A stretch of DNA of 56,379 nt, from assembly GCA_964359575.1 (NCBI GenBank), contig CAYHTV010000002.1, positions 1 to 56,379 of the forward strand, given 5' to 3'. The notes beneath the pieces are model-generated. The model did not search any database, was not told the origin of the DNA, and was given only the letters and a program-made list of their open reading frames with translations. The first letter of the stretch is position 1. Each line of letters begins with the position of its first letter. Shown one piece after another: positions 1 to 56,379 of the stretch. The stretch is from an uncultured Planctomycetales bacterium (GTDB lineage: Bacteria; Omnitrophota; Gorgyraeia; Zapsychrales; GWA2-47-8). The position numbers and the translations under genes were made by a program.

Positions 1-53
1 CTTCGTCGCTACGCTCCTCGCAATGACACCGGGAGGGTTTTCCGACACTATCA

Positions 54-569
54 TTACGTGATTTTTTTACCCCTCGCCATGATGAGTTTGCCAGAACGGA
101 CCATTTCGAGAATGTCGTACTTCCTTACCAAATTCTCAAACTGATCCAATTCCTCCGTTGTCCCACCCTGGCTGATAATGAGAACATGATCAGTATGATC
201 AACGAGATGCGTGTGGAATTTTTTGCAGAGTCTCAAGATTGTAGCGTTAGTGGAAGGTGTGGTTTTTATTTTCAACAAAGCATACTCGCGTCCGACCGCA
301 TCAATTCCGGTGTGTTCACCAACATGCAAGACATCAATCAATTTCGCGCTTTGTTTAATGATTTGTTCAAGTGTCACCGGATCGCCGATCGCGGTAATGG
401 TCATCCGGGAATACTGCGGATTAAACGAAGGGGAGACCACCAGCGAATCAATATTATATCCTCGCCGGGCAAAAACCTGTGCGATGCGCACTAAAACACC
501 CGGTTTGTTAGCAACGAGAAAGCTAACGATGTGAATGTCTTTTTTTTGCTTTTCTGATGGTAAAGTCAT
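54..569 (-). CDS. ilvH: acetolactate synthase small (regulatory) subunit
   Basis: 171-aa ORF with an N-terminal ACT-domain pattern (IVSFLVANKPGVLVRIAQVFARRGYNIDSLVV). It lies 1 nt downstream of the ilvB stop. Confidence 0.9.
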   Translation of the reverse strand: MTLPSEKQKKDIHIVSFLVANKPGVLVRIAQVFARRGYNIDSLVVSPSFNPQYSRMTITAIGDPVTLEQIIKQSAKLIDVLHVGEHTGIDAVGREYALLKIKTTPSTNATILRLCKKFHTHLVDHTDHVLIISQGGTTEELDQFENLVRKYDILEMVRSGKLIMARGKKIT

Positions 570-570
570 T

Positions 571-2295
571 TTACGTACTGCCTGTCGGTTTTTCTAATTT
601 TATTTTCGGCGGCTCAATAATCATTTCGTAGGCCGACTTTCCCGCTGGAATCATCGGGAAAACATTGTCTCCTTTAATTACCTCAGCCCAAATCACAACA
701 GGGCCGGCAAAATTCATTGCTTCCTCCAGGCGTTCACGCACATGCTCCACTTTATCAATGTGCACACCCTTAATACCATACGCCTCGGCTAATTTCACAA
801 AATTCGGATTGCCTTCCAAATCCACACCGGAAAGGCGATTTTCAAAAAAAAGTTCCTGCCATTGCCGCACCATGCCTAAATATTTGTTGTCAATAATGAG
901 CACTTTGAGAGGTAATTTATGAATAAACACCGTGGCCAATTCATACAGCGTCATCTGAAATCCGCCATCGCCGACAACCGCCACCACCAAATCATTGGGC
1001 CGGCCAAACTGCGCGCCGATGGCGGCAGGAAAGCCATACCCCATGGTTCCCGCACCGCCGGAGGAAAGCCATTTTTCTCCTTTGAGGGTAAGGTTAAATT
1101 GGGCCGACCACATCTGATGCTGTCCCACATCTGTCGCGATAATCGCGCGGCCTTGCGTCACGTTTTGTAATTCATGCAGGACATATTGCGCGGTCAACCC
1201 TTTTTCGTTATTGAATTTCAGCGGATATTGTTTCTTATAACCATTTAATTCAGCAATCCAATTCTTTGTATCCAAAGGCTCAACATATTTCACTAATTCT
1301 TCCACGATCTCACGGGCATCGCCAATGCAATAGGCGTCGGGCTGCAATATCTTTCCAATTTCCGCCGGATCAATATCAATGTGCAATTTTTTAGCACCGA
1401 TACAAAATTTCGATGGGTTGCCGTTGATCCGATCGTCCCAGCGCGAGCCAATGGATAAAATTAAATCACAACGGGTAAGAGCTAAATTGGCATAGGCAGT
1501 TCCGTGCATACCTAACATTCCCAACGAAAGTGGATCGGTTTCCGGGAATTCGCCTTTGCCTAAGAGTGTATTCGTAACCGGCGCGTTCAATTTGTAGGCT
1601 AATTTTTTAATGGCCTCACCGGCGCGGGCAATCACGGCTCCATGACCAACCAGAAGAACCGGACGCTGGCAGCCCTTAAACATTTTAGCCATTTTAAGGA
1701 TATCTACTTTTTTAGATTTGGCTGGAATTTTATATCCAGGAATATCCATTTTCGGATCTAGTGTTTTTCCCGTAAATGGAGCAGATGTGACATCCTTAGG
1801 AAGATCAATTAAAACCGGGCCAGGCCGTCCGGTATTCGTAATGTAGAAAGCTTCTTTGATAACCCGCGGGATATCGTTGGTATTTTTGACCAAATAACTA
1901 TGTTTGACGACCGGCATGGTGATATCGAAAATATCGGCCTCTTGAAAGGCATCTTTGCCCAGCATGGGAGAAATGGTCTGGCCGGTCAAGACAATCATCG
2001 GCACCGAATCCATATGTGCGGTCATAATCCCGGTCACGGTATTGGTTGCTCCCGGGCCGCTGGTCACCAAAACCACACCGGGTTTTCCGGTTGCGCGGGC
2101 ATAGCCGTCGGCCATATGAGTGGCACCTTGTTCATGACGCACCAAAATCAATTTGATTTTAGACCCAACTAAGGCATCAAAAATGGGGATGGCCGCTCCA
2201 CCTGAAAGTCCCCAAATATACTCCACGCCAAAGTTCTCCAGACAGCGGATAAGGGCTTCGGCCCCGGTCATGTTTTTTTTTGCTTCTGCGGACAT
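571..2295 (-). CDS. ilvB: acetolactate synthase large (catalytic) subunit
   Basis: 574-aa ORF with a full-length ThDP-enzyme pattern ([48 protein letters not shown] ThDP motif). Confidence 0.93.
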
Positions 2296-2309
2296 AGTTT
2301 TGTATTACT

Positions 2310-2412
2310 TATTGACCTTTGTAGAACCAAAAGAATTGAGGTAGTCAATATTGGCCTTTGTCTCCTCAATGATAAATCCAAATTTTTTTCTTTAGTTGTA
2401 CAAAGGCCCATA
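2310..2412 (+). repeat. 99-nt TIR repeat element, copy 1 (core 2312-2410, TA on both sides)
   Basis: Sequence TTGACCTTTGTAGAACC...GTTGTACAAAGGCCCA matches the other five copies. It lies between divergent ilvB and the PP-loop ATPase gene, 15 nt from the ilvB start. Confidence 0.95.
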
Positions 2413-2551
2413 AAGGGATTAAATGGCTTGGTTTATTTTTCTTAAAATTATCCGTAAAATTTGTGAGGATGATAATAACATATTTTGAAATTTATTTCCA
2501 GTTGAATTTCGGTGAAAAATTCGATATGATTGAACAGCTCATGGAGACAAA

Positions 2552-3577
2552 ATGATTCAAATAAATTCCCAAATATCGTCAAAAACAATTAAGGCGGTTG
2601 GTCTTATTTCCGGAGGGCTGGACAGTACTCTCGCCGCGCGCATCATAAAAGATTTAGGCGTCGAGGTTCACAGCCTTTATTTTGCCATGCCATGGGGATG
2701 CTGCGATAAAGGAAAGGCACAAGCAGCCGCTGATAATTTAGGTATTCCACTAGTTGTGCTGCAGCTCGATGAGCGGTATTTGAAAATTGTTGAAAAACCT
2801 AAGCACGGCTACGGTTCAGCGCTCAACCCTTGTGTTGATTGCCGGATTCATATGTTTTCGCGGGCGCGGCAATATATGGAATCGATCAGCGCGGATTTTG
2901 TTTTTACCGGAGAAGTTTTAGGCCAGCGGCAGATGTCGCAAATGAAGCATAGCCTCAAATGGGTGGAAGAGGGGAGCGGCTTGAAAGGACGGCTGCTACG
3001 GCCGTTGTGCGCCCAGCTTTTAGAGTCGACAATTCCCGAGCAGGAAGGGCTCATTGATCGCGTGAAACTTTTAAATATTTCCGGCCGTTCCCGCCAGGAA
3101 CAAATCAAACTCGCGGAATCCTTTGACATCCGTGATTACCCGAATCCCGCAGGGGGGTGTTTGCTCACCGATAAAAATTTTGCCCGGCGGATGAAAGACA
3201 CTTTTAAACATGGGTATCGCAATTTTCGTGAAACGATCGCGCTCAAATGGGGAAGGCATTTTCGCTTAAACGAAAATTTTAAAGTCATCCTCGGCCGCGA
3301 TGCAGAAGAAAACCAGGCTCTCAAGGCCTATGCCCATCCTGATGATACCATCATGGAAATTCCGGATAAAATCGGTCCCACACTGATTTTGAAAGGATAT
3401 AACCCATCCGAGGAAATTTTAGCGTTGTGCGCCGGATTAATTCAAAAATATTCTAAGCACAAAGAAAATCTTAATCCCATAAGCGTCGAGTATTGCCTCG
3501 CTAAAGAAATACACAATAAAAAAATAATTTTAGCTAAAATCCTTTCTGAAAAATATCTGCAGGAAGTGAGTGTTTAA
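2552..3577 (+). CDS. PP-loop (adenine nucleotide alpha-hydrolase) ATPase, tRNA-thiolation/ThiI-MnmA-like
   Basis: 341-aa ORF with an SGGLDS PP-loop near the N-terminus (GLISGGLDSTLAA) and conserved Cys clusters (NPCVDCRIHMF, NPAGGCLLTD). The exact substrate cannot be called from sequence. Confidence 0.65.
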   Translation: MIQINSQISSKTIKAVGLISGGLDSTLAARIIKDLGVEVHSLYFAMPWGCCDKGKAQAAADNLGIPLVVLQLDERYLKIVEKPKHGYGSALNPCVDCRIHMFSRARQYMESISADFVFTGEVLGQRQMSQMKHSLKWVEEGSGLKGRLLRPLCAQLLESTIPEQEGLIDRVKLLNISGRSRQEQIKLAESFDIRDYPNPAGGCLLTDKNFARRMKDTFKHGYRNFRETIALKWGRHFRLNENFKVILGRDAEENQALKAYAHPDDTIMEIPDKIGPTLILKGYNPSEEILALCAGLIQKYSKHKENLNPISVEYCLAKEIHNKKIILAKILSEKYLQEVSV

Positions 3578-4900
3578 ATGATTAGTGAAAAAAATATTCT
3601 TGATGCCTTGCGCCAGATTATTGATCCGGATTTCAATAAAGATATCGTCACGTTAGGATTTGTGAAAAATATAAAAATCGCTGGTGGCAATGTCACCTTT
3701 GATATCGCGCTCACCACCCCAGCCTGCCCAGTCAAATCAGAGTTCCAACGCCAGGCCGAAGAGGCAGTGAGAGCCCTTCACGGTGTTAAAGAAGTTCAAG
3801 TTAACATGACCACCCAGCCGTTTCAGCGGCCGGCTGCTGCTCAAGACACTCCCAGTACATTAAGCAATGTCCGCTCCATTATCGCGGTGTCTTCCTGCAA
3901 AGGCGGGGTGGGGAAGTCGACGCTTGCCGCGCATCTGGCTCAAGAACTTGCTCACCGGAGATTTAAAGTCGGGCTGGTGGACGTGGATATCCATGGGCCG
4001 TCCGTGCCGACCATTTTCAATTTATCCAAGGCCGAAATTTACGTGAATAAGGATAAACAATTTATTCCCATCGAAAAAAATAATTTGAAAATTATGTCCT
4101 TTGGATTTTTGCTGGGCGATGCGCCGGCGGTTATGCGCGGGCCCATTGTCTCGCGCTATGTCCAGCAAATTTTACATCAAACAGCGTGGGGGGAACTGGA
4201 TTATTTATTTATCGATATGCCGCCAGGGACCGGCGATGTACAGTTAACGATTACGCAAACAGCCCGTTTGAACGGCGCCGTGATTGTGACCACCCGCCAA
4301 ACATTGTCGTTGGTCGATGTGTCCCGGGGAATTTTGATGTTTGAAAAGGTCGCTGTCCCCATCTTAGGTATTATCGAAAATATGTCGTATTTTATCTGCG
4401 ATAAGTGCTCTAAAAAGCATTATATTTTCGGCGGCAACGAAAAAACTGATCTGCAGGAAAGATTCGGGATTGAAACTTTGGCCGAGATTCCGCTGCTACC
4501 GAGTTTTATGAGCAAAATTGAAACACCCATCGCTAACGAATTCATGATGCACGCGGTCGATAAGGTCGTGATGGCTCTGGGGAAAAGCAAATTACTGCAG
4601 CAGGATATTCCTATGATTAAATTTGATGCCAAACAGGTGAATTTAAAGTGGAAAGACGAAACCGAAATTTCCGTGAACAACCGTGACCTGCGTTTAAACT
4701 GCCGCTGTGCGCTGTGCGTGAATGAATTAAGCGGCGAACAAATCCTTAAAGAAAAGGATATTCCGACCGACATAGCCCCCAAAGAAATCTTTCCTCTGGG
4801 AAATTATGCGCTCGGTATCAGCTGGAACGATGCCCACTCCTCAGGCATTTATCCGTATAAGATGATGAAAGAACTGGCGCAGTACATAAAATTGCGTTAA
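3578..4900 (+). CDS. mrp: Fe-S cluster carrier ATPase, HCF101-type architecture (DUF59 - Mrp/NBP35 P-loop - DUF971)
   Basis: 440-aa ORF. The N-terminal DUF59/MIP18-like region is ILDALRQIIDPDFNKDIVTLGFV. The deviant Walker A is CKGGVGKST and the CxxC is FICDKCSKKH. The C-terminal DUF971-like region is LRLNCRCALCVNE...ISWNDAHSSGIYPY. Confidence 0.85.
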   Translation: MISEKNILDALRQIIDPDFNKDIVTLGFVKNIKIAGGNVTFDIALTTPACPVKSEFQRQAEEAVRALHGVKEVQVNMTTQPFQRPAAAQDTPSTLSNVRSIIAVSSCKGGVGKSTLAAHLAQELAHRRFKVGLVDVDIHGPSVPTIFNLSKAEIYVNKDKQFIPIEKNNLKIMSFGFLLGDAPAVMRGPIVSRYVQQILHQTAWGELDYLFIDMPPGTGDVQLTITQTARLNGAVIVTTRQTLSLVDVSRGILMFEKVAVPILGIIENMSYFICDKCSKKHYIFGGNEKTDLQERFGIETLAEIPLLPSFMSKIETPIANEFMMHAVDKVVMALGKSKLLQQDIPMIKFDAKQVNLKWKDETEISVNNRDLRLNCRCALCVNELSGEQILKEKDIPTDIAPKEIFPLGNYALGISWNDAHSSGIYPYKMMKELAQYIKLR

Positions 4901-4924
4901 AGAAGGATTATAAGTTTCGTGACA

Positions 4925-5239
4925 CTATGCCCCTAAAATCTTCTCCAACTCTCCACTCTGATGCAGTTCCATTGTAATATCACACCCGCCGATAAATTCC
5001 CCATTCACATAAAGCTGCGGGATCGTCGGCCACTCAGCATACTCCTTGATTCCTTGGCGGACTTCCTCATCTTCCAAAATATTAAATGATTTAAACGGAA
5101 TCTTGTATGAATTTAAAATGTTAACCACCTGAGCGGAAAAACCGCACATGGGTGCCTCGGGCGTGCCTTTCATGTAAAGCATGACTTTGTTGCCTTTGAT
5201 GTCTTTTTCAATTTTTTGTTTAATTTCTTCGGTTAACAT
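4925..5239 (-). CDS. grxD: monothiol glutaredoxin (Grx4/GrxD family)
   Basis: 104-aa ORF with a CGFS active site (PEAPMCGFSAQ) and the WPTIPQLYVNGEFIGGCDI motif. Confidence 0.92.
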   Translation of the reverse strand: MLTEEIKQKIEKDIKGNKVMLYMKGTPEAPMCGFSAQVVNILNSYKIPFKSFNILEDEEVRQGIKEYAEWPTIPQLYVNGEFIGGCDITMELHQSGELEKILGA

Positions 5240-5254
5240 AATTTATTCCTCCTT

Positions 5255-5388
5255 TATTGACTTTTTCTTAACCAATAGCATTAAGGTAGTCAATATTCTT
5301 GCCTCTCTCGTCCGTCTCACGCCGGACTCGATAGGCAAGTCGCTTTGTTTTCTTAAAATGATTGCTAATGGTTGTACAAAGCTCAATA
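5255..5388 (+). repeat. diverged 134-nt relative of the 99-nt TIR repeat
   Basis: Shares TATTGAC..., the exact 14-mer AGGTAGTCAATATT and GTTGTACAAAG...TCAATA with the canonical element, and has extra internal sequence. It fills the grxD-bolA intergenic gap. Confidence 0.7.
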
Positions 5389-5389
5389 A

Positions 5390-5650
5390 TCAAAATCCAT
5401 ATTCGGCTTTAACTTTCCCCCATTTCTCCGGTGTAAACGTTTTTAATCCTAACGCATGCACTGCGCCGGCGAGTGCCTCTTTTAAAGACTTCATCACCAT
5501 TTGGTGCTGTTTGATGAGCGACATTCCCTCAAAGGCCGGGCTCACCACAAACGCCTGTAAATGCTGTCCATCGTTCATGGGATCCAGAATAAAGGCCTGT
5601 GAATTTGGCACCGAAGACTCAATGACCTTTTTAATATCTGTGAGCGTCAT
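5390..5650 (-). CDS. BolA family protein
   Basis: BolA-like pattern (GQHLQAFVVSPAFEGMSLIKQHQMVMKSL...HALGLKTFTPEKW). The start is chosen at the ATG at 5650, which forms an ATGA overlap with the upstream glutaredoxin stop. The tracked ORF extends to 5677. Confidence 0.8.
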   Translation of the reverse strand: MTLTDIKKVIESSVPNSQAFILDPMNDGQHLQAFVVSPAFEGMSLIKQHQMVMKSLKEALAGAVHALGLKTFTPEKWGKVKAEYGF

Positions 5651-5889
5651 AATGTTTTCCAATTTATTTTTAGCCATTGAATAATATCATCGGATTCGTA
5701 CAGAGCCGTTCCATCAATAACCAGGCAGGGCACTTGAGTTTTTCCACCGATTTTAAGAAGCTCCTGACGGTTATTCGGATCGCTCTGCGTGCTTTTAAGC
5801 GGCAGTGAAATATTATTCTGCTGCATAAATCGTAAAACTTTTTGGCAATACGGACAAGTATCCTTATAATACAGTGTTAATGACGCCAT
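5647..5889 (-). CDS. dithiol glutaredoxin
   Basis: 80-aa ORF with a CPYC active site (YYKDTCPYCQKV) and a TQVPCLVIDG motif. Confidence 0.85.
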   Translation of the reverse strand: MASLTLYYKDTCPYCQKVLRFMQQNNISLPLKSTQSDPNNRQELLKIGGKTQVPCLVIDGTALYESDDIIQWLKINWKTL

Positions 5890-5903
5890 AAAATTCCCTT
5901 CGA

Positions 5904-6842
5904 TTATCCTTCAATCAGCCGTTCGACAAATTCGATGACATCATCATCCAGCTGTTTATGATACAAATAATTCATTTCTTGCAAGCAGGTAGGGGACGTC
6001 ACGTTCACTTCTATCAGATAATCACCGATAATATCAATCCCCACAAAATATAAGCCAAGTCGCTGCAGCTGCGGCTTGATTTCGTCAATAATCTCCCGGT
6101 CACGGTTTGTGATTTCGGCCGGATGGGATTTACCACCGGCAAAAAGATTATTGCGATGGTCATGCGAAGAATGCACACGCAAAACAGCTCCCAGCGGCTC
6201 GCCATCCAGCAATAAAATCCGTTTATCTCCATGCTGCGCTTGTGGAATATATTTTTGTAAAATAATTTCCCGACTCCAGTATGCCGTCAAAGTCTCTAAA
6301 ATCACCTGCGTATTGGTATCATTGTGTTGGATTTGAAAAACCGATTGTCCGCCAAATCCATCCGTTGGTTTGGCGACCACATGATGATGTGACTTTATAA
6401 AATCCCACAGATCATCTTTTTGCCGGCTGATCATCGTAGAAGGAATGATCGAGGTAAATTGAGTGACCCAAATTTTTTCATTCACTGTTCGAATCCCATT
6501 AGGGCTATTGATAACCGGAATACGGCGCATTAGCTTATCAAGTAACCACGTGTTCATCAAATATTGTTGATCAAAGGGGGGATCGTTGCGGATGAAAATG
6601 GCATTGATTTCATCTTCCTGCAGAATAATTTCTTCTCCCTGAATGAACGGCCGCTCTTTATTTTGCTGCGGAACAACCGAAATAGTATCAAAAAACAATT
6701 GCCCATCACGTAAAGTCATTCCGCCATCCGGCAAATAAAAAATCTTATGCCCTTTGCGGTGGGCCCCGAGCATCAAAATAAAGGTCGTGTCCTTATCCAT
6801 GACAACGGTGTCAAGCGGATCCATTAAAAAAATAAAATTCAT
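5904..6842 (-). CDS. gshB: glutathione synthetase (ATP-grasp)
   Basis: 312-aa ORF with prokaryotic GshB N-domain and ATP-grasp patterns (KPTDGFGGQSVF, DKRILLLDGEPLGA, GIDIIGDYLIEVNVTSPT). It overlaps gshA by 4 nt. Confidence 0.9.
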   Translation of the reverse strand: MNFIFLMDPLDTVVMDKDTTFILMLGAHRKGHKIFYLPDGGMTLRDGQLFFDTISVVPQQNKERPFIQGEEIILQEDEINAIFIRNDPPFDQQYLMNTWLLDKLMRRIPVINSPNGIRTVNEKIWVTQFTSIIPSTMISRQKDDLWDFIKSHHHVVAKPTDGFGGQSVFQIQHNDTNTQVILETLTAYWSREIILQKYIPQAQHGDKRILLLDGEPLGAVLRVHSSHDHRNNLFAGGKSHPAEITNRDREIIDEIKPQLQRLGLYFVGIDIIGDYLIEVNVTSPTCLQEMNYLYHKQLDDDVIEFVERLIEG

Positions 6843-8134
6843 CCATGATCCTCGTTTTTACTTTGCGCTTCGAGCTGAATGATTTCACGATGCGCGGCAA
6901 TACCGGCGATTCTCGCCAAAATACGGTAAACGTCAAAAATGTTCATGTCATGCCGGAGGCCGCAATCGCCGTATTTTTTTAAATGCGGGCACATTTTTTT
7001 AAACCCCATACCCGGTGAATTTAAATTCTCACGGCCGGATTTTTGCGGATTAAAACGATAGAATCCACCCACCACATTATTTTCGATTTGATAAATGACA
7101 ACTTCACTCACTTGCTCATCGACATGATAAATCGTGGGCACGCCTTCCTGAATTAAAAATCGCGAAATAATCTGCGAACTTTTTCCTTTGGAAAGGTCAT
7201 TGCGATTACGCCGGTTAAGTTCGAGAATATCTTTCGGGTCTTCAACCGGGATAACGCCCATCCCGTAAGTCCCGGATTCCGCTTTCAAAAAAACAAATGG
7301 TTTTTCAGTAATATGGTGCTCTTGATATTTTTCAGCCACCTGCTTAATCACATCGGACGCGGCATCCATCAATTTGGCGCGATCGGATTCTGTATTGATA
7401 TTAACGTTGTCAACCGCCGAATAGCGGCAGGAAAACAGCCATGGATCAAGCGCCACAATGCGTGAAAATTCTTTTATTAAATCTTCGGTGTGTTGAAAGT
7501 GCTGTGATTTGATCCGAGAATGCCAGCCGGCTTGAATCGAAGGATAAATAGGAATTTTAGAATTTTTTAATGATTCCGGTATCCCGTTGGTCAAATCATT
7601 ATTCATGATGATCAAATCAATATCTTCGCGATCCGCCTCCAAGTCAGCCAGAATGCGCTTAAAGCAATGAATCTTAACAATCTGACCCGTTGCGGTTTCC
7701 AATTCTACCGCTTTAGCGCTCTCACAAAACGCTGGCTGCACAGCTAGAAAAGTGGCAATCTTGGCTTTAAATCCAGCCTGCTCGATGATCTGCTGCAAAA
7801 TCCGGATATGTTCCAAATACCACATGTTACGGGTATGTTCTTCGGCTATGATCAAAATACGGTCACAATTCACAACACGCTTCAGGATGGCGCGCTTCAT
7901 CAGGCCCACCGCATCGGTCAACCCGTGTTCGCAGAGATTATTAAAGCCCGCCGGAAAAATATTCGTATCCACGACCGCGATTTTAAATCCGGCATCCCGT
8001 ATATCCACCGAAGAATAGAGAGGAAGCTCCTTGGAACCTTCATAGGATTGCAGCCAGGAGTGAATTTTTTCCTGCTTATCTTTAATCCGCTCCAAACAAC
8101 AAAAATCAAAATTGTAAGATTTCATGGTTTTCAT
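6839..8134 (-). CDS. gshA: glutamate--cysteine ligase (non-enterobacterial GshA family)
   Basis: 431-aa ORF. The N-terminal pattern LPLYSSVDIRDAGFKIAVVDTNIFPAGFNNLC is recalled from the alternative gshA family. It is translationally coupled to gshB. Confidence 0.75.
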   Translation of the reverse strand: MKTMKSYNFDFCCLERIKDKQEKIHSWLQSYEGSKELPLYSSVDIRDAGFKIAVVDTNIFPAGFNNLCEHGLTDAVGLMKRAILKRVVNCDRILIIAEEHTRNMWYLEHIRILQQIIEQAGFKAKIATFLAVQPAFCESAKAVELETATGQIVKIHCFKRILADLEADREDIDLIIMNNDLTNGIPESLKNSKIPIYPSIQAGWHSRIKSQHFQHTEDLIKEFSRIVALDPWLFSCRYSAVDNVNINTESDRAKLMDAASDVIKQVAEKYQEHHITEKPFVFLKAESGTYGMGVIPVEDPKDILELNRRNRNDLSKGKSSQIISRFLIQEGVPTIYHVDEQVSEVVIYQIENNVVGGFYRFNPQKSGRENLNSPGMGFKKMCPHLKKYGDCGLRHDMNIFDVYRILARIAGIAAHREIIQLEAQSKNEDHG

Positions 8135-8166
8135 AGCATTGTCTAAAGTTTAATAAAATGATACAC

Positions 8167-8269
8167 TATTGACCTTTGTAGAACCAAAAGAATTGAGGTA
8201 GTCAATATTGGCCTTTGTCTCCTCAATGATAAATTCAAATTTTTTTCTTTAGTTGTACAAAGGCCCATA
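8167..8269 (+). repeat. 99-nt TIR repeat element, copy 2 (core 8169-8267)
   Basis: Identical to copy 1 except for one substitution (8235). It lies between divergent gshA (start 8134) and bolA (start 8278). Confidence 0.95.
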
Positions 8270-8277
8270 AAAACCTC

Positions 8278-8556
8278 ATGATAACAAAAAATAAAATTGC
8301 TAAAATGCTGACGAAAAATTTTTTACCTATTTATTTTCTCATTGAAGATGATTCTGCCAGCCACGCCCGCCATAGGGAAGCCTTGCAATCCGGAGGCGGA
8401 CATTTTTCAATGATTATTGTTTCGCAAAAGTTCGCTGGACAAAAAATGTTGGAACGCCACCGCATGATTTATAAATTATTGAAACCATTTTTTAAAAAAG
8501 ATATTCACGCCTTAGCGATTCAGGCGTTCACCCCGGATGAATTTGCTAAACGCTAA
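8278..8556 (+). CDS. BolA family protein (second copy)
   Basis: 92-aa ORF with a BolA pattern (IEDDSASHARH...GGGHFSMIIVSQKFAGQKMLERHRMIY...IHALAIQAFTPDE). Confidence 0.85.
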   Translation: MITKNKIAKMLTKNFLPIYFLIEDDSASHARHREALQSGGGHFSMIIVSQKFAGQKMLERHRMIYKLLKPFFKKDIHALAIQAFTPDEFAKR

Positions 8557-8683
8557 AAAATTTTAAGGCTGGTCATAGCGGTCTTCCTGCCAGGACTCAA
8601 CCATATTCGAATACCCGCGCCGTTCCCAAAACTCCAAACGGTATTTGGCTAAAAAAAATAAATTGACTTTCCATCATCAATAA

Positions 8684-9454
8684 TCAAGTCCGAAGTTTAT
8701 AACCGATTTTAAATAAATAAACTGTGGCGAAAAAGAAACAGATCGCAATGATAAAAGAAAAGACGACGCTCGCGTAAATTGAAACATCGGAAACTCCCGT
8801 AACACTGTAACGCAGGCCATTCACAAAATAATACATAGGATTAAGCGCAGTAGCCAGTTTCAGCGGCGTGGGCAAGAGATCCACCGGATAAAAAACCCCG
8901 CCCAAAAATACAAGCGGCATAATCACATAAATATTCCACATCGAAAGCATTCCAAAATCTTCCGCCCACAGCGCCCCCATCATCCCCGCGCACGAAAAAA
9001 TGACAGCGATCATAATGACAAAATATAATAATAAAAACGGATGGTAAATCTGCAGCGGGGTAAAAAAACAAGAAGTGATAAGGACACCAAGAGCCACGAC
9101 AAATCCCCGGGCTACTCCACCAGCGAGAAGTCCCAGCACCATTTCAAAATAGGAAAGCGGGGAAAGCAAGACCTCTTGAATATGATTATGCCAGCGGGCA
9201 ATAAAAAGCGAGGAACTGGTATTTTCATACGAGCTCGAAATCAAATGGATTGTCATCAGTCCCGGCAGGATAAACTGCAGGTAAGATAACCCAGTACTGC
9301 TTAAATCCACCCGGCTGCCGATAGCGACGCCGAAAATATACATAAATAAAACCGAGGAGACGAGCGGCGGAAAAATTGTTTGATTCGCGACCGAAATGAA
9401 CCGCAAGATTTCTCGCTTTGATAAGGATAATGTTCCGATGGGGTTGTTGATCAT
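8684..9454 (-). CDS. ABC-2 type transporter permease
   Basis: 256-aa polytopic hydrophobic ORF, immediately downstream of an ABC ATPase on the same strand. Confidence 0.8.
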   Translation of the reverse strand: MINNPIGTLSLSKREILRFISVANQTIFPPLVSSVLFMYIFGVAIGSRVDLSSTGLSYLQFILPGLMTIHLISSSYENTSSSLFIARWHNHIQEVLLSPLSYFEMVLGLLAGGVARGFVVALGVLITSCFFTPLQIYHPFLLLYFVIMIAVIFSCAGMMGALWAEDFGMLSMWNIYVIMPLVFLGGVFYPVDLLPTPLKLATALNPMYYFVNGLRYSVTGVSDVSIYASVVFSFIIAICFFFATVYLFKIGYKLRT

Positions 9455-9525
9455 AGTGATGGGTTATCAGCTATCACTTTCAGCCAGAATTTTTAACTGA
9501 TGACCGAAAGCTGACAACTGAAATC

Positions 9526-10254
9526 TTATTCTTGTCCCGTGACTTCAATAAAAACATCTTCGAGCGATTTATCTTGGAGAACTTCTTTTTTCTCACCAAT
9601 GCGCACAATACGGCCGCGGTTTATGATGCCGATGGTTTTACAAAGTTTTTCGGCTTCCTCCATATAATGAGTCGTCAAAAAAATTGTCTTTCCTTCTTTA
9701 TTTAACTGGGCTAAATAATCCCAAATCAAAAATTTTAATTCCAGGTCACACCCGGCTGTCGGCTCATCCAAAATGAGGATCTCTGGGTCATGAATAAGCG
9801 CCCGGCATAAAAGCAGGCGCTTTTTCATTCCACCGGAAAGGGCACGGTGTTTGCAGTCGCGCTTTTCGGTCAATTGAAACCGATCCAAAAGTTCATCCGC
9901 GTGCCGCGAGGCTACCCAAGGCGTCACGCCAAAATATCCGGCCTGATAAACCAATAATTGATGGATAGTAAGAAAGGGGTCAAAATTAAATTCTTGGGCG
10001 CACAAACCCACCAGGCTGCGGGTCTTGGTATATTCGCGCGTTGTATCAAACCCAAAGACCTTGACATCACCTGCCTGATAGTTGGAAAGGCCGGTGATCA
10101 CATTGATTGTGGTTGTTTTACCGGCGCCATTGGGGCCCAGAAAGGCAAAAAAGTCTCCCCGTTTGACCTCAAAACACACATTATCCAAGGCCTGAAATTT
10201 GCCATAAAATTTTGTTACATTCTTGATGGAAATGGCGACTTCCGAATTGCGCAT
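9526..10254 (-). CDS. ABC transporter ATP-binding protein
   Basis: Walker A GPNGAGKTT, signature LSGGMKKR and Walker B ILILDEP. Confidence 0.9.
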   Translation of the reverse strand: MRNSEVAISIKNVTKFYGKFQALDNVCFEVKRGDFFAFLGPNGAGKTTTINVITGLSNYQAGDVKVFGFDTTREYTKTRSLVGLCAQEFNFDPFLTIHQLLVYQAGYFGVTPWVASRHADELLDRFQLTEKRDCKHRALSGGMKKRLLLCRALIHDPEILILDEPTAGCDLELKFLIWDYLAQLNKEGKTIFLTTHYMEEAEKLCKTIGIINRGRIVRIGEKKEVLQDKSLEDVFIEVTGQE

Positions 10255-10256
10255 GT

Positions 10257-11642
10257 TTATCCTGTTTTAGCGAGGGCTTCTTTGGCCTTCCGTGCGGCAT
10301 TGCGGACAATCTCCGGCAAGGCCGGATGAATATAAACCATGTTCAAAAGATCCTCTAGTGTACCAGCTTTGCACATAAACGCAATAAGCATATGGATCAT
10401 ATCCGCGGCCTCTTCACCAACAATATGCGCGCCTAAAATTCTGCGTGTTTTTCGATCGATCAAGATTTTACAAAAACCGTGATCGGAAAGCAAGGCCATA
10501 CCCATGGCACTGTTTTTATATGGATTTAGCCCAACCACGTAATCCACACCCTCCGCTTTCAATTCGTCCTCAGTTTTCCCCACACTGGCAACTTGAGGAT
10601 GAGTAAAAATGGCGTGCGGAATGGGGGGGTACTGGATCGGCGCAGCATCCCTTTGCTCAAAAACAGTACGAAAAAGGTATTCACCCTCAAAATTAACCGT
10701 ATGCCGATAAAAATATTTGCCGGTGCAATCGCCCATGGCATAAATTCCGGACACCGTAGTTTGTAAATATTCATCGACTTTAATAAATCCTTCTTCAGTT
10801 AACGCTATCCGCGTGTCCTTTAAATTCAACGTATCCGTATTGGGCACAATACCGCTCGCCACCAGCAGCGCTTCCGCCATCATGCGGCGTTCATCTTCAC
10901 TGGCATTCTGGTACATGACGGTAAATTGCCCATTGTGATATGCGATCTTTTTGGGAATCACACCGAGATGCAGAGAATGATATTGCGAAAAAACTTTGGT
11001 AAATTCTTCCACAATCTGCGAATCTTCTTTGCGCAATAAACTCCGCCGCACCAAAAAATGAACTTCGGTTCCTAACGCGCCATAAGCGTGGCCTAATTCA
11101 ACCGCGATGTAACCGCCGCCAATAACGATCATTTTGCGCGGTAGTTGAGTGTTGCGCAGGGCTTCGGTGCTTGTCAGGAAGGGTGTTCCCGCTAAACCGG
11201 GGATGTCCGGGATATAAGGGCGGGAACCCACCGCAATAAAAATTTTCTCAGCGGTTAACTGTTCGCCATTGACCTGCACGATTTTATCCGCAACGAATCG
11301 TGCCTCCCCAGGATAATAGGTGATATTTTGATTTTTGGAATAACCAGCAACAATTTTATCAGAGTCGGCATCAACGGTATTCGAAATGCGATTAACCAGA
11401 TTGGCAAAATTAACTGTAAAATTCGCGTCATTTCGAATATCAAACCGATGCGCTTCGCGGATTTGCACTGCCACATCCGCCGGGTGAATCAGCATCTTGG
11501 AAGGAATACAGCCGCGGTTAAGACAAGTGCCGCCGAGTTTATCTTTTTCGATCACTGCGACTTTAAGGCCTAACCGCGCGGCAGGCGCAGTGATCTTCGC
11601 CCCACCGCCGGAACCGATAACAATAACGTCGTATTTTTTCAT
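10257..11642 (-). CDS. class I pyridine nucleotide-disulfide oxidoreductase (glutathione/mycothione/dihydrolipoamide reductase family)
   Basis: 461-aa ORF with FAD motif VIVIGSGGG, redox-active disulfide GGTCLNRGCIPSK, NAD motif VIGGGYIAVE and a C-terminal HPALPE dimerisation motif. The substrate is not assignable. Confidence 0.8.
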   Translation of the reverse strand: MKKYDVIVIGSGGGAKITAPAARLGLKVAVIEKDKLGGTCLNRGCIPSKMLIHPADVAVQIREAHRFDIRNDANFTVNFANLVNRISNTVDADSDKIVAGYSKNQNITYYPGEARFVADKIVQVNGEQLTAEKIFIAVGSRPYIPDIPGLAGTPFLTSTEALRNTQLPRKMIVIGGGYIAVELGHAYGALGTEVHFLVRRSLLRKEDSQIVEEFTKVFSQYHSLHLGVIPKKIAYHNGQFTVMYQNASEDERRMMAEALLVASGIVPNTDTLNLKDTRIALTEEGFIKVDEYLQTTVSGIYAMGDCTGKYFYRHTVNFEGEYLFRTVFEQRDAAPIQYPPIPHAIFTHPQVASVGKTEDELKAEGVDYVVGLNPYKNSAMGMALLSDHGFCKILIDRKTRRILGAHIVGEEAADMIHMLIAFMCKAGTLEDLLNMVYIHPALPEIVRNAARKAKEALAKTG

Positions 11643-11729
11643 GTGATCATAAATGAAAAATGAATACTAACTTGGTGTATTCTAACAATCCAAAAATTAA
11701 ATGCAACAAGAAATTATTGTCTAAGCGGA

Positions 11730-12716
11730 TTATCGTACGGAATTGACAGCGAGGGAAGAATGTTCATCGATAAATTGCTGCAGGCGGTTGATAATTAAAT
11801 TCAATTCTTCCAGCCGCATGATATCCGCCCGCAGTTGGGCCGCATGGGGAAGACCGCGTAAATACCCGGCATAATGCTTGCGAAACGGAATAATTCCACC
11901 GCGCACACCTTTGTACTCAAAAGCGAGTTTCAGATGTTCGATGCAGATTTCAACCCGTTCTTGCACCGAAGGGGCAGGAAGGAGTTCGCCGGTCTGCAAA
12001 TAATGTTTCGCCTGCTTAAAAATCCACGGGTTACCGATTGCTGCCCGGCCGATCATGACACCGTCACAACCGGTTTCAAACATCCGCTTGACATCTTCCG
12101 CTGTTACCACATCGCCATTTCCAATAATGGGAAGCGAAGTAGCTTTTTTAATTTTTTCTAACCAGTGCCAGTCCGCAGAACCATTGTGTCCCTGATCACG
12201 TGTCCGGCAATGAATGGTCAAGGCCTGGGCACCGGCTTGTTCAATCATTTTTGCCACATCCAGAATCACGATACTGTTTTCATCCCATCCTAAGCGAGTT
12301 TTGACGGTAACCGGAAGCCCAGTAGCCTGAACAGTTGAACGGACAATCGCCTCGAAACGGGGAAGGTCGCGCAAAAGACCGGCGCCTTCACCGCGCATGG
12401 CAACATCTTTGACCCAGCAGCCGCAATTGATATCGATAAAATCCGGCTTAAAACTTTCCGCAACTTTGGCGGCTTTTTCCATTGATGTGTCAAGCCCCCC
12501 GAAAATCTGGATCGCGACCGGCCTTTCAGCATCGGTCACCGCAATTTTTCGAAGCGCCTTTTTGGCATCCCGGATCAATGCCTCGCTACTGGTAAATTCG
12601 GTATAAACAATATCCGCGCCCATTTTTTTGCAAATCAAACGGAATGGAATGTCTGTGACATCTTCCATTGGGGCGAGGGCAATGGGTTTCTCGATATGAA
12701 TTGAACCGATTTGCAT
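11730..12716 (-). CDS. dusB: tRNA-dihydrouridine synthase
   Basis: 328-aa ORF with Dus family patterns (LAPMEDVTDIPFRL, IDINCGCWVKDV, LTIHCRTR, GNGDV). Confidence 0.9.
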   Translation of the reverse strand: MQIGSIHIEKPIALAPMEDVTDIPFRLICKKMGADIVYTEFTSSEALIRDAKKALRKIAVTDAERPVAIQIFGGLDTSMEKAAKVAESFKPDFIDINCGCWVKDVAMRGEGAGLLRDLPRFEAIVRSTVQATGLPVTVKTRLGWDENSIVILDVAKMIEQAGAQALTIHCRTRDQGHNGSADWHWLEKIKKATSLPIIGNGDVVTAEDVKRMFETGCDGVMIGRAAIGNPWIFKQAKHYLQTGELLPAPSVQERVEICIEHLKLAFEYKGVRGGIIPFRKHYAGYLRGLPHAAQLRADIMRLEELNLIINRLQQFIDEHSSLAVNSVR

Positions 12717-12734
12717 AGGAAAAATTTCGTCAAG

Positions 12735-12816
12735 GGACGACCCTTCGGGTCGCCACTTGCCCGTGGCATGAAACCACGGGCAAGTACTGCAGCTAAATCC
12801 ACGGGCAAGCCCGTGG
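12735..12816. repeat. three consecutive GC-rich hairpins sharing the core CCACGGGCAAG
   Basis: The hairpins are 12735-12754 (7-bp stem with one bulged base, 5-nt loop), 12755-12785 (perfect 12-bp stem ACTTGCCCGTGG/CCACGGGCAAGT) and 12799-12816 (CCACGGGC AA GCCCGTGG). They lie directly upstream of the dusB start. Confidence 0.8.
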
Positions 12817-12837
12817 CCTTAGCTTCCGTAACAATTT

Positions 12838-13017
12838 CTAACGTGGAAAGGTTAATAATATTTCAATAATTTGATCGCGGTCTGCCCCTTGTGTTTGCAG
12901 GTAATACACATAGCTGTAGACAATCGCGGCGCAAAAAATAATTTTCACTAAAGCGCTGAAACGGTCTCCCAGAAGAAACCAAACATAAACCGCAATGAGA
13001 ATTAAAATTCCTAACAT
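12838..13017 (-). CDS. possible small membrane protein (59 aa), not in the ORF track
   Basis: Reverse-strand ATG at 13017 gives MLGILILIAVYVWFLLGDRFSALVKIIFCAAIVYSYVYYLQTQ..., with two hydrophobic segments. The RBS is weak and there is no homology evidence. Confidence 0.25.
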   Translation of the reverse strand: MLGILILIAVYVWFLLGDRFSALVKIIFCAAIVYSYVYYLQTQGADRDQIIEILLTFPR

Positions 13018-13062
13018 ATGGTTTTCTTTTACCCATAGGACTTTCGCGTTTGAATATAGAAT

Positions 13063-13148
13063 CTGTCATTCCCGCGAAGGCGGGAATCCATGCCTCTCGT
13101 CGAAGAGAAGACTAATGGATTCCCGACAAAGGCATTCGGGAATGACAA
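13063..13148. repeat. composite palindrome built from the unit CTGTCATTCCCGCGAAGGCGGGAATCCAT and its inverted, diverged partner
   Basis: 13063-13091 is itself a hairpin (CATTCCCGC/GCGGGAATC). 13115-13148 carries ATGGATTCCC...GGGAATGACA in inverse orientation. The same unit recurs at 38243-38271. Confidence 0.85.
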
Positions 13149-13241
13149 ACGCGTAAGTCCTAACCCAAAAATTCAAACGGGTTGCAATTTTTAACCTTAA
13201 AAAGTATACTATTAATTCCCAGTTAAGAATAGGAAAGTTTT

Positions 13242-14600
13242 ATGACACTCTTATTAAATTCTCATGAGCCGGCCATTGTCCGCGGAATTAAAACGGTCGG
13301 GGTCGGTAAAAGAGGCAGCAAAAATTTAACGCCGGAATTGGCGCAGGAAATCGCCGCTGATTTAAAGGCCGGCACCGTCAGCCCGGTAGCGGCCGGCGCT
13401 TTTTTCGGCGGATTATTCAATAAAGGTGTTGTGCCCGCAGAAATGGCCCTCGAGCAAGCCTTTGTCCCTGGGGCATTTAAAAATTATTCAAAATTTATTG
13501 CCTGTCTGGCGCCGGAAGCACCGTTAGACATTCAAAATATCTGTGTGCGTTTGCTGCAAAATGAAACACTGGATTTTGACGCCGCGTATCGGCTTGGGAA
13601 ATTCTTACTTTCGAAAGAGCCAGCTGATGCGGCACGCGGTTTGGCCGTCAGTATTCTGCGCGTTCGCTATGAAACTGATGCAGAGTACGCAGGTATCTTA
13701 AAAAGCTTACAAGAAACCATTGCCGAGCCTTTCCGTCAGCCCATCCCGGCCGGTAATCCCATTGTCCAGCTTGCTGAACCGTTCGATGGCGTTGATCATT
13801 CGTATCTCATAACACCGCTTTTGGCGCACTATGTCCAAAGGTGTGGCTATCGCGCTGTTAGTTTGGTCGGACGAAATAGCGGGCCTAAGATGGGGAATAA
13901 TTTACTTGATTTGATGCATGCCCTCCAAATTCCCTCATCTGAAGGTAATCATGATCTAGTACCGTTGCAACTAAATAATATTGGGAGAAATTTATCAGTG
14001 GTAAACGGTACCAGTGCCCCTCATCTTGATAAGAAGATAGTTGCAGGGGCACTAGAAAATGACAAACCGCTTTACGGCTGGTATTTTAAACAGCAAGATT
14101 TCTGTACGCCATTGGATCATTGGGTCGAATTGCGCCGCAAAACCGTCAAGCGGCCATGCTTTGCAACTTTAGAAAAATTTTTAAATCCTGCTCAGGCCAA
14201 AATTATTATTACCTCGGCCTTTCACCCGCCTTATAGCGTAAAGATGACAACCTTGGCCGAACAAGCTGGCTTCGCGGGCAGCATCGTGATCCGCAACGGG
14301 ATTGAAGGAACGCTGGCGTTTGCGCTTATGCGGCCGGTAAAAATCCTTTGTTCAGCCTGCCGAAAGGATGGAAGCCATATCCGTGAGGAATTAACCCTGG
14401 AACCGGAAAATTATTTATCGTCCAAAGTTTTAATGGAAGAAAAAATTGAAAACCCCTCTTTGGAGGAGAATGCGAAGCTCATCCAGGAATTTTATAGATG
14501 CGGCCAATCGCCCAATGAGCTTTTTAATTTGCGGGTAAAATTCAGTTGCGCGGGATTGCATCTCGCTTTAAATTGGGTTGAAAAGCAGTTAATCGCTTGA
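13242..14600 (+). CDS. divergent glycosyl-transferase-family-3 (TrpD-like) protein, function unknown
   Basis: 452-aa ORF with weak resemblance to the anthranilate phosphoribosyltransferase fold (N-terminal helical region LAVSILRVRYETDAEYAGIL, then AEPFDGVDHS...VSLVGRNSGPKMG where TrpD has GTGGD...KHGN). The canonical motifs are not intact. Confidence 0.4.
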   Translation: MTLLLNSHEPAIVRGIKTVGVGKRGSKNLTPELAQEIAADLKAGTVSPVAAGAFFGGLFNKGVVPAEMALEQAFVPGAFKNYSKFIACLAPEAPLDIQNICVRLLQNETLDFDAAYRLGKFLLSKEPADAARGLAVSILRVRYETDAEYAGILKSLQETIAEPFRQPIPAGNPIVQLAEPFDGVDHSYLITPLLAHYVQRCGYRAVSLVGRNSGPKMGNNLLDLMHALQIPSSEGNHDLVPLQLNNIGRNLSVVNGTSAPHLDKKIVAGALENDKPLYGWYFKQQDFCTPLDHWVELRRKTVKRPCFATLEKFLNPAQAKIIITSAFHPPYSVKMTTLAEQAGFAGSIVIRNGIEGTLAFALMRPVKILCSACRKDGSHIREELTLEPENYLSSKVLMEEKIENPSLEENAKLIQEFYRCGQSPNELFNLRVKFSCAGLHLALNWVEKQLIA

Positions 14601-14634
14601 TAAGGAACACGCCGATATTTTATTCAGCCATAAA

Positions 14635-15939
14635 ATGATTACACAGGATTCCAAAAGGAAAATTTCGTTTTATACCTTTGGTTGCCGCTTGAACCAAGCT
14701 GAGACCGCGGTTATTAAAAATATTTTTCAAAAGGAAAATTATGAGATTGTTGATTTTTCCGAACCGGCAGACGTGGTTGTGGTGAATACCTGCACCGTGA
14801 CGGAAAATGGCGACTCGGATACCCGCAGGCTTGTTTCCAAAATCAACCGCCTCAATCCGCAGGCTAGGATCGCGCTTATTGGCTGCCAAGCCCAAATCCA
14901 AAAAGAGAGGCTCACTGAACTTCCCAATGTTTATTGGGTGGTGGGGAATGCCAAAAAATTTGATTTGCCAAAAATTTTACAGGAATTGGATTCGCGTTCT
15001 AAGCCCAAAGTGATTGCGCCGGCCATCACGCGGGAGCCCTTTACCATTCCCGCGGCCGGTATTGATACGGATCACACCCGCGCGAATATCAAGATTCAAG
15101 ATGGCTGTGACTTTTTTTGTTCATTTTGCGAAATTCCTTATGCGCGCGGCCGTTCCCGCAGCCGTGAGTTTCAAGACATATTGAATGAAGCGCACATTTT
15201 AGCCGAGGCGGGCCACCGTGAAATTATTTTAACCGGGATCAATGTGGGAACGTACACGAACGCGCAACAGAGCTTCATGGATGTCATCGGCAAGCTAGAA
15301 AAAATTGAAAAAATTACCCGCATCCGTATTTCGTCCATTGAACCAACCACAATCCCTAAACAACTTATTGAGCGCATGGGGCAGCCTTCTAAACTCTGCC
15401 GTTATTTGCATATCCCACTGCAAAGCGGGCACGATACTATTTTGCAGCGTATGGCCCGCAAATACACCGTTAATGATTTTACAAATTTTATCGAATACGC
15501 TAAACGTGCCGTACCGGGAATTTGTATTGGTACAGACGTCATCGTGGGATTTCCAGGAGAGAAAGAGGAACATTTTGCCGCGACATACGAATTGCTGCGA
15601 AATCTGCCCATTGATTATTTTCATATCTTTAGCTATTCGAGGCGGTCTTTAGCCAAAAGCCGCTTTTTGACCGATACTATTGCGCGCGAGATTATCGAGC
15701 GGCGCAGCCAAATTTTACGCGAGCTTAGCCAGCGCAAACGGCGGTTGTTTTTTGAAACACTATTAGGAACAACTCAAGAAGTCCTTTTTGAAAATCAAAA
15801 GTGTGGATATTGGGTAGGCCTGACGGACAATTATGCCCGGATTAAAGTTCAATCGGATGATATTTTAAAGAATCAAGTTCGTAAGGTAAAACTGCGCGGC
15901 ATTGCAGGAGAAATCATATTGGGAATGCTCAGCGAATAA
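14635..15939 (+). CDS. mtaB: radical-SAM methylthiotransferase, MtaB type
   Basis: 434-aa ORF with N-terminal MTTase motifs (FYTFGCRLNQAE, VVNTCTVT, GCQAQ), the radical SAM CDFFCSFC motif and a C-terminal TRAM-like end. Confidence 0.85.
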   Translation: MITQDSKRKISFYTFGCRLNQAETAVIKNIFQKENYEIVDFSEPADVVVVNTCTVTENGDSDTRRLVSKINRLNPQARIALIGCQAQIQKERLTELPNVYWVVGNAKKFDLPKILQELDSRSKPKVIAPAITREPFTIPAAGIDTDHTRANIKIQDGCDFFCSFCEIPYARGRSRSREFQDILNEAHILAEAGHREIILTGINVGTYTNAQQSFMDVIGKLEKIEKITRIRISSIEPTTIPKQLIERMGQPSKLCRYLHIPLQSGHDTILQRMARKYTVNDFTNFIEYAKRAVPGICIGTDVIVGFPGEKEEHFAATYELLRNLPIDYFHIFSYSRRSLAKSRFLTDTIAREIIERRSQILRELSQRKRRLFFETLLGTTQEVLFENQKCGYWVGLTDNYARIKVQSDDILKNQVRKVKLRGIAGEIILGMLSE

Positions 15940-15942
15940 TTT

Positions 15943-16698
15943 ATGCGCAATTTTCCATCCCTCATCATATTTTTTATTTTTTTAGCTGCGAGTCCGGGAA
16001 ATAGAGTATCCTGGGCCACCGGGGCAGAGCCCTTTGCGGTTGTCGAACTTTTTACTTCGGAAGGGTGCTCAAGCTGCCCGCCGGCCGATGCCTTACTGCG
16101 CACACTAACGGCTGAGGCACGCAATTCACAAGCGCGCATTTTTCCGCTCAGCTTCCATGTGGATTATTGGAATGATTCGGGCTGGGTGGACCCTTTTAGC
16201 AGCAGCGCGTTCAGCGAGCGCCAGCGGCTTTACGCAAAAATCAATAAAGCCAGGAATATCTATACGCCGCAAATTATCGTGAACGGTACCCAGGCATTTG
16301 CCGGATATAACTTTGATTTGGCCCGCCAGAGCTTAAACCAAGCCCTCAGCCAGCCAGCCACGATCGAAATTGAACTGGAAATTATTTCAAATCTTTCAGC
16401 GGCCAATTCGCTGGCAATCAATTATCACGTTACCGGCGCTATGCATAATCATAGTCTCAATATCGCGGTTGTGGAACGCGGCCTCAGCGACGACGTTCTT
16501 AAAGGGGAAAATGCCGGCCTGCGTTTGTCCCATGATAATGTCGTGCGCAGTTTTACAACGATCAAATTGAAAAAATTTCACGGGACGATGACCGTCGTAA
16601 TTCCCCAAAATGTCAAAGTGAAGAATGCATCCCTCATCGGTTTTGTGCAAAATCCCTCCGACATGGTCATTTTAGGCGCGGCCAGCTTGGATTTGTGA
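15943..16698 (+). CDS. DUF1223 family secreted thioredoxin-like protein
   Basis: 251-aa ORF with a signal-like N-terminus and the motif ELFTSEGCSSCPPAD followed by FHVDYWN. Confidence 0.75.
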   Translation: MRNFPSLIIFFIFLAASPGNRVSWATGAEPFAVVELFTSEGCSSCPPADALLRTLTAEARNSQARIFPLSFHVDYWNDSGWVDPFSSSAFSERQRLYAKINKARNIYTPQIIVNGTQAFAGYNFDLARQSLNQALSQPATIEIELEIISNLSAANSLAINYHVTGAMHNHSLNIAVVERGLSDDVLKGENAGLRLSHDNVVRSFTTIKLKKFHGTMTVVIPQNVKVKNASLIGFVQNPSDMVILGAASLDL

Positions 16699-16789
16699 CG
16701 AAAATCGTAATGTTATTTATTCTCCTTCGCCCGCCACGAATCTTAGCGGGCTTCGAAGGAATTACTCTGCACGAGAATATTCCTGCGAA

Positions 16790-17046
16790 GCAAAACTAAT
16801 GATTCTATTAGTTTTGCGGAGCAGAATAGACAAAGGAGTGAAGATATGTTATAAGTAAATTGGAAAATTTAAGAAAAATGACAATGAAAATGACAAAACA
16901 AATATTTATCCCGGATTTTGCACGCACACACAAATTGCGCACAAAATTGTGCGGGCAAAAATCCGGGATTACCCCGCCGAAACAGAAAAATCTCTTCGAG
17001 ATTTTTCTGGGCGGCCCTTCGGGCAGATTTTGCTTTGCAAAATCTG
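16790..17046. repeat. train of four strong hairpins (10-13-bp stems)
   Basis: The hairpins are 16790-16817 (GCAAAACTAAT/ATTAGTTTTGC), 16910-16967 (CCCGGATTTTGC/GCAAAAATCCGGG, imperfect with one extra A, with inner 16938-16953), 16984-17008 (AGAAAAATCTC/GAGATTTTTCT) and 17024-17046 (CAGATTTTGC/GCAAAATCTG). The last three lie inside the annotated 5' end of ORF 16860. Confidence 0.85.
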
Positions 17047-17564
17047 GGTTTATCGCCGCAATTATTTTAGCGATGATTCATCCAGCCCAGGCCGTGATGG
17101 TAAAGTACATCGATGAATTTGGAAAAATGCATTATGCCGATACGGATTATACAAATGTCCCGGAAAAATATTATTACCAGGTCAAGGATCAGATAGAAAA
17201 AGCTCAAAAGCAAGACACAAAAGCTGCCCCTGCTGAAGAGAAACCAGCACCTAAGGCTCCTTTAGAAAGCACCGTCAGCAGCAAGACGGGATCGCCGTTT
17301 CTTACTCCAGCCGTTCCTACCACAGAAAATCAAACAAAAAACGTGGAACTCTACGTGAAAGCAGACTGCTCGCAATGTTTTTTGTTGGAAAGTGTTCTGC
17401 GGCAGCGAAAAATTATCTACGCGAAATATGATGTTGAAAGCGATCTAGGACGTCATAAATACCGCGCCCTCGGAGTGAAGGAAGTCCCAGTGACCAAAGT
17501 CGGCGGCCAAATTATCGTTGGTTTTGATCTCAATGGCATTTATGCCGCCCTTAATGATAAATAA
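16860..17564 (+). CDS. DUF4124-like / glutaredoxin-like fusion protein (start uncertain)
   Basis: A signal-peptide-like segment (GFIAAIILAMIHPAQA) is followed by KYIDEFGKMHYAD (DUF4124-like), a low-complexity linker and a C-terminal glutaredoxin-like fold (VELYVKADCSQC...VPVTKVGGQIIVGFD). The first ~55 codons are hairpin repeats, so the true start may be downstream. Confidence 0.55.
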   Translation: MENLRKMTMKMTKQIFIPDFARTHKLRTKLCGQKSGITPPKQKNLFEIFLGGPSGRFCFAKSGFIAAIILAMIHPAQAVMVKYIDEFGKMHYADTDYTNVPEKYYYQVKDQIEKAQKQDTKAAPAEEKPAPKAPLESTVSSKTGSPFLTPAVPTTENQTKNVELYVKADCSQCFLLESVLRQRKIIYAKYDVESDLGRHKYRALGVKEVPVTKVGGQIIVGFDLNGIYAALNDK

Positions 17565-17585
17565 TCTCCCGCGCATACTCTTCCC

Positions 17586-18005
17586 ATGAAAAAAGGGCAA
17601 GGCTTTACATTAGTTGAAATGCTTATTGTTATTATGGTCATCTCGCTCTTAATGACCATTTTAGTGCCTCATGTCGTGCGGGTACGCCTTTTGGCTAACG
17701 AGAGTTCGGCGCAGGCCACCCTAAAAGCCATTGCAACTTCCCTGGAAAATTATGCCAATGATAATGGTATTTATCCCACTGATCCTAATCTGCTCTTTAC
17801 CGCAAATCCGTCTTACATCACCGTTGATTATTTTTCCGGAATTTATAATGGCTATACCTTTGCCCATCAAATTTCAGTCCAAAGTTATGAAATTACGGCA
17901 ACGCCGGTCAATTCCAATGCCGGAAGCCAAATTTTTTTCATTACGACCGGAGCGGTACTGACGGTGGGGAACCCTAACTCATCATCAGATTCCACGGGTT
18001 CTTAA
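17586..18005 (+). CDS. prepilin-type N-terminal cleavage/methylation domain protein (type IV pilin-like)
   Basis: MKKGQGFTLVEMLIVIMVISLL is a canonical G/FTLVE prepilin leader with a hydrophobic helix. Confidence 0.85.
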   Translation: MKKGQGFTLVEMLIVIMVISLLMTILVPHVVRVRLLANESSAQATLKAIATSLENYANDNGIYPTDPNLLFTANPSYITVDYFSGIYNGYTFAHQISVQSYEITATPVNSNAGSQIFFITTGAVLTVGNPNSSSDSTGS

Positions 18006-18017
18006 GGAATAAAATAA

Positions 18018-18566
18018 ATGAACTTTGAAAAAATATTTCCATTTTTGTTAGAAAATTTTAGAAAGCATGAAATTCGCTATGCCCTGATGGGGGGCTTTGC
18101 TCTGCACGCGGCAGGGTACACCCGCGCCACGCAAGATATTGATATTTTAATCCTTAAAGAGGATATGCCCAAAATTAAGCAACTGCTTTTAAGTCTTGGC
18201 TATGAACTGATCCATGAAAGCAGAGAGGTATCGAACTTTAAAGGGATTCTTAAAGAACTAGGCCAAATCGACTTTTTGCATGCCCATCGTCAATATACGA
18301 AGAATATGTTGAAACGGGCGCAAGAATGTGCCATACTCAACAACACATTTAAGATAAAAGTCCTTATTCCCGAAGATATCATCGGCCTTAAAATCCAGGC
18401 GAGTTCCAATGATCCAAGCCGTCACACCCGGGATTTGGCAGATATTGAGAAACTCATCACATTAAACAAAGACCGGTTGGACATCAAACTTTTAAAAGAA
18501 TATTTTTCACTTTTTGGCCGCGAAAAAGAGCTGGACGATCTATTGGAGAGAACCAGAAATGCTTAG
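18018..18566 (+). CDS. nucleotidyltransferase-fold protein of unknown function
   Basis: 182-aa ORF with the pattern YALMGGFALHAAGYTRATQDIDILI (G-G...D-x-D, minimal NTase-like). Confidence 0.55.
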   Translation: MNFEKIFPFLLENFRKHEIRYALMGGFALHAAGYTRATQDIDILILKEDMPKIKQLLLSLGYELIHESREVSNFKGILKELGQIDFLHAHRQYTKNMLKRAQECAILNNTFKIKVLIPEDIIGLKIQASSNDPSRHTRDLADIEKLITLNKDRLDIKLLKEYFSLFGREKELDDLLERTRNA

Positions 18567-18759
18567 CACAAAAGAAAAATACGAAATACTCAAAGATGCC
18601 CGATGCCCCAAACGGAAAGCCGCTTTTCGCAAAACTGCAATTCTCGATGCGAACCCCTCGATTGATGCCTACCTGAAATTTTTAACAAGCGTCCACATGG
18701 TGTTTTCGCAGGTTCAAAACCCTAAACCAAAATCGTTTGGAACGAATTTTAAGTTATAA
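18559..18759 (+). CDS. small hypothetical protein overlapping the NTase stop by 8 nt
   Basis: The ATG at 18559 lies within ATGCTTAG (an 8-nt overlap with the upstream stop). The product is 66 aa and basic (MLSTKEKYEILKDARCPKRKAAFRK...). No recognisable family. Confidence 0.35.
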   Translation: MLSTKEKYEILKDARCPKRKAAFRKTAILDANPSIDAYLKFLTSVHMVFSQVQNPKPKSFGTNFKL

Positions 18760-18856
18760 ATGATGGCATGAATCGTGAAGTGCTGCCGGACGAACCAAAA
18801 AAGGGAGTCCTTTTTTATAGCATTCTTTCCGCTACCCGAAAAACATCCTCTTATCT

Positions 18857-19531
18857 ATGAAATTCGATTTTGAACCTCTCTTATTAACATTTAAATTGGC
18901 GTCTGTCACAACGCTTTTTCTGATTTTGCTTGGAGTTCCTCTGGCGTATTGGCTCGCCTTTAGCCGCACAAAATTAAAATATTTTATCGAACCCTTAGTC
19001 AGCATGCCTCTGGTTCTCCCACCCACGGTACTGGGATTTTATCTGCTTTTGGTGTTTAGCCCCAAATCATTTTTGGGGAATTTTTTCGATTCAGTTTTAC
19101 ATATTCGGGTTGTTTTTAGTTTTCTAGGTTTAGTGATTGGCTCTGTTGTGTTTAGTCTGCCTTTTATGGTTAACCCTGTTAAATCGAGCCTGCAGTCATT
19201 TCCGCAATCACTTATGGAAGCGTCGTATACATTAGGCAAATCAAGGACGGAAACTTTCTTTAAGGTCATCCTGCCCAATATTAGGCCGGCACTTTTATCA
19301 GGGATTGTTATGGCCTTTGCCCACACGATCGGTGAATTTGGGGTAGTTTTAATGATCGGCGGGAATATCCCGGAGGTAACACGAGTCGCTTCGATTGCCA
19401 TTTTCGATGAGGTGGAAGCGTTAAATTATACAGCGGCTCATACGTATTCGGCCATTCTCTTTTTCATTTCCTTTATTATTTTATTTTCTCTGAATCTGGC
19501 TGATAAAAAAGGGCGCAAGGCTTTGGGATGA
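18857..19531 (+). CDS. modB: molybdate ABC transporter permease
   Basis: 224-aa ORF with an ABC permease EAA-like loop (EASYTLGKSRTETFFKVILPNIRPAL). It lies in a mod operon context. Confidence 0.88.
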   Translation: MKFDFEPLLLTFKLASVTTLFLILLGVPLAYWLAFSRTKLKYFIEPLVSMPLVLPPTVLGFYLLLVFSPKSFLGNFFDSVLHIRVVFSFLGLVIGSVVFSLPFMVNPVKSSLQSFPQSLMEASYTLGKSRTETFFKVILPNIRPALLSGIVMAFAHTIGEFGVVLMIGGNIPEVTRVASIAIFDEVEALNYTAAHTYSAILFFISFIILFSLNLADKKGRKALG

Positions 19532-19534
19532 TTT

Positions 19535-20407
19535 ATGATTAAGGTGAATCTAGAGAAAAATCTCGCCACCAGCCAAGGGAAAATCACCCTGCGGGTTGAT
19601 TTTGAATTGTCGGATACAGAGTTAATATCCCTGGCGGGGCCGTCAGGGGCAGGAAAAACATCTATCCTCAAAATGATCGCCGGTCTTATGGATCCTGACC
19701 GCGGATTCATTCAAGTTGATCAGGAAATATGGTTTGACAGCCAGAAAGGCATCAATCTACCCACGCGGCAAAGACGCATTGGTTTTGTCTTTCAGGAATA
19801 TAACCTGTTTCCCAACATGACGGTATGGGAAAATTTACGTTATGCCCTCGCGGATAAACGCGATACGGACCGCATCAATGAACTTTTGGAGCTGCTGCAT
19901 TTAACGGCGCTTAAGAATTTTAAACCAGCGACCCTTTCGGGCGGAGAAAAACAACGCGTGGCCCTCATCCGCGCCTTGCTAAGAAAGCCTAAAATTTTTC
20001 TTTTGGATGAACCGTTATCCGCCCTGGATTTATCCTTGCGCTTAAAACTGCAAGATGAAATTCTGGGCATGCATAAACGTTTTAGGATCCCAACGGTTTT
20101 TGTCACTCACGACCTCAGTGAAATTTTTAAACTGGCGCATAAAGTCTTTTTTCTTCAAGATGGAAAAATCATCCGTTCGGGAATACCGAGTGAAGTCTTT
20201 GCCAAAAATTCCGTGAGCGGGAAATTCAAATTTATCGGTACCATTGTTCAATTGGATCAAGAGGATTTCCTCTATATCGTAACCGTGCAAATCGGCGAAA
20301 ATCTCACCAAAGTCGTAGCGACCCAAGAAGAGGCAAAGCATTTTCATATTGGCGATCGGGTCTTAGTGGCGGTGAAGGCCTTTAATCCGCTGATTATGAA
20401 ATTATAA
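19535..20407 (+). CDS. modC: molybdate ABC transporter ATP-binding protein with C-terminal TOBE-like domain
   Basis: Walker A GPSGAGKTS, signature LSGGEKQR and Walker B FLLDEP. The C-terminal extension is typical of ModC. Confidence 0.85.
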   Translation: MIKVNLEKNLATSQGKITLRVDFELSDTELISLAGPSGAGKTSILKMIAGLMDPDRGFIQVDQEIWFDSQKGINLPTRQRRIGFVFQEYNLFPNMTVWENLRYALADKRDTDRINELLELLHLTALKNFKPATLSGGEKQRVALIRALLRKPKIFLLDEPLSALDLSLRLKLQDEILGMHKRFRIPTVFVTHDLSEIFKLAHKVFFLQDGKIIRSGIPSEVFAKNSVSGKFKFIGTIVQLDQEDFLYIVTVQIGENLTKVVATQEEAKHFHIGDRVLVAVKAFNPLIMKL

Positions 20408-20459
20408 CATTTCAGAATAAACTGGTATTTTTGATCTGACGAAAAAGGCGGAAATAAAA

Positions 20460-21212
20460 ATGAGCCGAAGCATATTGGCATTAGTTATCATTCTTACTCT
20501 GCCGGCTGCGTCTTTTGCCGCGAAATTAACGGTTGCAGTGGCAGCCAACGTGCAGTCTGCGTTTGCGGAATTAAAATCTGTTTTCGAATCCGATACCGGA
20601 ATCCAAATCAAAGGAATTATCGGCTCTTCCGGTAAACTGACGGCGCAAATTGAAAATGGCGCGCCATTTGATGTTTTTTTATCCGCCGACACCGACTATC
20701 CCCAAACGCTTTATAAAAAGGGCCTCACGTATAACGCACCCCGGATTTATGGATATGGGACGCTTATACTCTGGACCCTGGAAAATCTGGATCTTTCCCA
20801 GGGAATGCAAATTCTGACCGCGCCCTCCATCCAAAAAATTGCCGTTCCAATGCCCAAGACATCGCCCTATGGCCGGCAAGCCATTAGCGCCCTTAAGCAC
20901 TACCAGCTTTACGCGCCAGTCAGCCCGAAGCTGGTATATGGTGAAAGCATCGCCCAAACCAATCAATTTATTACATCGCGCGCTGGCGACATTGGATTCA
21001 CGGCCAAATCTGTTGTCATGTCTCCAAACACAAAAAATCAAGGCACGTGGATAGAAATAGAAAAAGACGCCTACGAACCGCTTGCCCAGGCCGTTGTGAT
21101 TCTCAAACATGCGAAAATTCATAATCAGTCTTGCGCTCAAGAATTTTATGATTTCTTATTCTCAAAAAAAGCACAGGATATTTTTTACAAGCACGGCTAC
21201 ACTTTGCCATAG
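20460..21212 (+). CDS. modA: molybdate-binding periplasmic protein
   Basis: 250-aa ORF with a signal peptide and ModA pattern (LTVAVAANVQSAF, GSSGKLTAQIENGAPFDVFLSAD, PYGRQA). Confidence 0.88.
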   Translation: MSRSILALVIILTLPAASFAAKLTVAVAANVQSAFAELKSVFESDTGIQIKGIIGSSGKLTAQIENGAPFDVFLSADTDYPQTLYKKGLTYNAPRIYGYGTLILWTLENLDLSQGMQILTAPSIQKIAVPMPKTSPYGRQAISALKHYQLYAPVSPKLVYGESIAQTNQFITSRAGDIGFTAKSVVMSPNTKNQGTWIEIEKDAYEPLAQAVVILKHAKIHNQSCAQEFYDFLFSKKAQDIFYKHGYTLP

Positions 21213-21227
21213 AAATCGAGAACATTC

Positions 21228-21647
21228 ATGAATATTCTAAAAGGCACAATTAGTGACATCCAGTCTTCGGATATGATTTCCTTGGTAAATATCGATGTGG
21301 AGGGTGATGTGTTTAGCTCAATTATCTTAGAAGGGAAGAAAGGGCGCATCAGTTATGCCCGCTGTGATATAGTGAATATTATTTTCAAGGAAACCGAAGT
21401 TGGGATCGCCAAAGGCCTTACTGGCCAACTGAGCTTTCAAAACCGCTTTAACGCTGTTATCAAGCGGGTTGACAAGGGAACGATATTGAGCGAAGTCGTT
21501 CTCAGTTACAAAGACAAAATCATCGAATCGATCATTTCGACCAAATCCGCCACTGATATGAATCTTAAAGAAAACGATCCCATTGTGTGGCTGGTAAAAA
21601 TCAATGAAGTTTCTCTGATGCCTATTTCAAAATGTTCCTGCGAATAA
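21228..21647 (+). CDS. di-TOBE molybdate-binding (Mop/ModE C-terminal-like) protein
   Basis: 139-aa ORF with two TOBE-like halves (NILKGTISDIQSS..., QNRFNAVIKRVDKG...) directly after modA. Confidence 0.7.
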   Translation: MNILKGTISDIQSSDMISLVNIDVEGDVFSSIILEGKKGRISYARCDIVNIIFKETEVGIAKGLTGQLSFQNRFNAVIKRVDKGTILSEVVLSYKDKIIESIISTKSATDMNLKENDPIVWLVKINEVSLMPISKCSCE

Positions 21648-21662
21648 TGTCATTCTTCCCGA

Positions 21663-21691
21663 TTGACCTTTTGGTTCTACAAAGGTCAATA
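21663..21691. repeat. solo terminal fragment of the 99-nt repeat, folded as a perfect 10-bp hairpin
   Basis: CTTTTGGTTCTACAAAGGTCAATA equals the terminal 23 nt plus TA of the canonical element. The preceding ATTGACC gives a stem ATTGACCTTT/AAAGGTCAAT. It lies between convergent mop and moeB and contains the moeB stop codon. Confidence 0.8.
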
Positions 21692-22837
21692 ATAGCGTGG
21701 AATAGTAGAATCAATTTCCTCCGACCAAGCTTGAATGCCTCCCTTAACATTGACAAGATAAGTATATCCTTGAGATTCCAAAAATTTGATGGCTCTTGCG
21801 CTGCGCCCGCCAAATTTACAGAAACAATAAATGAATTTGTCTTTCGGAATATCCTTAAAATCTCCTTCTAACATACTTAATGGCTTATGGTGAGCGCCTT
21901 CGATACGGGCGATATCCCATTCGGCTTGTTCGCGCACATCAAGCAGGTAGATGTCCGGTTGTTGATCGCGTAATTGTTTTAATTCCCGCACGGTAATTTC
22001 TCCAATAGACTGGTCCGTCCTTTGTGATTCTGTTGAACAATGCCACGTGTATTCTTCTAATGTATGAATAGTTGGTTTTGTCCCGCAGAGAGGACACTCT
22101 GGATCTTTCTTGATTTTAATCTCACGCCAACGCACGGATAGCGCATCAAAGATAAGAAGACGTCCTAACAACGGTTCTCCGATCCCGCAGATCCATTTGA
22201 TGGCTTCATTAGCCTGCATCAACCCGATGATCCCGGGCACAACACCAATGACACCCCCCTCTGCGCAAGACGGCATCTCTCCTGGCGGCGGAAGTTCGCG
22301 GAAGATACATCTATAGCAAGGGCCGCCTAAGCCAAAGATACTGCATTGACCTTCAAACTGATACACACCGCCAAAGATAAATGGTTTGTTCAAAAAGAAA
22401 CAAGTATCATTAATCAAATACCGCGATGGCAAGTTGTCCGTTCCATCGATAACCAAGTCATAGTCGGCAGAAATGACTTTGGCATTACCGGCATTGAGCC
22501 TTTTCTGGTATGTGACGATATTGACTTCGGGATTGATTTGTCTGAGTTTTTCATAGGCCGAAACAACCTTAGGTTTATCGATATCGGAAGTATAGTGAAG
22601 AATCTGCCGATGAAGATTGGATAAGGAAACCATATCCGGATCAACAAGACCAATTGTCCCGATACCGGCGGCCGCTAAATAAATAGCCGGTGATGAGCCC
22701 AACCCCCCCGCCCCGACCATTAGGATGCGGGCGTTTTTAAGCTGCATTTGGCCTGCTTGTCCTATCATCGGCAAAATTGTCTGACGGGCATAACGTATTT
22801 TTTCGTCTTGAGAAAAATTATAGATCGTCTTATCCAT
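21686..22837 (-). CDS. moeB: molybdopterin-synthase adenylyltransferase/sulfurtransferase (MoeB/ThiF with C-terminal rhodanese, MoeZ-type)
   Basis: 383-aa ORF with RYARQTILP, GAGGLGS, a CxxC pair (CYRC, CPLC) and a C-terminal rhodanese (CKFGGRSARA). Confidence 0.88.
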   Translation of the reverse strand: MDKTIYNFSQDEKIRYARQTILPMIGQAGQMQLKNARILMVGAGGLGSSPAIYLAAAGIGTIGLVDPDMVSLSNLHRQILHYTSDIDKPKVVSAYEKLRQINPEVNIVTYQKRLNAGNAKVISADYDLVIDGTDNLPSRYLINDTCFFLNKPFIFGGVYQFEGQCSIFGLGGPCYRCIFRELPPPGEMPSCAEGGVIGVVPGIIGLMQANEAIKWICGIGEPLLGRLLIFDALSVRWREIKIKKDPECPLCGTKPTIHTLEEYTWHCSTESQRTDQSIGEITVRELKQLRDQQPDIYLLDVREQAEWDIARIEGAHHKPLSMLEGDFKDIPKDKFIYCFCKFGGRSARAIKFLESQGYTYLVNVKGGIQAWSEEIDSTIPRYY

Positions 22838-22890
22838 GACAGAATCTATTTTAGTTATAAAATAAAAAAATTAATAGTGAAATCATTAAA

Positions 22891-22914
22891 GGTTAAAAGG
22901 TTAAAAGGTTAAAA
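22891..22914. repeat. tandem repeat GGTTAAAA x3
   Basis: Three exact 8-nt units lie about 55 nt upstream of the moeB start. Confidence 0.8.
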
Positions 22915-23296
22915 GACGTTCAAATAAGTTAAACAAATTCACTATAGATATACAGGGCTAAGCTTGTATAATTCTCTTACTTTAAAAGTGTGCAACTGTT
23001 AAACATCAAATGAAACTATAACGCCGTCGCAAGTCGAACGACTCCCTAACCCCAACCAGCACAGGGGAAAAGGCAAAGTCGTATATATTGAAACCCGTGG
23101 CTGGCCATTGGCCACAATATAGACGCATGATGGAGGAGCTCATTGAGGCCGTTGCCGGGCCTTGAGTGGCGTAATAATCTTGCCATTTCAGATCTAAGAA
23201 TATAATTGCTCTTGAAGCGATTAGGTGCTATTATTGCTTCATATTATGAAGCGATTAGAGTGCTTAATCGCTTCACTTTTTAGGGAGAAACCACAC

Positions 23297-24424
23297 ATGA
23301 AATATATATGGCAACATCCTTCTTGGCCGCATTTTACTTGGGACAGTAAAGCTCTTTTATCTCCTTTGGGGCAAGCAAGACTTGCTCAAGGAGACTTGCT
23401 AGGCCGTGTTAAACGATTAGGATTCAAACTTGAAGAAGAGGCGCAAGCTAATATTTTAACGGAAGAAGTTATCAAGACTTCTGAGATTGAAGGAGAGCTG
23501 CTCAATTTACAAATGGTGCGATCTTCTGTGGCACGGCATTTAGGGCTTCCTACAGCAGGTTTAGGGCGATCCTCTCGATCTGTTGATGGTATTGTGGAAA
23601 TCGTTTTAGATGCGACACAAAATTTTGATAAAGCCTTTAATAAACAGCGATTACTGGGATGGCATGGGGCCCTTTTCCCAACAGGTTACTCAGGGCTTCA
23701 TAAGATTCGTGTGGCTCAATGGCGGGGTGAAGATCCTATGCGTGTTGTTTCAGGGCCCATGGGTCGTGAGCGGATTCATTTTGAAGCACCTCCTGGAGAA
23801 GCTGTTGAAGCCGAAATGCGCCAATTTTTTCAATGGTGGAAGGAAAGTTATTCGAACATTGATGGCCTGTTACGGGCTGGTATCGCACATTTTTATTTTT
23901 TGACGATTCATCCGTTTGAAGATGGTAATGGCCGTATTGCGCGCAGTCTGACGGATATGGCTTTAGCTCAAGATGAAAAGCTTAAAATACGATATTACAG
24001 TTTTTCTTCGCAGATCATGGAAGAAAGGGAAGATTATTATAAGATTCTTGAACAATCTTCTAAGGCTAAAAATCCGAATTTGACAGACTGGCTTTGTTGG
24101 TTTTTGGGCTGTTATCAACGGGCTATTGGCAAATCTGATAAAATTATTGGCAAAGTATTACTAAAAGCGGATTTTTGGGCTCAGCATGCGCAGACGGAGC
24201 TTAATGAGCGTCAAAAGAAAGTACTTAACCGTTTGCTGGATGAAGGACAGGGCGAATTTGTCGGTGGGTTAACAACCCGTAAATATGTGGGATTGACAGG
24301 TACTAGCAGGGCAACCGCGTTTCGTGAGATATCAGATATGCTTGAGAAAAAATTATTGCGTCAATTGTCCGGTAAAGGGCGCAGTGTTCATTATGATATT
24401 TTATGGCCGGTAGAAGATAAATAA
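23297..24424 (+). CDS. Fic family protein, class II (N-terminal DUF4172-like region, intramolecular inhibitory helix, C-terminal wHTH-like tail)
   Basis: Fic motif HPFEDGNGRIAR. The inhibitory motif (S/T)xxxE(G/N) is present as TSEIEG upstream of the core. The start is chosen at MKYIWQHPSWPHFTWD, with AGGGAG 8 nt upstream. Confidence 0.88.
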   Translation: MKYIWQHPSWPHFTWDSKALLSPLGQARLAQGDLLGRVKRLGFKLEEEAQANILTEEVIKTSEIEGELLNLQMVRSSVARHLGLPTAGLGRSSRSVDGIVEIVLDATQNFDKAFNKQRLLGWHGALFPTGYSGLHKIRVAQWRGEDPMRVVSGPMGRERIHFEAPPGEAVEAEMRQFFQWWKESYSNIDGLLRAGIAHFYFLTIHPFEDGNGRIARSLTDMALAQDEKLKIRYYSFSSQIMEEREDYYKILEQSSKAKNPNLTDWLCWFLGCYQRAIGKSDKIIGKVLLKADFWAQHAQTELNERQKKVLNRLLDEGQGEFVGGLTTRKYVGLTGTSRATAFREISDMLEKKLLRQLSGKGRSVHYDILWPVEDK

Positions 24425-24433
24425 GCAGAGTCT

Positions 24434-24536
24434 TATGGGCCTTTGTACAACTAAAGAAAAAAATTTGGATTTATCATTGAGGAGACAAAGGCCAATATTG
24501 ACTACCTCAATTCTTTTGGTTCTACAAAGGTCAATA
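24434..24536 (-). repeat. 99-nt TIR repeat element, copy 3 (core 24436-24534)
   Basis: Identical to copy 1 in reverse orientation. It begins 10 nt after the fic stop and ends 2 nt before the next ATG (24539). Confidence 0.95.
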
Positions 24537-24538
24537 TA

Positions 24539-24976
24539 ATGAATTACTGGTGGACATCAGACTATCATTTTTCGCATCACAATATTATCCGTTATTGTGA
24601 TAGGCCTTTTGCAACGGTTGAAGAAATGAATGAAGCGATCATCCGCAAGCATAACGAAAGGGTCAAGCCTGAAGACACGGTCTTCTTTTTGGGCGATTTT
24701 ATTTTTAAAGGGGGGAAAGAAGGCGGCGGCGATAGATATCGGCAGTTTGAACAGAGACTAAACGGCAAGTTCATTTTTATCAAGGGCAATCATGACCGGA
24801 ACAACAGTCTCAATGCGATCATAACCAAGATGTATATCCATTATGGTGCTAAAGATATTTGCATGATTCATAAGCCAGAAGACGCTGATCTATCGGAACA
24901 TTCAGTCTTCCTTTGTTTGACTGGATCATTGTTGGATCTTTGTCTATTACGATTGTGCCGGTTTTGGAAATTATGA
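24539..24976 (+). CDS. calcineurin-like metallophosphoesterase, probably C-terminally truncated
   Basis: The N-terminal motifs SDYHFSH, GDFIFKG and GNHD are present, but the distal GHxH motif is absent and the C-terminal 30 aa look unrelated. Confidence 0.55.
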   Translation: MNYWWTSDYHFSHHNIIRYCDRPFATVEEMNEAIIRKHNERVKPEDTVFFLGDFIFKGGKEGGGDRYRQFEQRLNGKFIFIKGNHDRNNSLNAIITKMYIHYGAKDICMIHKPEDADLSEHSVFLCLTGSLLDLCLLRLCRFWKL

Positions 24977-25022
24977 AATGGATGATTAGGCGTGGTTGGC
25001 TTGAAAAAGAAGGAGTTGTGAA

Positions 25023-25316
25023 ATGAGGATTGTCCGACGTTGGATGATTATTATTTCCGGAGTGTTTCTCACAATGATAGGCTTGATTTTAATGCCTGTG
25101 CCGGGGCCGGGTGGACTTCCTGTAACGATGGCGGGTCTGGCGATTTTGGCCACGGAGCTGCCGTGGGCAAAAGGGGTCATGGAAAGGCTAAAGAAGCGTG
25201 TGGAATTTTTGAGAATCGGGAAGAGAAACCGGTGGGTACATATAGGAATTATCGGGGGATTAATCGCTTTTTATTTGACGGCAAGTATTGTTGTGGTTCG
25301 GATTTTCTTTCAGTAA
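25023..25316 (+). CDS. PGPGW-domain small membrane protein
   Basis: 97-aa ORF with two hydrophobic segments and the motif LMPVPGPGGLPVTMAGLAILATELPWA. Confidence 0.7.
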   Translation: MRIVRRWMIIISGVFLTMIGLILMPVPGPGGLPVTMAGLAILATELPWAKGVMERLKKRVEFLRIGKRNRWVHIGIIGGLIAFYLTASIVVVRIFFQ

Positions 25317-25397
25317 TGAATTGAAAGATTCAACAAAAGAGATCCCGGAAGCGTTTAAAAGTGTTGAAATGTAGGAAGAAAAAAAGGGGGTAAAAGA

Positions 25398-26441
25398 ATG
25401 GTTAATCCAGAATGGAGTGGTGGGGCATCTTCTGCTTTAGAGTCTTCAATAGAGGACATGCAGAAGATGTTCAAGACAGTGTTACGACCGTCAATGCTTT
25501 TAGTGGTTGGGGGCATTTGGTTGATTTTGTGGCTGGCATCGGGGCTTTATATGGTCGGCCCTGGGGAACAGGGCGTTGTGAGGCAGTTTGGAAAAATGCA
25601 CTCTCAAACCGGGCCGGGACTTCGTTATCATCTGCCGCAACCGATTCAAAGCCGCAACGTAGTGAATGTGGCAGGGGTACGGAGAGCCGAGATAGGATTT
25701 CGCAGCACTGATGGACAAACCAGAGTCATTGACGAGGAATCTCTCATGCTCACGGGTGACGAGAATATCGTCGCGGGACAACTCTTCGTGCAGTACGTTA
25801 TAAAGGACCCTTCCGTATTTCTTTTTCGCGCTCGGGATCCGGAACAAATGCTTACGACGGCCGCGGAGGTCGCCTTGCGTAACGTAGTTGGGCGCAATAC
25901 GATTGATTTCACGATGACGGATGGCCGTTTTCAAGTGCAAGAGCAGACCAAGGAGCAGCTCCAGCGCCTCTTGGATGATTACCAAACAGGACTTTTGGCA
26001 ACGGAGGTAAGACTTCTTGTTGTGGACCCGCCTTTGGATGTGAAAGACGCGTTCCATGATGTGGTGCGCGCCTGGGAAGACCGTGAAAGACTCATACAAG
26101 AAGCGCGGGGGTTTGCCGAGGACGTTCTGCCCAGAAGCCGCGGGGAAGCCGCGGAGGTTGTGCGAAAAGCAGAAGGCTACAAAGAACAGCGAATTATCCG
26201 CAGCCAAGGTGAAGCCAAAAGGTTTTTGGATGTGCGAGAGTCTTATGAAAAATCGCCGACAGTGACAAGAGAGAGGCTTTATCTTGAGATGATGGAGCGC
26301 ATTTTGCCCCACACGGAGAAAGTGATATTGCCATCGCAGGCCACAGGTTCTGTTTTACCGTGGCTTCCTCTTAGAAAAGCACAGGTTCCGCAGGAGATAC
26401 ACGCAACGACTATGCAGAAAATGAAAGAGGTGAAGCCGTGA
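25398..26441 (+). CDS. hflK: SPFH/band-7 protease modulator HflK
   Basis: 347-aa ORF with an N-terminal TM segment, then GLYMVGPGEQGVVRQFGK and an SPFH core. It is followed by hflC with a 4-nt overlap. Confidence 0.85.
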   Translation: MVNPEWSGGASSALESSIEDMQKMFKTVLRPSMLLVVGGIWLILWLASGLYMVGPGEQGVVRQFGKMHSQTGPGLRYHLPQPIQSRNVVNVAGVRRAEIGFRSTDGQTRVIDEESLMLTGDENIVAGQLFVQYVIKDPSVFLFRARDPEQMLTTAAEVALRNVVGRNTIDFTMTDGRFQVQEQTKEQLQRLLDDYQTGLLATEVRLLVVDPPLDVKDAFHDVVRAWEDRERLIQEARGFAEDVLPRSRGEAAEVVRKAEGYKEQRIIRSQGEAKRFLDVRESYEKSPTVTRERLYLEMMERILPHTEKVILPSQATGSVLPWLPLRKAQVPQEIHATTMQKMKEVKP

Positions 26442-27331
26442 AAAATAAATCACTCAAATTACCGCTTTTAATAGCGGGCTATATCGTCTTTTTAGCCGTA
26501 TCAAATATTTTTTACATCGTCGATGAGCGCGAACAAGCGATTGTCACGATGTTCGGCCAGCCCATGCGCACTGTGCGTGAACCCGGTCTTTACATGAAAG
26601 TTCCTTTTATTCACAGCTTGCAGCGTTTTGACAAGCGGGTGCTTTCATCGGATGCGCAGGCGGTTGAATATTTGACTTCGGATAAGAAGCGAGTTGTAGT
26701 GGATCACGTTTCACGGTGGCGTATCACGGACCCGTTGGAGTTCTACCGCACTGTTCGGACGGAAGTAGGGGCCTTGATCAGATTAAATGATGTTGTATCC
26801 GGACGTCTTAGGGAAGAGATCGCGAAGCATTCTTTTATTGATTTTGTCAGGGAGAAGCGTGAGGCCATTGTTCAAGCCGTAAGCCAGGATGCCCGCGCAT
26901 CGGTGAAGGAACAGTTTGGCATTGAACTAATCGACGTTCGTATTAAGCGGCTTGATTTGCCAAGAGAGGTTCAGGCCAGTGTTTTTGCCAGGATGCAGGC
27001 GGAGCGGCAACGCATCGCCAAAAAGTACCGGGCTGAAGGCGAAGAGCAGGCTCGCGAGATTCGAGCCAATGTCAATAAAGAAGCGCAAGTAGTTTTAGCC
27101 AAGAGTTACGAACAGGCCCAGAAGTTGATGGGGGAAGGGGACGCCCAAGCCACGGCGATTTACGCTTCGGCCTACGAGAAAAATCCGGAATTTTATTCTT
27201 TCATGCGCCGTCTTGAGACTTACGAGCGCTCACTGGGCGCAGGCACCACAATTGTTTTGGACGCGGGTTCTGACTTATTAAAGTATTTGGAAAAGTCCCA
27301 TTTACCGGCAGGTGAGCTGGATAAAAGGTAA
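26438..27331 (+). CDS. hflC: SPFH/band-7 protease modulator HflC
   Basis: 297-aa ORF with an N-terminal TM segment, FYIVDEREQAIVTMFGQP and a coiled-coil region RMQAERQRIAKKYRAEGEE. Confidence 0.85.
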   Translation: MKNKSLKLPLLIAGYIVFLAVSNIFYIVDEREQAIVTMFGQPMRTVREPGLYMKVPFIHSLQRFDKRVLSSDAQAVEYLTSDKKRVVVDHVSRWRITDPLEFYRTVRTEVGALIRLNDVVSGRLREEIAKHSFIDFVREKREAIVQAVSQDARASVKEQFGIELIDVRIKRLDLPREVQASVFARMQAERQRIAKKYRAEGEEQAREIRANVNKEAQVVLAKSYEQAQKLMGEGDAQATAIYASAYEKNPEFYSFMRRLETYERSLGAGTTIVLDAGSDLLKYLEKSHLPAGELDKR

Positions 27332-27342
27332 GCGCGACGCCC

Positions 27343-27426
27343 ATGATACGCATTCTACTCATTGTTTTACTTATTCTTCTTGTAATTTTGGTCTTGCGAA
27401 TTTTGGGCATGATCAAACGACGATAA
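27343..27426 (+). CDS. possible 27-aa hydrophobic mini-protein downstream of hflC (not in ORF track)
   Basis: An ATG 12 nt after the hflC stop encodes MIRILLIVLLILLVILVLRILGMIKRR, a single TM helix with a basic C-terminus. There is no clear SD. Confidence 0.2.
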   Translation: MIRILLIVLLILLVILVLRILGMIKRR

Positions 27427-27504
27427 AGAGGAAGGTCAATGGTTTTTGGGTTATTGGGGGTCACTTAAGTTTGGATTTTTCCCCAGCAATGAATTGAGAG
27501 AAAA

Positions 27505-28050
27505 ATGAATCGACTAATAAACGTGAACTCTGTAGAAGATATTCCAGAAGCACTTAGGGGTACACCTATAGGGCTGCTTTTGGAGTACCATAATCTTAAC
27601 CGCGTGTTTTCTTCGTATCCCAATGCACAGCTTCTTATTGGAATGTGTATGGATAACCGCAAGCATTTAAACATTCCAGATAACTTCGCGTATATCATCC
27701 GCGCTGGTGGAGCTAATCTTCGTTACAGCGAATTTAAGGTATCCTATGCTATAGCGGTTGGGGGCATTTCTTTTATTGCTTTAATCGGGCATAATCAATG
27801 CGGAATGGTAAATTTGATGGCGAGAAAGGATTTATTTATCGAGGGACTCATTGCAAGAGGCGGTTGGGATCGAAAGCAAGCCGAAGAGCACTTTATGAGC
27901 CTTGCTCCCATGTTTGAGATCGGCAATGAAATTGATTTTGTATTAGCTGAAGCTAATCGTCTGCAGCTTAAGTATCCTAAGGTGCTGGTTGTCCCTATGC
28001 TTTATAAAGTGGAAGATAATAGACTTTATTTACTTAAAAGAAAGGATTGA
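27505..28050 (+). CDS. beta-class carbonic anhydrase-like protein
   Basis: 181-aa ORF with the beta-CA zinc-ligand motifs CxDxR (CMDNR) and HxxC (GHNQCG) at the expected spacing. Confidence 0.65.
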   Translation: MNRLINVNSVEDIPEALRGTPIGLLLEYHNLNRVFSSYPNAQLLIGMCMDNRKHLNIPDNFAYIIRAGGANLRYSEFKVSYAIAVGGISFIALIGHNQCGMVNLMARKDLFIEGLIARGGWDRKQAEEHFMSLAPMFEIGNEIDFVLAEANRLQLKYPKVLVVPMLYKVEDNRLYLLKRKD

Positions 28051-28062
28051 AGGCCTTTAAAA

Positions 28063-30813
28063 ATGGAAGACAAATTTTCAAAAGATAAACATTTCTCGGC
28101 CTTGAAAAAGGACGTTCGATTTCTCACAACCCTTCTGGGCGATGTCATGCGCGAACAGGAAGGCGAACGGTTTTTTGTAAAAATTGAACACATTAGGCGG
28201 CTTGCCCGGGAGATCCGTGAGGAACCCAAAGCGGAACTTATAGCTCAACAAAAAAGAATTGTTCATTCTCTTAGCGTTGAGGAAGCTTACAAAGTCGCCA
28301 GGGCCTTTAGTATTTATTTTCAGTTGGTCAATATTGCTGAAGAAAGGCAACGTGTCCGTAGAATACGTGCTTATGAAAAAGATACATCCATTTTCCTAGA
28401 TATGTCTTTAAGAAAGCTGTTTCGTGATTTACATAAGCAAGGTATTAGTGGCAATGAAGTTTTAAAATTTATGTCTGAAATGGAGATTGAACTTGTTTTA
28501 ACAGCTCACCCCACGGAGGCCAAGCGCCGATCCGTTCTTGATCATCTGCTTTATATTGCAGTGGACTTAGCACAGCTTGAGAAAGCGGATATAACCGTTT
28601 TAGAACATGAATTATTTTTAAGACGCATCAAAGGGACTCTAGAAATACTTTGGCAGACTTCAGAAATACGTCAGAGGAAAGTCAACGTAATAGACGAAGT
28701 GGATCAAGCGCTTTTCTATTTCCAGCGTACTATTTTAGATCTTGTTCCTGATTTTCATGAAAAGATTTTGAGTGAGTATCGGCATTTTTATGGCAAGGAA
28801 GGCGCGGAGTTTTTGCCCTTTATGCGTTTTGGTTCTTGGGTTGGTTCAGACAGAGACGGGAATCCCAACGTTACGTGTGAAGTCACCAGAGAAACTGTGC
28901 TTTATCAGCGACGAATTATTCTGCGGATGTATTTGTCAGCGGTTGAAGATTTTATACGTATTTTTAGCCAATCTGTTTCGCTGGCAAAGGTAAGTAAAAA
29001 ATTGTTAAATTCTGTGAAGCGTGACGCTGAACTTATGCCTCGCCTTGCCAAAGAACTTGAGCGATTTGAGTCCACGGAAGTTTATCGAAGAAAGACCACA
29101 TTTATTCATAAAAAGATTGAAAATACCATTTATGGAAAAAAAGCAGGTTATGCTTCAGAAGAAGAGTTCTTAAAAGATATTCTCCTAATGAGAGAAAGCC
29201 TTAATGAAAATAAAGGTGGTTTAGCCAGTCGAAATTATTTAGACCGTTTGATTTGTCAAATCCGTACGTTTGGATTTTGTCTGGCAAAGCTTGATTTTCG
29301 CGATCATAGTAGAAAATTGCGACAAGTTATGACTGAGCTTTTTCCAGAGAGTCATATAGAAGAAGAATTCATTTTGAAAAAAATATTAGAACCCCATCAG
29401 ACAAGACGAAGTAAAGAATTTTCCTTTGAGTCAAAAGACATTTTAAAACAATTAGAAACCATCCGGGAAATTCAAGAGGATACGGATAGGCAGATTGCGG
29501 GGGATTACATTATCAGCATGACAGAAAGTCCAAGCGATGTGCTTTCACTTTTTTATTTGGCTAAAGGAGCTGGTCTTATTCGGATAAAAAATGGGAAGGT
29601 AACACGAGCTGATATTGGGATTGTACCATTGTTTGAAGAGATCAATGCGCTTGAGAAATGCCATGAAGTGATGGAGAGGCTTTTTTCAATACCCATTTAT
29701 CGATCGTATATTCAAGTTCGAGGTAATTTGCAGCAAGTCATGCTTGGCTACTCAGACAGCAGTAAAGATGGCGGCTATTTAGCGGCCAACTGGAAACTTT
29801 ATATAGCTCAGAAAAGGCTTGTTGAGGTGGCCGAGAGATATATGGTGAAACTTCAAATTTTTCACGGTAAGGGAGGAAGCATTGACCGCGGAGGAGGCGA
29901 ATCCCACAAAGCCATTTTGGCACAACCATTCTCAGCGGCTGGTGGCCAAATAAAAATTACTGAACAAGGCGAAGTCGTGGCTCATAAATATTCCAATGCC
30001 GTGATAGCCGAAAGAAATTTCGAGCAGTTAGTGTCGGCTGTTGTGTGGACAAATCTTGTCAGCAAAGGGGAGGTTCAGAAAAACAAAAAAATTTCCCTAT
30101 GGGAAGATCGCATGAAGATTTTGTCTGATCATTCTTTGGGCTTTTACCGGGAGCTCATTTATAAGACAGAAGGTTTTCTTGAATTCTCTAATCAGGCCAC
30201 TCCGATCCAAGTTTTAGAGTTTGCTAGGATTGGGTCACGGCCGGTTCATCGCGGAGGGGAAAAAGCATTTGAAGGATTGAGGGCTATTCCTTGGGTCTTT
30301 AGCTGGATTCAGTCAAGGTACATTATTTCAGCGTGGTATGGCATCGGTTATGCCATCGAGAAATATCTTGAGGAGAAAGGAAGCCACGGTCTCGAAGAGC
30401 TTCGCGAGATGTATAAAGAATGGCCGTTCTTTCGATCAGTAATTGACAATGCCCAGATTTCACTGGCAAAAACAGACCTCTATATCGCAGAACAATATGG
30501 GGCGTTGGTGAAAAATAGGAAGCTCAAAGAAAAGATTCACAGTCAGATCTGTATGGAATATAAACGAACTTTAGAAAGCGTGTTGGATGTTTCATCTCAA
30601 AAGGAACTTCTTAATTCTCGTTCGATTCTTAAGGAGTCGATCCGCGTGAGAAATCCTTACGTGGATCCGTTAAATTATATCCAGCTTCGGTTTCTTAGTG
30701 AAATAAGAGAAGACGATTTTGTTTTAAAAGACGATTCTTATAAAAGGATTGTTTACGAAACTCTTCTTTTAACGGTGAATGGCATTGCTTTCGGGATGAA
30801 GAGCACGGGGTAA
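28063..30813 (+). CDS. ppc: phosphoenolpyruvate carboxylase
   Basis: 916-aa ORF with the motifs VLTAHPTE, GSWVGSDRDGNP, GYSDSSKDGG, FHGKGGSIDRGGG and a C-terminal NGIAFGMKSTG. Confidence 0.93.
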   Translation: MEDKFSKDKHFSALKKDVRFLTTLLGDVMREQEGERFFVKIEHIRRLAREIREEPKAELIAQQKRIVHSLSVEEAYKVARAFSIYFQLVNIAEERQRVRRIRAYEKDTSIFLDMSLRKLFRDLHKQGISGNEVLKFMSEMEIELVLTAHPTEAKRRSVLDHLLYIAVDLAQLEKADITVLEHELFLRRIKGTLEILWQTSEIRQRKVNVIDEVDQALFYFQRTILDLVPDFHEKILSEYRHFYGKEGAEFLPFMRFGSWVGSDRDGNPNVTCEVTRETVLYQRRIILRMYLSAVEDFIRIFSQSVSLAKVSKKLLNSVKRDAELMPRLAKELERFESTEVYRRKTTFIHKKIENTIYGKKAGYASEEEFLKDILLMRESLNENKGGLASRNYLDRLICQIRTFGFCLAKLDFRDHSRKLRQVMTELFPESHIEEEFILKKILEPHQTRRSKEFSFESKDILKQLETIREIQEDTDRQIAGDYIISMTESPSDVLSLFYLAKGAGLIRIKNGKVTRADIGIVPLFEEINALEKCHEVMERLFSIPIYRSYIQVRGNLQQVMLGYSDSSKDGGYLAANWKLYIAQKRLVEVAERYMVKLQIFHGKGGSIDRGGGESHKAILAQPFSAAGGQIKITEQGEVVAHKYSNAVIAERNFEQLVSAVVWTNLVSKGEVQKNKKISLWEDRMKILSDHSLGFYRELIYKTEGFLEFSNQATPIQVLEFARIGSRPVHRGGEKAFEGLRAIPWVFSWIQSRYIISAWYGIGYAIEKYLEEKGSHGLEELREMYKEWPFFRSVIDNAQISLAKTDLYIAEQYGALVKNRKLKEKIHSQICMEYKRTLESVLDVSSQKELLNSRSILKESIRVRNPYVDPLNYIQLRFLSEIREDDFVLKDDSYKRIVYETLLLTVNGIAFGMKSTG

Positions 30814-30847
30814 TAGTCTTATAGTAAATTTTTAGGGAGGTGTTTTG

Positions 30848-31094
30848 ATGGGTGCAGAGACGACAAAATGCGAAACGGTATGGGAGACAAATTTATCTTT
30901 ACCATTGTTTAACCGAGGCAAGGTTCGTGATATTTAAGTTAAGTTTTGATAAACAAATTGTGAGGGATTTTCTTGAGAGGTCAGGGTGGGACAAAACGCC
31001 CCCCGGCCCTGTTTTACCGCAGGAAGTAGTGGAGAAGACGGCGGCCGCATATACGGGTGCTTATGAACGTTTAACAGGGCAGAAGTTATTATAA
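30848..31094 (+). pseudogene. purC: purC (SAICAR synthetase) remnant with internal deletion and frame change
   Basis: After the RBS AGGGAGG, 30848-30937 encodes [29 protein letters not shown] (N-terminal GKVRDIY motif). Another frame then continues with the C-terminal region [44 protein letters not shown]. The catalytic middle of about 200 aa is missing. Confidence 0.75.
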
Positions 31095-31149
31095 AATTGA
31101 GGGGATGAATATTTTATGAATTATAAAGACAAACCCTAGGGAATTTTAC

Positions 31150-31617
31150 ATGTCGAAAATGCGTCATGCTTTTAATACGTTCGACCCAATCATAGCTGGA
31201 TGGATGAACCGTCACGGGCATTTGTTTTTGCGTATCTCCATGGGAATAATTTTTATCTGGTTCGGCTTGCTTAAGTCCTTTGGGTATAGCCCGGTGAATG
31301 AACTGGTGGCACGGACGGTTTATTGGTTTGATCCGGATATTTTTATTCCTATCTTGGGGTGGTGGGAAGTTCTCATCGGGGTTTGCTTTTTATTTCATCG
31401 TTTAATTCGTGTGGCCTTGTTTCTTTTGTTCCTGCAGATCGGAGGGACATTTTTGCCGTTAATTATTTTACCTGAGGTATGTTTTCAAAGATTTCCTTTT
31501 GTTTTAACGATGGAAGGCCAATATATTATTAAAAATCTATTGATTATAAGTGCGGCGATTGTGGTTGGCGGAACCGTACATTTTCCTTTGGAAACAAAAC
31601 GCGAAATGAAACACTGA
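31150..31617 (+). CDS. DUF417/DoxX-like inner-membrane protein
   Basis: 155-aa ORF with four hydrophobic segments. The pattern HLFLRISMGIIFIWFGLLKSF resembles DUF417/DoxX families. Confidence 0.5.
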   Translation: MSKMRHAFNTFDPIIAGWMNRHGHLFLRISMGIIFIWFGLLKSFGYSPVNELVARTVYWFDPDIFIPILGWWEVLIGVCFLFHRLIRVALFLLFLQIGGTFLPLIILPEVCFQRFPFVLTMEGQYIIKNLLIISAAIVVGGTVHFPLETKREMKH

Positions 31618-31731
31618 CTTTTAAAATTTCTCCATCTTTGCAGAAAGCTATAGGGATTACCTGCGTTTCCTGCCAATGTAACAATCTGGTCCTTTCTCAA
31701 GTAAATAAAAGATGAATACAAAAAATTAAAC

Positions 31732-31776
31732 TTGACATTTAAGCATGGCTTAGTTATTATTTAGGCATGCCTAAAT
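31732..31776 (+). promoter_or_regulatory. sigma70-like promoter (TTGACA-17-TATTAT) overlapped by an 18-nt perfect palindrome ATTTAGGCATGCCTAAAT (DtxR/MntR-box-like)
   Basis: -35 at 31732-31737 and -10 at 31755-31760. The palindrome at 31759-31776 is centred on the ATG (31767) of the multicopper oxidase ORF. Confidence 0.55.
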
Positions 31777-32843
31777 TTATTTTTCCCTTTACACATCCCA
31801 AATTTACCTCAACACTTTCATTTTCCCTCGGAATGGCGTTTCTCGTTTTTGCAATTTTTTTATTCATTTCTATCCCTGTTCCCGCGATGATACATGATAA
31901 CATGGAGACAGGTCTGGATGGCCTTATCCTCAAACCTTATCAACTTGGAACAGTGGGTGATGTTGATAAATCCTTACTCGATCCAGACAAATACTTAACA
32001 GATAATTTACCCTCCAAGGTCTCAACTCTTCCAGATGGCCGCATTCTTCGGATGTTTGAAATTAATGCCGTTAATAAAACGATTGAAATTGCCCCTGGCG
32101 TCTTCTTTCCAGCCTGGACTTATAATGGGCATGTCCCTGGCCCAACTCTTAGAGCTAAAGAAGGGGAGCGGATCCGTATATTGTTTAAAAACCTCGGAGA
32201 TCGACCCCACACCATGCATTTTCATGGGTTTCATACAGCAGCGATGGATGGATCTCATCTTCACCAGTTGGTCCCGCCGCAAGGAACTTTTGTTTATGAA
32301 TTTGATGCTGAACCTGTAGGTATTCATTTATATCACTGTCACGCAACCCCTCTTATTCAACATATCCATAATGGTCTTTATGGCCTTTGGATTGTTGATC
32401 CGAAAGAAGGGCGGGCCCCTGCCAAAGAATTGTACATGGTGATGAATGGTTTTGATCCGAATTTTGATGAAGAGAATGAAATTTATGCTGTCAATACCGT
32501 AGCTTTCCATTATTCTAGGCATCCTATCGTTGTCAAACAAAATGAACTTGTGAGAATCTATTTAGCTAATCTTCTTGAATTTGATCAAATCAATTCTTTT
32601 CATATTCATGCCACATTTTTTGATTATTACCCGACAGGCACACAGAAAACCCCCAGAGACTATACAGATACAATCATTCAAGGACAAGCGGAGAGGGGCA
32701 TTGTTGAAGTGAGATTTCCCTATACGGGAGACTACATGTTTCATGCCCATAAGACTGAATTCGCCGAACGTGGCTGGATGGGGAATTTTAGGGTCGTTCC
32801 TGCGAAAGAATCAACCCAACAATTTAAAAATCATGAACACTAA
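31767..32843 (+). CDS. two-domain multicopper oxidase (NirK/2dMCO-like)
   Basis: 358-aa ORF with an N-terminal TM/signal anchor and copper-ligand motifs HTMHFHGFH, LYHCHATPLIQHIHNGLYG and FHAH. The start is uncertain (possible leaderless ATG at 31767). Confidence 0.7.
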   Translation: MPKFIFPFTHPKFTSTLSFSLGMAFLVFAIFLFISIPVPAMIHDNMETGLDGLILKPYQLGTVGDVDKSLLDPDKYLTDNLPSKVSTLPDGRILRMFEINAVNKTIEIAPGVFFPAWTYNGHVPGPTLRAKEGERIRILFKNLGDRPHTMHFHGFHTAAMDGSHLHQLVPPQGTFVYEFDAEPVGIHLYHCHATPLIQHIHNGLYGLWIVDPKEGRAPAKELYMVMNGFDPNFDEENEIYAVNTVAFHYSRHPIVVKQNELVRIYLANLLEFDQINSFHIHATFFDYYPTGTQKTPRDYTDTIIQGQAERGIVEVRFPYTGDYMFHAHKTEFAERGWMGNFRVVPAKESTQQFKNHEH

Positions 32844-34011
32844 CATAGAGAAAAAAAACAATTTATTGACGGTAATTTTGGCTATTATCCCATTATTTTT
32901 GTTAGGGATAGTCGTTTATGCTCTTTTTTCCGGGGGGCCGACAAAGATGTTTCAAAGTAATATCCCTCCGATTGAAAATCTTCATGTCATGCGCCATAGC
33001 TTGGCCGAGGATACGATTTATCTTGATGTAATTAATGTAGGACCAGATCCCTTAACGATTGCCCAGGTCATGGTTCGTGGCGCCTTTTGGTATCATGAGA
33101 TATCACCGAAACGCGAATTGTTCCCTCGAGAAACAGCCCGGGTAACCATTCCTTATCCCTGGAATATCGGCGAACCTATCGCCATTCTCTTTTTGACGTC
33201 CACGGGTCTTACCTTTGATTATGAAATTGAAGTGGCTTCTCTAACGCCGAAACCAACTTTAAAGGCATTGGCTAATTTTGCCATGTTAGGTGTCTATGTC
33301 GGTGTGATTCCTGTAGCCTTGGGGATTTGTTGGTTTCCTTTTTTACGCCGTTTAAGTAAAAGAGCCCTGGATTTCCTTTTGTCAATCACTGTTGGACTTT
33401 TAGGATTTCTGGTCGTTGATGCGGTAGTGGAAGGGTTGGAGATTAGTGCCAAGCTCCCGGGAATTTTTCATGGCCAAGCCTTACTTATTCTAGGATTGAT
33501 AGGTGCGTTTCTTATTTTGTTTGGTATTGATATCGAGGCGAGACAAAAACAAAATCGAATGGGACAAAGCTTTTTTATGGCCTGGTTGATTGCACTTGGT
33601 ATTGGTCTTCACAATCTTGGTGAAGGATTAGCCATTGGTTCAGCTTATGTGCTTGGAGAGCTAACGCTCGGAGCTTTACTCGTCATTGGTTTTACTCTTC
33701 ACAACGCAACAGAAGGCATTGCTATAGTGGCACCCATTTTGCAAGAGCGGGTAAAGCTACGTCTTCTTTTGTGGTTGGGTATTTTGGCAGGAGCACCAAC
33801 CATCATAGGATGTTGGTTGGGAGCCTTTACTTATTCTCTAACCTGGTCAGTCCTCTTTTTGGGGATTGGAGCGGGTGCGATCTTACAAGTCATTGCCATT
33901 ATTATGAGAAGCAAATTATCATCGGAGTCACCCAGGTTTCTTGATATTTTGGGTGTGATACTGGGTTACTTATTAATGTATTGGACGGGAATTTTGGTGG
34001 GTGGCTCTTAA
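32833..34011 (+). CDS. ZIP-family divalent metal transporter with an N-terminal extra domain of about 150 aa
   Basis: The start is chosen at MNTNIEKKNN (11-nt overlap with the MCO stop). The ZIP signature helices are GIGLHNLGEGLAIGSAY and FTLHNATEGIAIVAP. Confidence 0.75.
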   Translation: MNTNIEKKNNLLTVILAIIPLFLLGIVVYALFSGGPTKMFQSNIPPIENLHVMRHSLAEDTIYLDVINVGPDPLTIAQVMVRGAFWYHEISPKRELFPRETARVTIPYPWNIGEPIAILFLTSTGLTFDYEIEVASLTPKPTLKALANFAMLGVYVGVIPVALGICWFPFLRRLSKRALDFLLSITVGLLGFLVVDAVVEGLEISAKLPGIFHGQALLILGLIGAFLILFGIDIEARQKQNRMGQSFFMAWLIALGIGLHNLGEGLAIGSAYVLGELTLGALLVIGFTLHNATEGIAIVAPILQERVKLRLLLWLGILAGAPTIIGCWLGAFTYSLTWSVLFLGIGAGAILQVIAIIMRSKLSSESPRFLDILGVILGYLLMYWTGILVGGS

Positions 34012-34021
34012 TGAGGGGATA

Positions 34022-34068
34022 TTGATTAGGTGATTATTTTATTGTATAATTTAGGTGAACCTAAATTA
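34022..34068 (+). promoter_or_regulatory. sigma70-like promoter (TTGATT-17-TATAAT) overlapped by the palindrome TAATTTAGG-TGAA-CCTAAATTA (DtxR/MntR-box-like)
   Basis: -35 at 34022-34027, -10 at 34045-34050 and inverted repeat at 34047-34068. These are followed by AGGAGG and the regulator ATG at 34088. Confidence 0.55.
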
Positions 34069-34087
34069 TTTCTTAGGAGGACTAACA

Positions 34088-34744
34088 ATGATAACCAGTG
34101 AATCCATCCAAGATTACTTAAAACAGACCTATAAACTGCAAGAGGAACATGAGTATGTAACCATTTCTCAGTTAGCCGAAAAATTACAGGTTTCTGCTCC
34201 CTCGGTGACTCAAATGGTTAAAAAACTTGCGAAAGAAAAATTAGTTGATTATACACCCTATCAAGGGGTTATGTTGACTGAGAAAGGGAAAAAAATTGCC
34301 CTTGAAGTTATTCGTCATCACCGATTGCTGGAACTTTTTCTTTCTGAAATTTTAGGATATCCGCTTGAAAAAGTTGATGAAGAAGCCGAAAAGTTAGAGC
34401 ATTTTATCAGTGAAGAATTTGAGCAAAAGATCAATGAGCGATTGGGCAATCCCAAAGTTGATCCCCATGGCGATCCTATTCCAACCATTGATGGGAAGGT
34501 TTCTCGTCATAATTATCTATCATTGGCAGAAGTTTCAGCAGGGGATAAATTAGTCATCAAACGCGTTAGCGACTTTAATCCGGATATGCTTCGGTATATG
34601 AATGAATTGGGACTTCTTCCTAATGTCCATTTGGAGGTTATGGGAAAAGAACCATTTAATGGACCCTTGAAAGTTAAAATGGATGATCGCGAGGTGGTTG
34701 TTGGAAATGATTTAGCGAAAGCGATCTTCGTAGAAGTTATTTAA
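34088..34744 (+). CDS. DtxR/MntR-family metal-dependent transcriptional regulator with C-terminal FeoA/SH3-like domain
   Basis: An N-terminal wHTH (SESIQDYLKQTYKL...ISQLAEKLQVSAPSVTQMVKKL), a dimerisation/metal-binding helix region (RHHRLLELFL) and a C-terminal FeoA-like domain (LAEVSAGDKLVIKRV). The start follows a strong AGGAGG. Confidence 0.85.
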   Translation: MITSESIQDYLKQTYKLQEEHEYVTISQLAEKLQVSAPSVTQMVKKLAKEKLVDYTPYQGVMLTEKGKKIALEVIRHHRLLELFLSEILGYPLEKVDEEAEKLEHFISEEFEQKINERLGNPKVDPHGDPIPTIDGKVSRHNYLSLAEVSAGDKLVIKRVSDFNPDMLRYMNELGLLPNVHLEVMGKEPFNGPLKVKMDDREVVVGNDLAKAIFVEVI

Positions 34745-34763
34745 GCCCCGCCAAAGGCGGGGC
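34745..34763 (+). other. GC-rich hairpin GCCCCGCC-AAA-GGCGGGGC immediately after the regulator stop
   Basis: Perfect 8-bp stem with no U-tract, followed by the RBS AGGGAG of the next gene. It could be an attenuator or RNA-stability element rather than a full terminator. Confidence 0.35.
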
Positions 34764-34777
34764 AGGGAGTTAGTCAA

Positions 34778-35191
34778 ATGGTAGAACAAATAAAAAAAGA
34801 ACTAAAAACACCTCAAGGAAAACTCAAGTTTTCCTTAATGACAATTGTCATGATGCTATTTGCCGTAGCCGCCATGGGGCTCGTCTCACCAGATAAACCC
34901 GCTGCTAAGGACATTCGTAGTATTGTTCTAGAGATTCGTAATATGACATTCGGGGATAACAATCCTACTATCTATCTTAATCGAGGAGAGACCGTCAAGT
35001 TTGTTATCCATAATTTGGACGCGGGGATGAGGCATAATTTTACCATCGATGGGACTGACATTCGTACGCCACTCTTAGGATATGGTGAAAAGGAATCGGT
35101 TCTTTTTACCGCTCCTGCCACAGAAGAGGAAAGGGTTTATTTTTGTATGCCCCATGCCTTACATATGAAAGGGCTTCTGCGGGTTCAGTAA
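34778..35191 (+). CDS. membrane-anchored cupredoxin (plastocyanin/azurin-like blue copper protein)
   Basis: 137-aa ORF with an N-terminal TM helix. The type-1 Cu ligand pattern is H (RHNFTI) plus C-x2-H-x4-M (YFCMPHALHMKG). Confidence 0.75.
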   Translation: MVEQIKKELKTPQGKLKFSLMTIVMMLFAVAAMGLVSPDKPAAKDIRSIVLEIRNMTFGDNNPTIYLNRGETVKFVIHNLDAGMRHNFTIDGTDIRTPLLGYGEKESVLFTAPATEEERVYFCMPHALHMKGLLRVQ

Positions 35192-35340
35192 TATGAATCT
35201 AACCCTGCAAGATAAATTAGAAGCCGAAAAAATAGGATTTGAGAATTATCTTAATAAAATGGAAGTACTTTGTTAAAAATGGCTATATTTTCGACAAAAC
35301 AAATGTATAACAAATTATATATCAACATGTTAAGAGCATA

Positions 35341-35752
35341 TTGAGCGTTGAACACATTTATATCCAACGCATTGCAACGCTTCACAGCATCGAGAAATAT
35401 TTGAGATTATGTGTCAAAAAAGTATTTTTTAACAAAGTACTGTCGATATTCACGCCATTATTATGATCTGGCTATGATGGCCCGCTCTAAGGCAAAAAAT
35501 GATGCTTTAAATGATTTCAGGCTTTTAGAACAGGTCGTTGAATTTAATGACCGCTTTTTTCCTCGGGTATGGGCCCGGTATGAGTTAGCCAGACCGGGGA
35601 CAATGCGTTTGATGCCGCCAGCGCATTTCGAGCAGTCTTTAAGGTCTGATTAGGGTGAGATGAGGCATATGGTTTTTGGAAATTATCCGGAATTTGATGA
35701 GATCTTGAAGACTATAAAGATTCTCGAAAATGAAATTAACGCATTACATTAA
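35341..35752 (+). pseudogene. AbiEii/AbiGii-family nucleotidyltransferase toxin, C-terminal fragment with frameshift and in-frame TAG
   Basis: YSRHYYDLAMMA...FFPRVWARYELARPGTMRLMPP...LRSD*GEMRHMVFGNYPEFDEIL matches the AbiEii C-terminal region. A TAG at 35651 interrupts it, the upstream part (EHIYIQRIATLHS) is in another frame and the N-terminal two-thirds are absent. Confidence 0.7.
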
Positions 35753-35754
35753 AA

Positions 35755-35776
35755 CCGTGCTAGCACTGTGCTAGCA
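35755..35776 (+). repeat. 22-nt direct repeat CCGTGCTAGCACTGTGCTAGCA, copy 1
   Basis: Exact copy at 36006-36027. Each copy contains two tandem palindromic TGCTAGCA boxes. Confidence 0.9.
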
Positions 35777-35894
35777 GAATAAGCTCCAACAGGGGCAAAA
35801 GCGGTATAACAGCAAACAAGTCAATTGTCCGTAAGCCCTAACACCGTTAAGAGTTAGCTAAAACCGTCAATCACCGTCGATATCGCTTGAATCT

Positions 35895-35939
35895 CTCATA
35901 ACCTGAAGGCCGCAGGTTCAAATCCTGCCCCCGCAACCA
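35895..35939 (+). tRNA. orphan 3' half of an initiator-like tRNA-Met(CAU): anticodon loop to CCA, non-functional fragment
   Basis: CTCATAACCTGAAGGCCGCAGGTTCAAATCCTGCCCCCGCAACCA contains the anticodon loop CUCAUAA, the T-arm GCAGG-TTCAAAT-CCTGC and the acceptor 3' strand CCCCGCA-A-CCA. About 40 of 45 positions match the E. coli tRNA-fMet 3' half as remembered. No matching 5' half lies upstream. Confidence 0.75.
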
Positions 35940-35943
35940 ACTT

Positions 35944-35984
35944 AACCCTTTGTGAACCTGGCATTTACAGAGGGTTTCGTTTTT
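35944..35984 (+). terminator. intrinsic terminator-like hairpin following the tRNA fragment
   Basis: Stem AACCCTTTGT/ACAGAGGGTT (9 of 10 positions paired) followed by TCGTTTTTG. Confidence 0.55.
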
Positions 35985-36005
35985 GTGGGCCCCGTCGAAA
36001 ACCCG

Positions 36006-36027
36006 CCGTGCTAGCACTGTGCTAGCA
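36006..36027 (+). repeat. 22-nt direct repeat CCGTGCTAGCACTGTGCTAGCA, copy 2
   Basis: Exact repeat of 35755-35776. Both copies are preceded by AAAACC. Confidence 0.9.
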
Positions 36028-36140
36028 AAATTAAATTCCCTGTGTTGGGTCTTAAGGTTTCTTGCTCATATTTGATTATGATGGTTTTTGTTTCATGTTG
36101 TTAATCGGGAGGATTGATTTGACCTTATAAAATTGTGGGC

Positions 36141-36169
36141 TTGACATTGTATCACGTTTGGGATACACT
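36141..36169 (+). promoter_or_regulatory. promoter-like TTGACA-17-TACACT with embedded inverted repeat TGTATC-N8-GATACA (candidate TA operator)
   Basis: -35 at 36141-36146, inverted-repeat arms at 36148-36153 and 36162-36167, and -10 at 36164-36169. It lies 40 nt upstream of the dinJ-like start. Confidence 0.45.
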
Positions 36170-36208
36170 TTAAGTGAGGCAAAACGAACAGAAAATGGGG
36201 TGATTAAA

Positions 36209-36469
36209 ATGAGCAAAACAGCTATGATCCGGGCTCGGACTGAGCCGAAGTTAAAAAGTAAAGTTGAACGAATTTTTGAGGCGTTAGGTTTATCCGCTTC
36301 AGAGGCTATTAATCTTTTTTACCACCGTGTTGAACTCGAAAACGGTTTGCCCTTTGATTTAAAAATTCCTAATACAACCACCTTGCGCGCAATGAATGAT
36401 GTGGAGAAGAAAAAGAATCTACACTCTCACAGCAATGTTGAAGATATGCTGAAAGATTTAAAGAAATAA
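36209..36469 (+). CDS. dinJ: RelB/DinJ-family type II antitoxin
   Basis: MSKTAMIRARTEPKLKSKVERIFEALGLSASEAINLFYHRVELENGLPFDLKIPN is a ribbon-helix-helix DinJ pattern. It lies 4 nt upstream of the toxin gene. Confidence 0.85.
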   Translation: MSKTAMIRARTEPKLKSKVERIFEALGLSASEAINLFYHRVELENGLPFDLKIPNTTTLRAMNDVEKKKNLHSHSNVEDMLKDLKK

Positions 36470-36473
36470 CGGC

Positions 36474-36743
36474 ATGCTCAATCCTTTTTACACCAATCAA
36501 TTCAAGCGCGACTATAAGCTTCAGCAAAAGCGCCACAAAGATCTCCACCTCATAGATGATCTAACCAATTTATTGGTCAAAGAAGAACCGCTTCCTGCCC
36601 AAAATAAAGACCATCCGCTTCAAGGTGATTACAAAGGTTACCGTGAGTGCCATATTGAGCCAGACTGGCTGTTGATTTACAAAATTGAAGGCGGTAGTAT
36701 CTATTTTGTCAGAACCGGTACCCACTCCGATTTGTTCAAGTAA
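36474..36743 (+). CDS. yafQ: YafQ/RelE-family type II toxin (mRNA interferase)
   Basis: 89-aa ORF with the pattern FKRDYKLQQKR...DHPLQGDYKGYRECHIEPDWLLIYK...RTGTHSDLF. Confidence 0.85.
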   Translation: MLNPFYTNQFKRDYKLQQKRHKDLHLIDDLTNLLVKEEPLPAQNKDHPLQGDYKGYRECHIEPDWLLIYKIEGGSIYFVRTGTHSDLFK

Positions 36744-37017
36744 TTTTTGATTAATGAAAATGTGAGGAAGATTTGAAGAAAAGCCATTACCACCCAAAAC
36801 AACCGTTTGATAAATATCCATATGATAGGAAATTCTCTAAGCCCACAGAGGTCTTTTGTTCGGATCAATTCCACGGTTATTATGTGCGCGGACAAATATT
36901 GAGTTTTCCTTACGCCGCTGACGGTCCTTCCGAGAAATATTCAGAATTTTATTATCAGTTTTATTTGTTGGCTTTGGTGAATCCAGCTTTTTTGATGCGC
37001 GCAATAAACAGTTTGAT

Positions 37018-38235
37018 TTGGTGAAGGTGTATAAACAGGATCGTCTAAGCCGTCGGCTTAAAGACCTTTTAGGGCTTCTTGAAGAATTTGATAACTTGGG
37101 TGTTGGTTATAAATCAGCCACGGAGCCCTTTGATACAACATCCAGCGCCGGAAAGATGGCCATTCAAATGCTTGGCAGTTGCGCGGAGTTTGAACGAAAC
37201 CGATTGGTTGAGCGCGTGTTCCCGGGCATGCTAGTCGGTGTTAAGAAAGGCCATTGGCAGGGAGCGCGTTACGCGCCGTATGGCTATCGTTATAATAAAG
37301 AAATTAAGAAGCTGGAAATACACAAACAGGAAGCCAAGATTGTCCGAGAAATATATGAGCGTTATATCAACGGCCAAAGCACGTCGCAAATTGCCGGACA
37401 TTTTTACCGGTTAGGAACATCTTCCCGTCAAGGCGGTCGGTTTTATACAAAATTTATCGGGACGATTTTAAAGAGCAAGGTGTATTTAGGGACACTGGTG
37501 TGGAACCGTCATCGTTATAATCCTAGGGCAAAAACGAAAGATGGTCAGGGCAAAGGCTACAAGCATGTACGCAATGATCCTTCTAAGATTGTGGAAGTGC
37601 TAAATGTTCATGAACCCATTATTACCCAGCAACAATTCGACGAGGCATCGGTCTTGCTTAAACGCAATCGCACGAATGCGGTGGTGAAGTTTAAAAACAA
37701 CAATTATCACTTGTCCGGTGTGCTAAAATGCAAGGAGTGTAATGGAAGTTTTCGTGGTATTATGTCCGTTTCGAATCATCGCACCAAAGTTAAACGGCCG
37801 TGGTATCGCTGTTCATCCAAAGGCCCATAATACTTCGCAACCAGAGCGAGTATTTCTTGATGAGCTTGAGGCATTGGCCAAGCTGTTAAATAAAAACCTT
37901 GAGAAACAAAAAGGTTTGTATGAAGTTTTTTTCTCAAGATAGCATTAACCTTGAAATCTATAAAGACCATGCGGAATTGTTGCGCAATGAAGAAAAGAAA
38001 TTAAAGCAAGATATCAAGGCTGTACAATTAAAAATTTTAGATAAACGCAACTCCATTGATCTGCAAGGGCAACGCAGGATTTTCTTCTACATTTAAGAAA
38101 AACGCCCGATAATAGCCAAATGGATTTCCTCATAAAAACGTTTATGAGGATTATTTTTAAGACGATTTACATTCGGAATCAAGAGATTGTCACGTTTGAA
38201 TTGAATGAGCCGTGGCAGACGTGTTATGACGAAGG
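37018..38235 (+). pseudogene. degraded large serine recombinase (N-terminally truncated, split over three frames)
   Basis: 37018-37830 carries the end of the resolvase domain (VYKQDRLSRR), the recombinase domain (APYGYRYNKE...IVREIYERY...STSQIAGHF) and the zinc-ribbon start (CKECNGSF...WYRCSSKG). The coiled-coil and C-terminal pieces continue in other frames (37742-37942, 37899-38096, 38120-38235). The catalytic Ser region is absent. Confidence 0.75.
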
Positions 38236-38242
38236 TTTGAAA

Positions 38243-38271
38243 ATGGATTCCCGCTTTCGCGGGAATGACAG
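38243..38271 (-). repeat. 29-nt hairpin unit CTGTCATTCCCGCGAAAGCGGGAATCCAT (same family as 13063-13091)
   Basis: The reverse complement matches 13063-13091 except for one loop base. It generates the spurious peptide strings VIPAKAGIH, MDSRFRGND and SFPRKRESI in overlapping tracked ORFs. Confidence 0.9.
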
Positions 38272-38280
38272 TGTAGAAAA

Positions 38281-39744
38281 ATGGAACAACACATCGAAAA
38301 TACCGCAACAAACGGCAACACCGTCGGAGAAACTCCAAAGCAAACTCCCTGCCTGCCGGCAGGCAGGCGCGTGCTTTTGGAGACTTACGGCTGCCAAATG
38401 AACGAGGCGGATACGGAGATTATCCGTTCGATTCTCGCCAAGGCCGACTATTCGTTTACAACCAACGAAGGTGACGCGGATATTATCATGCTTAACACTT
38501 GCGCGATTCGGGAAAATGCGCACCGGAAAGTTTATGGACGGATCCATGAGATCCGGCACAAGCGTAGAGAAGCGAAAAAAAACGAATTGTTGCCGGCTGG
38601 CAACAATTCGCCCCTCATTGGTATCCTCGGCTGTATGGCGACCAATTTGCGCAAAGAACTTTTTGAAAACCGAAAATTGAAAATAGATTTTATAGCTGGG
38701 CCGGATTCATACAAAAGATTGCCCCATCTCATCGAAGAATGCATGAGGGACGAGGGACGCAAGACGTATGATCTGACGCTTTCAGAGTTTGAAACGTATT
38801 CAGATATTTATCCAACCCACACGAAAGGAGTCAACGCCTGGATTGCCGTCATGCGCGGGTGCAATAATTTCTGCACATTTTGCGTTGTGCCGTATACGCG
38901 CGGCCGTGAGCGCAGCCGATCGGTTGAAAATATTGTCGAGGAAGTCAATCGTCTCGCTGACGAAGGGTTTAAACAAGTAACACTTTTAGGACAAAATGTC
39001 AATTCGTACCGTCATGAAGAATCTGATTTCGCGGCGCTGCTCGATGGAGTCAGTAAAGTCAACGGTATCGAGCGTATCCGTTTTACTTCGCCGCATCCTA
39101 AGGATTTCCCAAAGCGTTTATTGCATGGTATTGCTCAAAATAAAAAAATTTGTAAACATATTCATCTGCCGCTGCAAGCCGGCAATAACCGAATTCTTGA
39201 TCTGATGAACCGGACATATACGCAGGAAGAATTTCTTCGTTTAGTAGATGATATCCGAGCGCTCATTCCTCAGGTGACGTTAACCACGGATATCATCGTG
39301 GGATTCCCCACCGAAACCGCGGAAGAATTCGCTGACACTGTGAAAATCATGAAAAAAGTTGAGTTCGATTCTGCCTTTATTTTTAAATATTCCGAACGTA
39401 AAGGAACAGCTGCTTCCCGCCAATACCCCGATAGTGTTCCGGAAGAAGAAAAAACTCGGCGCATCATGGATCTCAATGATCTGCAAAAAGCCATCACGCT
39501 TAAAAAAAATCAACAGCATATTGGTGAAGTGCAGGAAGTTTTAATTGAAGAAAAAGATGCTCAACATGTTGGATATGAATTTAAAGGCCGGACCGATGGC
39601 AATAAGCTCGTGATATTTTCTGGCACAGAATATGAGCACAGAGAAATTGTCCGCGTAAAGATTACTGCTGCCACGCCCCATGCGCTGCGCGGCGAAGCTG
39701 TTTCACATCGTATCTTCGCCATGGAGATTAGTCCCAAAACTTGA
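38281..39744 (+). CDS. miaB: tRNA-i6A37 methylthiotransferase MiaB (start uncertain: ATG 38281 or GTG 38370)
   Basis: ETYGCQMNEAD, LNTCAIRE and GCMA are MTTase motifs. It also has the radical-SAM motif CNNFCTFC and a C-terminal TRAM domain. The first 30 codons of the tracked ORF are repeat/palindrome sequence. Confidence 0.88.
   Translation: MEQHIENTATNGNTVGETPKQTPCLPAGRRVLLETYGCQMNEADTEIIRSILAKADYSFTTNEGDADIIMLNTCAIRENAHRKVYGRIHEIRHKRREAKKNELLPAGNNSPLIGILGCMATNLRKELFENRKLKIDFIAGPDSYKRLPHLIEECMRDEGRKTYDLTLSEFETYSDIYPTHTKGVNAWIAVMRGCNNFCTFCVVPYTRGRERSRSVENIVEEVNRLADEGFKQVTLLGQNVNSYRHEESDFAALLDGVSKVNGIERIRFTSPHPKDFPKRLLHGIAQNKKICKHIHLPLQAGNNRILDLMNRTYTQEEFLRLVDDIRALIPQVTLTTDIIVGFPTETAEEFADTVKIMKKVEFDSAFIFKYSERKGTAASRQYPDSVPEEEKTRRIMDLNDLQKAITLKKNQQHIGEVQEVLIEEKDAQHVGYEFKGRTDGNKLVIFSGTEYEHREIVRVKITAATPHALRGEAVSHRIFAMEISPKT
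38348..38367. repeat. 20-nt perfect palindrome CCTGCCTGCCGGCAGGCAGG
   Basis: Read directly. It lies just upstream of the conserved MiaB N-terminus. Confidence 0.9.
38584..38609. repeat. 26-nt palindrome GAATTGTTGCC-GGCT-GGCAACAATTC inside the miaB coding frame
   Basis: Perfect 11-bp arms. It encodes NELLPAGNNS within a loop that appears about 10 residues longer than in remembered MiaB sequences. Confidence 0.85.
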
Positions 39745-39790
39745 ATTTATAATCAGACTCATATATAGTAGTAATGAAAGGAAATTTTCC

Positions 39791-40840
39791 ATGTTGACTT
39801 TTCAACATATCACCGCAGCACAACTCTATGAGCGCCTTAAACACGTTAAGGTCGGCGGCAATGTCTGTCACTATTCACTTAAAAAATGCGAAGAGCTTGT
39901 GCCGTTGATCAATGAGATCAACGAATTGAAAGAAGAGCAAAACGCCGTGATCCTCGTGCATTCGTATGTGAGTCCGGAGATCATTTATGGCGTTGGGGAT
40001 TTTGTGGGAGATTCCTATAAACTCAGCAAAGACGCCATGTCAACCAAGGCAGAAAAAATCGTCTTTGCCGCCGTGCGGTTTATGGGAGAAACCGCTAAAA
40101 TTCTCAACCCCACCAAAGAAGTTTTAATCCCCGGTTTATTGGATGGCTGTACGCTGGCGGATTCCATTAATGGTGAGAAGGTCCGTGAGTTACGACGGCA
40201 ATTCCCAGAGTATACCTTTGTCTGCTATATCAACACAACCGCGGACGTTAAAGCCGAATGCGATGTCTGCGTGACCTCCGCCAATGTCTATAAAGTGGCA
40301 GCCAATATCCCTGATGACAAAATTTATTTTTTGCCGGATAAATTGATGGGACAAAATCTCAGCAAAGAAATGCAGTCCCGTGGGATTGCGAAAGATATTC
40401 AATATTACGATGGCGTCTGTTATGTCCATGAGGAATATAATAGGGAGCAGATTGAAAAAATCCGCCTCGAATATCCGAATGTGAAAGTCGTAAGCCATCC
40501 CGAATGCAAACCAGCGGTGTGCGACGCCTCGGACTTTGTCGGGAGCACTTCCCAAATGCTAAAGTATATGCAAGAAACCAAGGCGGATGAATTCCTGATG
40601 CTTACCGAATGCGGTTTATCATCGCGGCTGCAAGTTGAATTTCCTCACAAGCGCTTTGTTGGTTCCTGCACGCTGTGCCGCTATATGAAATCCAACACTC
40701 TCCATGATATTTTACGCGTCCTGAAACATCCCGCTTTGCGTGACCGGGTCGTGATCGCCGAAGACGTGCGGCAGCGCGCCTTAAAATGCGTTGAGGCAAT
40801 GTTTCAATACGCAGAGCCATCGACTTTTGCGGGCGGATAA
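39791..40840 (+). CDS. nadA: quinolinate synthase
   Basis: The start is chosen at MLTFQHITAAQLYERL (AAAGGA 9 nt upstream). NadA patterns are VHSYVSPEI, GDSYKLS, VCYINTTADVKA, VTSANV, HPEC and LTECG. Confidence 0.88.
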   Translation: MLTFQHITAAQLYERLKHVKVGGNVCHYSLKKCEELVPLINEINELKEEQNAVILVHSYVSPEIIYGVGDFVGDSYKLSKDAMSTKAEKIVFAAVRFMGETAKILNPTKEVLIPGLLDGCTLADSINGEKVRELRRQFPEYTFVCYINTTADVKAECDVCVTSANVYKVAANIPDDKIYFLPDKLMGQNLSKEMQSRGIAKDIQYYDGVCYVHEEYNREQIEKIRLEYPNVKVVSHPECKPAVCDASDFVGSTSQMLKYMQETKADEFLMLTECGLSSRLQVEFPHKRFVGSCTLCRYMKSNTLHDILRVLKHPALRDRVVIAEDVRQRALKCVEAMFQYAEPSTFAGG

Positions 40841-40934
40841 AAATTTTTCTATTTCTATCACCCCAACGTTCATCCCCCTCGATTGACATCCTCCAGGTGC
40901 TGTGATATTCTTGTGTAACATTTTAAGGATATCT

Positions 40935-42074
40935 ATGAACACTCCTACTTTAGGCATTGTGCCAACGCAATTCTTTACCTTTGCTCAGCCGCCGCAAGAG
41001 CTGATACTCAAAAGCGGTGTGAAATTTGGGCCCATCACGGTCGCTTATGAAACGTATGGCCAGCTCAATGCAAATAGATCCAACGCTATTCTCGTATTTC
41101 ATGCCTTAACTGGGGATGCTCATGCCGCTGGTTTTCAGGAGGGCGCCCCAAAACCTGGCTGGTGGGACGATATGATCGGTCCGGGCAAGGCCTTTGATAC
41201 GAATAAATATTTTGTCATTTGTTCTAATGTTCTCGGTGGATGTAAAGGGACCACTGGCCCGGCTTCCGTTAATCCAGCGACAGGCAAGCCGCACGGTTTA
41301 AGCTTTCCCATGGTGACTATTGATGACATGGTAGCTGTCCAAAAAGAACTTATCGAGCACTTAGGCATTAAAAAATTATTGTGCGTTTCCGGCGGATCTA
41401 TGGGCGGTTTACAGGCGCTTAAGTGGGCGGTTCAATACCCCGAATTTCTTTCATCGGTCATTTTGATTGCCACTAATCACCGCCACACCGCTCAGCAAAT
41501 TGCTTTGCATGAAGTCTGCCGGCAGGCGATTATGTCGGATCCGGATTGGCAAAACGGCGAGTATTATGGCAAATCGATTCCGGCCCGCGGGCTTGCGCTC
41601 TCGCGGATGATCGGCCACATCACCTACATGAGCGAGAAATCCATGGACGAAAAATTCGGCCGCAAACTTATCGGCAAAGAGCGGGTCGGGTATGATTTCT
41701 CGCATGATTTTGAGGTTGAAAGTTATCTGAAATACCGCGGGGACAGTTTTGTACAACGTTTTGACGCCAATTCCTATCTCTACTTAACCAAGGCGTTGGA
41801 TTATTTTGATTTGGCAGAAGAGGGGAATCTTTTAACGACTTTTCAAAAGGCCACGGCGAGTTTTTTAATTATTTCGTTTACCTCGGATTGGCTTTATCCA
41901 TCATACCAATCCAAAGAAATGGTCAAGGCCCTTAAAGCGAACGATCTTGATGTCTCAGATATTGAGATCAATAGCAGCTATGGCCACGATGCGTTTTTGG
42001 TGGAGGTAGAAGGCCAATCCAAATTGATCCGCCATTTTTTAACGCGGATAGAACGCGAAAAAAACTATGTCTAA
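40935..42074 (+). CDS. metX: homoserine O-acetyltransferase
   Basis: [12 protein letters not shown], the GGSMGG nucleophile elbow and SDWLYP...GHDAFL form an alpha/beta hydrolase MetX pattern. metW follows. Confidence 0.9.
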
Positions 42075-42684
42075 CGGCGGTCACAGCGATCCTAAAAAAA
42101 GCAACCGTCTCGATTTCCAAATTATTATGGAAATGATTAAGCCAAATTCAAAAGTTTTGGATCTTGGCTGCGGCGACGGGAGTCTTTTGGCTTTGCTCAT
42201 TGAACATAAAGGCATCCGGGGAACTGGTGTTGAAATCAATGAACAGGCGATTTACCAATCCATGGCCAAAGGCTTAACGGTCTCGCACGGCGATATTGAT
42301 TCGGGCCTCGAAGATTATTCCAGTAAAAGATTTGATTATGTTATTTTAAACGAAAGCCTGCAGCAGGTTTTGCATCCGCGCAAGGTGATCCTTGAGGCAT
42401 TGCGCGTGGGAAAGAAAGTCATCGTGGGTATTCCCAATTTTTGTCATATCCGGGCCCGGTTGCAATTATTTTTTCAAGGCCGCGTCCCCGTAACCAAACA
42501 ATTGCCTTACGAATGGTATGATACCCCAAATTTACGTTTTTTAAGCCTTAAAGATTTTCGTAATTTTTGTAAAATAAATGACATTCACATCATACGCGAG
42601 GCAGGAATTTTAAATAACATGAGAATCCCCGTGCGCCCTAATCTTTTTGCGAATATGGGGATTTATTTACTGGAAAAAAATTAA
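42067..42684 (+). CDS. metW: methionine biosynthesis protein MetW
   Basis: 205-aa ORF with an SAM-MTase-like [11 protein letters not shown]. It overlaps metX by 8 nt, the canonical metXW arrangement. Confidence 0.85.
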
Positions 42685-42686
42685 AA

Positions 42687-42929
42687 TTATTTCTTAAATT
42701 TTTTATGTGTCCCATCGCAAAACGGTGGTGTTTGCGTGGCCTTGCAGCCGCACCAAGCCACCGTTTTCTTTTCAGTAATTTGGATGATTTTGGGGGTCAT
42801 GCCAACGGCGCCATGAGAACCATCGCAAAACGGTTGTTTATGAGATTCGCCGCACGAACACCAGGCATAAATTTTCGCCTCAGCATCCAAGACATAGGGC
42901 TGATAGCGGATGGTATTTTTTTTAGGCAT
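42687..42929 (-). CDS. CDGSH iron-sulfur domain protein (two CDGSH motifs)
   Basis: WCSCGESHKQPFCDGSH and WCGCKATQTPPFCDGTH. Confidence 0.88.
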   Translation of the reverse strand: MPKKNTIRYQPYVLDAEAKIYAWCSCGESHKQPFCDGSHGAVGMTPKIIQITEKKTVAWCGCKATQTPPFCDGTHKKFKK

Positions 42930-42937
42930 GCGATAAA

Positions 42938-43174
42938 TTATAACGAGCGATGGGTGCCATCACAAAAAGGCGGATTATGCGAATGCTTACAGCCACACCA
43001 AGCGATCTTTTGTTTTGTCTCAACTTTTAAACTCAGAGGCCGGAATAAAGTCGTGCGGTGCGAACCGTCACAATAGGGTTGATTTTTTGACTGTCCACAG
43101 GCACACCACGCATAAGTTCCTGGTTCAACCTCTAAGACAAAGGGTTGGCGTTGGGCAATTGTTGGTTTATCCAT
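42938..43174 (-). CDS. CDGSH iron-sulfur domain protein (two CDGSH motifs), tandem paralogue
   Basis: WCACGQSKNQPYCDGSH and WCGCKHSHNPPFCDGTH. GGAGGT RBS. Confidence 0.88.
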   Translation of the reverse strand: MDKPTIAQRQPFVLEVEPGTYAWCACGQSKNQPYCDGSHRTTLFRPLSLKVETKQKIAWCGCKHSHNPPFCDGTHRSL

Positions 43175-43373
43175 GGGACCTCCTTAATAATAGCGAATTT
43201 ATTTTAATAGGCGCTGACCATTAAGTCAATGAGGGAATTCCCGCAAAATTTTTAAAACCATAAAGTTTTTTTACAAGAAAACTCCTCACTTCGTTCGTCG
43301 TAACTTCTTTGCTGCATAGGAGAGGAGTTTTTAGCAGCTAGGAAAGTTTTATACTTTCCTATGCTGTCAAAAA

Positions 43374-43382
43374 TTGCTATAA
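43374..43382 (+). promoter_or_regulatory. extended -10 promoter element TGCTATAAT
   Basis: Exact TGnTATAAT 25 nt upstream of repeat copy 4 and about 155 nt upstream of lhgO. No good -35. Confidence 0.35.
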
Positions 43383-43406
43383 TACAAAGCCTATTCGTAT
43401 CGTTTT

Positions 43407-43509
43407 TATGGGCCTTTGTACAACTAAAGAAAAAAATTTGGATTTATCATTGAGGAGACAAAGGCCAATATTGACTACCTCAATTTTTTTGGTTCTACAA
43501 AGGTCAATA
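43407..43509 (-). repeat. 99-nt TIR repeat element, copy 4 (core 43409-43507)
   Basis: One substitution (43496) relative to copy 1. It lies 26 nt upstream of the lhgO start. Confidence 0.95.
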
Positions 43510-43535
43510 ATAATTGAAGCATAAAGGAAAATTGG

Positions 43536-44732
43536 ATGTTAAATCGGTATGATTATCTCATTATAGGATCGGGAATTATTGGTTTAAGTGTTGCGGTTTC
43601 GCTCAAAAAGGCAAGACCGGCAGCCAAAATCCTCATCATTGATAAAGAGGACAAAGTGGCTTATCATGCCTCCGGACGTAACAGCGGCGTCTTGCACGCT
43701 GGATTCTATTATACCGCTGACAGCCTCAAAGCCCGCTTCACCGTTGCGGGCAATAGAGCAATGAAGCAGTATTGCCGGCTGAAAAATTTACCGCTCAATG
43801 AATGCGGCAAGCTGGTTGTAGCCCAAAACCGTGAGGAGTTGGAAAAGTTGTATGAACTTGAGCGCCGTGGACAGCACAATGGCTCCAATGTCCGTCTTAT
43901 TGACGAAAAGGAAGCAGCGGCAATTGAACCCAATGTAAAAACCCATAAAAAGGCTTTGTATTCGCCAGATACCGCCAGTGTTGATCCTACTCAAATCTGC
44001 CGCTCTCTGCAAGAAGATCTGCATCAGTTGGGAGTTATTTTTTTCTTCAAGACTCATTATTTAGGACATAACGACAAAATTATCCACACAACGCAAAATG
44101 ATATTCATGCTGATTTTGTGATCAACTGTACCGGGCTTTACGCCGATGAAGTAGCGCACGATTTTGGTTTTGGATCTCAATACACAATGATTCCGTTTAA
44201 GGGATTGTATTTAAAATACACAAAAAATAAAACTGACGTCACAACAAATATTTATCCTGTTCCAAATTTGAGAAATCCTTTTTTGGGCGTACATTTTACT
44301 AAAACTGTGACTGGTGAGATTAAAATCGGCCCCACGGCCATTCCGGCGTTATGGCGGGAAAATTATAGCGGATTCGAAAATTTTAAAATTAATGAACTCT
44401 GCCGAATCGCGTATTTTGAAACAAAATTGTTTTTCTTAAATTCGTTTGGGTTTCGAAATCTTGCCTTTGAAGAGATGCAAAAATATAAAAAAGATTATTT
44501 CATCAAATTGGCCATGAATATGGTTCAATCCATTGATCCGAAAGGATTTACTGAATTTACCAAACCCGGCATCCGCGCTCAACTTTTAAACAAAAAAACC
44601 CTGGAGTTAGTCCAAGACTTTGTTATCGAGGGAGACAAGCAAAGCCTGCATGTTCTCAATGCTGTTTCACCCGCCTTTACCTGCGCTTTTCCATTTGCGG
44701 AACATATTGTGAATAAATATCTTACAGCGTAG
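43536..44732 (+). CDS. lhgO: FAD-dependent L-2-hydroxyglutarate oxidase-like oxidoreductase
   Basis: 398-aa ORF with the FAD motif YLIIGSGIIGLS and the pattern HASGRNSGVLHAGFYY typical of LhgO/DAO-family enzymes. Confidence 0.7.
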   Translation: MLNRYDYLIIGSGIIGLSVAVSLKKARPAAKILIIDKEDKVAYHASGRNSGVLHAGFYYTADSLKARFTVAGNRAMKQYCRLKNLPLNECGKLVVAQNREELEKLYELERRGQHNGSNVRLIDEKEAAAIEPNVKTHKKALYSPDTASVDPTQICRSLQEDLHQLGVIFFFKTHYLGHNDKIIHTTQNDIHADFVINCTGLYADEVAHDFGFGSQYTMIPFKGLYLKYTKNKTDVTTNIYPVPNLRNPFLGVHFTKTVTGEIKIGPTAIPALWRENYSGFENFKINELCRIAYFETKLFFLNSFGFRNLAFEEMQKYKKDYFIKLAMNMVQSIDPKGFTEFTKPGIRAQLLNKKTLELVQDFVIEGDKQSLHVLNAVSPAFTCAFPFAEHIVNKYLTA

Positions 44733-44808
44733 TTATAACGTAATCGCCGCATTGCTATGTTTACCAAGATATGTTAAACTTTAAATAAGCCAAAAAGAGA
44801 AGTATTAC

Positions 44809-44850
44809 TTGACATTTTTTAGACTTTTGATAATATTTGTATGGATACAA
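44809..44850 (+). promoter_or_regulatory. sigma70-like promoter TTGACA-16-TAATAT followed by the palindrome TTGTAT-GG-ATACAA
   Basis: -35 at 44809-44814, -10 at 44831-44836 and palindrome at 44837-44850 over the expected transcription start. It lies upstream of the nfu-like gene. Confidence 0.5.
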
Positions 44851-44917
44851 TGACACTGGTCGGATTTTCCGGCAGTATCACAATGTGAACAGAAAAGAAT
44901 AATCTCAAGGAGCGTAT

Positions 44918-45472
44918 ATGAGCGTTAAATTACAAATTCAAAGCACACCCAACCCAAATGCTTTAAAATTTGTCTTAAATGTGCCAGTTAAGACCGAAGG
45001 AAAGACAACCTATAAAAACGCGGCCGAATGCTCACAGAATCCGCTCGCGCAGGCCTTGCTGGCTATCGAGCATGTCGTGGAAGTGTATTTTTTTGATAAT
45101 TACATTACAATCACGCAAGATGGTAGCGGCGATTGGGATATTTTAGAGGAAAAAGCCAGAACTGCGATCCTGGAGAAAATTGAGCAGCATGATCCGAATT
45201 TCAAAGTTGAGGAGCCGGCCAAACCGGTCTTTGTATCGGATAACCCCGATATCGAAAAAATCAACGCGATTTTAGATCAGACGATCCGTCCGGCCTTGCA
45301 GATGGACGGCGGTGATATCCATGTGGTCCAATTCGAGGGCAGCGTGATCAAGGTCAATTACCAAGGAGCGTGCGGCTCATGCCCAAGCTCAACGATGGGA
45401 ACATTAAAAGCGATTGAGAACATTTTACGAGATGAATTTAAACCTGACATTGTGGTAGAATTGGCGGTATAA
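44918..45472 (+). CDS. Nfu-type Fe-S scaffold/carrier (Nfu N-terminal domain + NifU C-terminal domain)
   Basis: QSTPNPNALKF (Nfu_N) and the C-terminal LQMDGGDIHVV...YQGACGSCPSS (CxxC). Confidence 0.85.
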   Translation: MSVKLQIQSTPNPNALKFVLNVPVKTEGKTTYKNAAECSQNPLAQALLAIEHVVEVYFFDNYITITQDGSGDWDILEEKARTAILEKIEQHDPNFKVEEPAKPVFVSDNPDIEKINAILDQTIRPALQMDGGDIHVVQFEGSVIKVNYQGACGSCPSSTMGTLKAIENILRDEFKPDIVVELAV

Positions 45473-45473
45473 A

Positions 45474-45821
45474 ATGAGCCCATTAAATCAAAAAAAATGC
45501 CAGCCGTGCGAAGGAATCGGGGAGGCGTATACTTTGGACGACGCCCGTAAATTTTTGCCAGAAATTCCAGGTTGGCAGTTACATGATGACGGCAAAGTCA
45601 TTTATCAACAATACAATATGAAAAATTTCATGGCGGCTATTGATTTTATTAATGAAGTAGCAAAAATCGCCGAAGGTGAGGATCATCATCCAGACTTACA
45701 TTTAACCGGGTATAGAAAATTAAAAATTGAATTGAGCACACATGCCTTGGGCGGATTAACGGAAAACGATTTTATAGTCGCGGCTAAGATTAACGCCTTG
45801 CCGATTCGCGTAAGAGCATAA
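45474..45821 (+). CDS. pterin-4-alpha-carbinolamine dehydratase (PCD/DCoH family)
   Basis: 115-aa ORF with AIDFINEVAKIAEGEDHHPDL...L.TH. Confidence 0.85.
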   Translation: MSPLNQKKCQPCEGIGEAYTLDDARKFLPEIPGWQLHDDGKVIYQQYNMKNFMAAIDFINEVAKIAEGEDHHPDLHLTGYRKLKIELSTHALGGLTENDFIVAAKINALPIRVRA

Positions 45822-45866
45822 TTTTTTTTGGCTGGATTTAAGTACAATTTTGCAGTATTAAAGTAC

Positions 45867-45969
45867 TATTGACCTTTGTAGAACCAAAAGAATTGAGGTA
45901 GTCAATATTGGCCTTTGTCTCCTCAATGATAAATCCAAATTTTTTTCTTTAGTTGTACAAAGGCCCATA
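45867..45969 (+). repeat. 99-nt TIR repeat element, copy 5 (core 45869-45967)
   Basis: Identical to copy 1. It lies between the PCD stop and the Rrf2 regulator start (45988). Confidence 0.95.
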
Positions 45970-45987
45970 AAAGGAAGCAAGAAACAC

Positions 45988-46476
45988 ATGTTTAAAATTA
46001 ACCGAAAATTGGAATACGCCTTAATCGCCCTGAAGTACATGAGCAGCAAAAAGCAGGGTCAGCTGACTTCCGCAAAGGAAATTTGCGATCTTTATCATAC
46101 ACCTTTTGATCCGACATCCAGGGTTTTACAAATCATGGCGCAGAATGAAATTCTTAAAGCTGAGCACGGAGCGCATGGCGGCTATCACATCATCAAAGAT
46201 CTTGAAAAAATATCGCTGTCGGAATTAACCGACTTAATTACCGGCCCCATTGAAATCGCCAGTTGTTTTCACGGTGACTATTCACATTGTGAGATCACCG
46301 GTTCCTGCAGCGTGATTGGACCGATGTTGAATCTCAACATGGAAATCAGCAAACTTTTTAAAACGATTATGATTACGGATCTTGTCCGCTCACACCACCA
46401 AGACGAAAAGGCAATTAAGGCTAAACCCTTTGCCGCTGGCAAGGATTTAAACGATTCAATGGTGCATAATCCCTGA
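45988..46476 (+). CDS. Rrf2-family transcriptional regulator heading the suf operon
   Basis: An N-terminal wHTH typical of Rrf2 (MFKINRKLEYALIALKYM...SAKEICD...PFDPTSRVLQIM) plus a Cys cluster (CFHGDYSHCEITGSC). Confidence 0.8.
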   Translation: MFKINRKLEYALIALKYMSSKKQGQLTSAKEICDLYHTPFDPTSRVLQIMAQNEILKAEHGAHGGYHIIKDLEKISLSELTDLITGPIEIASCFHGDYSHCEITGSCSVIGPMLNLNMEISKLFKTIMITDLVRSHHQDEKAIKAKPFAAGKDLNDSMVHNP

Positions 46477-46485
46477 GGGCACGTA

Positions 46486-47958
46486 ATGACAAAAGTCAAT
46501 GAAAAATTACTGAATGAAAAAACCATTGAGCAGAATACCCTTTCGCGCCGCGATTATCAATATGGTTTTTATACGGATATCGAGATGGAGCGGATCCCCA
46601 AAGGCTTAAATGAGGATACCATCCGTTTGATCGTTGAAAAAAAAGGGGAACCGGAATGGATGTTCACCCGGCGGCTTAAGGCCTACCGCCATTGGAAAAC
46701 TATGAAAGAACCGCATTGGCCAAACTTTCAATATGGACCAATTGATTACCAAGCCTTGAGTTATTACACCGCGCCCCAAAAGCGCGCGGATAATCCCAAG
46801 AGTATGAACGAAGTTGATCCGGAATTGATTAAGACATTTGAAAAATTAGGGATCCCTCTAAGCGAACAAAAACGGCTGAGTGGTGTCGCCGTCGATGCCG
46901 TTTTTGACAGTGTCTCCGTTGGGACGACACATCAGGCGGAATTGGCGAAACTGGGGGTTATTTTCTGCTCCATGACCGAGGCGATCACACATCACCCCGA
47001 GTTGGTTAAAAAATATCTGGGCTCCGTTGTACCGTATACCGATAACTTTTTTGCGACCCTCAATTCCGCGGTTTTTAGCGATGGATCATTCTGTTATATT
47101 CCTAAGGGTGTGAGGTGCCCTCTGGAATTATCAACTTACTTTAGAATCAATGCCGCTGAATCAGGTCAATTTGAGCGGACGTTGATTATTGCTGAAGATA
47201 ATAGCTATGTCAGTTACCTTGAAGGCTGCACGGCGCCGATGCGTGATGAAAATCAACTCCATGCAGCGGTTGTCGAGCTAATCACTTTAGATAATGCGGA
47301 AATCAAATATTCAACAGTTCAAAACTGGTATTCGGGCAATAAAGAAGGCAAGGGGGGTATTTACAATTTCGTCACGAAACGCGGAAAATGCGTTGGAAAG
47401 AATTCAAAAATCTCATGGACGCAGGTGGAAGCGGGATCTGCTATCACCTGGAAATATCCCAGTGTCATCCTGCAGGGTGATCGCTCTGTTGGAAAATTCT
47501 ACTCGGTGGCATTGACCAACAACCGCATGCAGGCGGATACTGGGACAAAAATGATCCATATCGGCAAAAATACCAAAAGCACCATCGTTTCAAAAGGAAT
47601 TTCCGCGGATGAATCAAACAATAATTACCGCGGCCTGGTAAAAATTCTTCCCTCGGCGGATGGCGCGCGCAATTATTCGCAGTGCGACTCCATGCTCATC
47701 GGAAATAAATGTCAGGCGAACACGTTTCCCTATATTGAAGTAAAGAACAGCACTGCGGTTATGGAGCATGAGGCCTCAACATCAAAAATTAATGCCGAAC
47801 AGCTTTTCTATTTACGATCACGGGGGCTTGATATGGAAGGGGCGGTTTCACTTATCATCAATGGCTTTTGTAAAGATGTTTTTAAGGAACTTCCCATGGA
47901 GTTTGCGGTAGAAGCCGTGCGCTTACTGGAAATGAAATTAGAAGGAAGTGTGGGGTAA
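46486..47958 (+). CDS. sufB: Fe-S cluster assembly protein SufB
   Basis: 490-aa ORF with typical SufB patterns ([37 protein letters not shown]...QLFYLRSRG). Confidence 0.93.
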
Positions 47959-47999
47959 AACCACAGATGCATATCAAAGCAGAAGAAAGGATTCAAGCA

Positions 48000-48752
48000 A
48001 TGTTAGAGATCAGAAATCTACACGCCGGGATTGAAGGGACACCTATTCTAAAGGGTCTCAATTTAACTATCAATCCAGGCGAAGTCCATGCCATTATGGG
48101 ACCGAATGGATCTGGGAAAAGCACGTTGGCCAAAGTGATCGCCGGGCATCCGCAGTATCAAGTCACGGCTGGTGAATTACTCTATGAAGTAAATTTTAAA
48201 AAAGTAAATCTCTTGGAACTCGAGCCCGAGGAACGGGCCCGCGAAGGGGTCTTCATGGCATTCCAATACCCGGTTGAAATCCCCGGGGTAAACGCCTCAA
48301 TGTTTTTGCGTTCCGCTTTTAATGAAATTTGTAAGCATCAGGGCGCCGAAGAGATGGACCCCATGGAATTCGATGAATATTTAAGAAAAAAAATGAAACT
48401 GCTCGGTATGGACGAAAAATTCATCAACCGGCCGGTAAACGTGGATTTCTCCGGTGGAGAGAAAAAGCGCAATGAAATTTTACAGATGGCGATTCTGAAT
48501 CCGCGGCTGGCTGTTTTGGATGAAACAGATTCTGGTTTGGATATCGATTCCATGCGGATTGTCGCCGATGGCGTTAACAAGCTGCGCAGTAAAGATAATT
48601 CAATTCTTGTCATTACGCATTACCAGCGTCTGCTCAACTATATTATCCCGGATTTTGTCCACATTCTTTACGATGGAAAAATTATTAGATCGAGAGGCAA
48701 AGAACTTGCTTTCGAAGTTGAAGAAAAGGGATATGATTGGCTGGTCAAATAA
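48000..48752 (+). CDS. sufC: Fe-S cluster assembly ATPase SufC
   Basis: The start is chosen at MLEIRNLH (AAAGGA 8 nt upstream). Walker A GPNGSGKST, signature FSGGEKKR and Walker B AVLDETDSGLD. Confidence 0.92.
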   Translation: MLEIRNLHAGIEGTPILKGLNLTINPGEVHAIMGPNGSGKSTLAKVIAGHPQYQVTAGELLYEVNFKKVNLLELEPEERAREGVFMAFQYPVEIPGVNASMFLRSAFNEICKHQGAEEMDPMEFDEYLRKKMKLLGMDEKFINRPVNVDFSGGEKKRNEILQMAILNPRLAVLDETDSGLDIDSMRIVADGVNKLRSKDNSILVITHYQRLLNYIIPDFVHILYDGKIIRSRGKELAFEVEEKGYDWLVK

Positions 48753-48767
48753 ATCAAGGAATGCTTT

Positions 48768-50084
48768 ATGATTTTGCAATCGGAACATGCCCGATCCTTT
48801 ATCGATGGATTAGAAAATTTGGATAAAACCATCGCAATCCAAGCCACGGGATGGCTTAAAGAATTTCGTTTAAAAAATCTTTTTAGATTTAACGGATTGG
48901 GCTTCCCAACGGTAAAGGACGAGGAATGGAAATACACCAACATTGAGCCGCTTCTGACGCAGCAATATCATTCTGCCTTGAGCCCGCAAGCCATAGAAGC
49001 AGATCCGCTTAAGACTTATCTCAATTGTGCCGAATTGAATCTGGTTTTTATCAATGGCACATTTTCTGCCAATTTATCTAATCTGCGCGGACTCCCCAAA
49101 GGAGCAATTGTTTCAACCTTGCAGGAGGCATGGCCATTGCAGCGAGCGGATATCGAAAATATTCTTAAAAAATATAATCCTGCCCAAGGCACTTTTTTCA
49201 CGGCTCTTAATCTGGCTATCGCCGGTAATGGGGCATTTATTAAAATTACGGATAACGCGCGTGTGGAAAAATTAATCCACATTATTCATCTTACCAGTAC
49301 TCAAGAGCAAAACACATTTTTGTGTCCGCAAACTATGATTATTATTGGCAAATCCGGCGCGGCATCGATTCTTGAAACGCATATCAGCTTTTCGAATGAT
49401 CGCGTGTATTTTGCCAATGCCTTAACTGACATCCATCTCGCGGAAAATGCAATTTTAAATTATCACAAGGCGCAAAGTGAAAGCTTAAAGGCTTTTCATA
49501 TCGGGACGACCCGTGTTTGGCAAGAGCGAGATTCTAATTTTAACGGCTTTTCCTTTATGGTCGGAGGAAATATTACCCGTAATAATCTGGATGTCATTTT
49601 AAATGGTGAGGGTGCGAGCGCCAGACTTAATGGACTCTATTGTGTCAATGACACACAGTTGGTGGATAACCATTCTACCGTGGATCACCGCCAAGCCAAT
49701 GGTACCAGTAACCAGTTATATAAGGGCGTACTGAATGGGGCTTCGCGTGCGGTGTTTAATGGAAAAATTTTTGTGAAACCGATCGCACAAAAGACAAATT
49801 CTTACCAGCTCAATAAAAATCTATTACTGGGAAAAGAGGCGCGTGTCGATACTAAACCGCAGCTGGAAATTGGGGCCGATGATGTCAAGTGCACCCATGG
49901 AGCCACCATTGGCCAATTGAATGAAGACGAAATTTTTTATTTGCAAAGCCGCTGTATAGCAAGAAGCAAAGCTGTCAAAATGTTATCCGAGGGTTTTGTG
50001 GGTGACATCATCAACACCATTCCCCATGAATCTGTCCAGTCAAAACTCAATACACTGCTTGTGCCGACAATGGCAGCCTTTTAA
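48768..50084 (+). CDS. sufD: Fe-S cluster assembly protein SufD
   Basis: 438-aa ORF with a SufB/D beta-helix pattern (KPQLEIGADDVKCTHGATIGQL...FYLQSRCI). Confidence 0.9.
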   Translation: MILQSEHARSFIDGLENLDKTIAIQATGWLKEFRLKNLFRFNGLGFPTVKDEEWKYTNIEPLLTQQYHSALSPQAIEADPLKTYLNCAELNLVFINGTFSANLSNLRGLPKGAIVSTLQEAWPLQRADIENILKKYNPAQGTFFTALNLAIAGNGAFIKITDNARVEKLIHIIHLTSTQEQNTFLCPQTMIIIGKSGAASILETHISFSNDRVYFANALTDIHLAENAILNYHKAQSESLKAFHIGTTRVWQERDSNFNGFSFMVGGNITRNNLDVILNGEGASARLNGLYCVNDTQLVDNHSTVDHRQANGTSNQLYKGVLNGASRAVFNGKIFVKPIAQKTNSYQLNKNLLLGKEARVDTKPQLEIGADDVKCTHGATIGQLNEDEIFYLQSRCIARSKAVKMLSEGFVGDIINTIPHESVQSKLNTLLVPTMAAF

Positions 50085-50087
50085 ATT

Positions 50088-51329
50088 ATGGCCACGACTA
50101 AGGGTTTGTCTTTTCCGATAGCTAAAATCCGCCAGGACTTTCCCAACCTGCATGTGAAAGTCCACGGAAAGCCTCTCGTTTATCTTGATAATGCTGCCAC
50201 CACATTCAAGCCGCAATGTGTTATCGATACAATTGAAAGGCATTATAAAACCGGCACATCGAATATTCACCGTGGTGTTCATTATCTGAGTGAACAAGCA
50301 ACACGGGAGTTTGAGAATACCAGAGAAAAAATTAAGAAGTTTATCAATGCGGCGCAGGCGCATGAAATTATTTTTACGCGCGGCACAACCGAATCGATCA
50401 ATCTTGTAGCCAGCAGCTATGGCCGGACGTTTCTAAAAGCGGGGGATGAAATCCTTATCTCGGAAATGGAGCACCATTCCAATATTGTTCCCTGGCAGAT
50501 GCTTTGTGAGACGAACGGTTGCATCCTTAAAGTTGCGCCGATCAATAATAAAGGCGAATTGATTTGGGACGAATTCATTAAAATCTTAAGTCTTAAGACA
50601 AAATTTGTTTCTATTGTTTATGTCTCAAATTCTCTAGGCACCATTAATCCTGTTAAAAAAATTATCAAGGCCGCGCACCAATATAAAATTCCAGTCCTCA
50701 TCGATGCCGCGCAGGCCATTAATCATCGGGTGATTGACGTTCAAGAATTAGACTGTGATTTTTTAACTTTTTCCGGGCATAAATTATTTGGGCCAACAGG
50801 CGTGGGCGTGCTTTATGGAAAAACCGCACTGCTCGAGGAGATGCCACCGTACCAAGGCGGAGGTGACATGATCGCCTCGGTCACGTTTGAAAAAACAACG
50901 TACAACGTCCTGCCGCATAAATTTGAGGCAGGGACACCTAATGTCGCGGATGTTATTGGGTTAGGGGCCGCCATTGACTATCTCAATTCCATTGGTATGG
51001 AAAATATCGAATCGCATGAAAGGGAATTATTAGTTTATGGGACGGCGGTCTTACAAAAAATTCCCGGGCTCAAATTAATTGGGACAGCGAAAAAAAAGGT
51101 GGCAGTCTTGTCGTTCCTCTTGCCGCATATCCATGCTCATGATGTGGGCACCCTTGTTGATCAAGAAGGTATTGCGATTCGTACCGGGCACCATTGCACA
51201 CAACCGGTGATGAAACATTTCGGAGTTTCTGCGACTTCTCGTGCCTCACTGGCATTTTATAATACCAAAAAAGAAATCGATCAGTTAGCCAAAGCGATTT
51301 TAAAAACAAAGGAAGTTTTTCATGAGTAA
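50088..51329 (+). CDS. sufS: cysteine desulfurase SufS (class II aminotransferase V)
   Basis: YLDNAATT, FSGHK (PLP lysine) and RTGHHC (active-site Cys loop). Confidence 0.92.
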   Translation: MATTKGLSFPIAKIRQDFPNLHVKVHGKPLVYLDNAATTFKPQCVIDTIERHYKTGTSNIHRGVHYLSEQATREFENTREKIKKFINAAQAHEIIFTRGTTESINLVASSYGRTFLKAGDEILISEMEHHSNIVPWQMLCETNGCILKVAPINNKGELIWDEFIKILSLKTKFVSIVYVSNSLGTINPVKKIIKAAHQYKIPVLIDAAQAINHRVIDVQELDCDFLTFSGHKLFGPTGVGVLYGKTALLEEMPPYQGGGDMIASVTFEKTTYNVLPHKFEAGTPNVADVIGLGAAIDYLNSIGMENIESHERELLVYGTAVLQKIPGLKLIGTAKKKVAVLSFLLPHIHAHDVGTLVDQEGIAIRTGHHCTQPVMKHFGVSATSRASLAFYNTKKEIDQLAKAILKTKEVFHE

Positions 51330-51783
51330 TGACGCGCGCACTGAGCTATACCAGCAGGTAATTCTCGATCACAATAAAAAACCCCGCAATTTTAAAGAAT
51401 TGGCTCAGGCGACCCATTTTGCCGAAGGCTACAACCCTCTGTGCGGGGATCACATCAAGGTATATCTACAAGTCAATGGCCACGGTGTGATTGATGAAAT
51501 TTCTTTTATTGGAGACGGCTGCGCGATATCAAAGGCTTCCGCCTCACTCATGACGCAAAGCCTGAAGGGGAAAACTGTTACTGAGGCAAAAACACTTTTT
51601 GAACAATTTCATAATCTCATTAAAGGAAAATTAAATCCGGATAAAGATCCGAACGTTCTGGGAAAATTGGCTGTCTTTTCCGGGATTTGGCATTATCCTG
51701 CCCGGGTTAAATGTGCCAGCTTAAGTTGGCATACCACCAAAGGCGCACTCGAAAAAACGGAAACGGCTATTTCAACGGAATAA
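51322..51783 (+). CDS. sufU: SUF sulfur-transfer/scaffold protein SufU
   Basis: YNPLCGD, GDGCAISKASASL and VKCASLSW give the three conserved Cys of the SufU/IscU-like family. It overlaps sufS by 8 nt. Confidence 0.88.
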   Translation: MSNDARTELYQQVILDHNKKPRNFKELAQATHFAEGYNPLCGDHIKVYLQVNGHGVIDEISFIGDGCAISKASASLMTQSLKGKTVTEAKTLFEQFHNLIKGKLNPDKDPNVLGKLAVFSGIWHYPARVKCASLSWHTTKGALEKTETAISTE

Positions 51784-51789
51784 AAAATA

Positions 51790-51953
51790 CTAGAACACTG
51801 TAACAGAAATTTATGGTCCATATTTCCTCTCCCTTTTTCAGGGAGAGGGTAGGGTGAGGGTTAAAGATCGCTGAATATTCACCCCTCATCCTAACCTTCT
51901 CCCCAAAAAGGGGAGAAGGAGTTAACACAGAAACTAATGTTACAGTGTACTAG
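51790..51953. repeat. 164-nt composite palindrome (outer 16-nt arms with nested hairpins)
   Basis: The outer arms are CTAGAACACTGTAACA (51790-51805) and TGTTACAGTGTACTAG (51938-51953), matching at 15 of 16 positions. Inner hairpins are CCTCTCCC-N7-GGGAGAGG (51826-51848) and CCTTCTCCCC-N5-GGGGAGAAGG (51895-51919), plus a central imperfect pair. It fills the sufU-moaA gap. Confidence 0.85.
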
Positions 51954-51969
51954 AATTTGGGATTTAACT

Positions 51970-52986
51970 ATGATTATTTATGACAAATTTAACCGCCCGC
52001 TCCACGATTTACGTATTTCCGTCATTGACCGCTGTAATTTTCGCTGCCGGTATTGTATGCCAGAGGATGAATTTGCAAAAAATTATACCTTCCTTAAAAA
52101 AATGGAATGGCTTAGCTTTGAAGAAATTGTCCGCCTAACCAAAATTTTTGTAAGACTCGGTACAAGCAAAGTGCGTTTAACCGGTGGAGAGCCGCTCCTA
52201 CGGCCCAATCTTGACCGCGTGATTACGGAACTCTTAGCCATCCCCGGGGTCAAAGATTTGGCCCTTACGACGAACGGTTTACTGCTGGCCCAACAGGCGG
52301 AAAAACTAAAAGAATCCGGACTCACCCGGCTTACCGTCAGCCTTGATACTTTGGATAATAAAATTTTTCAAAGAATGAACGGTGGGAGGGGAAGTGTCGC
52401 GCATATCCTCGCGGCAATTCAAGAAGCCGGCCGAGTGGGCTTTGATGCGATCAAGATTAATACCGTGGTGCAAAAAGGTATCAACGATCACACCCTGCTG
52501 GATCTCGTGGAATATTTTCGCGGCACTAAACATGTGATTCGCTTTATTGAATTTATGGATGTCGGAAACTGCAACCACTGGCAATCAGAATATGTTTTAC
52601 CGTCAGCGGAAATTGTGCGGCTGATCGCGCGCCGTTATCCGTTGCGGGCACTGGGCGCCAATTATGATGGAGAAGTTGCCGAGCGTTATGTGTATCAGGA
52701 TGGAAAAGGGGAGATTGGGTTTATCTCATCGGTGACCCAGCCGTTTTGCGGCAGTTGCAGCCGGGCGCGTCTTTCAACCGATGGGAAAATTTTTACCTGC
52801 CTGTTTGCCGGACACGGAACGGATTTACGCACCCCCTTGCGCGCCGGTGCCAGCGATGCCGAGCTTACGGCCTTAATCCAAAATGTTTGGCAAAACCGGA
52901 CCGACCGCTACTCTGAAGAGCGCTCATCCTTTTTAACGTCGCACCAAAATATTTCGAAAGTAGAGATGTTCCAGATCGGAGGGTAA
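51970..52986 (+). CDS. moaA: GTP 3',8-cyclase MoaA (radical SAM)
   Basis: LRISVIDRCNFRCRYCMP, the C-terminal cluster FCGSCSRARLSTDG and GG at the C-terminus. The start is chosen at MIIYDKFNRP; the upstream ATG at 51937 lies inside the palindrome. Confidence 0.9.
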   Translation: MIIYDKFNRPLHDLRISVIDRCNFRCRYCMPEDEFAKNYTFLKKMEWLSFEEIVRLTKIFVRLGTSKVRLTGGEPLLRPNLDRVITELLAIPGVKDLALTTNGLLLAQQAEKLKESGLTRLTVSLDTLDNKIFQRMNGGRGSVAHILAAIQEAGRVGFDAIKINTVVQKGINDHTLLDLVEYFRGTKHVIRFIEFMDVGNCNHWQSEYVLPSAEIVRLIARRYPLRALGANYDGEVAERYVYQDGKGEIGFISSVTQPFCGSCSRARLSTDGKIFTCLFAGHGTDLRTPLRAGASDAELTALIQNVWQNRTDRYSEERSSFLTSHQNISKVEMFQIGG

Positions 52987-53001
52987 CTGAAATTTTTGCT
53001 C

Positions 53002-53961
53002 CTACCAAAAAACTTCCGATGAATTTTTAGGCAGGTTGTTGATCCTTCCCACAAATCTCACTTCCCGCACTAAATCAAAATGGAATTTTTCTTTTACGAT
53101 CTGCTGCATTTTGCGCGATAACTGGTAAACGTCATTCGCCGTGCACTGCGGGCCTTTCACGATAATATTGGCATGCTTTTCAAAAATAACCGCGCCGCCA
53201 ATACGTAAATTCTTACCGCCAGCTTGCTCCAAGAACCACCCGGCTGCCTGGCGTTTTTCGGCCCTTGAGGTCGGCTCAACATTTCGAAAAAAACTTCCCG
53301 CGCAGGGATGAGTGGTAAGATTGGGATGTTTTTCATGACGGATACCGAGGATTTTCGTACGTTCTTCCAATAATTTCTCGCGGCTTCCCGGCTGCAACGC
53401 AAACCGCGCCGCGACAACCATCTCAGCGCGTTCCTTTAAATTGGAATAGCGATAGGTAAACCCTAACGCCTCTGGCCCGACTTTTCTGCGAATTCCTGTT
53501 TTTGAAATGAGTGTGACTGATTTAAGGACATCGCCCACTTGTTTGCCAAACGCGCCGGCGTTTCCGACAATCGCACCACCAACCGTGCCAGGGATTCCGG
53601 AAGTGTATTCCAACCCGGCTAATCCTTGCTCAATCGAAAAAAGTGCCAAGGCATCCAGACTTGTACTCCCGGAAACTAGAACATCGTTGCCATCACACTC
53701 CAAAAGCGGTTGGTCAGCCACATACCGAATCACAAAACAATCAACTCCTTCATCTGAAACAACTAAATTCGATCCGCCGCCGATTAAAATAAACGGTGAT
53801 TGAGAATCCGCTAAAAATTTTACCGCCAGTTCAAGTTCTTCGGAAGTTTGACAGTGAAGCAGCCCGCGGCAGGGGCCGCCTAAACGGAATGTTGTATAAT
53901 CGCACAGCCGAGCCTGGAGGATAATTTGATCATGAATTTTTTGTGAGAGGGTTACATCCAT
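53002..53961 (-). CDS. murB: UDP-N-acetylenolpyruvoylglucosamine reductase
   Basis: 319-aa ORF with an FAD-binding PCMH pattern (TFRLGGP, ILIGGGSNLVV, IPGTVGGAIVGNAGAFG) and a MurB C-terminal domain (AGSFFRN). Confidence 0.9.
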   Translation of the reverse strand: MDVTLSQKIHDQIILQARLCDYTTFRLGGPCRGLLHCQTSEELELAVKFLADSQSPFILIGGGSNLVVSDEGVDCFVIRYVADQPLLECDGNDVLVSGSTSLDALALFSIEQGLAGLEYTSGIPGTVGGAIVGNAGAFGKQVGDVLKSVTLISKTGIRRKVGPEALGFTYRYSNLKERAEMVVAARFALQPGSREKLLEERTKILGIRHEKHPNLTTHPCAGSFFRNVEPTSRAEKRQAAGWFLEQAGGKNLRIGGAVIFEKHANIIVKGPQCTANDVYQLSRKMQQIVKEKFHFDLVREVRFVGRINNLPKNSSEVFW

Positions 53962-54518
53962 TAAATTTTAGCGAGATTGGGTTTGGCATCTTCATACTGA
54001 GCCATTAAAAATAGATAGACCGACAGACGATTGAAAAATGCCAAAAGCCGCTTATTGGAAATCTCCTCAGCTTCAAAAAGCCGTACGACTTTACGCTCAC
54101 AGCGTCGGGCAACAGCGCGGGCCTGATGCAAATAGGCCGCCGAAAGGTCTCGTCCAGAAATGACAAACCCCTTGGGAATTGCCGTGGCTTCGTGTAAATT
54201 CTTGACTTTTCTTTCAAATTGATCTAACCAGTTCTTATCCAACAATGGGTGCGATGTTGCCGGTGTGCCATGATGAGTCGTTGCTAACTGCGAACCAACA
54301 ACGAACAATTCACGCTGTAAATCAAGCAGTTCTGTTTTGATCCGCTTTTTTTTCGCGTGATAACGGGCTAGGCCTAAAACACTTCCTAACTCATCCAAAT
54401 CACCAAGCGCTTCCGGCCGCAGTGAACTTTTGGAAACTCGCTCTCCTGAAAAAAGGGAAGTGGTCCCGTAGTCCCCGCGCTTGTCAATCAAATCAATTTT
54501 TTGCCCATTATGGTTCAT
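53961..54518 (-). CDS. ATP:cob(I)alamin adenosyltransferase, PduO type
   Basis: RGDYGTTSLFSGERVSKSSLRPEALGDLDELGSVLG is the PduO-type N-terminal signature. The start is chosen at the ATG at 54518, 1 nt after the upstream stop (alternative 54539). Confidence 0.8.
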   Translation of the reverse strand: MNHNGQKIDLIDKRGDYGTTSLFSGERVSKSSLRPEALGDLDELGSVLGLARYHAKKKRIKTELLDLQRELFVVGSQLATTHHGTPATSHPLLDKNWLDQFERKVKNLHEATAIPKGFVISGRDLSAAYLHQARAVARRCERKVVRLFEAEEISNKRLLAFFNRLSVYLFLMAQYEDAKPNLAKI

Positions 54519-54519
54519 T

Positions 54520-54888
54520 CTACTCTTGAAAATATGCATTGCTGCCCATTACTAAAGCAATTTCGGCCTTTTTTAATTCTTTGCCAAGATACGCAATATG
54601 TGCTTTATTCTTAAACCACTCGCTATGATGCTTCTTTTCATAATCTAAAATTCCCATATAAAGGTCTTGTGTTTTCCGGCCGCTAAAAATTTTAACAATA
54701 CTGTGCCCTTTATTACAAACGGCAACTTCAATACGGTAAGTGCTGAAATTTGGACGAATCAAAAAATAATAACCGGAAGGATCGCGGTGAAAATGTTTGT
54801 ACGGGTCATATTCTTTGCATTCAATGGTTTCGCAGCCCTCAGCATGTTTTTGGGAAGACCAGTGATATGAAATTTTATCACGGCTCAT
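54520..54888 (-). CDS. DUF4346-like protein
   Basis: 122-aa ORF. DPSGYYFLIRPN...IEVAVC...IFSGRKTQDLYMGIL...HIAYLGKELKKAEIALVMGSNAYFQE resembles the DUF4346 pattern as remembered. Confidence 0.5.
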   Translation of the reverse strand: MSRDKISYHWSSQKHAEGCETIECKEYDPYKHFHRDPSGYYFLIRPNFSTYRIEVAVCNKGHSIVKIFSGRKTQDLYMGILDYEKKHHSEWFKNKAHIAYLGKELKKAEIALVMGSNAYFQE

Positions 54889-54898
54889 GCGTAATCTC

Positions 54899-55348
54899 CT
54901 AACTGTTATCTTTCAAGCCGCTGATCACGGGCGGCTGATCACCTGTGTTAATCCATCCCGAATCACCGTCCGCATAAAATTCTTTTTTCCAGATAGGGAG
55001 GCGATGTTTTATTTCATCAATAATATAACGACAGGCTTGAAACGCTGCATCACGGTGCGCGGCAGCCACTCCGATCCAAACGGCCATTTCGCCAACCTGC
55101 AATTGCCCCACACGATGAAAACAGCGGGCATCGATTATGGAAAATTTTTGGCAGGTTTCTTGAAGAATTTTTTGCCCTTCGGACTCACATAATTTATGAA
55201 ATGCCTCATACTCCAGCGCTAAGACTTTTCGATTTTCGTTCTGTTCCCGCACGGATCCGCTGAAAGTGCAAAACCCGCCAGCTGTTTTGACGGCCCAGCC
55301 TTCTTGAAGGTGATTCGGATCTAAAGGATGAGTTACCAGTTTAAACAT
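54899..55348 (-). CDS. moaE: molybdopterin synthase catalytic subunit MoaE
   Basis: GGFCTFSGSVRE...LEYEAF...RVGQLQVGEMAVWIGVAAAHRDAAFQACRYIIDEIKHRLPIWKKE. The start is chosen at MFKLVTHPLD, which gives a TGATG overlap with the upstream ferredoxin stop. Confidence 0.88.
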   Translation of the reverse strand: MFKLVTHPLDPNHLQEGWAVKTAGGFCTFSGSVREQNENRKVLALEYEAFHKLCESEGQKILQETCQKFSIIDARCFHRVGQLQVGEMAVWIGVAAAHRDAAFQACRYIIDEIKHRLPIWKKEFYADGDSGWINTGDQPPVISGLKDNS

Positions 55349-55602
55349 CAATAAGTTACCTTCACCGTGCCGCATCTGACAACACATTGACACCCTAAAC
55401 GGTTGTTGCGATCCATTCCCAAGTCCAACTCTTCTTGATTGAGCTCACCTAAATTATCGGCTCCTTCCACAACCTCAATCTGGCAGGTCCCGCAAACCCC
55501 CGAGTTGCAACTGAACGGGACGCCGGCTTTTTCGCATAGCGGAGCCATTTGTGTTCCATCCGGAATTTCATATTCAACATTATCAATGATAACTTTAGCC
55601 AT
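55348..55602 (-). CDS. plant-type [2Fe-2S] ferredoxin-like protein
   Basis: 84-aa ORF with Cys spacing C-x4-C-x2-C-x31-C (CNSGVCGTC...C), a beta-grasp-size protein. Confidence 0.75.
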   Translation of the reverse strand: MAKVIIDNVEYEIPDGTQMAPLCEKAGVPFSCNSGVCGTCQIEVVEGADNLGELNQEELDLGMDRNNRLGCQCVVRCGTVKVTY

Positions 55603-55605
55603 TCC

Positions 55606-55708
55606 TATGGGCCTTTGTACAACTAAAGAAAAAAATTTGGATTTATCATTGAGGAGACAAAGGCCAATATTGACTACCTCAATTCTTTTGGTTCTACAAA
55701 GGTCAATA
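55606..55708 (-). repeat. 99-nt TIR repeat element, copy 6 (core 55608-55706)
   Basis: Core identical to copy 1. It lies inside a same-strand gene string, between the ispH stop (55728) and the ferredoxin start (55602). Confidence 0.95.
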
Positions 55709-55727
55709 AGACCTCGATCATGACAAT

Positions 55728-56379
55728 CTATTCCAGGACTTTCAAGTCAGGAAGTTTAAAAACAATATTTTTCTCTGGATTTTCAAAAATATGGACGATT
55801 GTGTCTGGGTACCGTTTTTTAATTTTTTCAATAAGCTCATCCACAATGAGACGGGGAACAGAGGCACCCGAGCTGATGCCAATTTTTTTGTGCCCTTGTA
55901 AAATGGTCATGTCTAATTCATCTGCCCGGTCAATGATATGACTCGAAGCACCTTCATTCTCACCCGTCTCGCGCAAACGATTACTGTTAGAACTATTAGG
56001 TGAACCACAAATAATGATGACATCGCATATCCTGGCAAGCTCTTTAACTGCATCTTGACGGTTTTGAGTGGCATAACAGATATCAGAGCGGGGAGGAGCA
56101 ACAAGCCGGGGAAACCTGCGCTTTAACTTTTCAATGATCCCCTTTGTTTCATCAACCGAAAGTGTTGTTTGGGTTAAATAGGCTACTTCGTGGTTAGAAT
56201 CAATTCCCAATTCATCAACGTCTTGTTCCCGCTCAATGATATGTAAAAGATTCGGATCGACGTAACCAGAAGTACCAATCAATTCTTGATGCCCCTTGTG
56301 GCCAATCAAAACAATCTCGCATTCGCGCTTAGAAAATTTCAGTGCTTCTTTATGCACCTTGGTCACTAAAGGGCAGGTG
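55728..56379 (-). CDS. ispH: 4-hydroxy-3-methylbut-2-enyl diphosphate reductase IspH (partial, N-terminus beyond window end)
   Basis: TCPLVTKVH, GHKGHQE, QTTLS, ICYATQNRQ and SPNSSNS are IspH motifs. The ORF runs open to the window edge. Confidence 0.9.
   Translation of the reverse strand, partial: TCPLVTKVHKEALKFSKRECEIVLIGHKGHQELIGTSGYVDPNLLHIIEREQDVDELGIDSNHEVAYLTQTTLSVDETKGIIEKLKRRFPRLVAPPRSDICYATQNRQDAVKELARICDVIIICGSPNSSNSNRLRETGENEGASSHIIDRADELDMTILQGHKKIGISSGASVPRLIVDELIEKIKKRYPDTIVHIFENPEKNIVFKLPDLKVLE

Follow-up and report, generated by a model that had tools for sequence, protein, structure and literature searches.

A Probable MITE Family of 99-bp, TA-Flanked Inverted Repeats in a Candidatus Omnitrophota Lineage from Groundwater

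Copies of the Repeat in the Window

The window, i.e., the whole stretch of 56,379 nucleotides analysed in this work, belongs to a Candidatus Omnitrophota metagenome-assembled genome (MAG) from the Hainich aquifer (groundwater), and its genes are interspersed with copies of a short repeat and with two units related to it (Table 1). Probing the window with the 99-nt core of the repeat retrieved exactly six matches, four of them identical and two with one mismatch, and the same search in dinucleotide shuffles retrieved none (0/100). A first-pass annotation of this DNA had listed the same six cores, with the same coordinates and strands; it had placed the two substitutions at 8235 and 43496, the former of which is right, while the latter actually lies at 43486, corresponding to core position 22 (G>A). 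The alignment of the copies with their flanks revealed sharp edges of identity and a TA on both sides in 6/6 of them, so that the TA pairs noticed in that annotation are indeed invariant.

Table 1. Copies of the element and related units in the window, with the neighbouring genes.
Feature	Position (strand)	Core	Description	Genomic context
MITE copy c1	2310-2412 (+)	2312-2410	TA + 99-nt core + TA	Divergent spacer between ilvB-like (start 2295, minus strand; 14 nt away) and thiI-like (start 2552)
MITE copy c2	8167-8269 (+)	8169-8267	One substitution at 8235	Between gshA (start 8134, minus strand; 32 nt away) and bolA (start 8278; 8 nt away)
MITE copy c3	24434-24536 (-)	24436-24534		9 nt past Fic stop codon (24424); downstream metallophosphoesterase, ATG 24539, 2 nt from the copy
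MITE copy c4	43407-43509 (-)	43409-43507	One substitution at 43486	26 nt upstream of DAO-family oxidoreductase start (43536); divergent neighbour CDGSH gene (42938-43174, minus strand)
MITE copy c5	45867-45969 (+)	45869-45967		Past pterin-4a-carbinolamine dehydratase stop (45821); downstream Rrf2 regulator (start 45988, 18 nt away)
MITE copy c6	55606-55708 (-)	55608-55706		lytB-fer2 operon junction; 3 nt upstream of ferredoxin start (55602, minus strand), 19 nt past lytB stop
Subfamily-B copy, diverged	5255-5388 (+)		134 nt including both TAs	Between glutaredoxin and second bolA-like gene
Solo end-unit	21663-21691 (-)		27-nt perfect-stem palindrome TTGACCTTTTGGTTCTACAAAGGTCAA, then TA	

Anatomy of the Element and Related Units

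The two ends of the element form an imperfect terminal inverted repeat (TIR) that matches at 13/16 positions, as previously counted, and can be followed to about 24 nt if one indel is allowed; a variant with a perfect TIR (16/16) was found at locus L059. The inner hairpin (ATTGAGG/CCTCAAT) and the three CCTTTGT/ACAAAGG cores that had been described by eye are present both in the sequence and in the folds. The predicted structures are stable on both strands (-25.5 and -27.2 kcal/mol, z -3.8 and -3.4), which is what is expected of a TIR element. Being smaller than about 300 bp and devoid of coding capacity, the element conforms to the generic definition of a MITE; its two open frames retrieved no Pfam family below E=0.08. 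No sigma-70 promoter of at least 9/12 was detected inside it (a weak 8/12 match on the minus strand being the only one), nor was a strong terminator, and inspection for an IHF-like site gave no WATCAANNNNTTR match.

Both the 134-nt relative and the 27-nt solo unit had been overlooked in the first-pass annotation. The former, which we refer to as subfamily B, has the termini and the GGTAGTCAATATT block in common with the main family and carries an extra central hairpin; a second copy was detected in L056 (5104-5236), a locus unrelated to this one. Subfamily B and the perfect-TIR variant of L059 both keep the TA ends and the termini. The solo end-unit corresponds to the first 24 nt of the element; with its terminal TTGA, it provides the TGA stop (21686-21688) of a ThiF/MoeB-like ORF (21686-22837, minus strand), and its left flank is GA, not TA. 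The older subfamily, together with the solo end-unit, shows that the family was already resident before the recent burst. Further hairpin repeats, REP-like in type, also occur in the genome, and repeats of 120 nt and 436 nt lie next to the element.

Distribution in the Population and in Related Omnitrophota

About 13 further near-identical copies occur elsewhere in the same species-level population, at unrelated loci, two of them beyond the left end of the window (L083) and the others at L055 (two), L059 (two), L071, L056 (two), L057, L058, and L060 (two). The whole set thus comprises about 19 unrelated loci, in both orientations and with 94-100% identity, and the genes neighbouring the external copies are unrelated to one another (hemN and a giant protein, accB/accC, ribF, a cold-shock gene, and a TPR gene). 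The idea of a mobile element had been made dependent on the existence of further copies in the genome, with which these loci of the population agree, and on the lack, in distant relatives, of orthologous syntenic copies with compensatory substitutions. Regarding the latter, none of 49 loci of related Omnitrophota (48 with 35-80% GshA identity, plus L082, with about 80-84% nucleotide identity) harbors the element, the syntenic ilvB-thiI neighbourhoods included. The orthologous ilvB/thiI spacers of these relatives measure about 130-290 nt, and that of the window, minus the element, 155 nt; the spacers of c2 and c6 are 42 and 24 nt, respectively, once the element is subtracted. Moreover, plasmid and phage collections contain no copy, and an exact 50-mer of the element is absent from 185,579 species-representative genomes.

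Since the source is a metagenome assembly, and short-read contigs often stop at the repeat, breaking inside the element itself, one might suspect that assembly or binning collapsed a repeat incorrectly or placed it in the MAG contig by mistake. The copies are nevertheless present in the independent assemblies of three replicates, in Logan assemblies, and in three error-prone assemblies, and the filled sites are spanned with unique flanks on either side in the three replicate assemblies, in Logan, and in an independent error-prone assembly (L083), which makes an artefact hardly conceivable.

Placement Relative to Start Codons

The copies had been placed 2-30 nt from a start or a stop codon; this can be sharpened to 2-32 nt upstream of a start codon for 6/6 window copies, with start positions supported by where the Pfam domain begins. 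With a threshold of 34 nt, chosen post hoc, the probability of such a placement is about 3.5e-4. At least one external copy, at L055 (2146-2248), has no start codon nearby. The orientation of the window copies is 3:3, without bias relative to the neighbouring gene. In c3 and c6, the ACAAAGG of the element end falls at Shine-Dalgarno (SD) distance from the ATG, the outward-facing AAAGG being 8 nt before that of the metallophosphoesterase and 9 nt before that of the ferredoxin; in c5, a native SD (AAGGAAG) follows immediately after the 3' TA.

The surviving copies occupy short intergenic spacers, mostly directly ahead of start codons. This placement plausibly reflects the resemblance of AT- and purine-rich leaders and stop-codon/SD junctions to the target, and the tolerance of insertions there. 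One might instead suppose that translation-initiation regions are specifically targeted, either by the element or by the enzyme moving it, in which case the element would be a portable 5'-UTR module, i.e., a (semi-)domesticated regulator rather than plain junk. Such a module would insert between the SD of a gene and its promoter or the upstream stop codon and, through the outward SD-like ACAAAGG at both ends, would bring in a hairpin and a replacement ribosome-binding site; expression would then be rewired at operon junctions across the Fe-S-cluster gene neighbourhood. We consider this an unlikely, tentative proposal.

The position of all six window copies just upstream of start codons, the stable RNA fold on both strands, and the Fe-S-related nature of most adjacent genes (suf, nfu, bolA, grx, Rrf2, ferredoxin, and ispH are among the neighbours) could also suggest a conserved cis element, either an operator for an Fe-S/redox regulator or a 5'-UTR RNA structure whose identity would be maintained by selection or gene conversion. 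The Fe-S association comes with the location, since the whole window is an Fe-S gene cluster. An identity of 99-100% over 99 nt, including the unpaired interior, is unlike operators or riboswitches; furthermore, the orientation relative to the downstream gene is evenly split, the external copies lie beside unrelated genes, relatives possess the same gene neighbourhoods without the element, and Rfam contains no match to it. A cis element of this kind is thus very improbable.

Target Site and Search for a Transposase

The context of the flanks is symmetric and palindromic (TnT-TA...TA-AnA), with T at -1 in 14/18 and at -3 in 13/18 of the flanks, and A at +1 in 13/17 and at +3 in 10/17. Comparison with all TA contexts in the window gave p=1.7e-4 for Y at -1 and p=3.8e-6 for R at +1. 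The flanking 3-mers and 4-mers are not direct repeats, and 2 bp is the only compatible length for a direct repeat. No empty site was recovered: every allele found in the replicate, Logan, and error-prone assemblies is filled, and the spacers of the relatives are too diverged for alignment with those of the window.

It had been claimed that the window lacks any transposase. This holds for DDE transposases, none of which emerged from Pfam scans of the called ORFs; a truncated large serine recombinase does lie at 36773-37830. Neither the window, nor about 1.4 Mb of retrieved loci, nor one metagenome scan and one viral scan yielded an autonomous IS or a transposase whose ends match, and no isolated or 1-kb-spaced TIR matches occur in the examined loci. 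Scanning the metagenome with the 20-nt element end retrieved only one further MITE copy.

The failure to find either an empty site or a parent IS in the sequences searched leaves some room for a mobile element of 103 bp, TA pairs included, moved by a non-IS630-type enzyme. Candidates would be an IS5-family transposase of the ISL2/IS427 group, with 2-4-bp duplications, or, with no duplication, an IS200/IS605-type Y1 (PATE) or a RAYT acting on REP-like hairpins, which also occur in this genome. The inverted symmetry continues through the TA into the flanks (T-TA...TA-A), so the boundary of the element cannot be fixed from filled sites alone. However, the ends are true 16-24-bp TIRs, unlike the subterminal non-complementary hairpins of IS200/IS605; the element is about 100 bp long vs. 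20-40 bp for REPs; the flanks are compatible only with a 2-bp direct repeat; and the orientations, with the L083 copies included, are not biased towards one strand across the GC-skew switch. An enzyme of another type therefore appears improbable.

Two specific classes were considered and discarded. REPs/BIMEs mobilised via RAYT are imperfect palindromes of 20-40 nt, often clustered and accompanied by a RAYT (Y1) gene, which does not agree with a singly dispersed, TIR-based unit of 99 nt and no Y1 transposase in the window. PATEs derived from IS200/IS605 have subterminal hairpins instead of TIRs, insert 3' of a fixed tetra- or pentanucleotide, and are strand-biased, which does not agree with complementary TIR ends, symmetric flanks, and mixed orientation on both sides of the GC-skew switch.

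Interpretation and Proposed Mechanism

According to these data, it is highly probable that the repeat is a MITE, i.e., a non-coding, AT-rich element of 99 bp derived from a DNA transposon and putatively mobilised in trans with duplication of TA, which underwent a recent burst in one lineage. Its repetition, anatomy, lineage restriction, flank symmetry, and placement are direct observations; the duplication of TA, the transposase family, and any effect on expression are inferred. The unrelated loci, the 94-100% identity, the confinement to one lineage, and the subfamilies support the earlier proposal of a recently amplified non-autonomous mobile element. Bacterial MITEs typically possess TIRs and terminal TA, are AT-rich, and are shorter than 200 bp (PMC2229807). 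The find is modest rather than striking, since elements of about 100 bp that combine TA ends, AT richness, and TIRs are textbook bacterial MITEs (PMC2229807).

In principle, we can depict the following scenario. A transposase encoded elsewhere in the genome, or since lost, would act in trans by binding the two TIRs of about 16-24 bp (TTGACCTTTGTAGAAC... / ...GTTGTACAAAGGCCCA), with an internal third copy of the terminus (GTCAA-TA-TTGGCCTTTGT) as a possible additional binding site. It would then excise the element and insert it at a TA within the symmetric T-rich/A-rich context (TnT-TA-AnA), and the TA would be duplicated in the manner of IS630/Tc1-mariner enzymes; it is the TA flanks, and no other feature, that suggest this link. 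A recent burst in one Hainich-aquifer Omnitrophota lineage would have left many near-identical copies.

Comparison with Known Elements

Stowaway MITEs are eukaryotic, derive from Tc1/mariner elements, and have a TA target-site duplication, and transposase binding has been shown for some of their families. The element shares with them the size class, the TIRs, the TA flanks, the AT-rich target, the genic preference, and the burst of near-identical copies (PMC5172404); unlike them, it resides in a bacterial host, and its possible kinship with Tc1/mariner/IS630 comes only from the flanking TA.

RUP of Streptococcus pneumoniae is a non-coding, AT-rich, intergenic sequence of about 107 bp with TIRs and TA insertion, whose hundred or so near-identical copies have been read as a sign of recent mobility (PMC2229807). 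Judged from descriptions and not from sequence comparison, our element resembles RUP in size, TIRs, TA, intergenic location, and clustering with other small repeats, here those of 120 nt and 436 nt (PMC10969869). The RUP TIRs, however, match a resident IS630-family element (IS630-Spn1), whereas no parent IS was found here, and the phylum is different.

The Correia elements of Neisseria (CREE/NEMIS) are about 100-155 bp long, with TA ends, long TIRs, and >100 copies in a small genome; they mostly lie right in front of genes and are co-transcribed as hairpins, and no cognate transposase is known for them (PMC2229807, PMC10969869). Size, TA ends, TIRs, and gene-upstream placement are alike, again by description and not by sequence comparison. 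Correia elements differ in having strong sigma-70 promoters, an IHF site, and hairpins that are RNase III substrates, the first two lacking from our element at the thresholds given above, and in an unrelated host of a different phylum.

Lastly, ERIC/IRU sequences of enterobacteria are intergenic imperfect palindromes of about 127 bp with TA termini, transcribed within mRNAs, whose stability they affect (PMC2229807, PMC10969869). The intergenic location, similar size, palindromic nature, and TA termini recur here; nevertheless, ERIC sequences are diverged and shared across genera, hence old and largely immobile, whereas the window copies are 99-100% identical and the family is restricted to one lineage. 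The element is best read as closest in kind to Stowaway/RUP/Correia-like MITEs, that is, as a new family of a familiar bacterial type.

Implications

No earlier MITE family appears to have been characterised in Candidatus Omnitrophota, a literature search pairing Omnitrophota with MITEs having returned nothing relevant. Conceptually, the present family is one more example of a well-known class and brings no new mechanism. In practice, the element explains the fragmentation of short-read assemblies of this groundwater lineage, and its near-identical copies represent a strain-level marker and attest to recent transposition in an aquifer population that grows slowly. An effect on expression is conceivable, and the placement near start codons offers a possible natural test of how hairpin insertions influence translation.

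Moreover, the element generates spurious ORF calls in public databases, where at least seven "proteins" containing it are read-through artefacts. Two ORFs of the window had been regarded as translations of the repeat, and one of them (45858-46049) does read through it, on the minus strand.

Copies and Anatomy of the Element

A search of the window allowing up to three mismatches retrieved exactly six matches to the 99-nt core of the TA-flanked element (main family, A; copies c1–c6, Table), that is, all six copies reported in the first-pass annotation; none of 100 dinucleotide-preserving shuffles of the window contained any core match. Four copies are identical and two carry a single-base difference, at 8235 and at 43486 (the latter having been placed at 43496 in the earlier reading). 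The alignment of the six copies with 60-nt flanks revealed an abrupt start and end of similarity, with TA invariant on both sides. An extended flank similarity between c4 and c5 (142 nt, 91%) was dismissed as AT-rich noise outside the element. The A+T content of the core is 66%, vs. ~56–57% for the window.

Folding of both strands, as the first-pass annotation had proposed, yielded stable hairpins: the core forms a long imperfect hairpin made of the termini and an inner ATTGAGG/CCTCAAT stem, with energies of −25.5 and −27.2 kcal/mol and z-scores of −3.8 and −3.4 for the two strands. The element can be read through without a stop in two of the six frames, which explains two spurious ORFs in the window, already recognized as translations of the repeat; one of them, 45858–46049, lies on the minus strand. 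Probing Pfam with the two open frames for transposase remnants retrieved nothing, and Rfam at gathering thresholds returned no family for the element. Two candidate features of the element were rejected, i.e., an outward promoter (best matches only 8/12) and an intrinsic terminator (zero predicted).

The main element, whose end reads TATTGACCTTTGTAGAAC, harbors an internal GTCAA-TA-TTGGCCTTTGT stretch resembling two element ends joined at one common TA; judging from the sequence, the 99-mer may represent a fusion of a 36-nt unit, similar to the solo palindrome described below, and a 61-nt unit.

Coordinates of the element, its relatives, and other features (window positions unless a locus is named; L, fetched loci outside the window; gaps measured from the flanking TA for c1–c6; empty sites are reconstructed, not observed)
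Feature	Position	Neighboring start codon or description	Reconstructed empty site
c1	2312–2410 (+)	ilvB-like, 14 nt	TGTATTACTTAAAGGGATTAAATGG
c2	8169–8267 (+)	bolA, 8 nt; gshA (divergent), 32 nt	ATGATACACTAAAAACCTCATGATAAC
c3	24436–24534 (−)	phosphoesterase, 2 nt	AAGCAGAGTCTTATAATGAATTACTGG
c4	43409–43507 (−)	DAO-family oxidoreductase, 26 nt	CGTATCGTTTTTAATAATTGAAGC
c5	45869–45967 (+)	Rrf2 regulator, 18 nt	AAAGTACTAAAAGGAAGCAAG
c6	55608–55706 (−)	ferredoxin, 3 nt	GATCGAGGTCTTAGGAATGGCTAAAG (minus strand)
Subfamily-B copy	5255–5388	134 nt, both terminal TAs included	
Second subfamily-B copy	L056, 5104–5236	unrelated locus	
Solo end-unit	21663–21691	27-nt perfect-stem palindrome TTGACCTTTTGGTTCTACAAAGGTCAA plus TA	
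L022 hairpin	JBDRMG010000056.1, 4943–5050	108 nt, TA-ended, −32 kcal/mol; other Omnitrophota MAG	
Outside copies	L055	two	
Outside copies	L056	two; one 17 nt upstream of accC	
Outside copy	L057	one	
Outside copy	L058	one	
Outside copies	L059	two; one a variant with its 3' TIR a perfect complement of its 5' TIR	
Outside copies	L060 (same region as L061)	two	
Outside copy	L071	one; different well (H41)	
Outside copies	L083	two, just past the left end of the window; one copy 13 nt upstream of NifU_N start	
Putative leader-peptide ORF	2423–2488	21 codons, MAWFIFLKIIRKICEDDNNIF	
Metallophosphoesterase gene	24539–24976	145 aa	
Intergenic segment	12729–13164; L055, 1585–2020	436 nt, 99.8% identical	
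Large palindrome	51785–51958	~175 nt, single copy	
RelB/YafQ pair and serine recombinase	36158–37830	recombinase at 36773–37830	
Direct repeats	35755–35780; 36006–36031	26 nt	
Hairpin repeats GTCATTCCCGCGAAGGCGGGAATC	13063–13091; 38243–38271		
Hairpin repeats GTCATTGCGAGCGAAGCGAAGCAATC...GCGGCTCCTCGTAATGAC	L055, 2020–2140; L071, ~840–960		
Imperfect palindrome	23213–23275	63 nt, GAAGCGATTAG repeats	

Related Forms

Comparing the window with itself, we found two relatives that had previously been missed. The first is a copy of a diverged subfamily, B, sharing with the main element the termini (TATTGACTTTT... and ...GTTGTACAAAGCTCAATA) and an internal GGTAGTCAATATT block, and having an extra central hairpin. 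A hammerhead-like CTGATGAG motif in the hairpin of the second B copy turned out to be one arm of a perfect palindrome, without the GAAA core, and was discarded. The other relative is a solo end-unit that corresponds to the element's initial 24 nt; a ThiF/MoeB-like gene takes its TGA stop codon from the terminal TTGA of this unit. Furthermore, the L022 hairpin, a weak nhmmer match to the A+B family profile (E = 0.017), shares with the element the TATTGAC terminus; its TIR measures ~27 nt, and a AGTCAATATT block lies inside it. This hairpin may be distantly related to the element, marking a wider and older superfamily in the phylum, for which the A, B, and L022 forms give the candidate architecture TATTGAC...GTCAATATT.

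Copies Elsewhere in the Population

Gene callers sometimes translate the element, because two of its frames are open, and the concatenated frames, used as a protein query, retrieved seven database 'proteins' derived from it. The contigs of these 'proteins', one metagenome DNA scan, and one window-colinear contig disclosed about 13 further insertion sites in unrelated contexts (Table). Outside copies on short-read contigs are 100% identical, except for the L059 variant (96%), while those in error-prone assemblies share 94–98% identity, the differences being mostly homopolymer indels. The metagenome scan, carried out with a 20-nt end, returned one genuine extra copy and seven chance matches in a conserved gene. 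Several short-read contigs begin or end within a copy, as is typical of dispersed repeats. That the copies are an assembly artefact has a negligible probability, given that several independent assemblies span identical filled sites.

In L083, an independent error-prone assembly colinear with the window, the c1 orthologue (15185–15250) contains a 47-nt insert resembling the adjacent ilvB 5' coding sequence, probably a consensus/assembly error and not a true variant, and the copy at 19204–19298 lacks about eight terminal nt of the element.

Host and Lineage Restriction

Fe-S-cluster genes abound in the window, a housekeeping region: sufBCDS, nfu, nifU, two bolA, grx, ApbC/NUBPL-like, CDGSH, Rrf2, ferredoxin, and ispH. 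Proteins encoded in the window recur on contigs of Hainich aquifer well H52 (ENA ERZ1292620-22, Logan assemblies) as well as on a contig of an NCBI MAG. Probing the species-representative genomes with GshA retrieved almost exclusively Candidatus Omnitrophota MAGs, the best match (80% amino-acid identity) being that of Omnitrophica WOR_2 RIFCSPHIGHO2_02_FULL_48_11; a search for sister species with concatenated flanking proteins gave at best ≤64% identity.

The search for copies in related genomes, recommended in the first-pass annotation, covered 48 loci (~0.7 Mb) of related Omnitrophota with blastn-short and the A/B nhmmer profile: the element was absent from all of them, except for the weak and possibly related L022 hairpin. 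It is also absent from the nearest other genome recovered (L082, GCA_964520655.1; ~80–84% nucleotide identity), an exact 50-mer had no match among species-representative genomes, and distant-mode BLAST found none in plasmid and phage collections. According to an alternative reading, the repeat would be a conserved operator or structured RNA; we regard this as highly improbable, since the copies are nearly identical even across unpaired regions, occur in a 3:3 orientation, and adjoin unrelated genes at other loci, whereas the syntenic regions of relatives lack the element.

Target Site, Empty Sites, and Mobilization

In the 18 left flanks counted, a T precedes the 5' TA 14 times and a C three times, and 13 flanks have T at position −3. 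In the 17 right flanks, the 3' TA is followed by A in 13 and by G in 4, and A occupies position +3 in 10. Compared with all TA contexts in the window, both Y at −1 (p = 1.7 × 10⁻⁴) and R at +1 (p = 3.8 × 10⁻⁶) are significant. These biases define a palindromic context, TnT-TA...TA-AnA, as expected if a transposase dimer acts symmetrically on a central TA. The flanks fit only a 2-bp direct repeat, no 3-mers or 4-mers being directly repeated across the two sides.

The population contigs probed with six flanking proteins contained no empty alleles: the c2, c4, c5, and c6 sites are filled in every contig, and those of c1, the subfamily-B copy, and c2 are likewise filled in L083. In relatives, the ilvB-thiI spacers have diverged too far for an alignment to disclose empty sites; their length (~130–290 nt) is consistent with the 155 nt of the window after removal of the element. 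In L082, Fic and the phosphoesterase are separated by another insert (AbiEii/DUF6088), so that this genome provides no isogenic empty site there.

The earlier statement that the window lacks a transposase holds for DDE enzymes, none of which was found, and has to be corrected for a truncated large serine recombinase beside a RelB/YafQ pair, the sole recombinase in the window. No autonomous partner was retrieved from window ORFs, element frames, or one viral and one metagenome scan, the viral-contig scan with an 18-nt end yielding only chance coding matches. Since neither an empty allele nor an autonomous partner was found, we infer, rather than observe, both the duplication of TA and the assignment to IS630/Tc1-mariner.

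The element is real and, in our opinion, very likely a MITE, as originally interpreted. It would be a non-autonomous cut-and-paste transposon, mobilized in trans, inserting at TA within a symmetric AT-rich context and recently amplified in one Omnitrophota lineage. To a specifically IS630-type mobilizing enzyme we assign slightly less than an even chance. A different enzyme, or an insertion with no duplication, appears unlikely; the Y1/REP/PATE options are disfavored by the true TIRs, the size of the element, and an orientation without strand bias.

The anatomy of the element matches the summary of bacterial MITEs by Delihas, i.e., <200 bp, TIRs, 5'-TA-3' termini, and A+T-rich; the summary also lists target-site duplication, which here would be that of TA (PMC2229807). 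By analogy, its nearest counterparts are RUP (107 bp, TA target, IS630-Spn1) and the Correia elements (TA ends, mostly just 5' of genes, no known transposase) (PMC2229807, PMC10969869). Unlike RUP, the Omnitrophota element has no identified parent; unlike Correia, it lacks a strong sigma-70 promoter; and its copies, in contrast to ERIC, are nearly identical and confined to one lineage. A literature search combining the phylum name with MITEs retrieved nothing relevant. The family is new, from a phylum that has received little study, and the kind of element is an ordinary one.

Placement at Start Codons

All six copies lie 2–32 nt upstream of a start codon, each backed by the onset of a Pfam domain. 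TA sites equally near a start account for 26.5% of all intergenic ones, so that six out of six corresponds to p ~3.5 × 10⁻⁴, under a post hoc threshold. The same tendency was observed for the outside copies with usable annotation (Table), although the pattern is not universal, the L055 copy at 2146–2248 being far from any start.

The element-free operon junctions would measure 13 nt at c3 and 24 nt at c6. The Shine-Dalgarno (SD) sequence of the organism is AAGGAG-like, and, read outward, either end of the element gives ACAAAGG. At c3 and c6 the AAGG of the element is located 8–9 nt before the ATG, the native upstream sequence being displaced by 101 nt, while c4 and c5 keep the native SD between element and ATG. 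The availability of this AAGG in the RNA is uncertain because it falls within the TIR stem. The element probably affects its host only through hairpins in 5'-UTRs and operon junctions, occasionally donating a stop codon or a motif resembling an SD. This start-codon-proximal placement is the sole feature that may reward follow-up.

A putative leader-peptide ORF upstream of a thiI-like gene has a well-placed AAGGGA SD directly adjoining the 3' TA of c1. The metallophosphoesterase gene just downstream of c3 is likely frameshifted or truncated: the C-terminus of its product is aberrant, and the proteins of the same 90% cluster from other genomes are 177–180 aa long.

Other Repeats and Features of the Window

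An intergenic segment shared with an unrelated Hainich contig (L055) holds REP-like hairpins (CCACGGGCAAG... and GTCATTCCCGCGAAGGCGGGAATC) and, by eye, a 59-aa hydrophobic ORF on the minus strand. Positions 12728–13042 are absent from the colinear L083, revealing an indel polymorphism; the segment is possibly another mobile one. Small hairpin repeats of two families are also present (Table), the GTCATTGCGAGCGAAGCGAAGCAATC...GCGGCTCCTCGTAATGAC type yielding the pseudo-peptides 'IASEAKQS / CFASLAMT'; in L055 and L071 such repeats adjoin MITE copies, so that the repeats cluster.

The large palindrome is 72% self-complementary; its ends (CTAGAACACTGTAAC / GTTACAGTGTACTAG) resemble TIRs, and a hairpin of the GGGAGAGGGTAGGGTGAGGG type lies inside it. 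A MoaA-like gene has its called start codon (51937) in the right arm of the palindrome. L055 contains a comparable GGGAGAAGG/CCCTCTCCC hairpin at ~2360–2460.

The serine recombinase following the RelB/YafQ toxin-antitoxin pair begins at position 66 of the Resolvase profile and ends inside the zinc-ribbon domain, and probably represents what is left, after splitting or truncation, of an integrated element; two direct repeats lie near this region.

The GC skew turns from negative to positive at ~22–24 kb, the cumulative-skew minimum, and gene orientation flips at ~12.7–13.2 kb from mostly minus to almost entirely plus. This switch (~12.7–24 kb) could mark the boundary of an inversion or a replication origin/terminus; a dnaA gene was not encountered. 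Lastly, an imperfect palindrome overlapping the called GTG start of the Fic/DUF4172 gene may be an operator.
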